A stretch of DNA of 64,000 bases from assembly GCA_050290185.1 (NCBI GenBank), contig JBNKHE010000009.1, positions 96,001 to 160,000 of the forward strand, given 5' to 3'. Shown here piece after piece: positions 1 to 64,000 of this stretch; within the stretch, counting starts at the first letter, position 1, and each line of letters starts with the position of its first letter. A program made the position numbers and the translations under genes. The notes beneath the pieces were generated by a model, which made no database searches, had not been told where the DNA came from, and saw only the letters and a list, made by a program, of their open reading frames with translations. The stretch comes from Pontiella sp. (GTDB taxonomy: Bacteria > Verrucomicrobiota > Kiritimatiellia > Kiritimatiellales > Pontiellaceae).

Positions 1-291
1 TTCCCGGGAGATGGCATCGATGGCTTTCCACTGCTCGGCGGTGATGACGCCGCCGGGGACGCGGGCGCGGAGCATGAAGCTGTAGAGCGGCTCCAGCTTC
101 TGGTGGCGGCGCTCGTCGCGCAGGTCACGGTCGTCCTGTTGGTAGAAGCCGTGGAACTTGGTCAGTTGGGTGTCGTCGCCGTATAGGGCGCCGGTGGTGG
201 CATCCTTCAATCCCTCTTCGATGGTTCCGCGCAAATGGCGGCTGCGGGCCTTGATGTGTTCGACTTCGGTCAGTTTCTTTTCGTCGTTCAT
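1..291 (-). CDS. cysI: Assimilatory sulfite reductase hemoprotein (beta) subunit, 5' part only; runs off the window edge
   Basis: Manual translation from the ATG at 291 gives [28 protein letters not shown]...[40 protein letters not shown], the typical CysI N-terminus; lies downstream of cysJ. Confidence 0.93.
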
Positions 292-306
292 GGTAAACTC
301 CTTTGA

Positions 307-371
307 TCGTGATCCGTGACGGTTGAGTCGTGATTGTTCCTCAGTCACGCCTCACGTTTCACTCTTCACGT
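307..371. repeat. Inverted array of 7-nt repeats (4 x NCGTGAN-like, then 4 x NTCACGN-like) between cysJ and cysI
   Basis: tcgtgat ccgtgac ggttgag tcgtgat ... gtcacgc ctcacgt ttcactc ttcacgt. Confidence 0.65.
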
Positions 372-372
372 T

Positions 373-2178
373 TTAATATACATCTCGCTGGTAGCGTCCA
401 TCCTTGTGGAGCTGGACCAGGTATTCCTCCGCTTCCTCGGGGGAGTGGCCTCCCTTTTCGACGATGACGTCGAGCAGGGCCTTGTGGACATCGTGTGCCA
501 TGCGGCTTTCGTCGCCGCAGACATAGACATGCGCGCCGCGCTGGAGCCAGTTCCACAACTCCGAGGCCTGTTCGGCGATGCGGTGCTGGACATAGACCTT
601 GTGGTCCTGGTCGCGCGAGAAGGCAAGGTCGATGCGGTTCAAAACTCCGTCGTTCAGGTATTCCTGCCACTCGGTCTGGTAGAGGAAATCCTCGGTAAAG
701 TGCGGGTTGCCGAAGAATAGCCAGTTTTCGCCAGCGGATTCGGTGGCGGCGCGTTCCTGAATGAAGGCGCGGAACGGCGCGATTCCGGTTCCCGGTCCGA
801 TCATGATGACCGGCTTGCTCGCATCTTCGGGCAGACGGAAGTTGTCGTTGGATTCCACATAGATCAGTACGTCTTCACCTTCCTTGAGACGATGGGCGAG
901 GTAGCCAGTAGCGCCGCCGAGATGGTAGTGCCCGTGGGCCTCGTATTCCACCACGCCGAGGGTCAGGTGCACTTCCTCTTCCACTTCGCTCTGGCTGGAG
1001 GCGATGGAGTAGAGGCGCGGCGTCAGCTTGCGCAAGAGCCCGATGAAGGCCTGCGGGTCGATGGCGGCGGGATACTGCCGTACTACGTCGATGATCTGCC
1101 GGTCGTCGATATATTCGCGCAGGGTTTCGGTGGTTGAAGCTATTTTTCGCAACTCGTCGTTATCGGCGAGATCGGCGTATTCCAGTACGAAGGAAGGATG
1201 CAGCAGCGTCAGTTCGTAGACTTCAACCAGCGCTTCGTGGATCGTGCGGGGTTCGTCGTTGACGTGGACGGTTGCCTGCGGATCGATTTGCATCAGGCCA
1301 AGCAGTTCGGTCACCAGCTCCTCGTCGTTCTTGAACCAGATGCCCAGCGAGTCGCCCGGCAGATAGTTCAGGCCGGAGCCTTCCAGATCGATTTCGATGT
1401 GGCGGATATCCTTTTCGGAATAGCGGCCAGTGATCTTCTGGCAGTTGAGCAGGCGGGTCTTCAGCGGCTTCTTGCGGCTGTAGTGCGCGGTGGGTACTGC
1501 GCCGAATCCGCTAACGGATGAAGCCATCGCGGGGGCGCCGCCTTCGGGAATGATGGCTTTCATGGCGGCCACGGCCTTGGGAATCCAGGCTTCGGCGCCA
1601 TCGTCGAAATCGACATCCAGATCGACGCGGTCGAGAATGCGCTTTCCGCCCAGCTCTTCCAAACGGGCATCGAAATCCTTGCCGATCTTGCAGTAGAACT
1701 CGTAGCTACTGTCGCCGAGTGCCAGCACGGCATAGTGGAAGTCCTCAAGCTTCGGCGGCTTGTTGGAATGGATGTATTCGGCCAGCGCCAGTGCATCGTC
1801 CGGCGGATCGCCTTCGCCCTGGGTGCTTACGATGACCAGCGCATGCTTGAGCTTCTTGAGGTTCTTTTCCTTGAACTTGCCCATGGAGACCAGCTCGGTA
1901 TTCAGTCCGGCTTCCTTGGCGGCTTCGTTCAGCTCCTCGGCTACCGAGCGGGCGTGACCCGTCTGCGAGCCGTAGAGAATCGTGAGCACGTTGTCCGCTT
2001 CGCCGATCGGCATGCCGGCCGGCAATCCCTGGACCGAGCCTTGGGCGCTCAGGCCGGAAAAGTAGCCGCCGACCCAGGCCAGCTGGGAAGGGGATAGGGT
2101 TTGGGCCAGCTGGTTCAGCTGTGCAATCAGTTGGGGATCGAGCCCAGCACCGGTGGAATGTGTAGGTTGTGTTGACAT
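373..2178 (-). CDS. cysJ: Sulfite reductase [NADPH] flavoprotein alpha subunit
   Basis: QLAWVGGY N-terminal segment, flavodoxin motifs ILYGSQTG and STQGEGDPP, RLYSIASS, MIGPGTGIAPFR, C-terminal RYQRDVY. Confidence 0.96.
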   Translation of the reverse strand: MSTQPTHSTGAGLDPQLIAQLNQLAQTLSPSQLAWVGGYFSGLSAQGSVQGLPAGMPIGEADNVLTILYGSQTGHARSVAEELNEAAKEAGLNTELVSMGKFKEKNLKKLKHALVIVSTQGEGDPPDDALALAEYIHSNKPPKLEDFHYAVLALGDSSYEFYCKIGKDFDARLEELGGKRILDRVDLDVDFDDGAEAWIPKAVAAMKAIIPEGGAPAMASSVSGFGAVPTAHYSRKKPLKTRLLNCQKITGRYSEKDIRHIEIDLEGSGLNYLPGDSLGIWFKNDEELVTELLGLMQIDPQATVHVNDEPRTIHEALVEVYELTLLHPSFVLEYADLADNDELRKIASTTETLREYIDDRQIIDVVRQYPAAIDPQAFIGLLRKLTPRLYSIASSQSEVEEEVHLTLGVVEYEAHGHYHLGGATGYLAHRLKEGEDVLIYVESNDNFRLPEDASKPVIMIGPGTGIAPFRAFIQERAATESAGENWLFFGNPHFTEDFLYQTEWQEYLNDGVLNRIDLAFSRDQDHKVYVQHRIAEQASELWNWLQRGAHVYVCGDESRMAHDVHKALLDVIVEKGGHSPEEAEEYLVQLHKDGRYQRDVY

Positions 2179-2356
2179 TTTTCGCTAAATCCTTGTTTCT
2201 ATACCCTCGACGCGAGCGATTCATTTTTCCATGTTCCGCTGGCGTTTCTTAAATTGATGGCGGCGACAATACCCGATAAAGTGATCGTTTCAATCATATA
2301 ATTTACAAAACTGTACGTGATATACATGATTTAAATACCTACTAGAGTGTAAGCAA

Positions 2357-3145
2357 ATGCCTGAACCCAACCTAACCTGTGCCTATTCGTCCTGTCCAAA
2401 CGATACGTTTATCTTCTGCCAACTGGCGCAGGAAGCGGGTATCGACACCCATCTGCACGATGTAGAGACCCTCAATCGCTGGGCGTTCGAGGGAAAATTC
2501 GACGTCACCAAGCTTTCGTTTCATGCATGGCTGTTGGTGCAGGATTCCTATCAACTGCTTAATGTGGGGGCCGCACTTGGGCGTGGATGCGGGCCGTTGG
2601 TGATTAGCCAAGAGACTTGCGATTTGACGTCAAAGTCCGTGTTCGCCGTTCCCGGGGAATACACCACCGCCCATCTGCTGTTGCGCCTATGGCGTCCGGA
2701 TATCGAAAACCGCGTCTTCATGCCCTTTGATCACATCATGGACGCCGTTGCCGCCGGCGACGTCGATGCCGGGGTGATCATACACGAGGGGCGCTTTGTT
2801 TATCGGGAACGCGGCTTCCATTGCCTTCAGGATCTTGGAGAGTGGTGGGAAACGAAAACCGGCCAACCGATTCCGCTGGGTTGCATCGCCGCGAAAAAGA
2901 GTCTGGGTGTCGAGCGCATCGCAGCGTTTGAGCAACGCTTGAAGGCTTCAATCGAGTTTGCCTTCGGCTATCCGGATTCGACAAAGGAATATGTAAAGGC
3001 GCACGCACAGGAGCTATCCGAGGAAGTTACCCGCGAGCACATCAAAACCTACGTCAACGATTTTACCCTCGATCTCGGAGTCGAAGGTCGCGAAGCGATT
3101 GACCAATTACAGACAATGGCGAAGGCTGCAGGAGTTATTCGATGA
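2357..3145 (+). CDS. mqnD: 1,4-dihydroxy-6-naphthoate synthase (futalosine pathway)
   Basis: SCPNDTFIF, DVETLN, GAALGRGCGPL, IIHEGRF, DLGEWWE..TG.PIPLG, HIKTYVNDFT motifs. Confidence 0.93.
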   Translation: MPEPNLTCAYSSCPNDTFIFCQLAQEAGIDTHLHDVETLNRWAFEGKFDVTKLSFHAWLLVQDSYQLLNVGAALGRGCGPLVISQETCDLTSKSVFAVPGEYTTAHLLLRLWRPDIENRVFMPFDHIMDAVAAGDVDAGVIIHEGRFVYRERGFHCLQDLGEWWETKTGQPIPLGCIAAKKSLGVERIAAFEQRLKASIEFAFGYPDSTKEYVKAHAQELSEEVTREHIKTYVNDFTLDLGVEGREAIDQLQTMAKAAGVIR

Positions 3146-4527
3146 TCGGGATTTTGTTTGCAACGGAGATGGAGGCCAAGCCGTTTCTGGATCGGGGTGA
3201 GCCGGAAGGGACGGTAACGGTCATTTCCGGGATGGGGATGGAAGCGGCCCGTATTGCCACGGAACAGTTGATTGAGGAACATGGTTGCACAACCGTTATC
3301 AATGCGGGTGTTTGTGGTGCTTTGCATAACCGGCTCGAACGTGGCGCGGTCTACCGCGTCTCGATGGTCAGCACCGAAAACCTGAAAACCGCCGTCAATG
3401 TGGGCGTGGGAATTGGCCTGAAAAAACTGGTTACGGTAGAGGAACCGGTCTTTCAACCGGAGCGAAAACGCGAACTTTCGAAGCAGGGCGATCTCGTGGA
3501 CATGGAAGGCTATGCCGTGGCCCGCGTCTGCGAGGAACACAACGTCCCCTGTATCATGATCAAGGGCGTCACCGACTTCGGCGACCACAACGGCAAGGAA
3601 GATATCCAGAAGCATATCGACCCGGTTTCACAGACCGTGGCCGAGGCCATCATGATGTGTCTACAAAAGCCGGAACCCAAGAACGGTGAATCATCGACGT
3701 TGATGCAAAAACTCCATTCCTTCACCAAGGTGGAACATACGATCTTCAGCCTGCCGCTCTTGTTTGCCGGCGCGTGGCTGGGCGCCGGCGGCATGCCTTC
3801 GCTAAGATCATTGCTTTTAATTGCGTTGGTTGGGCTTGGCGCGCGCACCTTCGGCATGGCAATCAACCGCATCCTCGATAAGAATATCGACGCCAAGAAT
3901 CCGCGCACGAAAAACCGCGAACTGCCATCGGGCAAGCTTTCGATGGGGCAGGGCTATGCCGTGGCCATGGTCGGGATTGTCCTGTATTTCGTCGGATGCG
4001 CTTGGCTGGGCAGTGCCGTGCTGAAGCTATCATGGGCGCCTTTGATTCCACTTTCGCTCTATTCCCTGCTTAAACGCTTCACACCGCTATGCCACTACGG
4101 CATCGGGATCTGTTTGGCGACCGCTCCCTTGGGGGCGTTTGTTGCGGTGACCAACAGTCTGGCGTTCTCGCATGAAGTACTGTTGCTGTCGCTCTTTACC
4201 TTCTGCTGGATGAGCGGCTTCGACATCATCTACGCGCTTCTCGATATCGACTTTGACCGCGAGCATAGAATACGCAGTATCCCGGCCAAGCTCGGTGCCG
4301 GCGGAGCCCAGTTGGTAGCAGCCAGTACGCATCTGGTTTCCTTTGCCGCGCTGGTGCTGCTTTGGATGTCGGTCGGTGGTGCGTTGTCGTTTGTGGCGTT
4401 GCTGGTTTCGGCCACCGCCTTCGGCGCGGCCTACTTGCAGAGCATCCCGGTGCATGCTAGGTTCTTCCCAATCTCTGCCATCGTTGGCATCTTCGGCGCG
4501 CTGGTGGTTCTTTTAGGAGCTGGTTAA
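3142..4527 (+). CDS. Fusion of an N-terminal MTAN/MqnB-like nucleosidase and a C-terminal UbiA-family (MqnP-like) prenyltransferase
   Basis: First ~175 aa: ATEMEA, INAGVCG, VDMEGYAVA, IKGVTD (PNP/UDP fold). C-terminal part: KVEHTIFSLP, NRILDKNIDAKNPRT..RELP, GFDIIYA..DIDFD and multiple TM helices. One continuous frame. Confidence 0.85.
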   Translation: MIGILFATEMEAKPFLDRGEPEGTVTVISGMGMEAARIATEQLIEEHGCTTVINAGVCGALHNRLERGAVYRVSMVSTENLKTAVNVGVGIGLKKLVTVEEPVFQPERKRELSKQGDLVDMEGYAVARVCEEHNVPCIMIKGVTDFGDHNGKEDIQKHIDPVSQTVAEAIMMCLQKPEPKNGESSTLMQKLHSFTKVEHTIFSLPLLFAGAWLGAGGMPSLRSLLLIALVGLGARTFGMAINRILDKNIDAKNPRTKNRELPSGKLSMGQGYAVAMVGIVLYFVGCAWLGSAVLKLSWAPLIPLSLYSLLKRFTPLCHYGIGICLATAPLGAFVAVTNSLAFSHEVLLLSLFTFCWMSGFDIIYALLDIDFDREHRIRSIPAKLGAGGAQLVAASTHLVSFAALVLLWMSVGGALSFVALLVSATAFGAAYLQSIPVHARFFPISAIVGIFGALVVLLGAG

Positions 4528-5087
4528 TGAACTTGGTTGTGGCAATGACGGGCGCTTCGGGTGCGCTGGCGACGAAGCTGCTGGTGGAAAAATCGCAGTG
4601 GCCGGTGACGCTGGTGGCGAGCAAGATGGGACGATTCGTCTACGAACAGGAAGTCGGCCCATTCGCGGAACTCGAAGAAAAGGCTGCCGAAGTATGGAAG
4701 GATGCCGATCTGACGGCCACCATCGCATCCGGATCGGTGCCCACTGTGGGCATGGTAATCATGCCGTGCTCGGCCAACACGCTGGGTAAGGTGGCGTCTG
4801 GTATTGCGGACTCGCTGGTGACGCGCGCTACGCATTGTCAGCTCAAGGAAGGGCGCAAGGTCGTGCTCTGCGTCCGTGAAGCGCCGTGGACGTTGCTGAA
4901 TGCGCAAAACGCCGCTAACATTGCTGCTGCCGGTGGCACCATCATGCCTATGTCTCCGCCGTACTACATGGCAATCGGTCGCGATCCCAATTCCGTTTCC
5001 ATGGCTGAGATGCTCGGCTATTACGTTGATCACGTCCTCTCCCTCTTCGGCCAGGAAGCGCCGAAAACCTGGAAGGATATCCGCTGA
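4527..5087 (+). CDS. ubiX: Flavin prenyltransferase UbiX (MqnM-like)
   Basis: VAMTGASGA, IASGS, PCSANTLGKVASGIADSLVTRA, LKEGRKVVLCVREAP. Confidence 0.92.
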   Translation: MNLVVAMTGASGALATKLLVEKSQWPVTLVASKMGRFVYEQEVGPFAELEEKAAEVWKDADLTATIASGSVPTVGMVIMPCSANTLGKVASGIADSLVTRATHCQLKEGRKVVLCVREAPWTLLNAQNAANIAAAGGTIMPMSPPYYMAIGRDPNSVSMAEMLGYYVDHVLSLFGQEAPKTWKDIR

Positions 5088-5123
5088 GTTGTGGTTAGAG
5101 CGTATAAAATGTAGCCCTTCTGA

Positions 5124-5175
5124 TGGAGGGACGATGTCCTCATCGTCCGCGGACAACGAGGACGTTATCCCTCCA
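5124..5175. repeat. REP-like imperfect palindrome TGGAGGG...CCCTCCA between convergent genes
   Basis: ggagggacgatgtcctcatcgtcc-gc-ggacaacgaggacgttatccctcc; related copy at 30297-30346. Confidence 0.6.
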
Positions 5176-5216
5176 ATATGGTGAGGGCGCGGCTATGGCC
5201 CTCCTCTTACTAAGCT

Positions 5217-7025
5217 CTAGAACGCGATCCCGCTATCGGCCAGCAGTCGATCCACGCTGGCATTGACGGCCGGGTCTTCAATCAGCGGAGGGGCGTGGTG
5301 CGGCTTGAGGCGGGCGTCGATGATCAGCGGTCCCTTGCATCCCCAGTGCTTGAACCGGATCTGTTCCCCGACCCCGTGCACATCGTGCGACGGATTGGAG
5401 CGGGTGAAGGTGAGCCACAGGAAGTTGTCGAATTGTTCGGCGCAGAAGGCGGGATCATCGCACAGCACCACTAGCGGGAAGGTTCCGATTTCCGGTTGTT
5501 CCGACAGAGTGTTCGCGAGGGCTTCGATTTCAGCGCCAGCGGCATCATGATTCGAGAAGGCAGGGCCGGGAACCGCCAGAATGCCGGGGGCGACTACGGC
5601 GCCATCGATGGGCGGGAGCTGCGTGCCGAGGCGGCGCACAGGAGGTCCATTGGCGGCAAACACGACCTTGGATCCATGGTTCAGGGCCGTGCCGGAATAG
5701 TCGAGGGTATCGATGCTTGTTTCCGTCTGGAAGTGAAGGTCGCGCTCCCATTGGATGCGTTCGAGCAGGTGGGTGAAGAAGGCCGGGATGTCGTGGATGT
5801 CTAGATCCGGGTTGTCGGCTTCGTTGACGATGAATAGGTATTTGGCCAGCGAGAGTTGTCCCTTTCCGAGAATCGCGTTGGCCAGCGTGAGTATTTCCGA
5901 CGGACGGATGGTTTTCATGTAGGGAGTGTAGCGCTCCCGGCCAATGGCCAGCAGCAGCGGGTGGACCCCGGCGGCATCGACGGCATGTACGGCTTTGAGG
6001 CCCGGAATCTCGGCGGGGATGGCCGCGCCGGTCATGGCATGGATTATTTCACCGAAGGTGGTATCTTCTTGCGGAGGCCGACCGACGACCGTAAACGGCC
6101 AGATGGCGTCGCGTCGGTGGAAGACCTCTTCGACTTTCATGCAGGGAAAGAGGTGGTCCAGGCTGTAGTAGCCCAGATGATCGCCGAACGGACCCTCGCG
6201 TTTGAGCGTTTCGTCAATGGTTCCGAGAATGCAGAAGTCGGCCTCGGCCGCCACCGTCCACTCCCCATGGCGTGTGTATCGGAAACGCCGGCTGCCGAGC
6301 ACGCCTGCAAAAGCCGTCTCGGGCATGCCTTCCGGCAGGGGCATGACGGCCGCGAAACTCATGGATGGCGGACCCCCAATGAAGATGGCGACGCGGAACG
6401 GGCGGCCGCGGTCCTGATGCAGTTTCTGGTGTACACCGATGCCGCGGTGAATCTGGTAGTGCAGTCCCACCTCGCGGTCGGGTTTATATTCGTTGCCGGC
6501 CTGTTGGATACGGTACATGCCCAGATTGCTTTTCATCGGGTTGCCGGGATGGTCGGGGTGTTCGCTGTAGACCTGCGGCAACGTCACGAAAGGGCCTCCG
6601 TCATCGGGCCAACTGACGATTTGAGGAAGGTCCGAGAGCTTTGCCCGGCACTCCAGCACGGGTGCGCGGCGCGGCGGCACCCGTTTGGGCAATGCATGCA
6701 GCGCCGCCATGCCGGCGGAAATGGCATTCAGTGGTTGCTTCAGCAACTGGCCTGGATCGGCTTTTGCGCTCACCAGAGTGGTCACTTGGTCATAGGTGTC
6801 CGCAAAAAGCAGGCGCGCGCGTTCCGGTGTGCCGAACAGGTTTGAAATGCAGGGGAAGGCGCACCCTTTTACCCGTTCGAACAGGATGGCCGGTCCGCCT
6901 GCACGATAGGCGCGCCGTTGGATTTCCGCCATCTCCAGGTAGGGATCGACCTCGTCCCGGATCCGCAGCAGTTGACCGTGCCGCTCCAGTGCCTCGACGC
7001 ATTCGCGTGTACTTTTATAACCCAT
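5217..7025 (-). CDS. ubiD: UbiD-family (MqnL-like) prFMN-dependent decarboxylase
   Basis: WPDDGGPFVTLP, NLGMYRIQ, EGPFGDHLGYY, VGRPPQED motifs; start taken at MGYKS (7025), although the ORF track extends to 7103. Confidence 0.92.
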   Translation of the reverse strand: MGYKSTRECVEALERHGQLLRIRDEVDPYLEMAEIQRRAYRAGGPAILFERVKGCAFPCISNLFGTPERARLLFADTYDQVTTLVSAKADPGQLLKQPLNAISAGMAALHALPKRVPPRRAPVLECRAKLSDLPQIVSWPDDGGPFVTLPQVYSEHPDHPGNPMKSNLGMYRIQQAGNEYKPDREVGLHYQIHRGIGVHQKLHQDRGRPFRVAIFIGGPPSMSFAAVMPLPEGMPETAFAGVLGSRRFRYTRHGEWTVAAEADFCILGTIDETLKREGPFGDHLGYYSLDHLFPCMKVEEVFHRRDAIWPFTVVGRPPQEDTTFGEIIHAMTGAAIPAEIPGLKAVHAVDAAGVHPLLLAIGRERYTPYMKTIRPSEILTLANAILGKGQLSLAKYLFIVNEADNPDLDIHDIPAFFTHLLERIQWERDLHFQTETSIDTLDYSGTALNHGSKVVFAANGPPVRRLGTQLPPIDGAVVAPGILAVPGPAFSNHDAAGAEIEALANTLSEQPEIGTFPLVVLCDDPAFCAEQFDNFLWLTFTRSNPSHDVHGVGEQIRFKHWGCKGPLIIDARLKPHHAPPLIEDPAVNASVDRLLADSGIAF

Positions 7026-7148
7026 GATGCGCCGCATCCTACCGAATCGGGGGTTGTCCTTCCACTTCTTACGCAACAAACCGTCCACACCCCAATCGGT
7101 CATAGATCTTCGTTGCCTTTCCTGTAGTTGTTACGAATACTTGGGTGC

Positions 7149-7868
7149 ATGGATCGCAGTACAACAGATCGGGATACGCTGATATCCGCCGAGGAAAACC
7201 GCAAAATGTTTGATCGCATTGCGAAGAACTATGATGCGGCGAACCGGGCGATTTCGATGGGCATGGACCGCGGGTGGCGGCGCAAGACGGTCCGGCTGCT
7301 GAAACCGTTTCGCGGAGGCCGCTATCTGGATGTCGGTACGGGCACCGGCGATTTGGTTTTCGAAATTCTTGACCAGTCGGGGAATGTGCTGGTGGACGGA
7401 ATCGATCCGGCGGAACAGATGCTGGCCATTGCCCGCAGTAAGGCGGCTAAAAGGGATATTGGCGATGCGGTTAACTTTTTTGCCGGTGATGCGCTGAATC
7501 TGCCGATGGAGAGCGATACCTTCGATGGTATCGTTTCAGGGTTTTGTTTCCGCAATATTGAACGGCGTCAGAAGGCGCTGGAGGAGATGCGGCGGGTGCT
7601 CAAGCCGGGTGGCATGCTGGTGATTCTGGAGGCGACCTATCCCGAGAGCGCACTGATTCGTTTAGGGTACAAGCTATATGCGCCCATGGTTCCATTGATC
7701 GGGCGGATGCTGGGCGGCGGTTCGGCCTACAAATATCTGGTCGATTCGATCGAAGATTTCCCGAAGCCGGAAACGGTAACCGACATGTTCAGTGCTGCAG
7801 GATTTTCGCATGTGCAATATACACCGCTGACCTTTGGAACCGTGTGCATTTTTTCAGGGAAGAAATAA
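7149..7868 (+). CDS. menG: Demethylmenaquinone methyltransferase (UbiE/MenG family)
   Basis: MFDRIAKNYD.AN..ISMGMD..WRR, LDVGTGTGD, RVLKPGG, AYKYL..SI..FP. Confidence 0.9.
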   Translation: MDRSTTDRDTLISAEENRKMFDRIAKNYDAANRAISMGMDRGWRRKTVRLLKPFRGGRYLDVGTGTGDLVFEILDQSGNVLVDGIDPAEQMLAIARSKAAKRDIGDAVNFFAGDALNLPMESDTFDGIVSGFCFRNIERRQKALEEMRRVLKPGGMLVILEATYPESALIRLGYKLYAPMVPLIGRMLGGGSAYKYLVDSIEDFPKPETVTDMFSAAGFSHVQYTPLTFGTVCIFSGKK

Positions 7869-7874
7869 CGGGAT

Positions 7875-8618
7875 ATGGCTAAAACCGAATTCATTTTTGC
7901 GGGGGCGCCGTACAGCAACTCGGCGCCGTTGGTGGATAAGCTGACGGAGGTCGATCCGCGTGTGCGGGTGATCAACGACCATCCGGCCAATCTGGTGCGC
8001 GACCTCAATGCCGGCAGGGCTGACGTCGCCCTGATCCCCGTGGCCCATCTTTTTGCGCACCCGGAGCTGACCATGCTGGAAGGGTTGGGTGTCGCCGCCG
8101 ACGGGCCGGTGCAGAGCGTGCTGCTCAAGTGCAACAAACCGATGGGGCAGATCAAAACCGTAGCGCGTGATCCGGCTTCAGCGACATCGAATGCATTGGC
8201 GACGCTGCTATTGAAGCGCTATTTCAAGCAGGATGTGGCGGTGGTCGATTTTGGCCATATTGAAACCCCGGATGCGGCCGTGGTGATAGGCGATCGAGCC
8301 CTGTGTGCCGAACCGGCTCCGGCCGGGGATATCGATCTGGGGGACGCATGGAAAAAATGGACCAAGTTGCCTTTTGTGTTTGCCGTATGGGCGGTCCGCG
8401 CTGAGTTTCCGGAAATCGAGACCGTCACGGAAATCACGCATAAAGCCTATGCCGAGGGTTTTCTCGCGGTCGAGTCAATTGCTACGCGGTACGTGGATCA
8501 GCTGGGCGGTTCGCTCGATTTCTGGGTCGATTACCTGGACAACTCAATTCACTACCGGCTCGATGAGCGGGATCTGGAGGGTATGGAGCTGTTTCGACGG
8601 TACTTATCCAAGCGGTAG
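7875..8618 (+). CDS. mqnA: Chorismate dehydratase (futalosine pathway)
   Basis: YSNSAPL, GPVQSV, SATS..L, VIGDRAL, DLGDAW..WT.LPFVFAVW. Confidence 0.88.
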   Translation: MAKTEFIFAGAPYSNSAPLVDKLTEVDPRVRVINDHPANLVRDLNAGRADVALIPVAHLFAHPELTMLEGLGVAADGPVQSVLLKCNKPMGQIKTVARDPASATSNALATLLLKRYFKQDVAVVDFGHIETPDAAVVIGDRALCAEPAPAGDIDLGDAWKKWTKLPFVFAVWAVRAEFPEIETVTEITHKAYAEGFLAVESIATRYVDQLGGSLDFWVDYLDNSIHYRLDERDLEGMELFRRYLSKR

Positions 8619-8642
8619 ATGGATTTGGCCAGGGGATTGGTG

Positions 8643-9812
8643 TTACAGGTTGTCGATGTATTCCGCGACTTTCTTGCCCACGTAATCCAGGACCTGGGAA
8701 GCATATTCCAATCCGTAGGCATAGCCTTCGAGTTCGTCGTGCAAAAAGCCCGTCAGGGCCTCCTCGTCCGATTGTTTCTCAACCTGCAGGGAAAAGCGGT
8801 GGGTGATGTTGGCGAGATCATGTGCACTCTTGTAAACTTCATCGCGCAACTTGCTCTGCTGGGTTCGTGAAAGGCGGTTCTTCCGTATAACCTCATTAAC
8901 CCGTTCCACCATCTTGTTGTGGACGGTGGACCAGCTGGTCAGGCTGATGTCGGGGTAGTCCTCGTGGGGTACAGGGTCAAACGGGGCATCGTACCAGCCA
9001 TCGATGATCGCGGCCACGGATTCGATCGTGTGCTGGGTGACGAGATAGGGCTTGCCGAACCTTTCATTGTACCATCGCCAGTTTACAGGAACAAACGCCA
9101 CATCGGTCAGGCGGTAGCAGAAGCGGCGGGTCTTGTTCTCAAACCGGGCCTTTTCTTTGTCATCGTCCTCCTCGCTCGGGGCTGAAAATTGCACAAAGCT
9201 GGCAATACCGATGACCTCTTTGTCCAGATTGAGCACGGGACTTCCGCTGTTGCCGGCTACAAACTCGGCCGAGACTTCGACCAGGTCGGAGCCTACGCCA
9301 TTGACCTTGCCGTAGAGCTCGGTGGCCACGCCGCCGCCTTCGCTGTTTCCGAATACCGCCAGCGGAATACCGATGGCGAGTTTTTTACTGATGACAAGCG
9401 CATCATCGCGTTCATCAATCACAATTCGTGCAATGTCGCGCTCTTTGGACAGTTCAACGCCCAGAGGTTTGATTTCCTCTCCCGTAACGGTCTTGAGATT
9501 GATTTTGTCGGCACCCAAAATTACATGCTGGTTGGTGTAGATATAGGTTTTTCCATTATCCTTGGCGATGAATCCGCTTCCGACGAAGCGTCCAATACTG
9601 GAGTCGCATTCGATGATGACCAGGTTTTGCGCCACGTCGTTAAAGGAATAGGTGAATTGTGTTTTAACGTCCTTTTCGTCGACGTGTTTGGACTCCTCTG
9701 ATTTCTTTTGGTCCTTCTCTTCAGCCTGTACCGTAAAGGCAACTCCCATACTCATCAGGATCAAGCAAAGCCAGCGGGTAGAAAATGGTTTCCAGGTGCG
9801 GCATTCAGTCAT
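8643..9812 (-). CDS. Secreted trypsin-like serine protease, paralogue 1
   Basis: Signal-like N-terminus; GSGF, TNQHV (His), RDIA (Asp), GNSGSPV (Ser). Confidence 0.82.
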   Translation of the reverse strand: MTECRTWKPFSTRWLCLILMSMGVAFTVQAEEKDQKKSEESKHVDEKDVKTQFTYSFNDVAQNLVIIECDSSIGRFVGSGFIAKDNGKTYIYTNQHVILGADKINLKTVTGEEIKPLGVELSKERDIARIVIDERDDALVISKKLAIGIPLAVFGNSEGGGVATELYGKVNGVGSDLVEVSAEFVAGNSGSPVLNLDKEVIGIASFVQFSAPSEEDDDKEKARFENKTRRFCYRLTDVAFVPVNWRWYNERFGKPYLVTQHTIESVAAIIDGWYDAPFDPVPHEDYPDISLTSWSTVHNKMVERVNEVIRKNRLSRTQQSKLRDEVYKSAHDLANITHRFSLQVEKQSDEEALTGFLHDELEGYAYGLEYASQVLDYVGKKVAEYIDNL

Positions 9813-9942
9813 TGGACTTCTCCCTTTGGCTTCGCTGTTTGATTGTGCGGCTCACGCAACCCGCATCCTGCAATATTTGCAGGCTGATAGCAAGTGGGAC
9901 CGGGCGTACATTGCCTCTGGATAAAACGCCAGCATATGCTGG

Positions 9943-11139
9943 CTACATCGCGGGGAGCTTGGTGTTGAAGTAATTGATGACTTCCGCAGCATACTCAAAT
10001 GCACCTTTATACCCTTCAAATTCGTCACGCAGGAATTCGGTAAGATCCCGTTGCTGCAGTTTCATCCCCAGATTGCGGGCATGCCGTTCGCAGTATTTGG
10101 CAAGGGCCTTTGTGCTTTTTCCAACCTCGACCCGCCGCTGGTTGCCGGAGCTGCTCACGGCGCGGTTGTGCTGGCCCGACCATCGCTCCAGTTCGGAGTC
10201 GATATAGCTTTCCGAAACCGTATTGAACGGGGCTTCAAAAAAACCGCCCACCACATCGAAGACGGAGTCAACGAGCGCAACCGTTTCCTGATAGGGCTTG
10301 CCGTACTTTTCGTTGTACTGCCGCCATCGAACCGGGGCCCATTTCTCATTGGTAAGGCGGTAGCAGAAGCGGCGGGTTTTGTTTTCGAACTTGGTGTTTT
10401 CTGTCATGCGGCTTGGCCGCGAGAAGCGCACGTAGCTGGCAATGCCAATGACTTCCTTGTTCTTGTTGATGACGGGGCTGCCGCTGTTTCCTGAAACAAA
10501 TTCGGCCGAAACCTCAACCAGATCGGCACCGACGCCGGTCACTTCACCGTAGAGCTCGGTGGCCACGCCTCCGCCTTCGCTGTTGCCGAAGACGGCCAAT
10601 GGCATATTCATGAGCACGTTTTCGCTGATGGTCAGGGCGTCGTCGCGATCGTCAATGGGCAGTCGTGCGATATCGCGTGTAAGGGCGAGTTCCACGCCTT
10701 TCGGGGCGATGTGTTCTCCGGCAACCGTGGCGAATTCGATGCGGTCGGCCCCCATGATGACGTGCTGGTTTGTGAAGATGTAGGTCTTGCCGTCCATGCG
10801 TGCAATAAAGCCGCTGCCGGCCGAGTCGCCCAATTCGGAGCTGCATTCGATGATGACCAGGTTTTGCGCAACATCATCGAACGAGAACGGGAAATCCGCT
10901 CCTTCGTCGGCCGAAGCTTCCTCATCTTTCTTTTCATCCTCCGACGGGGTCTCCTCCGCTGGTTCCTCGCTGGAGGAAAGGTCCCCGCCGTCCTGCGATT
11001 GATTGCTTTGGCCATCCTGCGGTTCTTCGGCCCGGGCCTGGATGCATAAACAACCCATGGACAGCAGAAGCATGCAGAGGAGGTATCTGAGCAAAGCCGG
11101 CGGTTGGAGCTTGGTTTTCATAGGCGGTCTCTTTTGCAT
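9943..11139 (-). CDS. Secreted trypsin-like serine protease, paralogue 2
   Basis: Signal peptide, acidic linker, TNQHV / RDIA / GNSGSPV. Confidence 0.82.
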   Translation of the reverse strand: MQKRPPMKTKLQPPALLRYLLCMLLLSMGCLCIQARAEEPQDGQSNQSQDGGDLSSSEEPAEETPSEDEKKDEEASADEGADFPFSFDDVAQNLVIIECSSELGDSAGSGFIARMDGKTYIFTNQHVIMGADRIEFATVAGEHIAPKGVELALTRDIARLPIDDRDDALTISENVLMNMPLAVFGNSEGGGVATELYGEVTGVGADLVEVSAEFVSGNSGSPVINKNKEVIGIASYVRFSRPSRMTENTKFENKTRRFCYRLTNEKWAPVRWRQYNEKYGKPYQETVALVDSVFDVVGGFFEAPFNTVSESYIDSELERWSGQHNRAVSSSGNQRRVEVGKSTKALAKYCERHARNLGMKLQQRDLTEFLRDEFEGYKGAFEYAAEVINYFNTKLPAM

Positions 11140-11154
11140 GGTGGAGTCAACCGA

Positions 11155-12375
11155 TCATTTGAAGTGAAAATACTGGATGTCGGATAGTTTGTTGCCGAAA
11201 TGGTCGATGAATTCCGCGGCATACTCCAGGGAATAAACCTGGTCTTCAAACCGCCCCCTCAGGTATCCTGTCATATCCCGCTTGGACAATTTCATTTCAA
11301 CGTGCCGCGATTTCCGCTCGCAAAATTCCGAGAGGGCTTCGGCACTATCGCCAATATCGTTGCTGATCTGCTTGTTGATGTTGTCCAGTTCGTGCCGGGT
11401 GGCGCGGCCTTTGTCGCTGAGTCGCACGATCTTGCCGACCATGTCGTTATGCGCCTTGGCCCATTTTTTCAGATCGTAGTCCCTGTGCTCGTTGGATACG
11501 GGGCCGAAGGGATCCACGACCCAGCCGTAGACGATATCCAGGATCGAGTCCACCAATTCTTCGGTTTCCATAAAAGGTTTTCCGTAGTTTTCGGTGTACC
11601 TTTTCCAGTTAACCGGCATCCACTTGACATCGGTAAGGCGGTAGCAGAAGCGGCGGGCTTTCTTTTCCGGCTTTGTGTCGTCGTCGGCATCATCGTCTTT
11701 CAGGTTGTAGAAGCGCACGTAGCTGACAATGCCGATGACTTCGCGATCCTGGTTGAGCGTGGGGCTACCACTGTTGCCGGAAACAAATTCGGCCGAGACT
11801 TCCACGAGATCCGCCCCGACACCGGTGACTTTCCCGTAGAGCTCGGTGGCCACGCCGCCCCCTTCACTGTTGCCGAATACGGCAACCAGCATATCCATCG
11901 CCGGTTTGTCGCTGATGGTAAACCCTTCGTGCGGGTCGTTGGCTGCCAGCGGCAGCCGGGCGATGTCGCGCGTGAGCGAAAGTTCCACTCCGCGCGGAAT
12001 GACCCGGTCACCCGTCGTGGTTTTTATATCGATCTGCGCGGCACCCATAATGACATGTTGGTTCGTAAAAACATAGGTCTTGCCATTCATCTTGGCTATG
12101 AACCCGCTGCCGACATACCGGTCGCCCGCATCGTTTTCGCACTCAACGGTTACGAGGTTGTCGGCCACGTCGTTGAACGAGTAGGGGAACTGGGCTTTGA
12201 TCTCCTCCTGTTGCTTCTTCTTCTTGGCCTCGAGTTCAGCTTGCTCGGCTTTTTCCTCTTCCGTCAGCTCCTCTCCGTCGTCGGCCCAGGCATTACGGGA
12301 TCCGATAGCGAAAGCCAGAAACGCCAGGCAAAGGAAAAGTTTAAAAATGGTTGGGTAATGGGATCGGTTAGTCAT
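11155..12375 (-). CDS. Secreted trypsin-like serine protease, paralogue 3
   Basis: Probable start MTNRSHY at 12375, overlapping the upstream stop (the ORF-track extension to 12768 lies inside the upstream gene); TNQHV / RDIA / GNSGSPT. Confidence 0.82.
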   Translation of the reverse strand: MTNRSHYPTIFKLFLCLAFLAFAIGSRNAWADDGEELTEEEKAEQAELEAKKKKQQEEIKAQFPYSFNDVADNLVTVECENDAGDRYVGSGFIAKMNGKTYVFTNQHVIMGAAQIDIKTTTGDRVIPRGVELSLTRDIARLPLAANDPHEGFTISDKPAMDMLVAVFGNSEGGGVATELYGKVTGVGADLVEVSAEFVSGNSGSPTLNQDREVIGIVSYVRFYNLKDDDADDDTKPEKKARRFCYRLTDVKWMPVNWKRYTENYGKPFMETEELVDSILDIVYGWVVDPFGPVSNEHRDYDLKKWAKAHNDMVGKIVRLSDKGRATRHELDNINKQISNDIGDSAEALSEFCERKSRHVEMKLSKRDMTGYLRGRFEDQVYSLEYAAEFIDHFGNKLSDIQYFHFK

Positions 12376-13255
12376 CGTCTTTTCCTTCCTCGCTGTCTTC
12401 GGCATTCGCATCTGCCGCTTCAGTATCCGTGGCGGCATCTTCTTCCACCTTGGTGTCGCCGCCCGCCTGTTCCTCGCCTGCGCCGGCAGCATCTTCGAAG
12501 TACTCGATCTTGCGCTGAACTGTGCGTTCGTAGACCTTTTCTTTTTTCCCTCCGCCAATGTCGTAGCGTACCATGATCCGCTGGGTCCAGTTGCAATGAT
12601 CATCGGTGACGAGATATTCGTAGGAGTGCAGGCGCTCTGCTTTCTCCTGGTGGTAGTGCTGGCGTTCCATATCAATGAAGCCGTTGTCCGCCCATTTGTA
12701 GTAATAGGTGTAGGCTGGCTTCCGGCCTTCGATACGCGTAAACTTGGTTTTGCGGTTGTTTTCGTCACGCTTGTATTTATAGGTGAGAATCGGCTTGTGA
12801 TCCTTGTCTACCAGCTTATAGGACACGATGTATCCTTCCGGAGAGTAGGTCTCAAGGCCGATCCGTCCGGTCTTGATTTCCTGTAGTGCAATCTGGCGGG
12901 TTTCGGGGTTGAGGACAACCTTCCATTCGTAAGCCTTGTCCTCTTCCTTGTTGTGGTAGGACATACGGTCGTAGCAACCGTTTTCGTCATATTTGAAGGA
13001 TCTGGTTTCGACCAGTGTTCCTTCTTCGTCGTTTTCTGTAATTTTGAGCAGGTTGCCCGTTTCGTCGTACTCCCGCTTTTCGGTCGTATACTCGCCCGAT
13101 ACATTCTGCCAGACCTTGAGCTCAACGCTTTTGACCGGTCCGTGCAGGTCGGTATCCTTGATGTCCGGCACCATGATGTCGAGATGTGTGGGGCTGGCCA
13201 TCAGGGAGGAAAGAATCCCAGTAGCCAATACCGCCGTAGTAAATAGTCTTTTCAT
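12368..13255 (-). CDS. Secreted YD/RHS-like beta-hairpin repeat protein of unknown function
   Basis: Signal peptide, LHGPVKSV, repeated Y-x-Y-D-E-N/T-G units, DDHCNW..R, RKIEY, acidic tail. Confidence 0.6.
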   Translation of the reverse strand: MKRLFTTAVLATGILSSLMASPTHLDIMVPDIKDTDLHGPVKSVELKVWQNVSGEYTTEKREYDETGNLLKITENDEEGTLVETRSFKYDENGCYDRMSYHNKEEDKAYEWKVVLNPETRQIALQEIKTGRIGLETYSPEGYIVSYKLVDKDHKPILTYKYKRDENNRKTKFTRIEGRKPAYTYYYKWADNGFIDMERQHYHQEKAERLHSYEYLVTDDHCNWTQRIMVRYDIGGGKKEKVYERTVQRKIEYFEDAAGAGEEQAGGDTKVEEDAATDTEAADANAEDSEEGKDDD

Positions 13256-13396
13256 GGTAATCACCCCAAATTTATAGGCTATTTGTACGGATTATTCCGT
13301 GCAACTCAAAGTAATTATCTTGGTTTATCTTGTGCGTAGTGACGAATTACCTCGATCCATCTAAAATTGTGCGTTAGCAATTAAGTGGTTCTATCT

Positions 13397-14209
13397 ATGG
13401 TTTATGATTTAGTTATACTCGTACTCAGCGCCGCAACCATTGTTGCATCGGTTCGCTATCTGCTCGTTCCCGGCATTGGACGGGTTGGAGCCGTACTTAA
13501 GTTTTCAGCAAAGCTCCGGGGTCAGATCATTGGTTATGCCACCAGTGTTCCGGAGTTTACCGTCTTGATGGCGGGTGCGTTTAACGGCGTTTTCAATGCC
13601 GGCATGTGGAACATCGCTTCTTCGAACATAATCAATCTTGTATTGTTTCTCGTTACCGTGGTGGCATTCCGTCAGCAACTGGATTTGCGCAATAAAAGCT
13701 TTTCCGATGAAATCACCTTTGGAATTTTGTCGATTATTATCCCGTTGGGTATGTTTGTGCTGCATATCGGAACGGGATACGGAACAGCTCTCGGCCTGGT
13801 TATTTTCTTCGTGCTCTACAAGGTGCTCGACAAGCGCTTAAACAAAGCCGGAAAGCCAGCCATCGTGCCGCCGGGGTCGGAGAGCAGCACATGGTGGGGA
13901 GGGAGCATCATGTTGGTGGCAGGGGTTGCGGTAATTCTTTTAGCGGGCCGTTTCCTGGGAGCCAGTGCCGGTGCTTTGGTTAAGCAACTCCATGTTCCGG
14001 CCTGGGCCGTAGGCTGGATTCTCGGACTGGTAACCTCGGTCTGTGAGCTGGCCTCGTTTATCGAGATCTACCGCATCCACCGCCCGAAGGATTCTCCCAC
14101 ACATATCAAAGACACGCAGGAAGCACTCGATGCGTTGGTCGCGTCGAATATTTCCAATCTGGGGCTGATTCTGCCTTTGGGTATGGTAGTCTATCTCATG
14201 GTCGCCTGA
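13397..14209 (+). CDS. Sodium/calcium exchanger (CaCA)-like membrane protein
   Basis: Alpha-repeat-like GYATSVPE..SSNIINL and TSVCEL..ASNISNL; multiple TM helices. Confidence 0.7.
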   Translation: MVYDLVILVLSAATIVASVRYLLVPGIGRVGAVLKFSAKLRGQIIGYATSVPEFTVLMAGAFNGVFNAGMWNIASSNIINLVLFLVTVVAFRQQLDLRNKSFSDEITFGILSIIIPLGMFVLHIGTGYGTALGLVIFFVLYKVLDKRLNKAGKPAIVPPGSESSTWWGGSIMLVAGVAVILLAGRFLGASAGALVKQLHVPAWAVGWILGLVTSVCELASFIEIYRIHRPKDSPTHIKDTQEALDALVASNISNLGLILPLGMVVYLMVA

Positions 14210-14218
14210 GAGAGGCGG

Positions 14219-15100
14219 TTACACGACCTGATCTGCGGGCTCTTTACCGCCTGATCGAAACAGTCTCATCCGCCAGGCGATGATGCCGGCTCCGATAATC
14301 ATGAGCAGGGAATAAAACTGCCCTTTGCTGATCCATCCGATGAAGAATTCGCCGTTGTCGGGTTCGCGAAAAAACTCCATCGCAATACGAGCCGTGGCGT
14401 AGAGTACCAGATAGCAGGCACTAAGTGCGCCGGGCCGTTTGGGCAGGGATGTCCTGCGTAGTAGAAGCATGATGGAAAAAACGAGAAAACCCTCGCAAAA
14501 AGCCTGGTAGAGCTGCGAAGGATGGCGTGGTTGAAGGGCGCCGCTGGCAATAGCCGCCTGAATTTCGGGCATGTTGTAGTTCCCGTAACTGTACCCCAGT
14601 TCCTGCGGAAATATCATGGCCCACTTGACGTGGCTCACACGTCCCCACAGTTCCCCGTTGATAAAATTAGCCAGTCGGCCAAAAGCGAATCCAAGTGAGG
14701 AAATACAAGCCATATGGTCGGTCAGGTTCCAGAACGATTGGCCGTTTTTCCGCGCATACCAGGCGATAAATACAATGACCCCGATAAATCCGCCGTGGCT
14801 CGACATACCGCCTTCCCAGACGCGGAACAGGGAAAGAGGGTCCTCCAGCAGGGAATCGAATCCATAGAACAACTCATAGCCAATACGCCCGCCGAGAAAT
14901 ACGCCGAAAAAAGCCAGTGTCACCATGAAATTGCTGACTTCCGCGGGGGCGACTTCAAATTCTCCCCGTTTAGACCAGCGGCGCAGAAATAGAATAGCGA
15001 CCATGAAACTCGCCAGATAGGATAGCCCGTACCAGCGGATGGCTACCGGTCCGCCCAGCTTCAGAACGATCGGGTTGATATGGTGAATGTAATGCGTCAT
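14219..15100 (-). CDS. lgt: Prolipoprotein diacylglyceryl transferase
   Basis: IRWYGL, GGRIGY, WEGGMSSHGG, GRLANFINGELWGR, RHPSQLYQ, EFFREPD. Confidence 0.96.
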   Translation of the reverse strand: MTHYIHHINPIVLKLGGPVAIRWYGLSYLASFMVAILFLRRWSKRGEFEVAPAEVSNFMVTLAFFGVFLGGRIGYELFYGFDSLLEDPLSLFRVWEGGMSSHGGFIGVIVFIAWYARKNGQSFWNLTDHMACISSLGFAFGRLANFINGELWGRVSHVKWAMIFPQELGYSYGNYNMPEIQAAIASGALQPRHPSQLYQAFCEGFLVFSIMLLLRRTSLPKRPGALSACYLVLYATARIAMEFFREPDNGEFFIGWISKGQFYSLLMIIGAGIIAWRMRLFRSGGKEPADQVV

Positions 15101-15498
15101 GACGGCTCACTATATGGATGCTATCGGTGTAATCAAAACCAATCGTCCGCTTTTCTTATTCAGCGCGGAGTCTGCGGGTCCACAACTGATTTTCTGTTGG
15201 ATCCCGGGGAAATTCAGCAGCCATCGACTCTCCAACCCTAAAAGGAGAACCTCAAATGGATGGTAGGGGAAACCTGCCGGTGAGCAGGCAAACGGGGGTC
15301 CGTTGCCATCCGGCATTCACCCCGGATCGCGCCGGCCTCGGCATGATCCATATCCCACATAGTTTCGTGCACATCGTGGAGGGGCGGTGGACGCACCCGA
15401 CTGCGGGCAACGAGGCTGTTTTTCCTCCCGGCAACGGCATGCCAATTAGCATGCGTTATCGGTTCAGGCTCTCCGGTAGATAGGCTATACATTGCGTC

Positions 15499-15963
15499 AT
15501 GAAACGAACCATCATAGATGCTGTAATCAAAAAAATGGAAATTGAACTGACGCGTCAGGCGCAAGCCAACGCGCAGTCAAACGCGGCGACAGCATTCAGT
15601 GCCGCGAACGCCGACAAGCAGCGCGATACCACGGGTGTCGAAGCGGCATTTCTGGCGCAGGGCTACGCAAAGCATTGCATGGACCTCGCGCATCAGCTTG
15701 AACAAGTGAAGTCGATGGACGTGGAGGATTTTTCGGGGCAGGAGATCGATGTCGGCGCGCTGGTTGAAGTCGATATGGATGGCGAAACCGATTGCTACTT
15801 GCTGCTCAGCTGCGGAGGAGGAATCGAAGTGGAAGTCGAGGACCGGAAGATAACCGTCATCACCCCCGATGCTCCGCTGGGAAAGGCCCTCATGGGAAAC
15901 ATCGAAGCCGGTTTTATCGAACTTCCCTCCGGCCTCGAAGGCATTATCCTGAACGTGCTTTAA
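15499..15963 (+). CDS. GreA/GreB-family protein
   Basis: N-terminal coiled coil with DTTGVEAAFLAQG; C-terminal VGALVE and VITPDAPLGKALMG typical of GreA_GreB. Confidence 0.7.
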   Translation: MKRTIIDAVIKKMEIELTRQAQANAQSNAATAFSAANADKQRDTTGVEAAFLAQGYAKHCMDLAHQLEQVKSMDVEDFSGQEIDVGALVEVDMDGETDCYLLLSCGGGIEVEVEDRKITVITPDAPLGKALMGNIEAGFIELPSGLEGIILNVL

Positions 15964-16015
15964 ACTACGAAATACGCCAAAGACGCGAAGCTTGAACGAC
16001 GACGCTTTTTCATCG

Positions 16016-16843
16016 TTAGCCGTCCTTGCATATGGCGTTGTGCGGTGCGGTGAGGTCATTGATGATACGGGCGGCCATGGCGAAACCGAAGCTTCCGGTG
16101 ACGAACGTGGCCGAGCCGAAGCCAAACTGGCAGTCGAGTTGTTTGGGGCCGTCGCCTGCATTGGGTTTTTCATAGCAAACTCCGCCTTCGGGGTGGGGAT
16201 AGCGGATCGGCTCGGCGGAGAAGACGCAGGGGATTTGGAATTTTTTCTTATGCTGACCGCGCATGTCGAGGTTGCGGCGCAGTTGCTTTCGGATCGAGGC
16301 GAGCAGGGGGTCGTTATAGGAGTCGCGCAGGTCGGTGGTGCGGATTTGCGTGGGGTCAACCCGGCCGCCGGCGCCGCCGGAAACGATCACGGGAATCCCC
16401 ATTTTCCGGCATTGGGTAATCAGATGGATTTTGGCGTTTTTACGGTCGATGGCATCGACCACGTAGGAAAGGTTCGCGGTGATCAGCTCGTCGGCGTTTT
16501 TGTCGGTGTAGAATTCGCGGATGGCATTGACGGTGCACTCGGGATTGATCAGGTGAATGCGCTCGGCGAGGATATCGACTTTGGCGCGGCCGGCAGTGCC
16601 GGTCATGGCGTGGATCTGGCGGTTGGTGTTGGAAAAGCAGATATCGTCCCAGTCGACCAGCGTAAGATGGCCGATTCCGCTGCGGGCCAGCGCCTCGCCG
16701 ACCCACGAGCCGACACCGCCGACACCCACGATCAGGACATGCGCCTCACGCAGGGCATTCACCGCCGGTTTTCCGTACAGCCGGAACAGGCCGCCGAAGC
16801 GATGCTCGTATCCGCCGGTTTCTATGGGTTGCTGGTCATTCAT
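16016..16843 (-). CDS. tcdA: tRNA threonylcarbamoyladenosine dehydratase (ThiF family)
   Basis: RFGG..RLYG, GVGGVGSW..EALARSG, SNTNRQ, GGAGGRVDPT, DPLL, CVFS.E, LDC..GFGS. Confidence 0.9.
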   Translation of the reverse strand: MNDQQPIETGGYEHRFGGLFRLYGKPAVNALREAHVLIVGVGGVGSWVGEALARSGIGHLTLVDWDDICFSNTNRQIHAMTGTAGRAKVDILAERIHLINPECTVNAIREFYTDKNADELITANLSYVVDAIDRKNAKIHLITQCRKMGIPVIVSGGAGGRVDPTQIRTTDLRDSYNDPLLASIRKQLRRNLDMRGQHKKKFQIPCVFSAEPIRYPHPEGGVCYEKPNAGDGPKQLDCQFGFGSATFVTGSFGFAMAARIINDLTAPHNAICKDG

Positions 16844-17053
16844 GGGATAAGGTATATAGTTCCGCCTTCAGGCGGCTTCACTTTCTTAATACGACAGACC
16901 GGCCAAAGCCGGAACTGCGGACATTCCAAAGGCGGGAACTATATTCGGGGATCGTCTTAATTCAAGGGCTAAAACCGGCCTTCCAGTCGGGGTTTATCGC
17001 TCGGATTTTAGGGTTTTCATAGGTTGGATGAACCCTGTAGGATGCGCGCCATT

Positions 17054-18082
17054 ATGGAACCTATCAATCAGCGTAAACTGGATCATATCAATATCGTGTC
17101 CGAGGATCGTGCCATCGATCGGCGGCAATATTATTTTGATCGTGTTCGGCTGACCCATCGCGCATTACCGGAACTGAACCTGGCCGAGATCGATCCCTCC
17201 ACCAGGTTTCTCGGGAAGGACCTCTCGTTTCCGCTGCTGATTTCATCCATGACGGGTGGGGCGGATGAGGAACTGGTGAAGATCAATCGCAACCTTGCCC
17301 GTGCGGCGGAAGCGGAAGGCGTGGCACTGGCGGTTGGCTCCCAGCGCGTGTTCCTTTCCGACACTGCTGCGCGTGAAAGCTTTGAGCTGCGGGAGACGGC
17401 GCCTTCGACGGTTCTGATCGGGAATCTCGGCGCGGTGCAGTTGAACTACGAAATGGGTTTTGCCGATTGCGAAGCCGCCGTAAAAATTCTGGATGCGGAC
17501 GGCCTTTATCTGCATCTCAATCCCTTGCAGGAAGCGGTGCAACCAGAGGGAGATACCGATTTTTCCAGTCTGCAAAACAAGATCGCCGTAATTGTGAAGA
17601 CGCTCAGGCAGCCTTTGATCGTCAAGGAGGTGGGCGCAGGAATTTCAGCGGTTGATGTTGAACGCCTTCTGGCGGCAGGCGTCAAGTATATCGATGTGGC
17701 CGGGAGCGGGGGAACCTCCTGGAGTATGGTCGAAAGCCGTCGAAGCGATCAGCCGGAGCTTGGAGAACTGTTCAGTGACTGGGGGATCCCGACTCCGGTT
17801 GCCCTGATGCAGATGAAACCCTACCGGCAGGAAATGACCTTGATTGCCTCCGGGGGAATTCGCAACGGCATCGACATGGCGAAGAGCATGGTTCTAGGCG
17901 CATCCCTGTGCGGTATGGCAAGGCCGTTCCTGAACCCGGCGCGCGAGTCGGCGGATGCTGTACGTGAAGTAATCCGGCGAATCAAGCGGGAGTTTGTTAC
18001 GGCCATGTTCCTGTTGGGTATGGAAAAGACCGAAAATCTAATTGGCAACGAGGAGCTTGTTCTTGATGAAGATTGGAATTGA
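17054..18082 (+). CDS. fni: Type 2 (FMN-dependent) isopentenyl-diphosphate isomerase
   Basis: RKLDHI, ISSMTGG, VGSQR, HLNPLQE..QPEGD, KEVG.G, GGTSW, SGGIRNG. Confidence 0.95.
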   Translation: MEPINQRKLDHINIVSEDRAIDRRQYYFDRVRLTHRALPELNLAEIDPSTRFLGKDLSFPLLISSMTGGADEELVKINRNLARAAEAEGVALAVGSQRVFLSDTAARESFELRETAPSTVLIGNLGAVQLNYEMGFADCEAAVKILDADGLYLHLNPLQEAVQPEGDTDFSSLQNKIAVIVKTLRQPLIVKEVGAGISAVDVERLLAAGVKYIDVAGSGGTSWSMVESRRSDQPELGELFSDWGIPTPVALMQMKPYRQEMTLIASGGIRNGIDMAKSMVLGASLCGMARPFLNPARESADAVREVIRRIKREFVTAMFLLGMEKTENLIGNEELVLDEDWN

Positions 18083-19238
18083 TAGAATCAGTTTCTACAC
18101 CTCGCACTACTTTGTAGATCTCAAGACGCTCGCGGATGCGCGGATGGTTGAGTCGGACAAATATTATGTGGGCATCGGCCAGGAAACCATGGGGATTCCT
18201 TCGCCCGACGAAGATGTGGTCACTCTTGGAGCCAGCGCAGCCTGGCCCTTGATGCAGGATGGTGATTTAGAGGATGTCGAGCTCCTGCTGTTTGCGACGG
18301 AAAGTGGCATCGATCAATCCAAGGCGGCAGGTATCTATGTGCACGGGTTGCTGGAAATGGCACCGCGTTGCCGGGTGGTTGAGCTGAAGCAGGCCTGCTA
18401 CAGCGGCACCGCCGCGCTGCAGCTGGCCATTGGTTTTGTGGCACGCAATCCCGGCAAGAAGGCATTGGTGGTCGCTTCGGACATTGCCCGCTACGAGCTG
18501 GGCAGTCCCGGCGAAGCCACGCAGGGCTGCGGTGCCGTGGCCATGCTGATTTCCGCCGACCCCCGGCTGGTGGCGATTGATCCCGAGTGCGGTTACTATA
18601 CCGAGGATGTGATGGATTTCTGGCGACCCAACTATCGCTCCGAAGCCCTGGTGGACGGCAAGTATTCCACCATGGTCTATATCCACGCGTTGATTGAGTC
18701 GTGGAAACAGTATGCGGAGCAGACCGGACTTTCCCTCTCCGATTTTGACCGTTTCTGCTATCACATTCCCTTTACTAAAATGGCGGAAAAGGCACACCAG
18801 AAACTCTGCCGGAAATTCAAGGTCGAGATCGACAAGACGCAGATGCAATCCCTCCTTGAGGAATCGTTGCGCTACAGCCGCATTACGGGCAACTGCTACG
18901 CCGGTTCGATGTATGTTGGACTGGCCTCACTCCTGGATACGGCGGAGGAGGATCTGGCGGGTAAGCGGATTGGGTTCTACAGCTATGGATCCGGCTGCGT
19001 CGGGGAGTTTTTCAGCGGTGTGGTCCAGCCCGGATACCGCGATTTTCTCTATGCCGAACAGCACCGGAATATGCTGGATAACCGCACTGAACTGACGTAT
19101 CAACAATACGAAGATATCTTTAATTACGGGGTGCCGACCGATGGCGGGGAATATGTTTTCCCGCAATACAAGACCGGGCCGTTTCGGTTTTCGGGAATCA
19201 GTCAGCATAAACGCGAATACGAATCGTTGGTGGAGTAG
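18066..19238 (+). CDS. mvaS: Hydroxymethylglutaryl-CoA synthase
   Basis: MKIGID, ATESGIDQSK, ELKQACY (catalytic Cys), GEATQG.GA, DFWRP, HIPF.KM, SYGSG. Confidence 0.95.
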   Translation: MKIGIDRISFYTSHYFVDLKTLADARMVESDKYYVGIGQETMGIPSPDEDVVTLGASAAWPLMQDGDLEDVELLLFATESGIDQSKAAGIYVHGLLEMAPRCRVVELKQACYSGTAALQLAIGFVARNPGKKALVVASDIARYELGSPGEATQGCGAVAMLISADPRLVAIDPECGYYTEDVMDFWRPNYRSEALVDGKYSTMVYIHALIESWKQYAEQTGLSLSDFDRFCYHIPFTKMAEKAHQKLCRKFKVEIDKTQMQSLLEESLRYSRITGNCYAGSMYVGLASLLDTAEEDLAGKRIGFYSYGSGCVGEFFSGVVQPGYRDFLYAEQHRNMLDNRTELTYQQYEDIFNYGVPTDGGEYVFPQYKTGPFRFSGISQHKREYESLVE

Positions 19239-19241
19239 CTC

Positions 19242-20246
19242 ATGAAAGCGGTGGCGCCGGGAAAATTGATCCTCAGCGGCGAGCATGCGGTGGTTTACGG
19301 GAAACCGGCCATTGCCATGGCGATCGATCGCAATGCGGTCTTCGAGCTCACGCCGCAAGCCGGCGACCGGATTTCCTTTGATCTACCCGGAGACGCCGAC
19401 AGCGAATCGTTTACCCTGATGGCCCTGCGCGATTTCAAGCGACGTGTCGAAAAGAAATACCGTGAATTCCTGACGGGCGACATCGGCATAGGCTACGTGC
19501 TTGCTGCGCCGGCCGATCTTTTTCGCTTTGCATTCATCAACACGCTCGACGGTCTGCACCGGACGCTCGACTCAGGCATGGTGCTCAAACTGCGTTCCAG
19601 CATTCCCATGGGTTGCGGAATGGGGTCTTCTGCCGCTACCGTGTTGAGCGAGATCCGTGCCATGGGCCACTTTCTCCGCGTCGATTTCAAGCCCGAGTGG
19701 TATTATGAATACAGTCTTGAAGCCGAAAAGCTTCAGCATGGAAATCCCAGCGGGGTCGACTCCTACATTTCGCTCCACGGCGGTTGCGCCCGTTTCGAGC
19801 AGGGGCAGGCCCGTTCCATGGCTTTGCCGCGCATGAAGATGTTCATGGTGCAGACCGGGATTCCTGAATCAACCACCGGCGAATGCGTCATGGAGGTGGA
19901 GCGCAAGTTCCGCTCCAGCGCGATCTGGAGCGAATTTGAAGATGTGACTAACGCTTTCGAAGATGCGATTCGTAATAATAATGTTCAGAAACTCCATTGG
20001 CTGATCCGCGAGAACAATCGGCTGCTTTCCGCCATTGGCGTTGTACCACCTTCCGTCCAACGGTTTATTGCCGATATCGAAAAATGGGGCGGATCCGCCA
20101 AGGTGTGCGGGGCAGGCTCCGTAACGGGCGAAAAGGGCGGTATTGTCCTTGTGGTTTCCGACCAGCAGCCGACCGAAATCTGTCAACGATACGGATATCC
20201 CGTTTCGCCTGTGCGCGGTGATCCGCTCGGTACCCGAATCATTTAA
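19242..20246 (+). CDS. mvk: Mevalonate kinase (GHMP family)
   Basis: APGKLILSGEHAVVYG.PAI, IPMGCGMGSSAA, HGNPSGVD, AKVCGAG; follows mvaS. Confidence 0.85.
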   Translation: MKAVAPGKLILSGEHAVVYGKPAIAMAIDRNAVFELTPQAGDRISFDLPGDADSESFTLMALRDFKRRVEKKYREFLTGDIGIGYVLAAPADLFRFAFINTLDGLHRTLDSGMVLKLRSSIPMGCGMGSSAATVLSEIRAMGHFLRVDFKPEWYYEYSLEAEKLQHGNPSGVDSYISLHGGCARFEQGQARSMALPRMKMFMVQTGIPESTTGECVMEVERKFRSSAIWSEFEDVTNAFEDAIRNNNVQKLHWLIRENNRLLSAIGVVPPSVQRFIADIEKWGGSAKVCGAGSVTGEKGGIVLVVSDQQPTEICQRYGYPVSPVRGDPLGTRII

Positions 20247-20249
20247 CCC

Positions 20250-21182
20250 ATGGCCGACGTTGCCGCCATCACCGTTTCCGCACCCGGCAGCCTCATGTTG
20301 CTTGGAGAGCATGCCGTATTGCATGGCCATCGGGCTTTGGTGTGCGCGATCAACCGTCGCATAACCGTTCGTCTTTCCCCCTTGGAGGAGGATGAGGTGC
20401 AGATTGTTTCCGGGCTGGGAAACTATGAAAGCCCTCTGATGGAGTTGGTTGATCACCCGGCTCTCCGTTTCGTCATACAGGCCGTTCGGCAGCATGTCGA
20501 CCAGCTTCCCTCCGGGTTCGAATTGCGGATCGAATCCGAATTTTCAGCGGATATTGGCTTTGGTTCCTCTGCGGCGGTCACGGTGGCCACCCATGCCGCA
20601 ATTTTCAACTGGCTTCTCGGTGAGCCGCCGGAAAACGAACTGCTTTTCCACCAGGCATTGAAAACCGTTCATGCCGTCCAGGGCAGGGGATCGGGAGCCG
20701 ACCTAGCGGCCAGTGTATTCGGCGGGATCGTGAATTATACCACGGCGCCAACATTCCAGCCCATCGCGATTTCCATGCCGCTCAGCGCCGTGTATTGCGG
20801 CTATAAGACACCGACGCCAGAGGTGATTCTTAAGGTGGAACAGTTGCGGGCCGATAATGCGGACACGTATGAACGGATCTTTGCGGAGATGGATCGCGGT
20901 GCGGCGAATGCAATGGAATGTCTCCGCAATCACGATCTGCCCGGCTTCGGCAGGATTCTGAACCGCAACCAGCAACTGATGGATGAAATGGGAGTCAACA
21001 CACCGGAACTACAGGAAATCGTCGACGCTCTGCACGCCTGCCCGGATGTCTTCGGCGCGAAGATTTCCGGGTCGGGGATGGGGGATTGCGCTATCGGAAT
21101 CGGCTATGCCGACTTGAAGGATCTCGGCTATCCGGTCTACCATCTCGAAATTTCACCGAATGGATGCGAATACCATGACTGA
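20250..21182 (+). CDS. Second GHMP kinase, probable phosphomevalonate kinase
   Basis: SAPGSLMLLGEHAV, GFGSSAAVTVA, QGRGSGADLAAS..GG, KISGSG.GDC; position after mvk. Confidence 0.75.
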   Translation: MADVAAITVSAPGSLMLLGEHAVLHGHRALVCAINRRITVRLSPLEEDEVQIVSGLGNYESPLMELVDHPALRFVIQAVRQHVDQLPSGFELRIESEFSADIGFGSSAAVTVATHAAIFNWLLGEPPENELLFHQALKTVHAVQGRGSGADLAASVFGGIVNYTTAPTFQPIAISMPLSAVYCGYKTPTPEVILKVEQLRADNADTYERIFAEMDRGAANAMECLRNHDLPGFGRILNRNQQLMDEMGVNTPELQEIVDALHACPDVFGAKISGSGMGDCAIGIGYADLKDLGYPVYHLEISPNGCEYHD

Positions 21183-21984
21183 GCAAAGTCTGAAAGAGCG
21201 TTTCTACGTCGTCATCTTCGAAGCCGACACCCCCGCGGGAAAGCTGTTCGATGTCCTGTTGTTCATGGCGATCATAATCAGCGTTGCTCTGACCATGCTG
21301 CAGAGCGTCAATCCAATCCGGGCCAGTCATGGAACGCTTCTCTTCGCTTTGAACGCCGGTTTCACGGGACTGTTTACGATCGAGTATTCCCTGCGGCTGT
21401 GGTGTGCCAGGAACACGGTCCGCTACGCCCGCAGTTTTTTCGGCGTGGTCGATCTGCTGGCGGTCCTGCCGTACTATATCGGCCTGATGATTCCCGGCAC
21501 GCGTTTCCTTGATGTCGTCAAGGTGCTGCGGATGCTGCGGATCTTCCGGGTGCTGAAAATGACGCAGTACGTGGGGGATGCGGACCTGCTGATGAATGCG
21601 TTGGCCTCGAGCCGTCGCAAGATCGGCATATTCCTCGTGGCCGTCATGACCATTGTGGTGATTGTCGGTTCGCTGATGTATGTGATTGAAGGGGAGGAGC
21701 ATGGTTTTACCAGCATACCTTGTGCGGTGTACTGGGCCATTGTAACGCTCACCACGGTCGGTTACGGCGATATTTCGCCGCAGACACCGGTCGGCCAGTC
21801 GCTGGCGGCTTTGATCATGATTCTCGGCTACAGCATCATCGCGGTGCCCACCGGAATCATAACCGCCGAGCTGGGTCTGGAAACGGCCCAACGCAAAAAT
21901 AACCGAACATGCAGTGCCTGCGGGCATTCACAGCACGACATCGACGCTTTGTGTTGCAAGCAGTGCGGAACCAAGCTGGGCTAG
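21175..21984 (+). CDS. Voltage-gated potassium channel-like ion transporter
   Basis: S4-like LRMLRIFRVLK, pore TLTTVGYGD, C-terminal Cys pairs. Confidence 0.88.
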   Translation: MTEQSLKERFYVVIFEADTPAGKLFDVLLFMAIIISVALTMLQSVNPIRASHGTLLFALNAGFTGLFTIEYSLRLWCARNTVRYARSFFGVVDLLAVLPYYIGLMIPGTRFLDVVKVLRMLRIFRVLKMTQYVGDADLLMNALASSRRKIGIFLVAVMTIVVIVGSLMYVIEGEEHGFTSIPCAVYWAIVTLTTVGYGDISPQTPVGQSLAALIMILGYSIIAVPTGIITAELGLETAQRKNNRTCSACGHSQHDIDALCCKQCGTKLG

Positions 21985-22934
21985 GCCGTTTTTTGGATCC
22001 GGCGGCGCAACCGCCAGCCTTCCATCGAAAATGCAATGCGGTCGAGCAGCGGAGCGCACAGGTTGCCGAGCAGGACGGCGTAGACGATCGCTTCGGTATA
22101 GTAGGTGAAGTGCCGGATCAGCGCATTGCTCACCCCCATGATGATGCCGCATGCGATTTTCCCGCTCTTGCTCATCGGTGTGGAGACCGGGTCGGACACA
22201 ATAAAGACCGCGCTGAATACCGTGGCGGCGGACAAGAGATTGAAGAGCGGCGAGTTACCGCACAAGGTCGTCGTGATCGCGAAGGACAATAAAAAGGCGG
22301 CCGGCGCCCGCCACGCCACGATGCCTTTCCAGCAGAGTACGATGCCGATCAGCAGGAGAATGACGGGAAAAGTTTCGCCGGGGCTGCCAGGCACCATTTG
22401 AAAGAGATCCTCCCAGGTTCCTTCAATAGGTCCAAACAGGAGGGTGGACCAATCGAGGGCATAGCCTTCTCCGCGGTAGAGTTCCTGCGGCGTGGCAGCG
22501 GATACGACATCCACGGTTGGATTTCCCCACGAGACCATATCATTGCTGTATGCCATCATCAGGAAAAACCTGCCGGCCATGGCGGCGTTTAAGCGCAGCG
22601 TTCTTTTCCGGTTCGGCAACTTCACGAACCATACCGCGATGAGGATGGCGTAGAGCATGGGCAGGAACGGCATATGGGGGGGGGCGCTGGCGGCGAGGAG
22701 TGCGGCGGTCAACCCTGAGCTGATGCCATTGAAGCGGATCTGCCTTCGTACGACCATTGCATAGACACCTTCGGCCACCATGCCGAGCAGGGTGTAGCCG
22801 ATCATTTGAAACACGAAGGACGAATGGTAGAGGATGCTGTAGATCGTGGCGGGCACCAGCAATGCCGCGAATGCCCAGTAGGCCATGGCGGAGGAGCGCG
22901 CGCCGATGCGCAGGAAGGGGCTGGCTAAAGGCAT
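21981..22934 (-). CDS. rnfD: RnfD/NqrB-family membrane flavoprotein
   Basis: N.AMAGR, DVVSAATP (FMN-Thr-like), PG..GET, DPVSTP, YAVLLGN...PLLD; start at MPLASP overlaps the upstream stop. Confidence 0.8.
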   Translation of the reverse strand: MPLASPFLRIGARSSAMAYWAFAALLVPATIYSILYHSSFVFQMIGYTLLGMVAEGVYAMVVRRQIRFNGISSGLTAALLAASAPPHMPFLPMLYAILIAVWFVKLPNRKRTLRLNAAMAGRFFLMMAYSNDMVSWGNPTVDVVSAATPQELYRGEGYALDWSTLLFGPIEGTWEDLFQMVPGSPGETFPVILLLIGIVLCWKGIVAWRAPAAFLLSFAITTTLCGNSPLFNLLSAATVFSAVFIVSDPVSTPMSKSGKIACGIIMGVSNALIRHFTYYTEAIVYAVLLGNLCAPLLDRIAFSMEGWRLRRRIQKTA

Positions 22935-23953
22935 TTCTTTCCCTCCTTCAGCGTTTGGACGATGGGAATGTCCGATGGGCAGACGGCAGAACAAACGCCG
23001 CATAGGAAACATTCGGTCATTTGGGCGCGGAAGGCCTCTGACCGGGTGTTGTTTTTTGCGATGCGCTCAACCAATGAATAGGGATGCAGACCAAGCGGGC
23101 ACGACGTGTTGCAGGCCCCGCACCGTATGCAGGGCCGTTCATTCGATTCAGCCTCGGTCCGTTCCAGGATGATCAGCGACAGGGTGGTTTTTTTTACAGA
23201 ATCTCCCGGTTGAACTTCAGTGCCCATCATAAGCCCGGAGTCGGCAATAAGGTGCTTGGTTGCATCGAAGGGCAGTTTAAAGGCAGCAATGATATCTTGA
23301 ATGGGACGCCCGACCGGGACGATGATATTTCTATAAAACCGCACCGAAGGCATGGCCAGGGTCAGCGGCCGCTCGACAACCGGGACCCCGTCGATGATCG
23401 CCCGACCAATGGCGCGAAGCGATACAACGTTTTGAACGAGGTACCCCAGCTGGTAGGGGCGAATGCCTGGTGGCGGGATCTTTCCCTCGAGCTTCTTGAG
23501 AATCAGTTTTTCCGCTCCGGCGGGATAGCGGTTGGAGCAGGTAGTGATTTCAAAATCAGGATAGAGATCGCTGAGTATTGGAAGATGTTCCGGATGTCTC
23601 TGAACCGCGAGAATCACTCGTTTCGCGCCAACCGCCCTGGCGCTGGCCTTGGCGCCGGCAATGACCCATTCGTGGTGATGCAGCAGAATCGTCTGGTCGA
23701 TGGTAACGCCGGGTTCGCATTCAACGCCATTGATGACCAGCGTATGGGCCGCAGTGTTTGTGCGTATCTTGACCGAGGAGGGGAAACCACTGCCCCCCAT
23801 GCCGACCAATCCGATCTTATCGAGGAAAAGGGAGAAGGCTTCCGCATCGCTTGGTTCATAATCGGCGCAAGGTTGCTCCGGAGTGGCGAAGAGGATCTCC
23901 GGCGGATCAAAGTTCGGGAGTCCGGCCCAGTCGATTTTGATACGGCGGAGCAT
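22925..23953 (-). CDS. rnfC: Short RnfC-like NADH/FMN/[4Fe-4S] subunit
   Basis: GLVGMGGSGFP..VK, INGVECEP, YPAGAEK, LMMG, CIRCGAC...CP and CFLCGVC..VCPS; only 342 aa, with the N-terminal sandwich domain apparently missing. Confidence 0.8.
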   Translation of the reverse strand: MLRRIKIDWAGLPNFDPPEILFATPEQPCADYEPSDAEAFSLFLDKIGLVGMGGSGFPSSVKIRTNTAAHTLVINGVECEPGVTIDQTILLHHHEWVIAGAKASARAVGAKRVILAVQRHPEHLPILSDLYPDFEITTCSNRYPAGAEKLILKKLEGKIPPPGIRPYQLGYLVQNVVSLRAIGRAIIDGVPVVERPLTLAMPSVRFYRNIIVPVGRPIQDIIAAFKLPFDATKHLIADSGLMMGTEVQPGDSVKKTTLSLIILERTEAESNERPCIRCGACNTSCPLGLHPYSLVERIAKNNTRSEAFRAQMTECFLCGVCSAVCPSDIPIVQTLKEGKKCL

Positions 23954-23956
23954 GGT

Positions 23957-24466
23957 CTACGGCTTCTTGGGCCAATCGGGTTTGACGTCCATTTCAAGGG
24001 CGGTCCGGCGCGCCATGTAGTTCAGGTAGCCCGTGGTTTTGATGTGGTAACGGGTCGCCCCGCTCACGCAGTCTACCGCCGATTTTTCGGCATGCGGATC
24101 GAACGGTATATTCTTGAATTGCTTCAGGATGGATTGAACCTCCCTGCGGTCCTTCGGCTTTTTGATTTTTAAAATATCGGGGAACACCACTTCACGAAGT
24201 ACGAATCCGTTTTCCGTTTTGTCGACAATGACGATGCCGGTGATGGGCTTGAATGATTCTATCTCGCGCACGGCAATGCCTGTTTTCGGCATGCCGTCTT
24301 TATCGTATGCAATGTACATGCGCTCAATGGTACGCGAATAGGGATCGTCCGAAATCCTGACATCCAGACCTGCCGTGGCCTGTTCGATGACCGCGGCGGT
24401 TTCATCCGCATGGACTGCGGCGCACGCCGCCAGCAGAATGCAATATATGAATGTTCTAAATCGCAT
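23957..24466 (-). CDS. Exported FMN-binding-domain-like protein (RnfG/NqrC-like)
   Basis: Signal peptide; VDCVSGAT resembles the flavinylation motif (S/T)GAT; adjacent to rnfC/rnfD. Confidence 0.6.
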   Translation of the reverse strand: MRFRTFIYCILLAACAAVHADETAAVIEQATAGLDVRISDDPYSRTIERMYIAYDKDGMPKTGIAVREIESFKPITGIVIVDKTENGFVLREVVFPDILKIKKPKDRREVQSILKQFKNIPFDPHAEKSAVDCVSGATRYHIKTTGYLNYMARRTALEMDVKPDWPKKP

Positions 24467-24500
24467 GGTGATTCTCGTATGCCCGGTTGTAATGCAATAG

Positions 24501-24530
24501 GGAACCGTCCCGCTCGAACAGGACGGTTCC
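24501..24530 (-). terminator. Intra-operon hairpin after the porin gene
   Basis: ggaaccgtcc-N10-ggacggttcc perfect 10-bp stem. Confidence 0.5.
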
Positions 24531-24550
24531 GTGGTAAATAGTGGTGTATC

Positions 24551-25789
24551 CTACTGGAATATCCAGCCCATGCCGAGATTGAACTGGTTGTTTGGATCCG
24601 CTCCCGCCTCGTCGTAGCGGAACTGGTAGCCCGTTTTGAGGACAAACTGCTGGGTCAGCGGAACGTTCACGCCCACGGTCAGAACCGTGCGTTCGTTGTC
24701 TCCACTTTGGGCCGCATTGGAGGGAACCTGGTATTGCGTGTCGTATTTTTCGTAGCGCACAAACGGAATGACATCCGCCTCGGCCAGCTTGCCGCTCTTG
24801 CACAAGTCGGGCAGCACGCTCACCCCGCCTTCAAGATACCAACCCAGGATTTGGTCCGCTACATCCTGGCCGAATGCATTGTTGAGCGCTGCTGCATCGG
24901 AATTAAATCCCTGCGCCAGAACGCCTCGGCATTGAAAGCGAGAAAGATAGTACTCAAAATCGACACAATACATCCCGAAGTCGTTATCGATTCCATTTCC
25001 GCCGCCGCCATCGGCGTTGTCGGTGCCTCCGTAGTAACCGGACAGACCTAACCGAAGATCCTGATCGGCTTCGATCAGCGGATAGAAATCGATACGGCCG
25101 GTAAAGGCCGGATCACCCAATCCGCTGCGTTCTTCGGTGCGTCCGCCGCGGATGCCTTCTGCACCGTCGAACCCGGATCCATCAAGGCCTCCCACGACAT
25201 AGGCCTGATAGCTTAGCCAGCTGAAAGGGGAGCCAAACAGCCCCGCGCCTTCCGGAAACCAGGTGGTGGGGATAAGGTCATGGGTAAAGCTGGGCCGTTC
25301 CACGCCCAGAAACAGAGTCGGTTCATGATGCTGGTTGATGATGCCGATCGGCGCAAGCAGGCGCCCGACGCGAATGTTGACGGCGTCGTTCAGGAGGAAA
25401 TCAACATAGAGTTGCTCTATGGCGACTTCGCCGCCGGCCCCATCGGTTACGAATGCATGTTCGAGTTCGACCTCCGAGGTCAGTCGGATCCAATCGTTGA
25501 AGTCGTAGCCGGCATAGACCACCAATCGGTGGATGTCGAATACGCTGTTGCCATTCTCAACGAAGTTTCCGTGGATCTCTCCGTAGCCGCCCAGATGTAG
25601 CTTGTCGGCTGGCGCAACGGTACCGCCAAGATCCATTTGCTGGCCCTTGAGCGCTGCAATCTCCGCGTTGGCTTCAGCCATCTTCTTTTCGAGCACCTGG
25701 ATCCGGGCGTCATCGGCAGCGAATGCCGTTCCCGCCAACGCAACTGCGACAGCCACTGCACCAAGCGGTTTTATATTTACAAATATCAT
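24551..25789 (-). CDS. Outer-membrane beta-barrel porin (OprO/OprP-like fold)
   Basis: Signal peptide, coiled coil, LGGYGE, E.E.EH, HEPT.F.GVERP, alternating beta strands, C-terminal GMGWIF. Confidence 0.78.
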   Translation of the reverse strand: MIFVNIKPLGAVAVAVALAGTAFAADDARIQVLEKKMAEANAEIAALKGQQMDLGGTVAPADKLHLGGYGEIHGNFVENGNSVFDIHRLVVYAGYDFNDWIRLTSEVELEHAFVTDGAGGEVAIEQLYVDFLLNDAVNIRVGRLLAPIGIINQHHEPTLFLGVERPSFTHDLIPTTWFPEGAGLFGSPFSWLSYQAYVVGGLDGSGFDGAEGIRGGRTEERSGLGDPAFTGRIDFYPLIEADQDLRLGLSGYYGGTDNADGGGGNGIDNDFGMYCVDFEYYLSRFQCRGVLAQGFNSDAAALNNAFGQDVADQILGWYLEGGVSVLPDLCKSGKLAEADVIPFVRYEKYDTQYQVPSNAAQSGDNERTVLTVGVNVPLTQQFVLKTGYQFRYDEAGADPNNQFNLGMGWIFQ

Positions 25790-25840
25790 ATCCTCGATCT
25801 CCTTGTTTTATATTGTTCCACATGAAAAGCGCAGGATAAT

Positions 25841-25888
25841 TTAGTTGCTCCTAACAAAAGTCAATCCGATTGTTTAGATTTAATCTAA
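25841..25888. promoter_or_regulatory. Two metal-regulator-like palindromes upstream of the porin operon
   Basis: TTAGGAGCAACTAA on the minus strand at 25841-25854 (DtxR/MntR-like TTAGG-N4-NCTAA) and the perfect 7-1-7 TTAGATT-T-AATCTAA at 25874-25888. Confidence 0.55.
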
Positions 25889-25929
25889 TTTATGACGGGG
25901 TTTCGCTCGTAAAAACCGATGTATCAAGG

Positions 25930-25958
25930 TTGACGGGGTTTTGGGCGTTGGGTACTGT
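25930..25958 (+). promoter_or_regulatory. Sigma70-type promoter of gap
   Basis: TTGACG-N17-TACTGT about 60 bp upstream of the ATG at 26017. Confidence 0.6.
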
Positions 25959-25974
25959 TCCCGCTCATTTTTAA

Positions 25975-27012
<1,038 letters not shown>

Positions 27013-27036
27013 GTATCGATCGATACACTTCGATTC

Positions 27037-27068
27037 AAAAAGCGTCCCGTTTTCGGGGCGCTTTTTTT
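27037..27068 (+). terminator. Intrinsic terminator of gap
   Basis: aaaaagcgtcccg-tttt-cggggcgcttttttt. Confidence 0.85.
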
Positions 27069-27223
27069 GTCATCTTGCGGAAGTAAAAATCCGCAGGAAG
27101 CGATTTCCGATTAGGGCACCGGTCCGGCTTCGTAGTCGAAGCTATTGTTCATTTCTTGTTTTAAATCTTATTGTGTTTCGAGAAAATCTGTAATAAATTT
27201 TATGAATAAATGGAGAATTAAAA

Positions 27224-27853
27224 ATGAAATCATTCAGGTTGAATATAGGATATGTTTGCTCGGTTGCCTTGGTGTTCTCGGTTCTTTTGCCATGTTCGCA
27301 GGCAGATGTTGTACCGATCACCGTAGCGGGATCGGGACCGGGCGGCGATGCGAGCATAACCTTCCCTGAAATCGAGTTTACCTCCACCATCAATTCTTCA
27401 GCGCCATTTTTAGCGGTAGTGATTCAGGGGGCTTCCCAAAGGGGTTCGGGAGAAAGCTGGTATGCGGAAACCACTCAAACGCTCACGTTTTCCATCAATG
27501 GTGGGGGTTCGTATGCTTTTGACTCCGTGCTTGATGGAAACGACATACAGTATCCCGCTCTTTATACAACAGCTGATACAATCATTGGTTCGATTGCGGA
27601 ACCGTTGGCCATCAGCATAGGGGATAAGATCACCATCGCCGCCGGATCCTTGTCGCTGATTCAGGCGGAACCAAACTTTATCGCTCCAAGCTCAGGCAGT
27701 TATGAAGTTTCGTTGATCGATTTCAACGCGAACGGTGGAAGTGGCGGTGTCATGGCATCATTCGCAAGTGTCATTCCTGAACCGTCAACCAGCGTCTTGC
27801 TGGTTGCCGGGTTTTTGGCCATCCTTGGTATCAGAAACAGGTTCAGTATCTAA
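27224..27853 (+). CDS. PEP-CTERM sorting domain protein
   Basis: Signal peptide; C-terminal VIPEPSTSVLL followed by a TM helix and a basic tail; AT-richer than its neighbours. Confidence 0.85.
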   Translation: MKSFRLNIGYVCSVALVFSVLLPCSQADVVPITVAGSGPGGDASITFPEIEFTSTINSSAPFLAVVIQGASQRGSGESWYAETTQTLTFSINGGGSYAFDSVLDGNDIQYPALYTTADTIIGSIAEPLAISIGDKITIAAGSLSLIQAEPNFIAPSSGSYEVSLIDFNANGGSGGVMASFASVIPEPSTSVLLVAGFLAILGIRNRFSI

Positions 27854-27860
27854 AAGCCAT

Positions 27861-27981
27861 CTGGAACGACAACGCGTGGGCTACTCCTGCAAGGTGCTCG
27901 GCCTGATCAAAGTTGCCACTGGTTAGGTTCAGCTTGAAATCAGTGTTCGGAAAAGCGTCCCGTTCCGGGGCGCTTTTTTTT
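27861..27981 (+). pseudogene. Degenerate duplicate of the gap 3' end plus its terminator
   Basis: ctggaacgacaacgcgtgggctactcctgcaaggtgctcggcctgatcaaagtt aligns to 26946-27000 with a 1-nt deletion; terminator copy aaaagcgtcccgttccggggcgctttttttt at 27951-27981. Confidence 0.85.
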
Positions 27982-28089
27982 ATGGCAGCAGGGGCGGCCG
28001 GCCCAGGGAGTGCCACGGGAAAAACGCCGAGTTTGCCTCCCGTTGGTTGGCACTTGCATTGTTGGGCGGATCCCATGTATTTTTCCGGC

Positions 28090-29169
28090 ATGGAATCCAT
28101 CCAACAACTCAAGCGTCTGTTCACCGTGTCCGCCAAGCGCGGGCAAGTACCGGGAACGATGGTCTACACGGGTAAGCGCAAGGATGAGCCGTTGCGCATC
28201 ACCGTTATCGACTACAACGCCGACAACATATCCGAGAAGGCGGATGCCCGGATCGAGGATTGCGTGGCCTGCAAGGATTCCGGCACGGTTTCGTGGATCA
28301 ATATCGATGGACTCAATGACACTTCCGTCATCGAAAAGATCGGCGAAACGTTCGATATTCATCCGTTGGTGCTCGAGGATATCCTGCACACCACCCAGCG
28401 GCCCAAGCTCGAAGACCATGCCGACTATCTTTTCCTGGTGGTCCGCATGCTCTACATCCCTCCAGGTGCCGAGGAAATCCAGTCGGAGCAGCTGAGCTTC
28501 ATCCTGACCGAAAATTGCCTGTTCACCTTTCAGGAGCGGGCCGGCGACGTGTTTGATGAAGTCCGCGACCGTATCCGCCAAAACCACGGGCGCGTCCGCA
28601 AAATGGGGGCGGACTATCTGCTCTATGCGCTCATGGACGCCATCGTCGACAACTATTTCCTGATCATGGAAACCACCGGCGAGAAGATTGAGGATATCGA
28701 GCAGTCGATGATGGAAAACCCAAATTCACTTTTGCTGAACAAGCTCTACCGGATGAAGCGCGAGCTCCTCTACATCCGCAAGTCGACCTGGCCCCTGCGC
28801 GAAGCGGTCGGCGGGCTGGAGCGCGGGGAATCCACCCTGCTCAAGAAAAAAACCTCGGTCTATATCCGCGACCTCTATGACCATACCATCCAGGTTATCG
28901 ACACAGTCGAAACCTTCCGCGACATGCTCAGCGGCGTGCAGGATCTCTATCTCTCCAGCATGGGGCAGAAAACAAACCAGGTGATGCAGGTGCTCACCGT
29001 TATTGCCACGATATTCATCCCGCTCACCTTCGTGGCCGGCATTTACGGCATGAATTTCGAGTTCATGCCGGAGCTGCACTGGAAATACAGCTATCCCGTA
29101 ATCTGGCTGGCGATGATCCTGATTGCCGTCGGCATGCTCGCCTACTTCCGCCGGAAAAAGTGGTTTTAG
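28090..29169 (+). CDS. corA: Magnesium/cobalt transporter CorA
   Basis: PGT..YTG, WINIDG, IHPLVLEDI...QRPK, IYGMNF..MPEL.W; start taken at MESIQQ. Confidence 0.95.
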   Translation: MESIQQLKRLFTVSAKRGQVPGTMVYTGKRKDEPLRITVIDYNADNISEKADARIEDCVACKDSGTVSWINIDGLNDTSVIEKIGETFDIHPLVLEDILHTTQRPKLEDHADYLFLVVRMLYIPPGAEEIQSEQLSFILTENCLFTFQERAGDVFDEVRDRIRQNHGRVRKMGADYLLYALMDAIVDNYFLIMETTGEKIEDIEQSMMENPNSLLLNKLYRMKRELLYIRKSTWPLREAVGGLERGESTLLKKKTSVYIRDLYDHTIQVIDTVETFRDMLSGVQDLYLSSMGQKTNQVMQVLTVIATIFIPLTFVAGIYGMNFEFMPELHWKYSYPVIWLAMILIAVGMLAYFRRKKWF

Positions 29170-29307
29170 GTGCCGAGGTGGTAGTGCCCGTGGGCAGGCG
29201 GTGCAGGGCTGGCTCCTTGAGCCCGCCTCCGCGATCCTGGATCGCGGCTACATGGATCCTGTAGAATATTGCAGAAACCTTGGTGCTGTTCCTGCTAAGT
29301 TTGCCTC

Positions 29308-30291
29308 ATGCAGTTTATCAACGCGTCCATTTCAAGCCTCGGTGCATTTGCGCCCTATGTCTGCCTCATTCTCTTTCTTCTGGCGAGCCTGCTGGTGGTT
29401 TGGCGGTTGGAGGTGCTGTCGGGTCAGGGGGTGGAAGGCACGGTTCTCGGCACGATCTTCATGCCGTTCTGCTCGGGTATGGGCAACATCGTCTTTGCCG
29501 TGGTCATGGCTCGGAACGCAGGTAGCGGAGATGACGTGCTGATCAACTGCCTCTTCAACAACGTGACCAATCTGACGCTGCTCATCGGCGCACCGGTGCT
29601 GATCTGGAGCATGGCCAGCATTCCGCGCAAGAAAACCCAAGTAGCCTTGCGCGAGTTCCGGATGGGGCGGTTGTCGTTGGCGCTCAATCTGGTGGCCGCG
29701 CTTTTCTTTTCCTTCATCGTGTGGCTGTTGGCGGCCGATGGTGAATTGGCGCGAACCGACGGTGTAGTGCTACTGTCGCTCTTTATCTTCTGGCAGTGCT
29801 TCCACGTCTACGATGTCAAAAAGACCAATCTGCTCAAAAAGAAGAGCTATCCCAAAACCCTTCCGATCGACGTTGCTCTTCTGCTGGTCGGCGCCTTCGC
29901 GATCTTTGTCAGCACCGATTGGCTGGTGCAATGGTTCCAGTCATTCGAGAGCGATCATTTTCCGCCGCGTCTGTTGGGGTGGGCGAGTGGTGTGCTGATG
30001 GTGTTGCCAAATGCGCTACTGGCCTTTTACTACGGCGCCAAAAACCGCATGGACGTGGTCTATACCTCGCAATCGGGCGACGCCCATATCTGCATTCCGC
30101 TCTGCATCGGTTTGTTTGCTTCCATGCAGGCCATCCCGACCGGCGCGTTTTTGCAGCGGTCGCTTCTCATGCTTATGGGGCTATGCGCAGCGCATCTGCT
30201 GTTTGTAGTCGTGGTGGGGCGGCTGCCACGCCTGTTTGCCGCATTGTTCCTCGCGGCATTCGGCTATTTCCTGTGGGCGGGTCTGGCGTAG
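29308..30291 (+). CDS. Divergent Na+/Ca2+ antiporter-like integral membrane protein
   Basis: About 10 TM helices with two loosely repeated halves (PFCSGMGN..NNVTNL; MVLPNA). Confidence 0.5.
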   Translation: MQFINASISSLGAFAPYVCLILFLLASLLVVWRLEVLSGQGVEGTVLGTIFMPFCSGMGNIVFAVVMARNAGSGDDVLINCLFNNVTNLTLLIGAPVLIWSMASIPRKKTQVALREFRMGRLSLALNLVAALFFSFIVWLLAADGELARTDGVVLLSLFIFWQCFHVYDVKKTNLLKKKSYPKTLPIDVALLLVGAFAIFVSTDWLVQWFQSFESDHFPPRLLGWASGVLMVLPNALLAFYYGAKNRMDVVYTSQSGDAHICIPLCIGLFASMQAIPTGAFLQRSLLMLMGLCAAHLLFVVVVGRLPRLFAALFLAAFGYFLWAGLA

Positions 30292-30296
30292 CGTGC

Positions 30297-30346
30297 TGGA
30301 GGGTCGCAGGCCTCTGCGACCGGGCGGTTAGGCCACCACCCCTCCA
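30297..30346. repeat. REP-like element TGGAGGG...CCCTCCA with an internal hairpin
   Basis: tggagggtcgcaggcctctgcgacc...cccctcca; same termini as 5124-5175. Confidence 0.55.
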
Positions 30347-30763
30347 TCAGGAAATGGGATCCGAAATAAACGCTTCGACCAGCTCGGAAAAGTGGATCTG
30401 TGCCGTGGTCCATTTCGGGTTGCTGGTGATTTCCCCGGTGCTTTTGGCCGTGTTGTTGAACAGCACGAAAATATTTTCGCCGGCGCAGATATGGGCATCG
30501 AATCCGGAGCCATAGCCCTCGTGCGAGAAGGCAAAGTCGCCCACTTGCGTATTTGCGGGATCCAGCGTATTGCGCAGGGCGGCGAGATCGGCATTAAAGT
30601 TTTCCAGAAAGGCGTTTTTGCGGGTGCCGCCATATTCGATCAGCTTCCAGCCTGTAGTGGTTTTTTCTACCAGTGCCCATTCATTGAACACCGGTTCATC
30701 TACAACCCGTTCCATGCTGATCAATGCGGTTTCAATATGGTCTGCCACGGCTTCCTTGTTCAT
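30347..30763 (-). CDS. Hypothetical protein (138 aa)
   Basis: Clean ORF with an RBS-like AAGGGG upstream and protein-like composition; no family recognised. Confidence 0.7.
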   Translation of the reverse strand: MNKEAVADHIETALISMERVVDEPVFNEWALVEKTTTGWKLIEYGGTRKNAFLENFNADLAALRNTLDPANTQVGDFAFSHEGYGSGFDAHICAGENIFVLFNNTAKSTGEITSNPKWTTAQIHFSELVEAFISDPIS

Positions 30764-30850
30764 TCTAATCCCCTTGTAAAAGTTGGTCTCCTAGTCTAGC
30801 GATTTCCGGGCCAATCTCAACTATGTTCTCGAGTGCGACGACTTCGGCCG

Positions 30851-30946
30851 GTGCGCAGCTATGCGGGTTCGCGGGGCATCCTGGTCAAGACCGATGAAAT
30901 TGACGCCCGGGTGATCACGATGTTCAGTGAAACCGCCAAGCCCCGC
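30851..30946 (+). mobile_element. IS110-family transposase remnant
   Basis: Translates as VRSYAGSRGILVKTDEIDARVITMFSETAKPR, matching the KTDxxDA motif at the end of the IS110 DEDD domain; no intact gene. Confidence 0.65.
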
Positions 30947-31121
30947 GTTATTGGTGCCATGTCCGCCTGGTACGCTCCGCTAAACGATAGATGTCATTTT
31001 GTTCACTATCTGCCAAGGCAATGCGGAATCAACGAAGCCGACTATTCATGTATGATCCGCCGTTGCCGGTGACCGTTGCGTTCCGCGTTGCTGCACACAT
31101 CGCAGGGTCAATGGTTGCCGT

Positions 31122-31592
31122 CTAATGCACGTCTTCACCGCGAACCATGTGCAGGGCGTGTTCGAGGGAACGGAGGATTTCGTGCATGTATTCGCGGACG
31201 GCTTTGACGCTGCCGGGCAGGGTGTAGACGAGGGTGGTGCCGATGACGCCGGCGACGGAGCGGGAGAGCAGTGCCGAAGGCAGTCTCTCGCCGTGCTTGG
31301 TGCGGATGAATTCCATGATGCCGGGAATTTCGCGGTCGAGCATGGGGTTGATGACGTCGGGCGTAATGTCGCGTGGGCCGATGCCGGTGCCGCCGGTGGT
31401 GATGATCACGTCGAATTTCGGTGCCCGCTTTATCTGCTCGCGCAGCGTGTCGGCGTCGTCGCCGATCAGGACCGATTCAATGTCGGCATCTGCGAAATGG
31501 GCCTTCAGCAACTGGACGATCTCCGGCCCGCTGCGGTCTTCATATTCCCCGCGCACCGCACGGTCGGAAAGGGTAATAACTAAAACTGTCAT
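31122..31592 (-). CDS. mog: Molybdopterin adenylyltransferase (MogA/MoaB family)
   Basis: ITLSDRA..GEYEDRSG, TTGGTGIGPRDITP, LSRSVAG, LPGS.KAVRE. Confidence 0.88.
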   Translation of the reverse strand: MTVLVITLSDRAVRGEYEDRSGPEIVQLLKAHFADADIESVLIGDDADTLREQIKRAPKFDVIITTGGTGIGPRDITPDVINPMLDREIPGIMEFIRTKHGERLPSALLSRSVAGVIGTTLVYTLPGSVKAVREYMHEILRSLEHALHMVRGEDVH

Positions 31593-31618
31593 TGCTTATT
31601 CCTCGGTGGGATTTCGAC

Positions 31619-31687
31619 AAAATGATTATGGACAAAATAATTTTCCGATCGACTGCTGCATCGAATCATTCTGTCCATAATCATTTT
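31619..31687. repeat. 24-bp inverted repeat built from GACAAAATGATT units; overlaps the moaC stop codon
   Basis: aaaatgattatggacaaaataatt ... aatcattctgtccataatcatttt (2 mismatches); related units at 34603-34656. Confidence 0.7.
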
Positions 31688-32142
31688 TTCGGATTCTGTT
31701 TCGTTTTTTCGAGCAGGATGATGTTTCCGATTTCCATGGTTTTGTCGACGGCCTTGCACATGTCGTAGATGGTGAGCAGGGCGGTGGAGACGGCGGTGAG
31801 GGCTTCCATCTCGACGCCGGTCTGGCCTGTGCAGATGACGGTGCTTTCGACGCGGATTCCGGAGGCTTCCGGCACGGCTTTGACGTCGATCTTCGAGAGC
31901 AAGAGGGGATGGCAGAGCGGGATCAGTTCGCCGGTTTTCTTGGCGGCCATGACGCCCGCCAGCTCGGCGGTGAGCAGTACGTTGCCCTTTTTCATTTGGT
32001 TGTCGCCGATCAGCTGTAGCGTTCCCGGTTGCAGGGCGATAAAGCCGCTAGCCACGGCGGTGCGCTTTTGCTGCGGCTTGTGGCTGACGTCGACCATCGA
32101 CGGCCGGTTGTCGGTTCCAATATGTGACAGTTTCTTTTCCAT
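31681..32142 (-). CDS. moaC: Cyclic pyranopterin monophosphate synthase MoaC
   Basis: LSH, MVDVS.K, KKGNV, LIPLCHPL, TGVEMEALT, IYDMCKAVDK. Confidence 0.96.
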   Translation of the reverse strand: MEKKLSHIGTDNRPSMVDVSHKPQQKRTAVASGFIALQPGTLQLIGDNQMKKGNVLLTAELAGVMAAKKTGELIPLCHPLLLSKIDVKAVPEASGIRVESTVICTGQTGVEMEALTAVSTALLTIYDMCKAVDKTMEIGNIILLEKTKQNPKK

Positions 32143-32157
32143 TACCTTGTCCTCGGG

Positions 32158-32179
32158 GCAGGCGAGACGCCTGCGGTAC
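32158..32179 (-). repeat. REP-like palindrome GTACCGCAGGCGTCTCGCCTGC
   Basis: gcaggcgagacgcctgcggtac in the moaC/moeA spacer. Confidence 0.5.
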
Positions 32180-32224
32180 TTTTTCGGGTAGCCGGGCGGC
32201 TACGGTTCGCATCAACTACTCCCA

Positions 32225-33400
32225 TTAGAGCAACCAGACGTCGACGGCTGTTCCTTTTTTCAATTCCGTTTCTCCGATGGGGAAAATGATCCAGCCATCG
32301 GCTTTGGTGAGGGCGTGAATGTGGGCGGAGCCGTGGTAGTCGATTCGGGCCACTACGCCCGGTTCAACAAGCTTCGCCGGCACGAACGATTTGCGCGCGG
32401 CCTTTTTGCGCTTCATGTCCTTGCCGAGTTTCAGGCGAACAAACGGCAGTTTGAAATCGTGTCCCATGGCGCGGTAGAGGAAGGGCTTCACGATGGTTTC
32501 CATGACCATGAAGGTGGAGACGGGATTGCCGGGCATGCCGAAGCAGGTTTTTCCGTTGCCGGTGGCAAAGGTGAGCGGCTTGCCGGGTTGGGTGGCCATG
32601 TGGTCGAAATGCATGGTGCAACCCAGCTTTTCGAGCAGTTCGGGGACATAGTCGAAGTCGCCCACCGAGCTACCGCCGCAGATCAGTACGACGTCGTTTT
32701 CTTCGAGAGCCTTTGCGATCGCGGCGGCAATCTTGTCCCGTTCGTCCTCGACGATGCCGTAGTAGGTGGCCGCTATGCCGCAATCGGCGACCTGCGCGAC
32801 GAGCTGGTGCCCGTTGGTTTCGCGGATGTTTGCGCCGTCGACGGGTTGGTCCGGTTGCACCAGTTCGGAGCCGGTGGCGATGATGCCGATCCGAGGAATC
32901 TTGGCGACCTGAGGCTCGGTGCAACCGGCTCCGGCGAGCACGGCAATATGGGCGGGTTTGATGAGTGTGCCCGCCGCCAGTACCGTGTCGCCGGTCTTTA
33001 CGTCTTCGCCCTTGAAGCAAATGTTGCCCGGCGTGCCGGTGCCGGTGAAGCGGACGGAGTTGTCTTCGAGTATTTCGGATTGTTCCACCATGAAGACGCA
33101 GTCGGCGCCTTCGGGAACGATGGCGCCGGTCATGATGCGTGCGCAGCGCCCGTCGTTGATGACGTTTTGGGGCGTGGTGCCGGCGGCGATGGTTTCGAGG
33201 CAGTGCAGCGGGCCGGGCAGGTCGGCGGCGCGGCAGGCATAGCCGTCCATGGCCGATTTGTTGAAGGGCGGCATGTCGTGGTCGGACAATACATTCTGCA
33301 AGAGTACGCGTCCGTTGGCCCGATGCAGCGGCACGGTTTCGGGGATGGGTGAGGGGGCGTAGGATAGAACGGTTTCGAGGGCTTCTTCGTAGGAAATCAT
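32225..33400 (-). CDS. moeA: Molybdopterin molybdotransferase MoeA
   Basis: PPFNKSAMDGYA, IMTGA.VP.GAD, TGSEL, GG.SVG..D, PGKP, PGNPVS. Confidence 0.95.
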   Translation of the reverse strand: MISYEEALETVLSYAPSPIPETVPLHRANGRVLLQNVLSDHDMPPFNKSAMDGYACRAADLPGPLHCLETIAAGTTPQNVINDGRCARIMTGAIVPEGADCVFMVEQSEILEDNSVRFTGTGTPGNICFKGEDVKTGDTVLAAGTLIKPAHIAVLAGAGCTEPQVAKIPRIGIIATGSELVQPDQPVDGANIRETNGHQLVAQVADCGIAATYYGIVEDERDKIAAAIAKALEENDVVLICGGSSVGDFDYVPELLEKLGCTMHFDHMATQPGKPLTFATGNGKTCFGMPGNPVSTFMVMETIVKPFLYRAMGHDFKLPFVRLKLGKDMKRKKAARKSFVPAKLVEPGVVARIDYHGSAHIHALTKADGWIIFPIGETELKKGTAVDVWLL

Positions 33401-34539
33401 GTTTGGCTCTTTTGATAGTAGTCGAGGTCTTCGCGGGTGTTGAGGTTATAGTACCAGTCGCCGTCGATTTCAATGTAGCGGACATCCAGCACATCGAGAA
33501 GTGCATGGACGGCATGCTTGCCTTCGGCCAGCCGTTCGGCGATTTTCGTGTGAACGCTTTTACGGTAGACGGCAAAGAGCGGCTGCTTGTGGCCGTCGGG
33601 CAATACGGGAACGATGGCTTCGTGCCCGCCGATCTCGCGCAGCATGCGGCGGACGAACGGCAGATGGATATTCGGGACATCGCAGGCGGTCACAAAATTG
33701 AGTTCGTGGCCGGATTCCTTCAGGGACGACATCAATCCCATCAAGGGACCTTGGCCGGGTTCGAGGTCTTCCACGACGGGATGGCCGGTGAAGGCATACT
33801 TTTCCTTGTCGCCGCTCACAATCAGTTCGTCAAATTGGGGTTCGAGCTGGCCGGCAACGGTGGCGACGAGCGGCTGGCCGTGGACATGCATGACGCTCTT
33901 ATCTTCACCCATGCGCCGGCTGGCTCCGCCGCTGAGTACGATGGCCGCTGCATCCTCCTTGAGTCCCCAGTAGCCGTTTTTGAATACGAGGTCTTCGGGC
34001 TGAAGATCCCAGCCGTCGCCGTCGACGTTCACCAGCCGGTCGGCGAGATCGATGACATCGCGGCAGGAGGGTTTCAGGTTGTCGTTGTGCTCCTGAATGA
34101 TGAAGAACAGGCCGGGTTTGATGAAGTTGCGCGCGCCGCCGGACTCGCAGACGAGGCAGGCGGTTCCCAGGTCGATGTCGTCGCCGGCCATGGTTTTGAG
34201 CAGGGCGTCGAGTCCCTGTTCCAGATGCGATCGCTTGGCGCGGAGCCAGTAGACGCGTTCCGCGCCGGCGCGGTACATCCGGTGGGTATCCTTGTTGTCG
34301 TCGCCCGGCTTTTCGTGCGTGACGACATAGTCGCCCTCGATGGTGCGGTAGGTCTTGGTCAGCAGTTGGTCCGCTTGAACCTCGCCGTCGACATCGTCGA
34401 AGGCGGTGACCTTGATTCCCACGACCGGCACCTTCGCGCTCTGCGCGCGAATGGCCTGGCAGAGAAACTGGGTCTTGCCCAGATTGCGGCCGGCCGCCCC
34501 GGCCATCAGCATGTTCGGCATCCGTTTCATGTCGGGCAT
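33397..34539 (-). CDS. mobA: Fusion of an N-terminal P-loop (MobB-like) domain and a MobA molybdenum cofactor guanylyltransferase
   Basis: N-terminal GAAGRNLGKT and DTHRMYRAGA; C-terminal LSGGASRRMGEDK, GPLMGL, ACDVP, QPLFAVY, NLNTREDL. Confidence 0.8.
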   Translation of the reverse strand: MPDMKRMPNMLMAGAAGRNLGKTQFLCQAIRAQSAKVPVVGIKVTAFDDVDGEVQADQLLTKTYRTIEGDYVVTHEKPGDDNKDTHRMYRAGAERVYWLRAKRSHLEQGLDALLKTMAGDDIDLGTACLVCESGGARNFIKPGLFFIIQEHNDNLKPSCRDVIDLADRLVNVDGDGWDLQPEDLVFKNGYWGLKEDAAAIVLSGGASRRMGEDKSVMHVHGQPLVATVAGQLEPQFDELIVSGDKEKYAFTGHPVVEDLEPGQGPLMGLMSSLKESGHELNFVTACDVPNIHLPFVRRMLREIGGHEAIVPVLPDGHKQPLFAVYRKSVHTKIAERLAEGKHAVHALLDVLDVRYIEIDGDWYYNLNTREDLDYYQKSQT

Positions 34540-34759
34540 ACTACGCTGTAGACTGACTGATTTGAACCACGGAATGCACAGAAACGAGGAGGACTGGTCT
34601 TAGGCAGAATGATTTTGTGACAGAATTATTATTTCGAATCATGCAGGGAATCATTTGGCCGCGAAAAGGTACAAGAGGCGCAAAAATCCTATGGATTCTT
34701 GCGCCGGCAATCAAATGCGGCGATTCCACTGATCGCGAAGCATAGAACACCGCACGTTG

Positions 34760-34841
34760 TGTAGAGAACGCTTCACCCCAGAGGGGAAAGCGTTGCGCTT
34801 CCATCGCAGCACCGCCTCCTTTCAGGTAGGCGGTCTCTACA
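34760..34841. repeat. GTAG-type REP doublet (REPIN-like)
   Basis: TGTAGAGAACGCTT...AAGCGTT, then ACCGCCT...AGGCGGTCTCTACA: two hairpins in inverted orientation, each headed by GTAG. Confidence 0.6.
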
Positions 34842-34911
34842 GCTTGACAATCAAAGCCCAATATTTACATTGCCTCAATGTGCGAAATTCGCTCTTGCCT
34901 AGTGCCTTCCG

Positions 34912-37821
34912 TTAGGAACACACCTTTTCCGGATCGCAGATGTGGAGTTTGTCGAGTTCGTCTTCCGACGGGAGGTCGATGAAGATACGGCCTTCGCGGA
35001 TTTCGACCGGGAAGGTGGAAATGCTCAGTTCCGGATCGTTCAGGCCTTCGCCGGTTTCGAGCGAGAAGGCGCGCTTGTGCATTGGGCAGACCACCTTCGG
35101 CAAGCCGTCGATATCGCCGAGCAGGCCGCGCGAAAGAACCATCTCGCGTTTATGGGGGCAGAGGTTCTGGCAGGCGAACCATTTACCGGCTTTTTCAAAG
35201 TTGAATACGGCAATCTGGTGGCGTCCGTATTTCAGCGTTTCGCCGCCGTCTTTCGGAATGGTTGAGGCTTCGCCAAAGCAAACCCATTGCGTATCCATAT
35301 TTTCGGTCGGTTCCGGCATGAGCGGTTCATATTCCTTTTTCCACGGAGCGGGACGCTTCTGTCCGCGGACCTCGATCCAGTTCAGTTTATCGCTCTCTTC
35401 GGAGTTGCTGTAGTGATGGAACATCTTCATTTTTTCCGGATCATCCAGCGTGGTTGCCCATTCGCATTGATAGGTATCCACGATGTGCTGCATCTCTGTC
35501 TCGAGCTGTTCGCAAATGCCGAGGGAATCGTCAAGGACCACGTTCTGAACATGCTTGAGTCCGCCCTCCAGTTTCTCCAGCCAGGTGGCGGTGCGGGTCA
35601 GGCGGTCAGCGGTCCGGACATAATACATCAGGAAACGGTCGATATATTTGATGGCGGTTTCATCGTCCACGTTGGTGGCCAGCAGGTCTGCATGGCGCGG
35701 CGTTACCCCGCCGTTGCCACACACATAGATGTTCCAGCCATCTTCGGTGGCGATCAGGCCAACGTCTTTGCTTTGCGCCTCGGCACATTCGCGGACACAA
35801 CCGGATACCGCCATTTTAAGCTTATGGGGGGAACGCAGTCCTTTGTATCGATTTTCCAGCAGCACGGCCATATCCACCGAGTCCTGCAGGCCGAACCGAC
35901 ACCAGGTGCTGCCGACGCAGCTTTTGACAGTGCGTAGCGATTTTCCATAGGCATGTCCGGTTTCAAGGCCTGCGGCGATGAGTTCCTTCCAGATCAGCGG
36001 GAGCTGGTGAAGCTCTGCGCCAAACAGGTCGATGCGCTGTCCGCCGGTTACCTTGGTATAGAGATCATATTTTTTGGCAACCTCTCCAATCACGATCAGC
36101 TGGTCCGGGGTCAGTTCGCCGCCGGGTGCCCGTGGCACTACGGAGTAGGTACCGTTGCGCTGAATGTTGCCCATGAACTTGTCGTTGGTGTCCTGGATCT
36201 GCGCGTGGTTCACCACATGGTCATTTTGAATGGAAGCCAGAATGGAGGCCACAGTGGGTTTGCAGATTTCGCACCCGGTACCTTTACCATGGCTGTCGAG
36301 GATTTCATCGAAGCTTTTAGCACCGGTCACCTTAATGATATTGAAGAGTTCGGCCCGTGAATACGCAAAGTGCTCGCATAGGGACGTGTCGATTTCAACG
36401 CCCATTTTTTTCATTTCAATTTCAAAAATGTCCGTTGCCACGGCCGCGCATCCGCCGCAGCCCGTTCCGCAGTGGGTGGTCTTTTTAACGGCTCCGAACG
36501 TTGTTGCGCCTTCCTGCACCGCCTTGCGGATAGCGCCTGCCGTTACATCCTTGCAGGAGCAGATGACTTCTTCGTCATCATATTCTATTTCCACATCGTT
36601 ATGGGCACCGGTTTTAACCAGCAGGGTTTCCGGTTGTTCGGGCAGTTCCATTCCTTTTTTGCAGATGGCCGAGAGCAGGCCATACTCAGTTGCATCGCCC
36701 ACCAGCACAGCGCCAAGCAGCTTGGATCCGTCGAGTGAGAGCACGAGTTTTTTGTAAATACCCCGATGGCTGTCAAACACGACCACGGCCTTGGTCTGTT
36801 CTTCCGGAAGCAGGGGCTCTCCTGCACTGGCCACATCGACACCCATGAGCTTGAGCTTGGTCGACATATCCGCACCTTCGAAAAGTTTCTTTTCGTGGCA
36901 CAGGTTCGCGGCGGCAACGTCGGCCATATCATAACCCGGAGCGACGAGTCCGTAGATCATGCCCTTATACAAGGCGCACTCACCAATGGCGTGAATGTGA
37001 TGGTCGGAGGTGCGGGTTTGGGAATCAATTTCAATTCCGCCGCGCGGACCGATGGAGATATCGCATTCTTTGGCGAGTTCATCGTTCGGCCGTATGCCGG
37101 CCGAAATAATGATCATATCAGTCGGTTGATGTTCGTCGTTTTCAAAAGCAATGCCGGTTACTTTTTCTTCGCCGGTGAAATGAAGGGTGATTTTTTCGGT
37201 CAGAACATGAACGCCGAGACTTTCAATCAGATGTTTCAAAATAACGCCGCCGCCGGTGTCCACCTGCCGGGCCAGCAGGCGGGGGGAGCGCTCGATAACG
37301 GTGGTTTCGAGTCCCATATCGTGAACCGCCTTGGCGGCTTCAAGTCCAAGGAGTCCGCCGCCGATCACGGAAGCCGTTTTCGCGGTCTTCGCATATTCCC
37401 GGATCGCCTCGAGATCCTCGATGGTGCGGTAGACGAATACGCCAGGAAGGTCGGTGCCCTTGATGGGGGGCACGAACGGGCTCGATCCGGTGGCCAGGAT
37501 CAGGTGGTCATAGCCATACTGGAATCCGCTGGCCGTGGTGACGGTTTTATGCTTCCGGTCAATGGTGACCACCCGGTCGCCCGTATGCAGCTCGATATCC
37601 TGTTCTTTATACCATTCCGCCGATTGCATCAGCAATTCGTCGGCCGATTCCTTCTCGAAAAAAGAGGTCAGCTGAACGCGGTCGTAGGCGGGACGGCACT
37701 CTTCGCCGAGCACCTTGATGTGAAACCGCTTGTTTTTGTCGTATTCCAGCAGTTTCTCGCAAAACCGGACACTGACCATACCGTTGCCTACAACGACGAC
37801 TTCTTGTTTTTTCAAACTCAC
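34912..37821 (-). CDS. nirB: NADH-dependent siroheme nitrite reductase large subunit with a fused C-terminal NirD Rieske domain
   Basis: VVGNGMV, GGGLLGLEAA, BFD-like Cys clusters, KSCVGSTWCRFG, GCVRECAE, VCGNGG; C-terminal NLCPHK...VCPMHKRAFSLETG. Confidence 0.95.
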   Translation of the reverse strand: MSLKKQEVVVVGNGMVSVRFCEKLLEYDKNKRFHIKVLGEECRPAYDRVQLTSFFEKESADELLMQSAEWYKEQDIELHTGDRVVTIDRKHKTVTTASGFQYGYDHLILATGSSPFVPPIKGTDLPGVFVYRTIEDLEAIREYAKTAKTASVIGGGLLGLEAAKAVHDMGLETTVIERSPRLLARQVDTGGGVILKHLIESLGVHVLTEKITLHFTGEEKVTGIAFENDEHQPTDMIIISAGIRPNDELAKECDISIGPRGGIEIDSQTRTSDHHIHAIGECALYKGMIYGLVAPGYDMADVAAANLCHEKKLFEGADMSTKLKLMGVDVASAGEPLLPEEQTKAVVVFDSHRGIYKKLVLSLDGSKLLGAVLVGDATEYGLLSAICKKGMELPEQPETLLVKTGAHNDVEIEYDDEEVICSCKDVTAGAIRKAVQEGATTFGAVKKTTHCGTGCGGCAAVATDIFEIEMKKMGVEIDTSLCEHFAYSRAELFNIIKVTGAKSFDEILDSHGKGTGCEICKPTVASILASIQNDHVVNHAQIQDTNDKFMGNIQRNGTYSVVPRAPGGELTPDQLIVIGEVAKKYDLYTKVTGGQRIDLFGAELHQLPLIWKELIAAGLETGHAYGKSLRTVKSCVGSTWCRFGLQDSVDMAVLLENRYKGLRSPHKLKMAVSGCVRECAEAQSKDVGLIATEDGWNIYVCGNGGVTPRHADLLATNVDDETAIKYIDRFLMYYVRTADRLTRTATWLEKLEGGLKHVQNVVLDDSLGICEQLETEMQHIVDTYQCEWATTLDDPEKMKMFHHYSNSEESDKLNWIEVRGQKRPAPWKKEYEPLMPEPTENMDTQWVCFGEASTIPKDGGETLKYGRHQIAVFNFEKAGKWFACQNLCPHKREMVLSRGLLGDIDGLPKVVCPMHKRAFSLETGEGLNDPELSISTFPVEIREGRIFIDLPSEDELDKLHICDPEKVCS

Positions 37822-37873
37822 TTAACATCCTCCCGGAGTAAAATCCGTAATATAATATCGGGATGGTCATGTA

Positions 37874-37889
37874 TGCACGGGGTGTGCCA
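37874..37889 (-). promoter_or_regulatory. Sigma54 (-24/-12) promoter of nirB
   Basis: Minus strand TGGCACACCCCGTGCA = GG-N10-GC, about 50 bp upstream of the start codon. Confidence 0.75.
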
Positions 37890-38075
37890 GCAGGTTTTCG
37901 GTAAGAATTTGATCTGTAAGTGCCTTAACTCGTGTAGGAAAGGATGGGATTTGTGTTTTAGGTATTGAGCGTGTGGAAAACATAAATGGGCCAAAAAAGC
38001 AAAATGACTACAATATTGTATGTTTCATGAAGGGGAGGGCAACGCCGAGGATAGATGGAGCAATAAAAAGGGAAT

Positions 38076-39173
38076 TTAAAGTCTCTGAATGGCAAGACTC
38101 TTGAAAATCACCCAGATGGATGACCCATCGGCCAGGGCCATATCCTGTTCGGTGCCGGCCGTGATTTCCGCAAAAAGGATGCCGGCGGGGGTTTCGAGGT
38201 GGCATATGGAACGGTCGGAGGCGTGGACGATGTGCTTGACGCGTCCGGGAAGCTGGTTTCGCATGGAAATGGCCTCAACACGCTGATTGGCCAAGGCCAT
38301 CTGGTCGGCAGCGATTCCGATGTTTGCGGTTGCGCCGACCGGCAGTTCGGGAGACAGCCGCATTTCTATGGTCTGGTCAGGGCTGGCGGGTAGCTCCAGC
38401 GTAGTGATACCGCGTGCGGTATCGTGTTGCCGTACCCGTACGTTTAGCAGATTGGTAAGGGCGGCCCCCTTAAGCTCCTGCAGAGTGTCCGGCGCACGGG
38501 CAAGCTTGTCCAGGGTGTCGTTGCCGACCACCGATCCGTCGCGGATGAGCAGAAGGCGATCGGTGAGCTGGAGAATTTCGCCGAGATCGTGGCTGATCAG
38601 GATGGTGGGGATTTTCAGCGTGCGGTGTACCTTCGATAGGAAAGGAAGAATCTGCATCTTAAGCGAAATATCCAGACCGGCGACCGGCTCATCCATCAGC
38701 AGCAAGCGGGGATTCGACAGCAGCGTACGACCGATGGCGATGCGCTGCTTCTCGCCGCCGGACAGCTGCTCCACGGACCGGCCGATCAGGTGTCCGATGT
38801 TCAATAGGTCGATGATGTCGTCGAAGCCGAACGGGCGACCGTCTACCCGGTGCTTCAAGCATTCACCGGCACGCAGATTTTCCGCCGCAGACCAGTGCGG
38901 AAAGAGGCGGGCATCCTGAAAGACGAGACCTACGTTTCGCTCATGCGGCTTCATGAAGATATTCCGGTCGGCATCGAACAGGGTTTGGTCATTAAGCACT
39001 ATGCGTCCACCCTCCGGGCGCACCAGTCCGGCGAGTGCGCGGAAGAGCGTGCTCTTGCCGCATCCCGATGGCCCGAAAACGCCGAGTGCCGACTCGAGGC
39101 AGCGGAACTGCGCATCGAGCAGGAACTTGCCCTGTCGCAGATAGATATCGACCTCAAGGTTCATGAATTCCAT
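38076..39173 (-). CDS. modC: Molybdate ABC transporter ATP-binding subunit
   Basis: GPSGCGKST, FQDARLFPH, LSGGEKQR, LMDEP, C-terminal TOBE (S.RNQL). Confidence 0.93.
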   Translation of the reverse strand: MEFMNLEVDIYLRQGKFLLDAQFRCLESALGVFGPSGCGKSTLFRALAGLVRPEGGRIVLNDQTLFDADRNIFMKPHERNVGLVFQDARLFPHWSAAENLRAGECLKHRVDGRPFGFDDIIDLLNIGHLIGRSVEQLSGGEKQRIAIGRTLLSNPRLLLMDEPVAGLDISLKMQILPFLSKVHRTLKIPTILISHDLGEILQLTDRLLLIRDGSVVGNDTLDKLARAPDTLQELKGAALTNLLNVRVRQHDTARGITTLELPASPDQTIEMRLSPELPVGATANIGIAADQMALANQRVEAISMRNQLPGRVKHIVHASDRSICHLETPAGILFAEITAGTEQDMALADGSSIWVIFKSLAIQRL

Positions 39174-39291
39174 TCCGTCTGTTTTTCTGTTTCATGCATG
39201 AATTTAAACACCCGCTTCGCTTCAGGCACAAAGGACTCGAAGCTTAGTGAACTTGGTGTCTTTGTGTTTAATCCATATGCACTATTTCGGA

Positions 39292-39990
39292 TCATTGGTT
39301 GCGTTCCATCCGTTTTTTCGATCGCCGCGTCAGCCATTCCGACACCAGCAGGCTGGCGAAGCAGAGGATTAGCGAGCAGATGACCAGCCGCATGGCGGCG
39401 GGCTCCTCCCCGGGAACCTGAAGGCTGGAATAGATGGCCAGCGGCAGGGTCTGGGTCGAGCCTTCAATGTTGCCGGCAAAGGTGATGGTGGCGCCGAATT
39501 CGCCGAGGCTGCGTGAAAAGGCGAGCAGGATACCGCCGAGGATGCCCGGCCAGGCGAGCGGCAGTGTGATCCTGAAAAAGACGCGGAGCGGATGATAACC
39601 GAGCGTCTGTGCTGCTTCCTCCAGACGTCGGTCGACCAGTGTAATGGCAAGCCGCACCGAGCGCACGGCGAGGGGGAGGGCAACGATGGCGGCAGCCAGA
39701 ACCGCACCCTGCCAGGTAAAGACGAGGTGAATGCCGAACCATTCGTTAAGTGGGCGACCGAGCCAGCCATGGCGACCAAACAGGACCAGCAGCAGGTAGC
39801 CGGTTACGACAGGAGGCATGACCAGTGGAGCGTGGACGAGGCTTTCCAGCAATACCTTGCCGCGGAATTCGCGCCGGGCCAGCAACCAACCGAGCACCAC
39901 CGCTGGAACAGCGGTCACCACCGCCACTCCGAGGGCTACTTTCAGCGACAGCCATACCGCTGTCCATTCAGTTGGAGATAGGTTCCACAT
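39292..39990 (-). CDS. modB: Molybdate ABC transporter permease
   Basis: LSLKVA, PLVMPPVVTGYLLL, LEEAA.TLG, FSRSLGEFGATITFAGNI. Confidence 0.95.
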   Translation of the reverse strand: MWNLSPTEWTAVWLSLKVALGVAVVTAVPAVVLGWLLARREFRGKVLLESLVHAPLVMPPVVTGYLLLVLFGRHGWLGRPLNEWFGIHLVFTWQGAVLAAAIVALPLAVRSVRLAITLVDRRLEEAAQTLGYHPLRVFFRITLPLAWPGILGGILLAFSRSLGEFGATITFAGNIEGSTQTLPLAIYSSLQVPGEEPAAMRLVICSLILCFASLLVSEWLTRRSKKRMERNQ

Positions 39991-39997
39991 GATTGGA

Positions 39998-40738
39998 CTA
40001 ATCTGACGTATCCGACGGATTTATGAAGCCGTATTGTTTGAAAACGGCTTTAGCCGTTTCCGATTTCAGAAATTCCATAAAGGTCTTGGCCGAGGCCGAA
40101 CCCGTTTTCAGGCAGGCCACGGGATAAACGATGGGCGGGTACGAATCTTCAGGGAAGGTACCGATTACCTTTACCTTGGCCGATTGCATGGCGTCGGTGC
40201 GATAGACGATGCCCGCGTCGACCTCGCCGCGTTCCACATACATCAGCACGGTGCGGACATTGGTCCCTTTCACCAGTTTGCCCTCCACGTCATCAAGCCA
40301 GCCGAGTGACTTGAGCGCTGCTTCGGCGTAAGTTCCCGCCGGGACACTCCTGAACTCGCCGACGGCGAGCATCCTTTTCAGGTTGGACGGGAAGCCTTCG
40401 AAAGTCATGACGCTGTTTTTCGGGGCAACCAGAACCAGCGCGTTGCATGCGATGTTTGTCCGCGTTCCGGCCAGAAGCAGATCTTTTTCCTCGAGATAAT
40501 TCATCCACCTTACATTGGCGGATACGTACAGGTCGGCGGGTGCGCCGGCATCGATCTGCCGGGCCAATGCACCAGACGAGGCAAAGTTGAATCGGATGTT
40601 CTCTCCGCCGTTTTCCTTGAACTTCGCTGCCAGCGCCTTCATCACATCCGTCGTACTGGCGGCGGCAAAGACCGTCAGATCAGCGGATGAAACGCTCGAA
40701 GCGCCTAGCAAAAATAGAATGGCCAGAAAACCTTTCAT
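39998..40738 (-). CDS. modA: Molybdate ABC transporter substrate-binding protein
   Basis: VFAAAST, FASSGALARQI..GAPAD, VPAGTYA, RGEVDAGIVY.TDA; start at MKGFL. Confidence 0.93.
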   Translation of the reverse strand: MKGFLAILFLLGASSVSSADLTVFAAASTTDVMKALAAKFKENGGENIRFNFASSGALARQIDAGAPADLYVSANVRWMNYLEEKDLLLAGTRTNIACNALVLVAPKNSVMTFEGFPSNLKRMLAVGEFRSVPAGTYAEAALKSLGWLDDVEGKLVKGTNVRTVLMYVERGEVDAGIVYRTDAMQSAKVKVIGTFPEDSYPPIVYPVACLKTGSASAKTFMEFLKSETAKAVFKQYGFINPSDTSD

Positions 40739-40924
40739 GTCGGTGCCGCCAAAAGTATAGCGACCATTCCGCACGTCAAGCTTTCCATACATCGGAATAC
40801 TCAGCCGGGTTCATACTCGCTGGTGGCCTCGCCACCGCTGAGGCTCCGGCGGGTTATTTGTCGGGAAATGTGCGGCCCCGAGGAATGTGCCCGTCTTGAA
40901 ACGGCGGGTTAGACTTTTTACCCG

Positions 40925-42367
40925 TCAGGTCAATGGAAGAACGATGGTGAAGGTGGTGCCACGTTCGGGGTCGGATTGAACCGAAATCTGTCCGCCGTGG
41001 GCTTCGACGAGGCTTTGGACGATGGAGAGTCCGAGCCCGGCGCCGCCTTGCTCGCGGGAGCGGGATTTGTCGACACGGTAGAAGCGTTCGAAAATGTGGG
41101 GAAGATGTTCTTCGGGAATGCCTGTTCCCTGGTCGGCGATATCGATTGCGGCGGTATCGCCGTCTTCTCTCAAGAAAACGCACAGGGGGCATCCCTGGGG
41201 GTTATGCTGCACGGCGTTGGCCAGCAGGTTGGTCACGATCTGGTGGATGCGCTCCCGGTCGACATCGGCGATCAACGGTTTATCCGTGCCTTTAAAATCG
41301 ACGGGATGCTTGGCCGAAAGCAGCGATGCGGAATCGGCGGCATCGGAAAGGACGGTATTCAGGTCGCACCGGGTTTTCGTGAGAGTGTTTCCCTGACTGT
41401 CGATGCGGGTAAGCGTGAGCAGGCTGTTGGCCATGGTTTTCATGCGTTGGCCGGCGCGTAGGCAGGCCTCCAAAACGGTTTTGTATTCCTCCGGGGTGCG
41501 GTCGCGCTTCAGGGCCGCTTGCGTCTGGGCAATGACCACGGCGATGGGCGTGCGTAGTTCGTGGGAGGCGTCGGCGGAAAAACGCTTCTGGGTTTCGATG
41601 GCTTCGTCGAGATGGTCGAAGGTTTCGTTGAGCGTATGGGCCATGCCCGCCAGTTCGTCGGGGGCATCGGATAGTTGAATGCGGCTGCTGCGCTCGCCGG
41701 AGGCAATCTGTTCGGCGATCCGGCTGATCTCCCGGATCGGATGGATCGCTTTGCCGATAATCAGCAGGCCGCCGAAAAAGCCGATGAGCATAATGGACAG
41801 TCCCACCAGGATCAGTTGCAGGCGGGTGTCGGCCATGGTCTTGTTAAGCGGGGCGAGGGGATAGCCCATGACGATCGTAAGTCCGCCCGGCTGTTGCTTG
41901 ACCAGTTCACGGAAACCATCCCGCGAGATAAGATCCTGCTCTTCAGGATGCCGGACATAATCGCTGAAGGAGCGACCAGAGGGAACGGCACCGTAGCGAT
42001 TCCGCTCGGCTCCCCGCGGGTCGATGATCACCACGTACCGGCCTTGCGTTGCGAGTTCATCCAGATACGTTTTCCCGTCCTTGATGATAGGGGAGCGTCC
42101 AGCAGTCTGGCGCATATCGTCTCTGGCAGCTAAGGGGGCGTCCATCGGCATCCGGTCACCGGCCACCATTCGTATCGGTTCATTTCTAGGCGGTGCGACG
42201 GTCGGCAAGACCAGCACCAGTTCCTGTTGCAGCTGTTTGTCGATGCCAGCGATCAGCTCCTTTTTCTTTAGGTGGTAGTGGAGCGGGAGCAGTGTGCCCA
42301 ATACACCGGCGAGCAGCAGCATCTGCCATATTTGCAAGCGCCATTTGATGGATCGGAATACCTTCAA
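40925..42367 (-). CDS. HAMP-containing sensor histidine kinase (TCS 1)
   Basis: Two TM helices, HAMP, FSADASHELRTP, NLLANA, IFERFYRVDKSRSR..GG.GLGLSI; probable TTG start at 42367 next to the regulator stop. Confidence 0.92.
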   Translation of the reverse strand: MKVFRSIKWRLQIWQMLLLAGVLGTLLPLHYHLKKKELIAGIDKQLQQELVLVLPTVAPPRNEPIRMVAGDRMPMDAPLAARDDMRQTAGRSPIIKDGKTYLDELATQGRYVVIIDPRGAERNRYGAVPSGRSFSDYVRHPEEQDLISRDGFRELVKQQPGGLTIVMGYPLAPLNKTMADTRLQLILVGLSIMLIGFFGGLLIIGKAIHPIREISRIAEQIASGERSSRIQLSDAPDELAGMAHTLNETFDHLDEAIETQKRFSADASHELRTPIAVVIAQTQAALKRDRTPEEYKTVLEACLRAGQRMKTMANSLLTLTRIDSQGNTLTKTRCDLNTVLSDAADSASLLSAKHPVDFKGTDKPLIADVDRERIHQIVTNLLANAVQHNPQGCPLCVFLREDGDTAAIDIADQGTGIPEEHLPHIFERFYRVDKSRSREQGGAGLGLSIVQSLVEAHGGQISVQSDPERGTTFTIVLPLT

Positions 42368-42368
42368 G

Positions 42369-43022
42369 TCATCGCTCCATGATATAGCCCTGACCCCGGC
42401 GGGTCTTGATGCTTCCGGCGCCCAGCTTGTGCCGTAGGTTGCAGATATGGACATCGAGCACGTTGGAGAGCGAATCGTCGTTTTCGTCGAACAGGTGCTC
42501 GTACAACTCCGTGCGCGACACCACCCGGTCGGAATGGAGCATGAGGTACTCGAGCAGCGAGTATTCCATGGCGGTCAGCCCCACCGGACTGCCCGCCACC
42601 TGCACGCTTTTCTTCGAGGTATCAATCTCCAGGATGCCGTCCCGCACAACGGTCGTGGACTTGCCGGCCGTACGGCGTATGAGGGCGCGCAGGCGGGCGG
42701 TCAGTTCGGCCATCTCGAAGGGTTTGACCAGGAAATCGTCGGAGCCCAGGTCCAGCCCCTTAACGCGGTCGTCCACCTCACCTCGCGCAGTCAGGATCAG
42801 CACGGGGGTATGCTTTTTCTTGCGGAGCTTTTCGAGCACTTCCCATCCATCCATCTTCGGCATCATGATGTCGAGAATGATGGCGTCGTAGTCCCAGTTG
42901 AGCGCCTTGTACAGCCCTTCTTCACCATCAACTGCCGTATCCAGCGCATAGCCCTCCTCGGCCAGCCCCATCGAAAGCGCCAGCCGCAGATCCGATTCAT
43001 CTTCCACAATCAATAGTCTCAT
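42369..43022 (-). CDS. OmpR-family response regulator (TCS 1)
   Basis: LIVEDE, LDIMMP..DG, LTARG, KPF, wHTH with LTAMEY.LL, SNVLDVHI.NLR.KLG, TRRGQGY. Confidence 0.95.
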   Translation of the reverse strand: MRLLIVEDESDLRLALSMGLAEEGYALDTAVDGEEGLYKALNWDYDAIILDIMMPKMDGWEVLEKLRKKKHTPVLILTARGEVDDRVKGLDLGSDDFLVKPFEMAELTARLRALIRRTAGKSTTVVRDGILEIDTSKKSVQVAGSPVGLTAMEYSLLEYLMLHSDRVVSRTELYEHLFDENDDSLSNVLDVHICNLRHKLGAGSIKTRRGQGYIMER

Positions 43023-43070
43023 CCGTCTTCTCCGATTTCTTCAATGTACGCAAAACCTTCTAGCACGGCG

Positions 43071-43090
43071 AACCTTAAGATTGGATTAAG
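43071..43090 (-). promoter_or_regulatory. Direct-repeat box, copy 1 (upstream of response regulator 1)
   Basis: Minus strand CTTAATCCAATCTTAAGGTT followed by cgccgtgc-TAGAAG. Confidence 0.8.
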
Positions 43091-43115
43091 ATTGTCCGTA
43101 GCTACAGTTTTGTCT

Positions 43116-43185
43116 CTCGCAGAGGCGCGGAGGTCGCAGGGAAATAAATCCTATCCATACTCTGCGACCTCGGCGCCTCAGCGAG
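43116..43185. repeat. 26-bp-arm inverted repeat with 9-nt CGC(A/G)GAG periodicity
   Basis: ctcgcagaggcgcggaggtcgcaggg ... ctctgcgacctcggcgcctcagcgag; sibling at 61484-61555. Confidence 0.75.
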
Positions 43186-43208
43186 GAAAATTCTCTTTCG
43201 GACTGTGG

Positions 43209-43228
43209 CTTCATCCTGGCTTAAGGTT
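43209..43228 (+). promoter_or_regulatory. Direct-repeat box, copy 2 (upstream of the EF-hand gene)
   Basis: CTTCATCCTGGCTTAAGGTT-N8-TAAGGT. Confidence 0.75.
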
Positions 43229-43305
43229 TGGTGCGCTAAGGTACCTGCGTCAATCGGGGAAAGGAACGCGGCCTGTTCCGCGCAGAAGAACGAAGGAGGC
43301 ATACC

Positions 43306-43788
43306 ATGAAGGCACAGCTGGCAACACTAATCACCTTGCTTGTCGCAGGAACCGCAATGGCCCAGGACGAACAGGGAAACCGCCCGCCGCCGCGCGGCGA
43401 AGGTGGATTCATCAAACACTTCGACAAGGACGGGGACGGCAAGATCTCCCAGGATGAATTCAAGGGCCCGGCCGAGCACTTCTCGCACATGGATAAAAAC
43501 GGCGATGGATTCATTAGCGAAGAGGAAGCACCCAAAGGTCCGCCGCCCAAACGAGGTCAGGGCGGTCCGCAGGGCGACGGTGAACCAGATGAAGGGTTCA
43601 TAAAACACTTCGACCAGGATGGGGACGGCCAAGTCTCCCAGGATGAATTCAAGGGGCCGGACGAGCACTTCACGCACATGGATAAAAACGGCGATGGATA
43701 CATTGATGCCAGCGAAGCACCCAAAGGGCCTCCGCCGAATGGAGACGGAGGGAACAGCGGCGATCGGTGTCCTCCACCGAATCAGTAG
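43306..43788 (+). CDS. Secreted EF-hand calcium-binding protein with an internal duplication
   Basis: Signal peptide; four EF loops (DKDGDGKISQDE, DKNGDGFISEEE, DQDGDGQVSQDE, DKNGDGYIDASE); Gly/Pro-rich linkers; RBS AAGGAGG. Confidence 0.88.
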   Translation: MKAQLATLITLLVAGTAMAQDEQGNRPPPRGEGGFIKHFDKDGDGKISQDEFKGPAEHFSHMDKNGDGFISEEEAPKGPPPKRGQGGPQGDGEPDEGFIKHFDQDGDGQVSQDEFKGPDEHFTHMDKNGDGYIDASEAPKGPPPNGDGGNSGDRCPPPNQ

Positions 43789-43809
43789 AGTCGAGGTTTG
43801 AACCCTGGC

Positions 43810-43845
43810 AAAGAGGCGCTCCAAACCGGAGCGCCTCTTTTATTT
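43810..43845. terminator. Bidirectional intrinsic terminator between convergent genes
   Basis: aaagaggcgctcc-aaacc-ggagcgcctctttt. Confidence 0.8.
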
Positions 43846-43854
43846 TTCGGCTTT

Positions 43855-46800
43855 CTATTCGGAGAGCTGGACGCCGATGCGGTAGAAGCTTTTGGTTTCG
43901 GCGGCATGTACGGTGTCGGTCCAGCTGTTTTGCGGATAGACGAGATTGGATACGGTTGCCGACGGGAATCCGTTGGTCAGGTCGTTGTTCCAGTAGACGC
44001 TGTAGGTGCGGCCGGTAACAGCGGTCCAGCTGACGACAAAGCCGGCGGGATTCGTGATGGAGAGGGAGGTGGCGAAGAAGGATGTGCTGTTGGTGGGATC
44101 CATTCCGGCCATATATTCCTCAAAGTTACTTTGTCCGTCGAGGTCGCTGTCCGCTCCGGCGACGGCGTTGGTGGGATCGAGGAAGTAGCGCAGTTCCCAT
44201 TCATCGGGCAGTCCGTCGCCGTCTGAGTCGACAGGGGTGTCGGCGTTGAGCCATATCCGGTTCGCCTGGTTGTAGTTCGCCACGAAGGCATCGATATCTC
44301 CGTCGCCGTCGAGGTCGCCCAGGCTCACACCTCGGCTTTCGGAGCTTCCCAGGCTTTGGCCGTTATCGGAGAAGCTGCCGGAGCCGTCGTTCAGCCAGAC
44401 CCGGTTGGCCTGATCGCGATTGGCCGTAATGGCATCAAGGTCGCCATCGCCGTCGAGGTCGCCCAGTTTCACGTTATAGCTATCGGATGTTCCCAGCGTA
44501 TTTCCGCTGTCGGCAAAGTTTCCGTTTCCGTCGTTCAGCCAGACCCGGTTGGCCTGGTTGTTTGCCACAAAGGCATCGAGATCGCCGTCGCCATCCACAT
44601 CGCCGAGGTTCACGTCAACACTCGATGAGCTGCCCAGACTTTGGCCGCTGTCGGCGAAGTTTCCGTTTCCGTCGTTCAGCCAGACCCGGTTGGCCTGAGC
44701 ACCGTGGTTTGCCTCGAAGGCATCGAGATCGCCGTCACCATCCACATCGCCCAGACTCACGGTCATGCTGTATGAGCTTCCCAGGCTTTGACCGCTGTCG
44801 GAGAAATTGCCGTTGCCGTCGTTGAGCCAGACCCGGTTCGGTTCTGCGAAGTTTGCCACGAAGGCATCAAGATCGCCGTCGCCATCCACGTCGCCTAGGC
44901 TTACATCATTGCTATTGTAGCTTCCCAGGTCTTGGCCGCTGTCGGCAAAGTTTCCGTTTCCGTCGTTCAGCCAGATCCGGTTCCTCTGAGCGAAGGCCGC
45001 CACAAAGGCGTCGAGATCACCATCGCTGTCGAGGTCGCCGAGGCACACGCCAACGCTGGGTGCGTAGCCCAGGCTTTGACTGCTGCTGGTAAAGGTGCCG
45101 CTGCCGTCGTTCAGCCAGACCCGGCTCGGCTGGTCGAAGTTGGCCACGAAGGCGTCGAGATCGCCGTCGCCGTCGAGGTCGCCCAGGCTTACGTCCTGGC
45201 TTTGGGCGCTTCCCAAGCTGTTGCCGCTGTCGGCAAAGCTGCCGCTGCCGCCCAGCGCTCCGACTCTAAACTGGAAGGCGTATGGCGCCGGCATCGGCGC
45301 GCCGTCGCTGCTATAGAGATCCTTTGTCAGAACAACGTTGACGGTTTCTCCCGGTTTGAAGCCGTTGTACGGGTGGAAGGTGATCGTAGGCGTTCCATCG
45401 CCGGAGAACATGCCGAAAAACCGGCCCGAAAGGGAGCCGTTCACGTTGAAGGTCGAGTCGTCGTCGAAGGGCGACTGTGCCATGTTCATGTTGAAGGTTA
45501 CTGCGATGGTGCTTCCGGTTGCAACGCCCAGAGCATTGCTGTCCGGAACATGGGCGGTCACGACGGGTTGGGCCACCACCGTGTAGGTTTCGCCGGTGAA
45601 GTCGGTCGCGGCCGGATTGCCGGCGGCATCGAGTACGCTGTCCAGGGCATCATGGCTGAAGTCGAGGCCCAGCGTGCCGCCGGGGCTCACGCCGTTCACC
45701 GTTACGGAGACCGAGCTGCCGCTGGCAGAGGATACATCGTCGATGGTGCCGGAAGCCGATCCCGTCAGGGCCAGCGCGAAATCGCCCGTCTCGATGTCGG
45801 TTACCGGCTCGCTGAATGTAACCGTGAAGACGACGCTGGTCGACCAGGTCGGATTGGCATCCGCCCGGACGATGGACGTCACGGTGGGTGCCGTATTGTC
45901 GAGCGTATAGGTTTCGTCGGTGGCCGGCTCGCCCGACACTTGCAGCACGTTGCCTGCAAGGTCCGTGATACCCGCTCCCGCATTCAGATCCAGTCCTACG
46001 GTCCCATTGAGAGCAGCCAGATCGCCGCCGCTCAGCGTAAGCGTGTAGGACGCGCCCGAACCGCTCTGTATACCCGTTGCGGTGGTTCCGGTGATCGTAT
46101 AATCCGTCGGGTCCACATACTTGACGGGTTCGTTGAACGTGATATCGAAAACCAGCGTATCGGCAGCCGTCAGGCTTTCCGCCGGTGTGTTGCGGGCAAA
46201 TGCGATCAGCATGGGGGGCGTGTTGTCGACCTCGTAGGTTTCATCCGTCGCCGGCTCGCTGTCCGGCAGGGGGTTGCCTGCGGCGTCCAGGATGTATTGG
46301 CCATCGGTCAGGTCCAGTCCCACGGTTCCGTCGAAGTCGGCCAGATCGCCGCCACTCAGCGTAATCGTGTAGGCCGTGCCGGAACCCGCCAGCACGCCGG
46401 TTGCCGTGGTTCCCGTGATGGTGAAGTCCTCCATGTCCACATACACAACGGGCTCGTCGAATGTGATATCAAAGACCAGTGTGTTGGCCGCGGTCGGGTT
46501 TGTGGATGGCGTTTTTCGGGTAATGCTTATCAAGGTAGGCGGCGTGTCGTCCACGTCCGTAACCGAGACGGTGAATACCTTCTGATACGTCCCGCTGTGT
46601 CCGTCGTCGGTCTGTACCCGGATGCTGTAGTTGGTTTGGGTCTCGTAGTCGAAGCTCGCTGCGGTCTTGAGCTGATCGCCGTCGATGGTGAAGGATGCGT
46701 TGCCGCCGCTTCCCGTGCCTGCAACGAGGCTGTAGGTGTGTGTGTCGTTCGCGTCGGTATCGGCGGTACTGAACGTGCCCACGACTGTGCCGGTGGCCTC

Positions 46801-49800
46801 ATTCTCAGCCACGCTGTTGGTGGAGAGGGTTAAACTGGTGGGCGAATAGTTGTTCAGCCAGACGCGGTTCGCCTGACCATAGTTGGCCACAAAGGCGTCG
46901 ATATCGCCGTCGTCGTCCAGATCGCCCAGACCCGCGCCATAGCTGATGGAGTTCCCCAGGCTGTTGGCGCTGAGCGAGAAGCTTCCGCTGCCGTCATTGA
47001 GCCAGATGCGGTTGGCCTGGCCATAGTTGGCTACAAAGGCATCAAGGTCGCCGTCGCCGTCCACATCAGCCAGGTTTACGCCCACGCTGGTGTTGCCTCC
47101 CAGGCTTTGGCCGCTGTCGGTGAAACTGCCGCTACCGTTGTTCAGCCAGACCCGGTTTGGCTGGGAATAGTTCGCCACAAAGGCATCGAGGTCGCCGTCG
47201 CCATCGAGGTCCCCCAGGCTCACGGCATAACTGCCGGAAGTTCCCAGGGCCTGTCCGCTGTCGGAGAAGGTGCCGTTGCCGTCGTTCAGCCAGACTCGGT
47301 TTGCCTCTCCGTTGTAGTTCGCCACAAAGACGTCAAGATCGCCGTCGCCGTCCACATCGCCCAGGCGCACGTCTTGACTGTATGTGCTGCCCAGGCTTTG
47401 TCCGCTGTCCGAGAAATTGCCGTTGCCATCATTCAACCAGACCTTGTTGCCTTGCCCCTGATTTGCCACAAAAGCGTCAAGGTCGCCGTCGCCATCGAGA
47501 TCGCCCAGGCGCACGGTCATGCTGTATGAGCTTCCCAGGCTTTGGCCACTGTCCGAAAAGGTGCCGTTTCCATCGTTCAGCCAAACCCGGTTTGGCTGGG
47601 AGTAATTCGCCACGAAGGCATCGAGATCGCCGTCGCCATCCACGTCGCCGAGGCTTGCGCCATAACTATTGTAAGTTCCCAGAGCTTGTCCGTGGTCGGC
47701 GAAGCTGCCATGGCCGTCATTCAGCCACACCCGGTTCCCCTGGGCGGCATTTGCCACAAAGGCGTCCAGATCGCCATCGCCGTCCAGGTCGCCCAGGTTC
47801 GCACTCACGCTCTGTGAGCTTCCCAGACTGTTGGTCGTGGCGGCGAAGAGGCCGCTTCCGCTTGGGGCTCCGACCACGAATTCGAAGGCATACGGGGCCA
47901 CCGGATCCGCGCCCAGGGAGCTCTGAAGGCCCGTCGTCAGAACCACGCTAACGGTCTCGCCCGGCCTGAAGCCGTTGGTGGGTTGGTAGGTGATCGTGGG
48001 CGTTCCGTCGCCGGAGAACATGCCCTGAATTTTGCCTGAAAGGGATCCGTTCACATTGAAGGTCGAGCCATCGTCAAAGGACGATTGTGCCATATCCACA
48101 TTGAAGGTTACTGCGACGGTGCTGCCGGTCGCGACATCCAGTGCGTTGTTATCCGGTACATGGGAGGTCACGACGGGGTGGGCCGTGACGGTATACGTCT
48201 CGCCGGTAAAGTCGGCCGTTGCCGGGTGGCCGAGGGCGTCCAGCACGCTGTCCAAGGCACTGGGATCGAAATTGAGGCCCAGCGTACCATAGGGGCTCAC
48301 ACCATTCACCGTGACCGTGACCGAGCTACCGCTGGCGGCGGATACGCTTTCGATGGTGCCGGAGGCCGATCCCGTCAGAGCCAGCGCAAAATCACCCGGT
48401 TCGATGTCGCTCACCGGCTCGCTGAACATGACTGTGAAGACGACGCTGGTTGACCAGGTCGGATCCGCATCCGCCCGCACGATAGACGTTACGGTGGGTG
48501 CTGTATTGTCGAGCGTATAGGTCTCGTCGGTGGCCGGTTCGCCGGCCGGCAGGGCATTGCCGACGGTGTCCGTGATGTTCTGGCCGGCGGCCAGATTCAG
48601 GCCTGCTGTGCCGGTAAGGTCCGCCAGATCACCGCCGCTCACCGTGAGGGTGTAGGCCGTGCCGGATCCCGCCAGCACGCCCGTGGCGGTGGTGCCGGTG
48701 ATGGTGAAGTCCGAGGCGTCTACGTTCACGACGGGTTCGTCGAAGGTGATGTCAAAGACCAGCGAGTCGGCATCGGTCGGATTCGTGGCCGGTGTGTTGC
48801 GGGCAAATGCGGTCAGGGTGGGGACCGTGTTGTCGAGCTGATAGGTTTCATCCGTTGACGGCTCGCCCGCCGGCAGGGCGTTGCCCGCGAGGTCTGTAAT
48901 ATTCTGTTCGGAGTTCAGGTTCAGTCCCACGGTTCCGTTGAGACTGGACAGATCGCCGCCGCTCACCGTGAGGGTGTAGGCCGTCCCGGAGCCTGCCAAC
49001 ACGCCGGTTGCGGTGGTGCCGGTGATGGTAAAGGCGGCGGCATCCACGTTGGTTACGGGTTCGTTGAACGTGATGTCGAAGACCAGCGTATCGGCGTTGA
49101 CCGGACTCGTGGCCGGTGTGTTCCGGATAAAGCCCGTCAAGGTCGGTGGAATCTCGTCCACGTCCGTGATCGTGACGGTGAACGCCTCTTCGTACGTCCC
49201 TCCATGGCCGTCGGCGGTCTGCACGCGGATACTGTAGTTGGTCTTGGTTTCATAGTCAAAGCTTGCTGCGGTTTTGAGCTGGTCGCCGTTGATGGTGAAG
49301 GAACCATTGTCGTCGCTGCCCGTGCCCGCGACGAGGCTGTAGGTAGGCGTGTCGCCGCTATCGGCGTCGGTGGTGCTGAACGTACCCACAACCGTTCCGA
49401 TGGCCTGATTCTCAGCCACGCTGCCGGAGGATAAGTTCACATCGGTCGGCAAGCTGTTATTCAGCCATACCCGGTTCGCCTGAGTGTAGTTCGCCACAAA
49501 GGCATCGAGGTCGCCGTCGCCGTCTACATCTCCCAAACCCGCGCAACGGCTCTTGGCGCTTCCCAGATTTTGGCCGCTGTCGGTGAAGGTTCCACTGCCG
49601 TTATTCAGCCACGCCCGGTTCGCTTGAGAGCCGTTTATCACGAAAGCGTCCAGGTCGCCATCGCCGTCCACATCGCCCAGGTTCACGGCAAAGCTGTTGT
49701 AGCTTCCCAGGTTTTGGCCGCTGTCGGAGAAACTGCCGCTGCCGTTGTTCAGCCAGATCTGGTTCCCCTGACCGTAGACCGCCGCGAAGGCGTCAAGATC

Positions 49801-50892
49801 GCCGTCGCCGTCCACGTCGCCCAGACTCACACCATAGTCCCAGGAGTTTCCCAGGTTTTGGCCGCTGTCGGAAAAGTTGCCGCTTCCGTCATTCAGCCAG
49901 ACCCGGCTGGCCTGACCGTTGTTCGACACGAAAGCATCGAGGTCGCCGTCGCCATCCACATCGCCCAAGCTCACGCCATAGCTGCTGTTATTGCCCAGGC
50001 TTTGGCCGTTGCCGGAAAAGTTTCCGCTGCCGTCATTCAGCCACACCCGGTTTCCTATACCATAGCCCGTCGCAAAGGCATCAAGGTCGCCGTCGCCGTC
50101 CAGATCGCCCAGATCCACACCAAAGCAGGTATCATTTCCCAGTCTGTTGCCGCTATCGGAAAAGTTTCCGTTGCCGTCATTCAGCCAGACGACCTCCGGT
50201 CCACTTCCGGTCGCCACAAAGGCATCGAGGTCGCCGTCGCCGTCTACGTCACCCAGGCTTACGCCATAGCTGTCGTAGCTGCCCAGACTTTGGCCGCTAT
50301 CGGAAAAGGTTCCGCTGCCGTTGTTCAGCCAGACCCGATCCCCCTGACCGATGTTCGCCACGAAGGCATCGAGATCACCGTCGCCATCCACATCGCCCAG
50401 GCTCACGCCTTGGCTCGAGTAGCTTCCCAGGCTGTTGCCGCTGTCCCGGAAGTTGCCAGTGCCGCCCGGCACCCCGATCGCAAACTGGAAGGTATACGGA
50501 TTATCGAGCGCGTTGGTCGCCACGCTTTGCAGGTTGGTTGTCAAGGTCACGGATACCACTTCGCCCACATTGAAGTCGTTGGTCGGGTCAAAGCTGATGA
50601 CATTGCCGGCGACTCCATAACTGCCGGCGATCCGGCCGGAGAATGAGCCCATCACGCTGATCGTGTTCGAAACCACTGATCCGGCTTCCAGGCCTTCGCT
50701 GAAGCTCACTTCAATGCTGGAGTTGGCGAGTGCAGCAATGGCGTTCGCATCGGGGTTGAGGTTGGTGACAGTCAGGATGGTGTCGGCCCAGCTGGCCGAT
50801 CCCGCGACGAGTGCCGAGGCCAGAACAAGCCGCGCGCGGGACAGGAGTGTGCAAATCAAGGATTGAGACAAGGATCTTGTTGTGTTTTTCAT
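43855..50892 (-). CDS. 2345-aa secreted protein with three 7-repeat FG-GAP/VCBS blocks, Ig-like and cadherin-like spacers, TSP3-like acidic repeats and a C-terminal FYR domain
   Basis: 21 GD(V/L)DGDGDLDAF..N...RVWLN repeats in three blocks of seven; cadherin motifs VAEN...FDYETKTNYSIRV; C-terminus DSDGDGLPDEWE...FYRIGV. Confidence 0.88.
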   Translation of the reverse strand: MKNTTRSLSQSLICTLLSRARLVLASALVAGSASWADTILTVTNLNPDANAIAALANSSIEVSFSEGLEAGSVVSNTISVMGSFSGRIAGSYGVAGNVISFDPTNDFNVGEVVSVTLTTNLQSVATNALDNPYTFQFAIGVPGGTGNFRDSGNSLGSYSSQGVSLGDVDGDGDLDAFVANIGQGDRVWLNNGSGTFSDSGQSLGSYDSYGVSLGDVDGDGDLDAFVATGSGPEVVWLNDGNGNFSDSGNRLGNDTCFGVDLGDLDGDGDLDAFATGYGIGNRVWLNDGSGNFSGNGQSLGNNSSYGVSLGDVDGDGDLDAFVSNNGQASRVWLNDGSGNFSDSGQNLGNSWDYGVSLGDVDGDGDLDAFAAVYGQGNQIWLNNGSGSFSDSGQNLGSYNSFAVNLGDVDGDGDLDAFVINGSQANRAWLNNGSGTFTDSGQNLGSAKSRCAGLGDVDGDGDLDAFVANYTQANRVWLNNSLPTDVNLSSGSVAENQAIGTVVGTFSTTDADSGDTPTYSLVAGTGSDDNGSFTINGDQLKTAASFDYETKTNYSIRVQTADGHGGTYEEAFTVTITDVDEIPPTLTGFIRNTPATSPVNADTLVFDITFNEPVTNVDAAAFTITGTTATGVLAGSGTAYTLTVSGGDLSSLNGTVGLNLNSEQNITDLAGNALPAGEPSTDETYQLDNTVPTLTAFARNTPATNPTDADSLVFDITFDEPVVNVDASDFTITGTTATGVLAGSGTAYTLTVSGGDLADLTGTAGLNLAAGQNITDTVGNALPAGEPATDETYTLDNTAPTVTSIVRADADPTWSTSVVFTVMFSEPVSDIEPGDFALALTGSASGTIESVSAASGSSVTVTVNGVSPYGTLGLNFDPSALDSVLDALGHPATADFTGETYTVTAHPVVTSHVPDNNALDVATGSTVAVTFNVDMAQSSFDDGSTFNVNGSLSGKIQGMFSGDGTPTITYQPTNGFRPGETVSVVLTTGLQSSLGADPVAPYAFEFVVGAPSGSGLFAATTNSLGSSQSVSANLGDLDGDGDLDAFVANAAQGNRVWLNDGHGSFADHGQALGTYNSYGASLGDVDGDGDLDAFVANYSQPNRVWLNDGNGTFSDSGQSLGSSYSMTVRLGDLDGDGDLDAFVANQGQGNKVWLNDGNGNFSDSGQSLGSTYSQDVRLGDVDGDGDLDVFVANYNGEANRVWLNDGNGTFSDSGQALGTSGSYAVSLGDLDGDGDLDAFVANYSQPNRVWLNNGSGSFTDSGQSLGGNTSVGVNLADVDGDGDLDAFVANYGQANRIWLNDGSGSFSLSANSLGNSISYGAGLGDLDDDGDIDAFVANYGQANRVWLNNYSPTSLTLSTNSVAENEATGTVVGTFSTADTDANDTHTYSLVAGTGSGGNASFTIDGDQLKTAASFDYETQTNYSIRVQTDDGHSGTYQKVFTVSVTDVDDTPPTLISITRKTPSTNPTAANTLVFDITFDEPVVYVDMEDFTITGTTATGVLAGSGTAYTITLSGGDLADFDGTVGLDLTDGQYILDAAGNPLPDSEPATDETYEVDNTPPMLIAFARNTPAESLTAADTLVFDITFNEPVKYVDPTDYTITGTTATGIQSGSGASYTLTLSGGDLAALNGTVGLDLNAGAGITDLAGNVLQVSGEPATDETYTLDNTAPTVTSIVRADANPTWSTSVVFTVTFSEPVTDIETGDFALALTGSASGTIDDVSSASGSSVSVTVNGVSPGGTLGLDFSHDALDSVLDAAGNPAATDFTGETYTVVAQPVVTAHVPDSNALGVATGSTIAVTFNMNMAQSPFDDDSTFNVNGSLSGRFFGMFSGDGTPTITFHPYNGFKPGETVNVVLTKDLYSSDGAPMPAPYAFQFRVGALGGSGSFADSGNSLGSAQSQDVSLGDLDGDGDLDAFVANFDQPSRVWLNDGSGTFTSSSQSLGYAPSVGVCLGDLDSDGDLDAFVAAFAQRNRIWLNDGNGNFADSGQDLGSYNSNDVSLGDVDGDGDLDAFVANFAEPNRVWLNDGNGNFSDSGQSLGSSYSMTVSLGDVDGDGDLDAFEANHGAQANRVWLNDGNGNFADSGQSLGSSSSVDVNLGDVDGDGDLDAFVANNQANRVWLNDGNGNFADSGNTLGTSDSYNVKLGDLDGDGDLDAITANRDQANRVWLNDGSGSFSDNGQSLGSSESRGVSLGDLDGDGDIDAFVANYNQANRIWLNADTPVDSDGDGLPDEWELRYFLDPTNAVAGADSDLDGQSNFEEYMAGMDPTNSTSFFATSLSITNPAGFVVSWTAVTGRTYSVYWNNDLTNGFPSATVSNLVYPQNSWTDTVHAAETKSFYRIGVQLSE

Positions 50893-51245
50893 TTGTTATT
50901 CTCCATTCATAAAATTGACGCATGGGCGAAAATTTCAGCCAATTCGTAATTTGGGGCAAGCCCGTCTAAACGCGCGATAGCGTGTATCTGCGCGCTGCAG
51001 AAAAGCGCTGCCGTGGTCACGCGGAGCACGGAATTCATTTGTTCATTTCAAGGTTGTGATGATTCCCCTTGTAGGTTGAATTAAGCACGATCGATCTTTA
51101 ATAAATCACCTATTCCAAGGTAAGTCAATTGATCACATTTGTGCAGTTTCAACCTTGCTGTCATTTGCAAGAAGGCAGGAGCACAGGAAATGCACATGAT
51201 TTAGAGATCTATGGCGTAGCCGTTCCGCTGCTTGTTTTTAGACAC

Positions 51246-51265
51246 CTTAATCTTCGCTTAAGGTT
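51246..51265 (+). promoter_or_regulatory. Direct-repeat box, copy 3
   Basis: CTTAATCTTCGCTTAAGGTT-cgccgtgc-TAGCTT; CTTAAGGTTCGCCGTGCTAG is identical to copy 1. Confidence 0.8.
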
Positions 51266-51311
51266 CGCCGTGCTAGCTTCCGTGCATGGTGAATGGAAAA
51301 AGGAGTCGAAA

Positions 51312-54300
51312 ATGAAAAAGGGTTTGGTTTTTCTTTGCTCGCTGCTGGCGACAAGTCATGTGTTTGCACAACTCTCAATTACGGCGGTGAGTCCTGATCA
51401 GGCGGATCCGGGCACGACGGGTTTGATGGTGACGTTCACGTTGCCGAACTCTACGCCGCCGACTCCTCCAGTCGAAATCAGTCCGGACAGTGTGATGATC
51501 GGTTCGCTGGTTGGAAAATCCGTTAACCGGCCCAGCCTGGATACAGTAACGGCGGTTTTTGATATTCCGGCGGGCGAGGCCGTGGGCGCGAAGGATTGCA
51601 CCGTTACGTTCACCACACCGATGGGTACGACCGTGTTTACGAAAACCGGCGGGTTTACGGTCGGAGCCGCGGCGGTCGATGTCTACACCAACGGGCCGCC
51701 GGCATCGGGCTACAACCTGTTCAGCCCGCTGACATCGACCAACACCTATCTGATGGATAACGACGACAACATCGTGAAGACGTGGTCGAGCAGCTACAAC
51801 CCCGGCCAGTCGGTCTATCTGCTCGACGACGGCTCGCTGCTGCGCCCGGCCAACACGGGCAGCACGAATTTTAACACGGGTGGTTGCGCCGGACGCGTGG
51901 AGCAGTACGACTGGGTCGGCAATCTGACCTGGGCCTATGATTACGACACGACGGAGCATCGCTCGCATCACGATGTCCGGATGTTGCCCAACGGCCATGT
52001 CCTGATGATTGCCTGGGAGAAAAAGACGGAGACCGAGGCGGTAAACCTCGGGCGCAATCCGAGCCTGCTGAACGACGGCGAGCTGTGGCCCGATTCCATC
52101 ATCGAGGTGGCACCGACCGGCAGCTACGGCGGGACGATTGTCTGGGAATGGCATGCGTGGGATCATCTGATCCAGGATTACTTTCCACTTGCCGCAAACT
52201 ATGGCGTGGTGGCCGACCATCCCGAGTTGATTGATCTGAACTATGGATCCGGCAACAGTGCGGACTGGCTGCATATCAATTCCATCGACTACAACGCGGA
52301 ACGCGACCAGATTCTGCTCAGTGTTCACAACTTCAGTGAAATCTGGGTGATCGACCACAGCACCACGACAGCCGAAGCCGCCGGTTCCGCGGGCGATCTG
52401 CTCTATCGCTGGGGTAATCCGGCGGCCTATGATTCCGGCACGTCCACCGACCAGCAGCTTTTTGCGCAGCACAACGCCCACTGGATTGGCGACGGATTGC
52501 CGGGTGCGGGCGATATCCTGATCTTCAACAACGGGCAGAACCGTCCCGGCGGCGATTATTCCTCCGTCGACGAAATCGTTCCGCCGGTGGCGCCCGACGG
52601 TAGCTACACGAATGGTCTGCCGCTGGCTCCGGTCTGGACTTATACGAATTCCGTGGCCACCAATTTTTATGCGGATCATATCTCCGGAGCGCAGCGTCTG
52701 AAAAATGGCAACACCCTGATCTGTGAAGGAACCGAGGGCTATGTGTTTGAGGTGACTTCCGACGGTGGACTTGTCTGGGATTATACGGATAACGGCAACC
52801 TGTTCCGCTTCGAACGCTATGCGCCCGACTTTGCCGGGTTCGACAACACCGAGCTGGCGCTGCCGACGGTACCGTATGCGGTGGTGGACACGCACCAAAC
52901 CACGTTCTTCGATACGTCCAGCGAAATCACCGAACCCGCCACCAACGACGTATTGCATGGGCAGGATGCCGGCCATGCCGGCAACCAGCCATGCTACGAA
53001 ATCAGCCCCGACGGTCTGACGGTCTACGACTATAACACCGGCCTGACCTGGACGCGTTCGCCGGATTGGAACGCAGACGGTACGATTGACATCAACGATA
53101 AGATGACCCAGTCCGAGGCCTCAACGTATGTCGACACGGTCAATGCAGCGAGCTTTGGCGGCCATAGCGATTGGCGTCTGCCAACCATCAAGGAGATGTA
53201 TTCCCTGATGGACTTCCGCGGAACGGATCCGATGAGCGACGATACTTCCACGCTCGTTCCGTTCATCGATTCCGACTATTTTGAATTTGCCTGGGGCGAC
53301 ACCAATGCCGGCGAGCGCACGATCGATTCGCAGGTGGCGACCTCCACGCTCAACCAGGATCCGGTCATGGGCGGCGGAATTCAAACCATGCCAGGCCTGA
53401 ACATTGTAGACGGCCGCATCAAAGGCTATCCGATCACCAAGGACTTCCTGGTCTACTATTGTCGCGGCAACACGAGCTATGGAGTCAACGATTTTGAAGA
53501 CAATGGCGACGGCACCGTCACCGACCATGCGACCGGCCTGATGTGGCAGCAGAACGACAGCGGAGCCGGAATGCTTTGGGCCGACGCGTTGGATTACGCG
53601 CAGGCGATGAACGCCTCCAACTATCTGGGCCATAGCGACTGGCGACTGCCCAATGCCAAGGAGCTCCATTCCATTCTAGACTACAATCTGGAGCCGACGA
53701 CCGACGGCTCGGCATCGATTGACCCAATCTTCACCTGCACCACGATCACCAACGAAGGCGGAGCGGTCGATTGGCCGTGGTATTTCACCGGCACCACCCA
53801 CATCCAGCAGGATGGCGGGGCATCGCACGCCGTGTATGTCTGCTTCGGACGGGCGATGGGATATTTCAATAGTGTCTGGGAAGACGTCCACGGCTCCGGC
53901 GCCCAGCGCAGCGAACTGAAGACCTACGACACCGCGGGCTACACCTACATCCCCGACGGCTGGTACTTCACCACGTCCCCGCAGGGCGATGCCGCGCGCT
54001 GGTACAACTATGTCCGCCTTGTGCGCGACGCCGAGCTGACGGCGGTGGACACCACACCGGTCGTTGGCATCACAACCACGAATCAGACCGTGGCGTATGC
54101 CGTGACGGAGTTCTCGATCAGTGGAACGAATAATGAATGGGTCGTTGGAAGTCTCGTTTGGAGCAATGAATTGACGGCAGCCAACGGAACGGTGGCGGTT
54201 TCGGGAACCAACTTCTCGATTGCATCCATTGCACTCGATACGGGCACGAACCGTATTGCCGTTACCGGCACCAATTCGCTGGGGATTGCGGCGAGCGATT

Positions 54301-56162
54301 CGGTGTCCATCGTGCGTGAATCGACTCCGGCCTATGCCAGTGTGATCTATGTGAATGCGAGTACACCGGCTGCTCCCGGCGCACAGGACGGAACAGCCTG
54401 GGCGACCGCATTCGAGGATCTGCAGGATGCGCTGGCCGTCGCGACCACGCAGGAAATCTGGGTGGCGGCCGGTGTTTACTATCCCGACGAAGCGGCGGCG
54501 GGCTTTGCAATGGTGACCAACGATTCCTCAGCCACCTTCACGTTGATCGATGGGATCTCCCTTTACGGCGGATTTGCGGGGGATGAAACCAATCTGTCGC
54601 AGCGGGATCCCGGGACACATTCCACGATTCTCAGCGGCGATATTGATCAGAATGATGCGGACGAGGGACTGGACATTCTGGAGTCGTATACCGGCATCGC
54701 AGGCACCAACAGCCTGCATGTCATCACGGTCGCCGAAGGAGTAGAATCGCTGGTGCTCGATGGGTTTATTGTAACGGCAGGTGACGCCGGCGGAACGGAT
54801 GCGGAAGGAAAAGGGGCGGGCCTGTATGCCGCCGGCGGTACGTTTGAAATCCGTCAAATGGGGTTCTATGGAAACGCGGCCTACGAAAAAGGGGCGGGCC
54901 TGTTTGCTGATTCGGCGGATCTGGTGGTCTCAAACTGCACCTTTGCCGGAAACGGATCCTACCGTGGCGGGGGCATGCTGCTCAGCGGCGGTACATCCGA
55001 AGTCGTTTCCTGTACGTTCTCTGGAAACGCCGTTGTTATGGGGTTTAAGGGCGGCCATGAGCAGGGAGCAGGTATGATGATAGAAAACGGAGCCAGCGGA
55101 ACGGTCAGGGCCTGCTCGATCATAAACAATTCGGCCGATGATGACGGTGCCGGCTTATGCATCGACGCATCAGATATCACGGTTCAGGATTGCACGTTCA
55201 GAGGAAATGAAGCGACCTTCAACGGAGGTGCGGTTCTGGTGAATGCAGCGGAAGTCATCTTCATCAATCCGCTGATGACCGGCAACAAAGGCAATAATGG
55301 AGGGGCACTTCATGCGCGGAATTCGGGCTCGAAGGTGACACTGGTCAACGCATCGCTGTCAGGAAATCAGGCAAGGAGTCTGGGTGGTGCCATATTCAAC
55401 AACAACACCTCTTCGGTAACGATCGAAAACAGCATTATTTGGAACAACCAGAGTGACGGCGAAATCGCAACGAATACGGCTTCCGTGGTCAATCTAAATA
55501 GCAGCACCACTACGGTATACCATTGCCTGATTGCCAACTCGGGCGGGAGTATAAACTGGGATGCCGGAATCGGGATCGACGGCGGAAATAATCTGGATGA
55601 AGATCCGCAATTCCTCGCCGGCATCAATCCTGCCACTGCACCGAATGAAAACGGTACGTTTAGCCTCTCGTATACATCGCCGGCCATTAACGCCGGAAGC
55701 AACGCGTTGGTTAACGTTTCGACCGATCTCGACGGCAACGCCCGCATCTACGACAGCATCGTCGACATGGGGTGCTACGAAGCAACCGACGACGGCTCGG
55801 ACGCCGACGGCGACTCCCTGACCGACTACGCCGAAGGCGTGCACTATGGCTCCGATCCCGCTCTGGCCGACACTGATGGCGACGGTTCGGACGATGGCGA
55901 CGAAGCCTTCATCGGCTCCGATCTAACGGATGAAGGTTCTGTATTTTTGATTTCTATTCAGAATACAGGAGCCGATGAACTGACTCTCAGCTGGCCGACG
56001 TTCAAGTCCGGGCTTTTTTACGAGGTGTATGCGACGACAAATCTTGTTTCAGGCGAATGGGAATACGTGGGAGCCACCAGCGCCAGCAACCTCACACGCA
56101 CTGTCACCAACAACGTGATCTTCTGCCGGGTCGAGGTGATCGACGGCTCCGAAATGTTTTAA
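51312..56162 (+). CDS. Large secreted multidomain protein: arylsulfotransferase-like propeller, two DUF1566 (Lcl)-like domains, Ig spacer, beta-helix/choice-of-anchor-Q-like region, TSP3-like repeats and C-terminal domain
   Basis: HHD..LPNG, DWLHINSIDY, LYRWGNP, QHNAHW; twice D..TGL.W...DWRLP..KE; SPAINAG..DLDGNARI...VDMGCYE; start MKKGL after AGGAG. Confidence 0.8.
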   Translation: MKKGLVFLCSLLATSHVFAQLSITAVSPDQADPGTTGLMVTFTLPNSTPPTPPVEISPDSVMIGSLVGKSVNRPSLDTVTAVFDIPAGEAVGAKDCTVTFTTPMGTTVFTKTGGFTVGAAAVDVYTNGPPASGYNLFSPLTSTNTYLMDNDDNIVKTWSSSYNPGQSVYLLDDGSLLRPANTGSTNFNTGGCAGRVEQYDWVGNLTWAYDYDTTEHRSHHDVRMLPNGHVLMIAWEKKTETEAVNLGRNPSLLNDGELWPDSIIEVAPTGSYGGTIVWEWHAWDHLIQDYFPLAANYGVVADHPELIDLNYGSGNSADWLHINSIDYNAERDQILLSVHNFSEIWVIDHSTTTAEAAGSAGDLLYRWGNPAAYDSGTSTDQQLFAQHNAHWIGDGLPGAGDILIFNNGQNRPGGDYSSVDEIVPPVAPDGSYTNGLPLAPVWTYTNSVATNFYADHISGAQRLKNGNTLICEGTEGYVFEVTSDGGLVWDYTDNGNLFRFERYAPDFAGFDNTELALPTVPYAVVDTHQTTFFDTSSEITEPATNDVLHGQDAGHAGNQPCYEISPDGLTVYDYNTGLTWTRSPDWNADGTIDINDKMTQSEASTYVDTVNAASFGGHSDWRLPTIKEMYSLMDFRGTDPMSDDTSTLVPFIDSDYFEFAWGDTNAGERTIDSQVATSTLNQDPVMGGGIQTMPGLNIVDGRIKGYPITKDFLVYYCRGNTSYGVNDFEDNGDGTVTDHATGLMWQQNDSGAGMLWADALDYAQAMNASNYLGHSDWRLPNAKELHSILDYNLEPTTDGSASIDPIFTCTTITNEGGAVDWPWYFTGTTHIQQDGGASHAVYVCFGRAMGYFNSVWEDVHGSGAQRSELKTYDTAGYTYIPDGWYFTTSPQGDAARWYNYVRLVRDAELTAVDTTPVVGITTTNQTVAYAVTEFSISGTNNEWVVGSLVWSNELTAANGTVAVSGTNFSIASIALDTGTNRIAVTGTNSLGIAASDSVSIVRESTPAYASVIYVNASTPAAPGAQDGTAWATAFEDLQDALAVATTQEIWVAAGVYYPDEAAAGFAMVTNDSSATFTLIDGISLYGGFAGDETNLSQRDPGTHSTILSGDIDQNDADEGLDILESYTGIAGTNSLHVITVAEGVESLVLDGFIVTAGDAGGTDAEGKGAGLYAAGGTFEIRQMGFYGNAAYEKGAGLFADSADLVVSNCTFAGNGSYRGGGMLLSGGTSEVVSCTFSGNAVVMGFKGGHEQGAGMMIENGASGTVRACSIINNSADDDGAGLCIDASDITVQDCTFRGNEATFNGGAVLVNAAEVIFINPLMTGNKGNNGGALHARNSGSKVTLVNASLSGNQARSLGGAIFNNNTSSVTIENSIIWNNQSDGEIATNTASVVNLNSSTTTVYHCLIANSGGSINWDAGIGIDGGNNLDEDPQFLAGINPATAPNENGTFSLSYTSPAINAGSNALVNVSTDLDGNARIYDSIVDMGCYEATDDGSDADGDSLTDYAEGVHYGSDPALADTDGDGSDDGDEAFIGSDLTDEGSVFLISIQNTGADELTLSWPTFKSGLFYEVYATTNLVSGEWEYVGATSASNLTRTVTNNVIFCRVEVIDGSEMF

Positions 56163-56181
56163 CCGGCGGACATTTGCGATG

Positions 56182-56221
56182 ACCACTTCTGTGGGAAAGG
56201 CTCCGCAGGAGTGGTGGTTTT
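56182..56221 (+). terminator. Probable intrinsic terminator
   Basis: accacttctgtgg ... ccgcaggagtggt stem (with G-U pairs) followed by ggtttt. Confidence 0.5.
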
Positions 56222-56236
56222 CGTGCGCTCTTCATC

Positions 56237-56256
56237 CTTAATCCCAACTTAAGGTT
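56237..56256 (+). promoter_or_regulatory. Direct-repeat box, copy 4
   Basis: CTTAATCCCAACTTAAGGTT-N8-TAGGGT. Confidence 0.8.
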
Positions 56257-56301
56257 GCAGAGGTTAGGGTGGCTGAAATTTAAAACAAAAGGAGACACTG
56301 C

Positions 56302-57024
56302 GTGAAAACAAAATTGAAATCAGCAGGTAGACGCGGGTTGTCGTCGGGAGCGAAAATCGTTGTTCTGGGTTGTGTATTGGCCGCGTCATCGTCACGCGCA
56401 TCACTTATTTCGCAAACGAGTACGCCGCTGGATGAATCCATTCTCGTTTCCGGGGCATTTTCGGATCCGCTGGCGGATGCACAGACCGTTGACGTGCTGT
56501 TCAACGACTATGCGTTTACGTTCGATCAGTTTGATCCGTCCCTCGGAACGCTGACCGATATCCGCATTTCCTACTATTTCAGCTATACGGCGTCGGCCAC
56601 GGCAAATTCCCAACCCAATGAGGCGGACAAATATCTATCTCTTTCGTTGCACTATAATGTTCAGTTCGAGGGGCCGGGAGGTTCTTTCGATGGTGATGGT
56701 AACGGGAGCAGCATAGGTTCCGGTACCGCCGGAGAAAGTCTGACGACTTCGGCAACGATCTCCGAGAATGATGCGTCTGTCTTCTATGATCCAATCTTTA
56801 CGGATGTTCAAGGAACGGGAACCTATAATGTATCTGTGGCATTCATGGATGCCGATCAGAACGCCACCGTTCACGGTTACTTTACGGATTATGAGATCAA
56901 GCGCGACGCGGGCGCTTACTTTCAGATTGATTATGAATACGAGGCCGTGCCGGAGCCGGCGGCTATTGCGCTCATATCCATGGCGGGTTGCGGGATGCTG
57001 GTCGCCAGACGCTTCATGATTTGA
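56302..57024 (+). CDS. PEP-CTERM protein with a choice-of-anchor-E-like domain
   Basis: Signal peptide, FDQFDPSLGTL, C-terminal YEYEAVPEPAAIALI followed by TM and RR; RBS AAGGAG. Confidence 0.82.
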   Translation: MKTKLKSAGRRGLSSGAKIVVLGCVLAASSSRASLISQTSTPLDESILVSGAFSDPLADAQTVDVLFNDYAFTFDQFDPSLGTLTDIRISYYFSYTASATANSQPNEADKYLSLSLHYNVQFEGPGGSFDGDGNGSSIGSGTAGESLTTSATISENDASVFYDPIFTDVQGTGTYNVSVAFMDADQNATVHGYFTDYEIKRDAGAYFQIDYEYEAVPEPAAIALISMAGCGMLVARRFMI

Positions 57025-57071
57025 ATTCCCGGCACTGCATAATGCATTTTTTCGCCACGCATTCCTCTTCG

Positions 57072-57091
57072 CTTAATCCTGGCTTAAGGTT
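57072..57091 (+). promoter_or_regulatory. Direct-repeat box, copy 5
   Basis: CTTAATCCTGGCTTAAGGTT-N8-CAAGGT; one mismatch from copy 2. Confidence 0.8.
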
Positions 57092-57134
57092 GCGTGTGGC
57101 AAGGTGCCCGCAATTCGACGAAGGAGTATGGATT

Positions 57135-60100
57135 ATGAATATTTGTATGGAATCGGGTTTGTTTAACAGGTGCAGGTTCAATAAGAGCGTCTGTGCGCTA
57201 ATGCTGGGCATGCTGTTTGCGGGTGAGACCGCCTGGAGCTATCCCTACGACGATTCACTCGAAGATTTGCCCGCTTCGGCCGAACAACATGGATACGAGA
57301 GCCGCACCGAGGGCGTGGTTAATACCTACAACATCCCGGTGAGCAACTACCCTCCAGTCGTCCAATTCAATTCGATCCGAGGCGGCAGGGGGGGGAATGC
57401 CAAAGTCAGCCCGGATGTGGGGCAGGATTTTGAATCGTGGGGCGGGAAGGGCGCGAATGTCACGGCGGAGTTCGTGATCGATCCCTACGCGGACGAGGCA
57501 TTGCGTCCCGGCGGCGAGCTGCGCTTCATCCTCGGAAGCAAGGGCGAAAGACGCTTCAGAAACGACGCGGCCGGCGGCGGGGGCGGCGGCGGGACGGCGG
57601 TGCTCTACCGGCCGCCGGAAGAAGGTGCCGAATGGATCATCCTAGCGGTCGCCGGTGGTGGCGGTGGTGCGGGAGGCGCCGCTATCCCTTCTGACTATTC
57701 TCGTGATGGCTATGATGCCGAGACCGGCACGGCAGGTGGCGATGGTCGTTCCCATAGCGATTCCGGCGGAACCAATGGAGGGAGTGGAACTGGATTGACT
57801 AGCGGCGATGCGATTTTCGTAGGCGGCGGAGGCGGGGCCTTCGGCGGGGGCAGCGACGGCCCTTACGGCGAGAAGGGGGGAAGCTCCGGTGGTGCCGGGG
57901 GATCCCGCAGTGCGGACGGTGGCTTCGGCTTCGGTGGCGGTGGCGCAGGCGACGCACGGTCCGCCACACTTTATCATGACCCCGATGGCTATGGCGGTGG
58001 GGGCGGCGGTTACTCGGGAGGCGGTGCCGCGGATAGCGGCGGTGGGGGCGGGGGCGGCAGCTTCCTGCACGCTTGGGCCATCGACGGTTCGATCAGCGTT
58101 CCGTCAAGCTCCGCCTTCGACAACGGATTCGTCAACTTCACTGCTTTGCCTGACGTTGGCTCAGGTTCCCTGCCCGGTCCGGTGATCGAGCTCTACGGCG
58201 ATGCGACCTCGATCACAATAAACGACTACGATATTTCGGACTACACGGATTTCACCGTCACCGCCGAGGATGTTTATGGAAACACCGCCAGCGTGCAGTC
58301 CACCCTCCCTAACTTCAACGGCGCGGGCACCTACACCGCGAGCTTCACCGCCACCGACCAGTTTGGAACGCAAACCAGCGTGACGCAGACGATCGAGGTG
58401 AGCTACAACAAGCCGACCTTCGCGATCCAGGGCGACGTTACAGCCGATGAAGACTCCGGCGAATACTCGGATTACGGCTTCGCTTATGATTTCAATGCCA
58501 ACGATGAGGGCCAGTCGCTGGATTCCTATGAAGTGACCAACGACAACAACGCACTTTTCGCCACGCAACCCGCCGTCAACAACAGCGGAAGTCTGACCTT
58601 TACCCCCGCCGACAATGCCCACGGATCGGCAGTCGTGACGATTGTTGCAATCGATAATCCGGATGATCCAACCAATGGAACGTCGGAGCCGGTGACGTTC
58701 ACCATCACGGTCAACAGCGTGGATGATCCGCCAACCGGCTTTTCTCTCTCGGCCACTTCCATCAATGAGAACCTGACCGTGGTCGGCACGATCTCGGCCA
58801 CCGATCCTTTTGGAGGTACAGTCAGCTATGCCATCACTGGAGGGGGGGACAGGGAATTATTCTCCCTGGATGCTGAAAGCGGCGAGCTTTCATTCATCTC
58901 AGCACCCGATTACGAGTTGCCGAAAGATTTCGACCATAACAATAGTTTTTGGATTCGGGTCACCGTGACCGGCAGCGATGGTTCGAAAGACAGGGGTTAT
59001 CAGTTGTTCGTGCTCGACGTGGCGGGGCCGTCCGATCTGGGTATCTCCAGCCAGATGATCGCGGAAAACACCTCCGTGGTCGGAACCGTCAGTGCAACGA
59101 ACAACCCCAATGGCGATGCGCTGGCCTATGCCCTGGCGGGCGGTGCCGACGAAGCGTTTTTCCAGATCGATTCCGCTTCGGGCGCGCTGTCGTTTAGCAA
59201 CGCGCCGAACTACGAGGTGCCGTTCGACGCCGACAGCAACAACACCTATGTCGTCATGGTTCAGGCGACCGGCGAGGAAGGATCCGCAACCAATACCTTC
59301 GAAATCGGGGTAACGGACGCCAACGACGCCCCGACAGAACCCGTGCTCGACAGCAAGTATTGCTATGAGAACACCACCTATGTCGGTACGGCTTCGTCCA
59401 CCGATGAAGATAGCGATACGCTCGAATACCAGATCGTGGGTGGCTACGACCAGGATCTGTTCCTGATCGATCCGGCCTCGGGCGCCATTTCCTTCATCAA
59501 CCCGCCGGACTACGAGAATCCGTTGGACCATAACGGCGACAACAAATACAAGCTTCAGGTTCGCGCCACGGATGGAACCGCCGATTCAACCTTCGCGCAC
59601 TTCACCATCATTGTCGTGGATGTGGATGAGGTGCCGGGCATCGGTATCACGACCACCAACCAGACCGTGGCATATGGCGTGACGGAGATCTCGATCATCG
59701 GAACCAACAATGAATGGGTCGTCGGAAACCTGGTTTGGAGCAACGCCTTGACCACATCCAGCGGCACGGTGGCGGTTTCGGGAACCAGCTTCTCGATTCC
59801 CTCCATTGCGCTCGATAGGGGCACAAACGTGATTACCGTCACCGGTACCAATTCGGTGGGATCTTCGGCAAGCGATTCAGTGACCATCGTTCGCGAATCG
59901 ACTCCGATCTATGACGGCGTGATCTATGTGAATGCGAGTACACCGTCGACTGCCAATGATCAGGACGGAACCTCCTGGAGCACGGCCTTCGAAGATCTTC
60001 AGGATGCACTGGCCGTTGCGACGACACAGGAAATCTGGGTGGCCGCGGGCATCTATTATCCCGACGAAGCGGCGGCGGGATTTGCCGGCGTGACGGACGG

Positions 60101-61457
60101 AGACACCAGTTTGCTGTTTGAATTACCGGACGATGCCCCGGTCTACGGGGGATTTGCTGGGACGGAATCCAGCCGGGGCGAACGCGATCCGGCCTCCAAC
60201 ATCACCGTGTTGAGCGGTGATATCGACCAGAACGATACAACCGACGGTTTCGGGGTGCTTCCATCCGCGGATGGAAATATGGTCGGCACGAACTCGGCTG
60301 TTGTAGTACAGGGTTCTTCGGACCTGAGCTCGCTGCTGGACGGCTTTACGATTACCGGCGGAGATGGCGGCCCGGCTCCCATAACGAGTGGAGGTCGCTA
60401 CCGGAACTGCATCGTCCAGGGAAACTATGGAACCTACAGCGGGGGTCGCTTGGGACTGGGCGAACCGCTGTCGCTGGAAGAATGCGACTTCATCAACAAT
60501 GTGGGCGACGGCGTGGGGGCCGTGGATGTGTACAGTGCTACGGACATCACCATCGTTTCCTGCCGTTTCCTAGGTAACCGTTCGATAAATAACAGCTCGC
60601 ATTCGGCCGGAGCCCTGATACTTGGAGCCCAGGATATTGGATTGACCAATTGTCTGTTCTCGGGCAACAGCGGGGCACTTAACGGGGCCATCCGGTTCCG
60701 GCAAAGCGGCTCGCTTCAACTGGTCAACTGCACGGTTGTCGGAAACTCCGCCAGCGATACCAACGCGACCGTTAGCGGGGCCGGTGGATTGTCCGCTGAC
60801 ACGAATGCCGCCGTTTCGGTCTATAACTCGATCATCTGGAACAACAGCGCGCCGGAAAACGACAATGCCTTCGGTATCGATGCGCAGGTGGCCAGTCTGG
60901 TTGGCGGCGGAAGTACGGCCGATGGCAATCTGGACGAGGATCCGGTGTTTGCGGACAACGACCATCGTCTGGATTTCACTTCGCCCTGCATCAACGCCGG
61001 AAGCAATGCGTTGGTTAACGTTTCGACCGATCTCGACGGCAACGCCCGCATCTACGACAGCATCGTCGACATGGGCTGCTACGAAGCAATCGACGACGGC
61101 GCGGACTCCGACGGCGACACCCTGACCGACTACGCCGAAGGCGTGCACTATGGCTCCGACCCCGCTCTGGCCGACACCGACGGCGACGGCTCCAACGACG
61201 GCGACGAAGCCTTCATCGGCTCCGACCTGCTGTCGGCATCTTCCGTCTTCAGGTCCGCCATTCAGAACATCGGCTCCGGCAACGTGCAAATCAGCTGGCC
61301 ACAGTTTAATTCCGGCCTTCGCTACACGCTGACAGGATGCACCAATCTCGTGGAAGGAAGTTGGTTCTATGTCGGTTCCACCACATCGAGCAACCTGACC
61401 GATGCCGTTGACGGCGACAGTGTCTTTTACCGGGTCGAGGTGAGCGAAAACAAATAG
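57135..61457 (+). CDS. Large secreted protein: glycine-rich (ALK/LTK-like) domain, Ig and cadherin repeats, beta-helix/choice-of-anchor-Q-like region, TSP3-like repeats and C-terminal FYR domain
   Basis: VAGGGGGA, GFGFGGGG, GGGGGYSGG, GGGGGSF; three cadherin units GG.D..LF.ID..SG.L.F...PDYE.P.D; start after AAGGAG at 57121. Confidence 0.8.
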   Translation: MNICMESGLFNRCRFNKSVCALMLGMLFAGETAWSYPYDDSLEDLPASAEQHGYESRTEGVVNTYNIPVSNYPPVVQFNSIRGGRGGNAKVSPDVGQDFESWGGKGANVTAEFVIDPYADEALRPGGELRFILGSKGERRFRNDAAGGGGGGGTAVLYRPPEEGAEWIILAVAGGGGGAGGAAIPSDYSRDGYDAETGTAGGDGRSHSDSGGTNGGSGTGLTSGDAIFVGGGGGAFGGGSDGPYGEKGGSSGGAGGSRSADGGFGFGGGGAGDARSATLYHDPDGYGGGGGGYSGGGAADSGGGGGGGSFLHAWAIDGSISVPSSSAFDNGFVNFTALPDVGSGSLPGPVIELYGDATSITINDYDISDYTDFTVTAEDVYGNTASVQSTLPNFNGAGTYTASFTATDQFGTQTSVTQTIEVSYNKPTFAIQGDVTADEDSGEYSDYGFAYDFNANDEGQSLDSYEVTNDNNALFATQPAVNNSGSLTFTPADNAHGSAVVTIVAIDNPDDPTNGTSEPVTFTITVNSVDDPPTGFSLSATSINENLTVVGTISATDPFGGTVSYAITGGGDRELFSLDAESGELSFISAPDYELPKDFDHNNSFWIRVTVTGSDGSKDRGYQLFVLDVAGPSDLGISSQMIAENTSVVGTVSATNNPNGDALAYALAGGADEAFFQIDSASGALSFSNAPNYEVPFDADSNNTYVVMVQATGEEGSATNTFEIGVTDANDAPTEPVLDSKYCYENTTYVGTASSTDEDSDTLEYQIVGGYDQDLFLIDPASGAISFINPPDYENPLDHNGDNKYKLQVRATDGTADSTFAHFTIIVVDVDEVPGIGITTTNQTVAYGVTEISIIGTNNEWVVGNLVWSNALTTSSGTVAVSGTSFSIPSIALDRGTNVITVTGTNSVGSSASDSVTIVRESTPIYDGVIYVNASTPSTANDQDGTSWSTAFEDLQDALAVATTQEIWVAAGIYYPDEAAAGFAGVTDGDTSLLFELPDDAPVYGGFAGTESSRGERDPASNITVLSGDIDQNDTTDGFGVLPSADGNMVGTNSAVVVQGSSDLSSLLDGFTITGGDGGPAPITSGGRYRNCIVQGNYGTYSGGRLGLGEPLSLEECDFINNVGDGVGAVDVYSATDITIVSCRFLGNRSINNSSHSAGALILGAQDIGLTNCLFSGNSGALNGAIRFRQSGSLQLVNCTVVGNSASDTNATVSGAGGLSADTNAAVSVYNSIIWNNSAPENDNAFGIDAQVASLVGGGSTADGNLDEDPVFADNDHRLDFTSPCINAGSNALVNVSTDLDGNARIYDSIVDMGCYEAIDDGADSDGDTLTDYAEGVHYGSDPALADTDGDGSNDGDEAFIGSDLLSASSVFRSAIQNIGSGNVQISWPQFNSGLRYTLTGCTNLVEGSWFYVGSTTSSNLTDAVDGDSVFYRVEVSENK

Positions 61458-61483
61458 GGAGGATTCCGGTCGTTGGGTCATCA

Positions 61484-61555
61484 CCTCGCAGAGACGCGGA
61501 GAGCGCAGAGCAACTTCTGTGTATGAATCTTTGCGCCCTCCGCGCCTCTGCGAGG
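61484..61555. repeat. Inverted repeat of the CGCAGAG family between convergent genes
   Basis: cctcgcagagacgcggagagcgcagag ... ctttgcgccctccgcgcctctgcgagg. Confidence 0.75.
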
Positions 61556-61597
61556 AATATAGACACGCCTATTTGTTCATTCGTGGTCGTGGAACTT

Positions 61598-63100
61598 CTA
61601 GCTGTTCAACGGTAGCCGAATCGTGAATCTGGTTTCCACGCGAGGGGTGCTTGCTACGGAAAGGGTGCCGCCGTGGGCGGTAACGATGGCGTGGCAGATG
61701 GCGAGGCCGAGGCCGATGTTGGTGTGGTTCCGGTTTTTCCGGGCCGTGTGATCGTGGAAAAACCGGTCGAACAGTTTGTCGAGGTTGTCGCTCTTGATCC
61801 CTGTTCCGTTGTCGATCACTTCGATAACGGCGGCGTCGGGTTCCTGCCGTGTTCGCAGGACGATTTCGACGGGATCGGGGTTGTGCTGCAACGCGTTGTT
61901 TACGAGGTTGGTGATCACCTGCTCCATGCGGAAGGGATCGCAATAAACCCGCTTTCCGCGCAGCTCCGTTTTCAACTGACCGCCCTGTGCCGTAACATGG
62001 GGCTGCAGATCATCGGCCAGACTTTGGATCAGGGCATCCAGCGGCAGGTCTTCGCATTCCAGTTTGCACATACCGGAATCGTAGCGTGACAGGTCGAGCA
62101 GATCGGTCACGATACGGTTGAGCTTTTCCGCCGAACGTTGGCAGCTTTCCAGGGTTTCCCGGTATTCCCCGGGTGTCCGTTCCTTTTTCAGTCCGAGGGC
62201 AATCCTGCCGATGAGTGCCGTCAGGGGATTTTTCAGTTCGTGCGAGGCATCGGCGGTGAAGCGGACCTGCTGTGCGAACAGCGACTCCAGTTTCGCAAAG
62301 TTTTCATTCAGATGCCGGGTCAGCTGGGTCAGCTCGAGGGTGTTGCCTCGTTTGGTTTTCGGAATGCGGCGGTCCAGCTTGCCGGCGGCAATTTCCTCCG
62401 TGGTCCGATAGATCGGTTTCAGGGGTCTGAGTGAATAGCCGACCAGAATCCCGCCGGTCGTGGTGCCGATCAGGAAGATCAGGAAACACACGCCGGCGAT
62501 TTCCCATTTCAGCAGGGCCATTTCCTTGTTCAGTTCCTGTAGGTCGAACCCTACAACGGTCTGTTCCCTCGGATTGATGTTGAGCATTTCACGGAATCGG
62601 CCGCTGCGCGTACGCGCCCAGTAGCCTTCCGAATTGTTTGGTGGCGGCTGTAGGTCGGGGGCTGTGGTGGATTTGTAAAGGAGTGTCCGGTCAAACCGGT
62701 CCCAGACCAAGACGTAGAATCCGAGATAGGCATACTTCGTCTCGGCCAGATCAGAGGGTTTGATCCATGGTTCCGGTTGGTTTGGATCGGATTGTTGGCC
62801 GGGCGGAGCAAGCTGCGACAGCCTGCTCCATCCTTCAGGTAGACGGTCGTGATCATCCTGGTCGAACGGTCTTGAGTGGCGGGGGGGGCGTCCGGGAGGG
62901 GGGCCTCCCGGCGGCCCCTCATGGTGTTGCTCCTCCACTTGGTGCACGATAGGATGAATGGTCGAATTGAGAACGAAATCGTATTCGGTTAGACGGTGGA
63001 ACCGCTCGTTGTAATAATAACCGATCCCCACGACCGTTAGCACGGCGGCGAGTACCGCCGCATGCCAGAGCTGGATTTTCCATTTGAGAGAGAGGTTCAT
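61598..63100 (-). CDS. HAMP-containing sensor histidine kinase (TCS 2)
   Basis: SLKWKIQLWH start similar to kinase 1, Pro-rich periplasmic segment, FTADASHELKNP, NLVNNA, GLGLAIC. Confidence 0.92.
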   Translation of the reverse strand: MNLSLKWKIQLWHAAVLAAVLTVVGIGYYYNERFHRLTEYDFVLNSTIHPIVHQVEEQHHEGPPGGPPPGRPPRHSRPFDQDDHDRLPEGWSRLSQLAPPGQQSDPNQPEPWIKPSDLAETKYAYLGFYVLVWDRFDRTLLYKSTTAPDLQPPPNNSEGYWARTRSGRFREMLNINPREQTVVGFDLQELNKEMALLKWEIAGVCFLIFLIGTTTGGILVGYSLRPLKPIYRTTEEIAAGKLDRRIPKTKRGNTLELTQLTRHLNENFAKLESLFAQQVRFTADASHELKNPLTALIGRIALGLKKERTPGEYRETLESCQRSAEKLNRIVTDLLDLSRYDSGMCKLECEDLPLDALIQSLADDLQPHVTAQGGQLKTELRGKRVYCDPFRMEQVITNLVNNALQHNPDPVEIVLRTRQEPDAAVIEVIDNGTGIKSDNLDKLFDRFFHDHTARKNRNHTNIGLGLAICHAIVTAHGGTLSVASTPRVETRFTIRLPLNS

Positions 63101-63118
63101 TTCGCTTTGCCTCATGAA

Positions 63119-63146
63119 GGCACTGGGCATTAGGCACTAGGCATCA
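63119..63146. repeat. Tandem 7-nt repeat (GGCAYYR x4)
   Basis: ggcactg ggcatta ggcacta ggcatca. Confidence 0.65.
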
Positions 63147-63207
63147 GTAACAACCTGTCCAGACCTGCACCTGTTTCTTTCTCCACTATTGCCTCTTGCC
63201 TGCATTC

Positions 63208-63873
63208 CTACGCTCCTCGGGCCGTAGGAATGATATACCCCTGTCCTCTGCGATTCTGCAGGAATTCTTTGCCCAGTTTTTTACGAATATTGTAGATGTG
63301 CACATCGAGCACGTTGGAAAACTCCTCCTCGTCTTCAATCGACAGGTTTTCGCAGAGCGTGGTGCGGCTGACCAGGGTTCCCGCCCGTCGCACCAGCACT
63401 TCAAGAATGCTGTATTGCGCCGGCGAAAGTTTTACCTCCTCCCCATCCTTAAATACCTGATGCGCCGCCGTATCAATGGTGACCCGTCCGATTTCAATTT
63501 CATTGCTGGCAATGCCCGTGGAGCGCCGTACCAATGCGCGCACGCGGGCAATCAGCTCATTCGGATTAAATGGCTTAACCAGGTAGTCGTCCGCCCCGCC
63601 ATCCAACCCACGGATCCGGTCATCCACCTCGCCCTTCGCCGTCAGCATCAGCACCGGGGTGGTTTTTTCCTTCCGCAGTTCGGAAAGCACCTGCCAGCCG
63701 TCCTTTTCCGGCAGTTGTATATCGAGCAGGATTACATCAAATTCCCACTCAAGCGCCAGATAGAGCCCTTCCGCCCCGTTCTCGCTGGACTCGACGTTGC
63801 AGCCTACTTCGGCCAGCACCTGCACCACGGAATTGCGAACCTCAAAATCGTCCTCCACCACCAATATTTTCAT
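63208..63873 (-). CDS. OmpR-family response regulator (TCS 2)
   Basis: MKILVVEDD, LDIQLP..DG, GADDYLVKPF, SNVLDVHIYNIRKKLG, RRGQGY. Confidence 0.95.
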   Translation of the reverse strand: MKILVVEDDFEVRNSVVQVLAEVGCNVESSENGAEGLYLALEWEFDVILLDIQLPEKDGWQVLSELRKEKTTPVLMLTAKGEVDDRIRGLDGGADDYLVKPFNPNELIARVRALVRRSTGIASNEIEIGRVTIDTAAHQVFKDGEEVKLSPAQYSILEVLVRRAGTLVSRTTLCENLSIEDEEEFSNVLDVHIYNIRKKLGKEFLQNRRGQGYIIPTARGA

Positions 63874-63911
63874 GCCGGCATTTATAAGCATTCCCCATCC
63901 ATAACACAGGT

Positions 63912-63931
63912 ACTATTAATAAAAACTTAAT
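63912..63931 (-). promoter_or_regulatory. Degenerate direct-repeat box, copy 6 (upstream of response regulator 2)
   Basis: Minus strand ATTAAGTTTTTATTAATAGT-N8-TATGGA; same 11-bp TTAA period and the same spacing. Confidence 0.5.
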
Positions 63932-64000
63932 GGCCTATAGGGCGCCGTATTAATTTGCGGTTCAGGAAGGCCGTTAAGATTTCATTCATACTGTATCTGC

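Follow-up and report, generated by a model that had tools for sequence, protein, structure and literature searches.

A predicted PmrA/QseB/BqsR-like regulon of secreted calcium-motif proteins in Pontiella and its direct-repeat promoter box

Within a 64,000-nucleotide stretch of a Pontiella sp. contig, hereafter the window, the operon of an OmpR-family regulator (RR1) and its sensor kinase (HK1) carries the same direct-repeat promoter box as genes for secreted calcium-motif proteins. We infer that RR1 and HK1 form an autoregulated activator system resembling PmrA, QseB and BqsR, with a regulon not yet described. In the reading we favor, which comparative sequence evidence makes reasonably probable, phosphorylated RR1 bound to the box activates its own operon and the secreted set upon cation-linked stress. 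Taken separately, activation by RR1 is very likely, and a cation- or metal-linked signal stands at about even chances. The sites, their orientation and fixed spacing, the co-occurrence of the box with RR1 and the recurrence of target families are read directly from the DNA.

The box and its promoter geometry

The box is real as a repeated DNA element of the island. All five copies placed by the original prediction are exact matches (Table 1), none of 100 shuffled sequences contained one (0 expected), and a scan of the whole 3.6-Mb genome returned no exact match beyond these five. Four of the five match the QseB-type CTTAA-N6-CTTAA exactly; the first half-site ends in T in all five, and in T or C throughout a 58-site set for which the picking pattern itself demanded T or C. 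A matrix scan of the genome had been proposed as a check, and a matrix trained with 50 sites, all from other genomes, places the five window sites and C13:33497 at the top (29.7–37.3; next score 19.7). This sixth, close copy lies upstream of an Lcl_C/EF-hand gene (C13:33561) unlinked to the island. Two weaker own-genome matches were rejected, C4:307078, where the hexamer A is missing and no proper gene lies downstream, and C10:128730, as were reverse-strand readings of quasi-palindromic boxes; viral contigs searched with the box-plus-hexamer pattern gave no match. We also rejected a dispersed repeat or transposon end as the nature of the box, because spacer and flanks vary and conservation is confined to protein-facing positions.

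Each window box points at its gene, as predicted, with the start codon 29–63 nt behind a -10-like hexamer in all five cases. The predicted gap of exactly 8 nt between box and hexamer likewise holds at every site; the hexamer fits TAnnnT at three, the copy at 43071 lacking the last T and that at 57072 the first. In the 58-site set, chosen by the box alone without use of the hexamer, hexamer position 2 is always A, and TAnnnT occurs at gap 8 in 37 sites, while no other gap between 3 and 15 shows it more than once. The two positions before the hexamer are T in 37 and G in 48 of these sites, respectively, and across the set the expected -35 place shows no TTGACA-like consensus. Among 78 metagenome sites, an ATG opening the reading frame lies 6 nt behind the hexamer in 14 and 7 nt behind it in eight, never 2–5 nt, and start codons cluster at 6–9 nt. 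A fixed-gap direct repeat coupled to a -10-like hexamer is, in all likelihood, the architecture of these promoters.

By analogy with PmrA, QseB and PhoB, phosphorylated RR1 would bind the five direct repeats at their fixed 8-nt gap as a head-to-tail dimer covering about -40 to -21, around the absent -35 hexamer, and would recruit sigma-70 polymerase to extended -10 promoters.

Genes of the window and ownership of the boxes

Pfam and NCBIfam agree with the gene labels given originally (EF-hand, arylsulfotransferase-like with Lcl_C, cadherin, two OmpR/HAMP-HisKA pairs), save that under the PEP-CTERM label choice-of-anchor E passes and the PEP-CTERM family scores below cut-offs. The 160-aa EF-hand protein has four EF-hand loops with Pro/Gly-rich linkers, and the EF-loop pattern matches only two reading frames genome-wide, both box-led. 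It was rejected as a lanmodulin: the LanM model gives 34.4 against 135 bits, and none of the four loops has Pro at position 2, which we take to mark lanmodulin loops. The 1616-aa protein combines an arylsulfotransferase-like propeller (PF05935 passes) with two Lcl_C (DUF1566) domains and choice-of-anchor Q; box-led homologues occur in genomes G047 and G063. Its propeller matches 3ELQ/4P04 weakly by profile (E ~0.015), and a single-sequence PDB search with that domain gave no match. Presuming the AssT catalytic residues to be His252, His356, His436 and Arg374, the His positions align, and at the Arg374 position this protein has His and G047 has Arg, again by weak profile match. Likely starts for this gene and the cadherin gene are 51312 and 57135; the listed reading frames extend too far upstream. 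Over its C-terminal 700 aa, the cadherin protein shares 50% identity with the product of the large gene before it. Its N-terminal part is found in no other genome among 89; the PEP-CTERM-like gene is likewise unique, and its block is missing from G063.

Table 1. Features of the window (positions within the 64,000-nucleotide stretch)
Feature	Positions	Strand	Basis or remark
HK1, HAMP-HisKA-HATPase sensor kinase	40925..42367	-	Pfam, structure model
RR1, OmpR-family regulator, putative reader of five boxes	42369..43022	-	Pfam, orthologues
RR1-type box 43071-43090 + hexamer 43057-43062, RR1-HK1 operon	43057..43090	-	exact match
RR1-type box + hexamer 43237-43242, EF-hand gene	43209..43242	+	exact match
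EF-hand protein, secreted, 160 aa, conserved regulon member	43306..43788	+	Pfam, relatives
FG-GAP/Ig/cadherin surface protein, 2345 aa	43855..50892	-	Pfam; in cluster, no box
RR1-type box + hexamer 51274-51279, sulfotransferase-like gene	51246..51279	+	exact match; kept in G063
Sulfotransferase-like protein, secreted, 1616 aa, conserved regulon member	51312..56162	+	Pfam/NCBIfam, inferred start
RR1-type box + hexamer 56265-56270, PEP-CTERM-like gene	56237..56270	+	exact match
PEP-CTERM-like/choice-of-anchor E protein	56302..57024	+	NCBIfam
RR1-type box + hexamer 57100-57105, cadherin gene	57072..57105	+	exact match
Gly-rich/cadherin/choice-of-anchor Q surface protein, 1440 aa	57135..61457	+	Pfam/NCBIfam
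HK2, paralogous sensor kinase	61598..63100	-	Pfam; start inferred
RR2, paralogous regulator	63208..63891	-	Pfam; start 6 nt behind hexamer
RR2-type box 63912-63931 + hexamer 63898-63903, RR2-HK2	63898..63931	-	conserved in G067
RR2-type box no. 2, overlooked originally	63973..63992	+	points at 1157-aa gene

Both RR1 and RR2 carry PF00072 and PF00486 above cut-off, and RR1 has, as expected of the OmpR/PhoB family, an adjacent HAMP-HisKA-HATPase kinase and, in the promoter of its own gene, a direct repeat of 11-bp period. HK1 probably starts at TTG 42367, immediately after the RR1 stop codon. Its periplasmic part is PAS-like and contains a Pro-rich, disordered insert, its features resemble 2CSK_N, CusS and PhoQ, and a fold search with the full HK1 model returned kinase cores only, which says nothing of the signal. 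The paralogues are 50% (RR1/RR2) and 30% (HK1/HK2) identical; the HAMP domain of HK2 falls just under cut-off, and G063 holds an HK2 copy of 95% identity.

The box had been said to precede nearly every gene; it leads only five of the seven transcription units. The 2345-aa FG-GAP/Ig gene, at about 7 kb the largest and 30% of the gene stretch described here, is left out of the regulon because it has no box (best upstream matrix score below 0). With this gene excluded and an unlinked member elsewhere, the regulon is not the island; nor is it local, because box and geometry recur throughout Verrucomicrobiota. A full RR1 orthologue occurs in 11 of the 88 other genomes of the order, always with the box in its own promoter. 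A loose pattern finds 34 matches in these 11 genomes and ten, one each, in the other 77 (two of the ten carry an RR1 cut by a contig end), counts that come from related genomes and so are not independent samples. G067, with an RR2 orthologue only, has none of these RR1-type matches. The link between box and RR1 is not one-to-one, because the single-contig, 98% complete genome G032 combines box, hexamer and an Lcl_C gene with no RR1 orthologue (best 43%), and G034 and G023 are comparable. Among 66 regulator loci, 21 have no box above threshold.

The site at 63912, originally taken for a degenerate copy, is instead a separate and conserved box type (R-TTAAG-N5-R-TTMAT) with its own targets past the window: it gives no RR1-box match even with three mismatches and shares only TTAA-N7-TTAA. 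A second such box precedes a 1157-aa surface-protein gene that starts 14 bases past the window end, its ATG 7 nt behind the hexamer. The two-component pairs do not bound the island either, since RR2 is divergent from this gene, and beyond RR2 further surface-protein genes extend over ~30 kb. The RR2 mRNA is predicted to be leaderless, given the position of its ATG. RR2-pattern matches on C1 and C5 were rejected, the TA hexamer being missing. The five boxes likely belong to RR1, with RR2 reading its own box at its own targets, making two regulons. The proposal of an autoregulated OmpR system that acts through a PmrA-type repeat at -35 on individually promoted secreted calcium-motif genes gains good comparative support in this amended form.

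RR1 and RR2 keep the base readers Asn188, Asn196, Arg210 and His193 of PmrA; where PmrA has His195, RR1 has Cys and RR2 has Tyr. Box base 17 co-varies with one residue of the recognition helix, through only one or two evolutionary events; two origins of the aromatic residue are not separable from one (p-AU 0.27, 33 thinned rows). In quick trees, the basis of the regulator phylogeny, the Verrucomicrobiota regulators form their own clade.

Targets, signal and rival readings

Elsewhere the box also leads genes of the EF-hand, Lcl_C, sulfotransferase-like, CotH, DUF4956-VTC, YHYH and efflux kinds. From Kiritimatiellia to the metagenome sites, the target that recurs most constantly is the stand-alone EF-hand protein; MbnP/di-haem peroxidase, metallophosphoesterase, VTC and CotH recur, and in G060 cotH, polyphosphate polymerase and DUF4956 form one box-led operon. 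Also box-led are TolC-type efflux, secretin, LTXXQ, single receiver domains and a ferredoxin-flavoprotein operon; such targets, of which there are many, suit general envelope stress equally well. HK1 would most likely sense cation-linked envelope stress, and RR1 would then activate its own operon and the secreted calcium-motif genes; the EF-hand, Lcl_C, CotH, VTC, YHYH and efflux content suggests an envelope-level output in which divalent cations and phosphate are buffered or sequestered. RR2/HK2, the divergent paralogue, probably drives other large surface proteins. Direct metal sensing is unsupported, because none of ExxE, EYRDD and a His/Cys/Met set is conserved in the periplasmic part of HK1. 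ExxE, which we take to denote the iron-binding acidic motif of PmrAB-type sensors, occurs in neither HK1 nor HK2 and is not conserved over 27 sensors.

The same regulator and box could instead answer general damage to the envelope or to periplasmic folding, as in Cpx, Bae or DbfRS, with the calcium motifs structural only. The sensor's missing metal-ligand motif fits such a signal, as do LTXXQ (Spy/CpxP-family), secretins and outer-membrane efflux operons among the targets and the behavior of V. cholerae DbfRS, described as orthologous to BqsS, which answers to membrane integrity and not to iron. Yet the most constant target is an EF-hand protein, MbnP/di-haem peroxidase and the three other families named with it above recur, and no DegP-type protease or Dsb/Ppi foldase appears among 74 metagenome targets scanned (37 without a Pfam family), so that we consider this reading rather unlikely. 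The matrix remodelling of the original prediction, taken as a BfmRS-like switch for surface attachment or biofilm that builds an adhesive calcium-cross-linked matrix, is improbable: three of six own-genome targets are large or PEP-CTERM-like surface proteins and DUF4956-polyphosphate polymerase-CotH adjoins Gram-positive pel clusters, but the two most adhesin-like targets are unique to this genome among 89 and missing from G063, the biggest adhesin-like gene has no box, and the surveyed box-led targets included no polysaccharide synthase.

Two further readings concern the regulator. RR1 could be a repressor whose box over the -35 region blocks active extended -10 promoters; such promoters can work without an activator, TG precedes the hexamer at most sites, and in P. 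aeruginosa those BqsR boxes that overlap predicted -10/-35 elements are linked to repression or mixed control. Repressors, however, need neither exact spacing nor orientation, whereas here 8 nt separate box and hexamer every time; the -35 place has no TTGACA-like consensus, and QseB and PmrA act as activators from the same position, which leaves repression very improbable. Control of the five boxes by RR2, or by RR1 and RR2 jointly, is scarcely credible. The recognition-helix core N-V-L-D-V-H-I-x-N is common to both proteins and the TTAA-N7-TTAA core to both box types, so cross-binding is possible, but RR1 and box occur together in eleven genomes where no RR2 orthologue was found, G067, which has RR2, lacks the RR1-type box, and RR2 sites are conserved while differing at positions 1, 6, 12 and 17.

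Extending activation by RR1 to the phylum, we advance tentatively, as a doubtful proposition, that one regulator clade co-induces EF-hand, polyphosphate polymerase, CotH, YHYH and Lcl_C to trap Ca2+ or toxic metals as surface phosphate complexes, that paralogues are insulated by one helix residue (small with G17, aromatic with T17), and that new surface genes plug in with their own box. The mechanism is textbook; the regulon was not found in the open-access and bioRxiv texts searched. Several families of unknown role (YHYH, Lcl_C/DUF1566, DUF4956-VTC, non-spore CotH, stand-alone EF-hand and intradiol-dioxygenase-like proteins) are here tied to one regulator and promoter type, in a phylum where little regulation has been mapped, and therefore one reporter screen could assign a condition to all of them. 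RR1 and RR2 are moreover paralogues with distinct boxes, a natural pair in which one residue is a candidate for setting specificity, and for cultured hosts (Luteolibacter and Haloferula loci L029, L034 and L035) the system yields a promoter predicted to be inducible.

Comparison with known systems

Heavy-metal CusRS/CzcRS models (TIGR01386/TIGR01387) give the best match to HK1 and were rejected, at 269.3 against 292.55 for HK1 and 206.9 against 279.2 for RR1. UzcRS/UrpRS of Caulobacter, pairs induced by metals that mainly activate efflux pumps, enzymes that release phosphate, and secreted or membrane proteins without known function, are analogous in their type of regulon. The Gram-positive pel-locus block of cotH, polyphosphate polymerase and DUF4956 has the same three families as the G060 operon; no pel genes were seen, and the block is absent from the window. 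BfmRS of P. aeruginosa controls its own expression and induces most strongly a periplasmic EF-hand protein (efhP, which also depends on CarR/BqsR), but the BfmR box, TACAA-N3-GATACA, is unrelated. BqsRS/CarSR of P. aeruginosa, compared by box and description, has a similar box, TTAAG-N6-TTAAG, a link to Fe(II)/Ca and an EF-hand gene (efhP) that depends on it. The RR1 box is not the BqsR box: its first half-site ends in T or C (T at all five window sites), its second extends as GGT, and no PepSY partner was seen.

QseBC/PmrAB (BasRS; Enterobacteriaceae, Pasteurellaceae) differ in their acidic sensor motifs, missing from the RR1 sensor, and in lipid A modification targets, not seen here. Neither RR1 nor RR2 is a PmrA equivalog (211.7 and 200.1 bits, cut-off 330), nor are RR1 and HK1 QseB/QseC equivalogs (178.6 against 345; 127.3 against 475), and the EYRDD motif of the QseBC sensor was not found conserved in HK1. 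A small periplasmic protein gene adjoins the pair, often divergently (ygiW), as does the EF-hand gene here in place of an OB-fold. Like RR1/HK1, these are OmpR pairs with an 11-bp-period TTAA repeat flanking -35, CTTAA-N6-CTTAA for QseB; autoinduction is probably shared, given the box in the RR1 promoter, and the PmrA half-sites match the RR1-type box.

Box copies and promoter geometry

The five 20-bp TTAA direct repeats (boxes) of the original prediction, which precede the RR1-HK1 regulator/kinase pair and the EF-hand, sulfotransferase-like/Lcl_C, PEP-CTERM-like and cadherin genes, are all recovered at their positions and strands; 100 shuffles produce no match. In the window, a tolerance of up to three mismatches adds just one site read in reverse. 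The genome (3.58 Mb, 163 contigs) has no exact copy beyond these five, and CTTAA-N6-CTTAA occurs at only four sites, all among them. The matrix scan of the genome proposed with that prediction was run with one matrix from the five window sites and one trained on 50 sites of other genomes; both yield one further clear member, unlinked to the window (Table). A box had been expected before nearly every island gene and is present at five of seven transcription units, because matrix scoring gives none upstream of the 2345-aa FG-GAP/Ig gene; another regulator may act in the region before it. At box-led genes of this genome the start codon lies 29-63 nt downstream of the hexamer.

The predicted 8-nt gap between box and -10-like hexamer holds across 58 distinct sites from loci of RR1-bearing genomes, picked by a pattern covering the box alone: A occupies hexamer position 2 in 58/58, and TAnnnT lies at this gap in 37/58 and at every other gap of 3-15 nt, or on the mirror side, in at most one. 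At most of the 58 sites TG stands ahead of the hexamer, and a TTGACA-like consensus is absent at box positions 6-11, the place of a -35 hexamer. Judged by sequence, the hexamer behaves as a putative -10 element. Scanned for the box together with the hexamer, metagenomes yield at least 121 stretches, of which 80 were taken, giving 78 distinct sites. Among the matches listed, an ORF-opening ATG follows the hexamer by 6 nt in 14/78, 7 nt in 8/78, 8-9 nt in 7/78 and 2-5 nt in 0/78. An ATG 6-7 nt behind a -10 element is the spacing expected for a leaderless mRNA beginning at +1, so that the box would cover about -40 to -21. QseB is reported to bind CTTAA-N6-CTTAA flanking the -35 (PMC5053249), and PmrA promoters to carry the -35 element at the first half-site (PMC4660055).

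Two regulators and their predicted box types

RR1, whose closest named relatives are Verrucomicrobiota records (54-62% identity), has a full orthologue in 11 of the 88 other genomes of the order (71-79% identity); another of the 88, G067, has an RR2-like protein only. A looser box pattern gives 34 matches in the 11 RR1 genomes and 10 single matches in the other 77 (none in G067), and a reversed-pattern control gives 36 across all 89 genomes. In two of the ten single-match genomes counted as RR1-negative, RR1 is truncated by a contig end. The box lies immediately ahead of RR1, oriented toward it, in 11/11 orthologue-bearing genomes. These comparisons make RR1 the probable reader of the box. A strict one-to-one link appears counter-indicated by the relative G032 (one contig, 98% complete), where box, hexamer and Lcl_C gene occur and the nearest regulator is no closer than 43%, and by G023 and G034, which resemble G032 but are fragmented assemblies.

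In an alignment with K. pneumoniae PmrA, RR1 retains Asn188, His193, Asn196 and Arg210, which are named as PmrA DNA contacts (PMC4660055, PMC3973317). By profile scores RR1 falls far under the family cut-offs of PmrA, QseB and heavy-metal regulators, and a quick tree places it with RR2 in one Verrucomicrobiota clade (support 91). Prosthecobacter-type regulators (loci L036-L039, L191) have Arg for His193 and an altered recognition helix; the repeat before their starts is changed, possibly a third box type.

The site before RR2 had been read as a degenerate copy. It retains only TTAA-N7-TTAA. G067 has a conserved counterpart; the RR2 of that genome (85% identical) is the sole other close one in a set of 400 genomes from the class. 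Two further candidate sites accompany it (Table), and at the site before RR2 and the one at 63973-63992 ATGs stand 6-7 nt behind the hexamer in both genomes. The RR2-box pattern matches five times here and six in G067; three in each are the described sites, and the rest look like chance. RR2-type and RR1-type boxes differ at positions 1, 6, 12 and 17. RR2 has, on this pattern, a separate predicted box type and a candidate regulon of its own. The box feature read as a single island-filling regulon is real and for the most part fits its description; the predicted regulons, however, number two, and are neither confined to the island nor fill it.

PmrA His195 has been proposed as a base-specificity determinant (PMC3973317). 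With box position 17 excluded from the score, a box was obtained at 45/66 regulator loci. Cys/Ser at the His195 position accompanies G17 in 27/27 loci; Phe/Tyr accompanies only T17 in 16/18 (two of the 18 being duplicate rows), and in the other two the stronger site reads T17, G appearing just in its weaker reverse reading. Ser occurs in 7/7 readable clade regulators (RR1/RR2 relatives) of metagenome loci, a set chosen by a pattern with G17. As a lead, the residue at this position may set base 17; the label changes just twice on the tree, one origin being also compatible, and the lead therefore rests on one or two events. The correlation is limited to the downstream half-site.

Neither the PEP-CTERM-like gene nor the Gly-rich portion of the cadherin gene turned up elsewhere among the 89 genomes. 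In G063 (DNA 94-95% identical) the sulfotransferase-like gene directly adjoins HK2 and the block with both genes is missing, so that these genes and their boxes would have been gained in the present lineage or lost in that of G063.

Targets and candidate signal

In the order's relatives, boxes lead EF-hand, Lcl_C/EF-hand, sulfotransferase-like/Lcl_C and lamin-tail/CotH kinase genes, a DUF4956-VTC-CotH operon, small TPR proteins and family-less secreted proteins, often in rows with one box apiece. A box-led operon that recurs in several relatives encodes a dicluster ferredoxin of 71 aa together with a ferric-reductase-like membrane protein and a flavoprotein of secreted type; none was seen in the window. 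Verrucomicrobiae targets include YHYH, VTC and EF-hand proteins and outer-membrane efflux operons. Among the metagenome matches listed, the 74 distinct ORFs behind boxes comprise single receiver domains (8), YHYH (6), EF-hand (5) and intradiol-dioxygenase-like (3) proteins; metallophosphoesterase, di-haem peroxidase (one with MbnP), secretin and lamin-tail/CotH (2 each); Lcl_C, LTXXQ, a full regulator and a galactosidase (1 each); 3 probable chance matches; and 37 without family. The single-domain receivers are possibly feedback phosphate sinks. Pro/Gly-rich low-complexity stretches (GPPP-type) are common to HK1, HK2, the EF-hand protein and many other targets.

In the model of HK1, two membrane helices flank a PAS-like domain that carries a Pro-rich disordered insert at about residues 61-92; 2CSK_N, CusS and PhoQ sensors are its feature look-alikes. 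Across 27 sensors, neither an acidic nor a His/Cys/Met metal motif is conserved. Target genes and precedent suggest cation-linked stress as the signal: the P. aeruginosa periplasmic EF-hand gene efhP is reported to depend on CarR/BqsR, a binder of TTAAG-N6-TTAAG (PMC11559002, PMC13522522), and to be the top BfmR target (PMC8025907), and metal-induced pairs of Caulobacter to switch on mainly efflux and secreted proteins of unknown function (PMC8963506). The main rival signal is general envelope damage (compare PMC12714742). The regulon could also serve a matrix role, in keeping with reports that a CotH/polyphosphate polymerase/DUF4956 block adjoins pel loci (10.1101/768473; PMC2879425).

Table. 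Coordinates of boxes, targets and neighboring features
Feature	Location	Remarks
Unlinked RR1-type member	this genome (G000), C13:33497-34952	Box, hexamer, stand-alone 463-aa Lcl_C/EF-hand gene; flanked by argG-like and lysA-like genes; equivalent locus in G047 holds the entire RR1-HK1/sulfotransferase-like/Lcl_C cluster
Decayed Lcl_C/EF-hand fragment	G000 C4:304707-304900	~200 bp, 5', frameshifted; box spacer one base short
RR2-type site before RR2	window 63912-63931	
Further RR2-type site	window 63973-63992	Points to surface-protein gene just past window; conserved in G067
Third RR2-type candidate	C9:178233; G067 C27:32424	Ahead of related secreted proteins (E 3e-14)
Further large surface-protein genes	G000 C9:160014-190000 (past window end)	LRR/Ig, M60-like peptidase, FG-GAP, DUF11; row broken by a cluster reading like type I restriction-modification
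Block absent from G063	window 56165-61578	PEP-CTERM-like and cadherin genes, two boxes
Short palindromic repeats	window 43110-43190, 61480-61560	Between divergent boxes; behind cadherin gene; core motif matches 8 times in genome
AT-rich 350-bp region	window 50950-51200	Short inverted motifs; upstream of box-less FG-GAP gene
Ferredoxin/ferric-reductase-like/flavoprotein operon	L112:11539-14212, L113, L114, L151, L153, L157	Beside EF-hand genes
Box-headed outer-membrane efflux operon	L019, L020, L023-L025, L027, L029, L034, L035	About 4.8 kb, terminating in two-component pair; Luteolibacter/Haloferula-type loci
Single-domain receiver targets	L206, L208, L216, L243, L245, L247, L252, L274	Metagenome loci; several predicted leaderless
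Mevalonate-pathway cluster	window 17024-21182	FMN-dependent isomerase-like gene, HMG-CoA synthase, two GHMP kinases
Menaquinone and molybdenum cofactor genes	window 2357-8618, 31122-40792	Futalosine-type, with UbiD; also fused NirB/NirD-type nitrite reductase, modABC
Secreted trypsin-like peptidase genes	window 8643-11139	Tandem pair

We found no description of an RR1-box regulon in the open-access and bioRxiv texts searched. Although the RR1 system falls outside the QseB, PmrA and BqsR systems by their membership tests, it probably works, by analogy, as they do.
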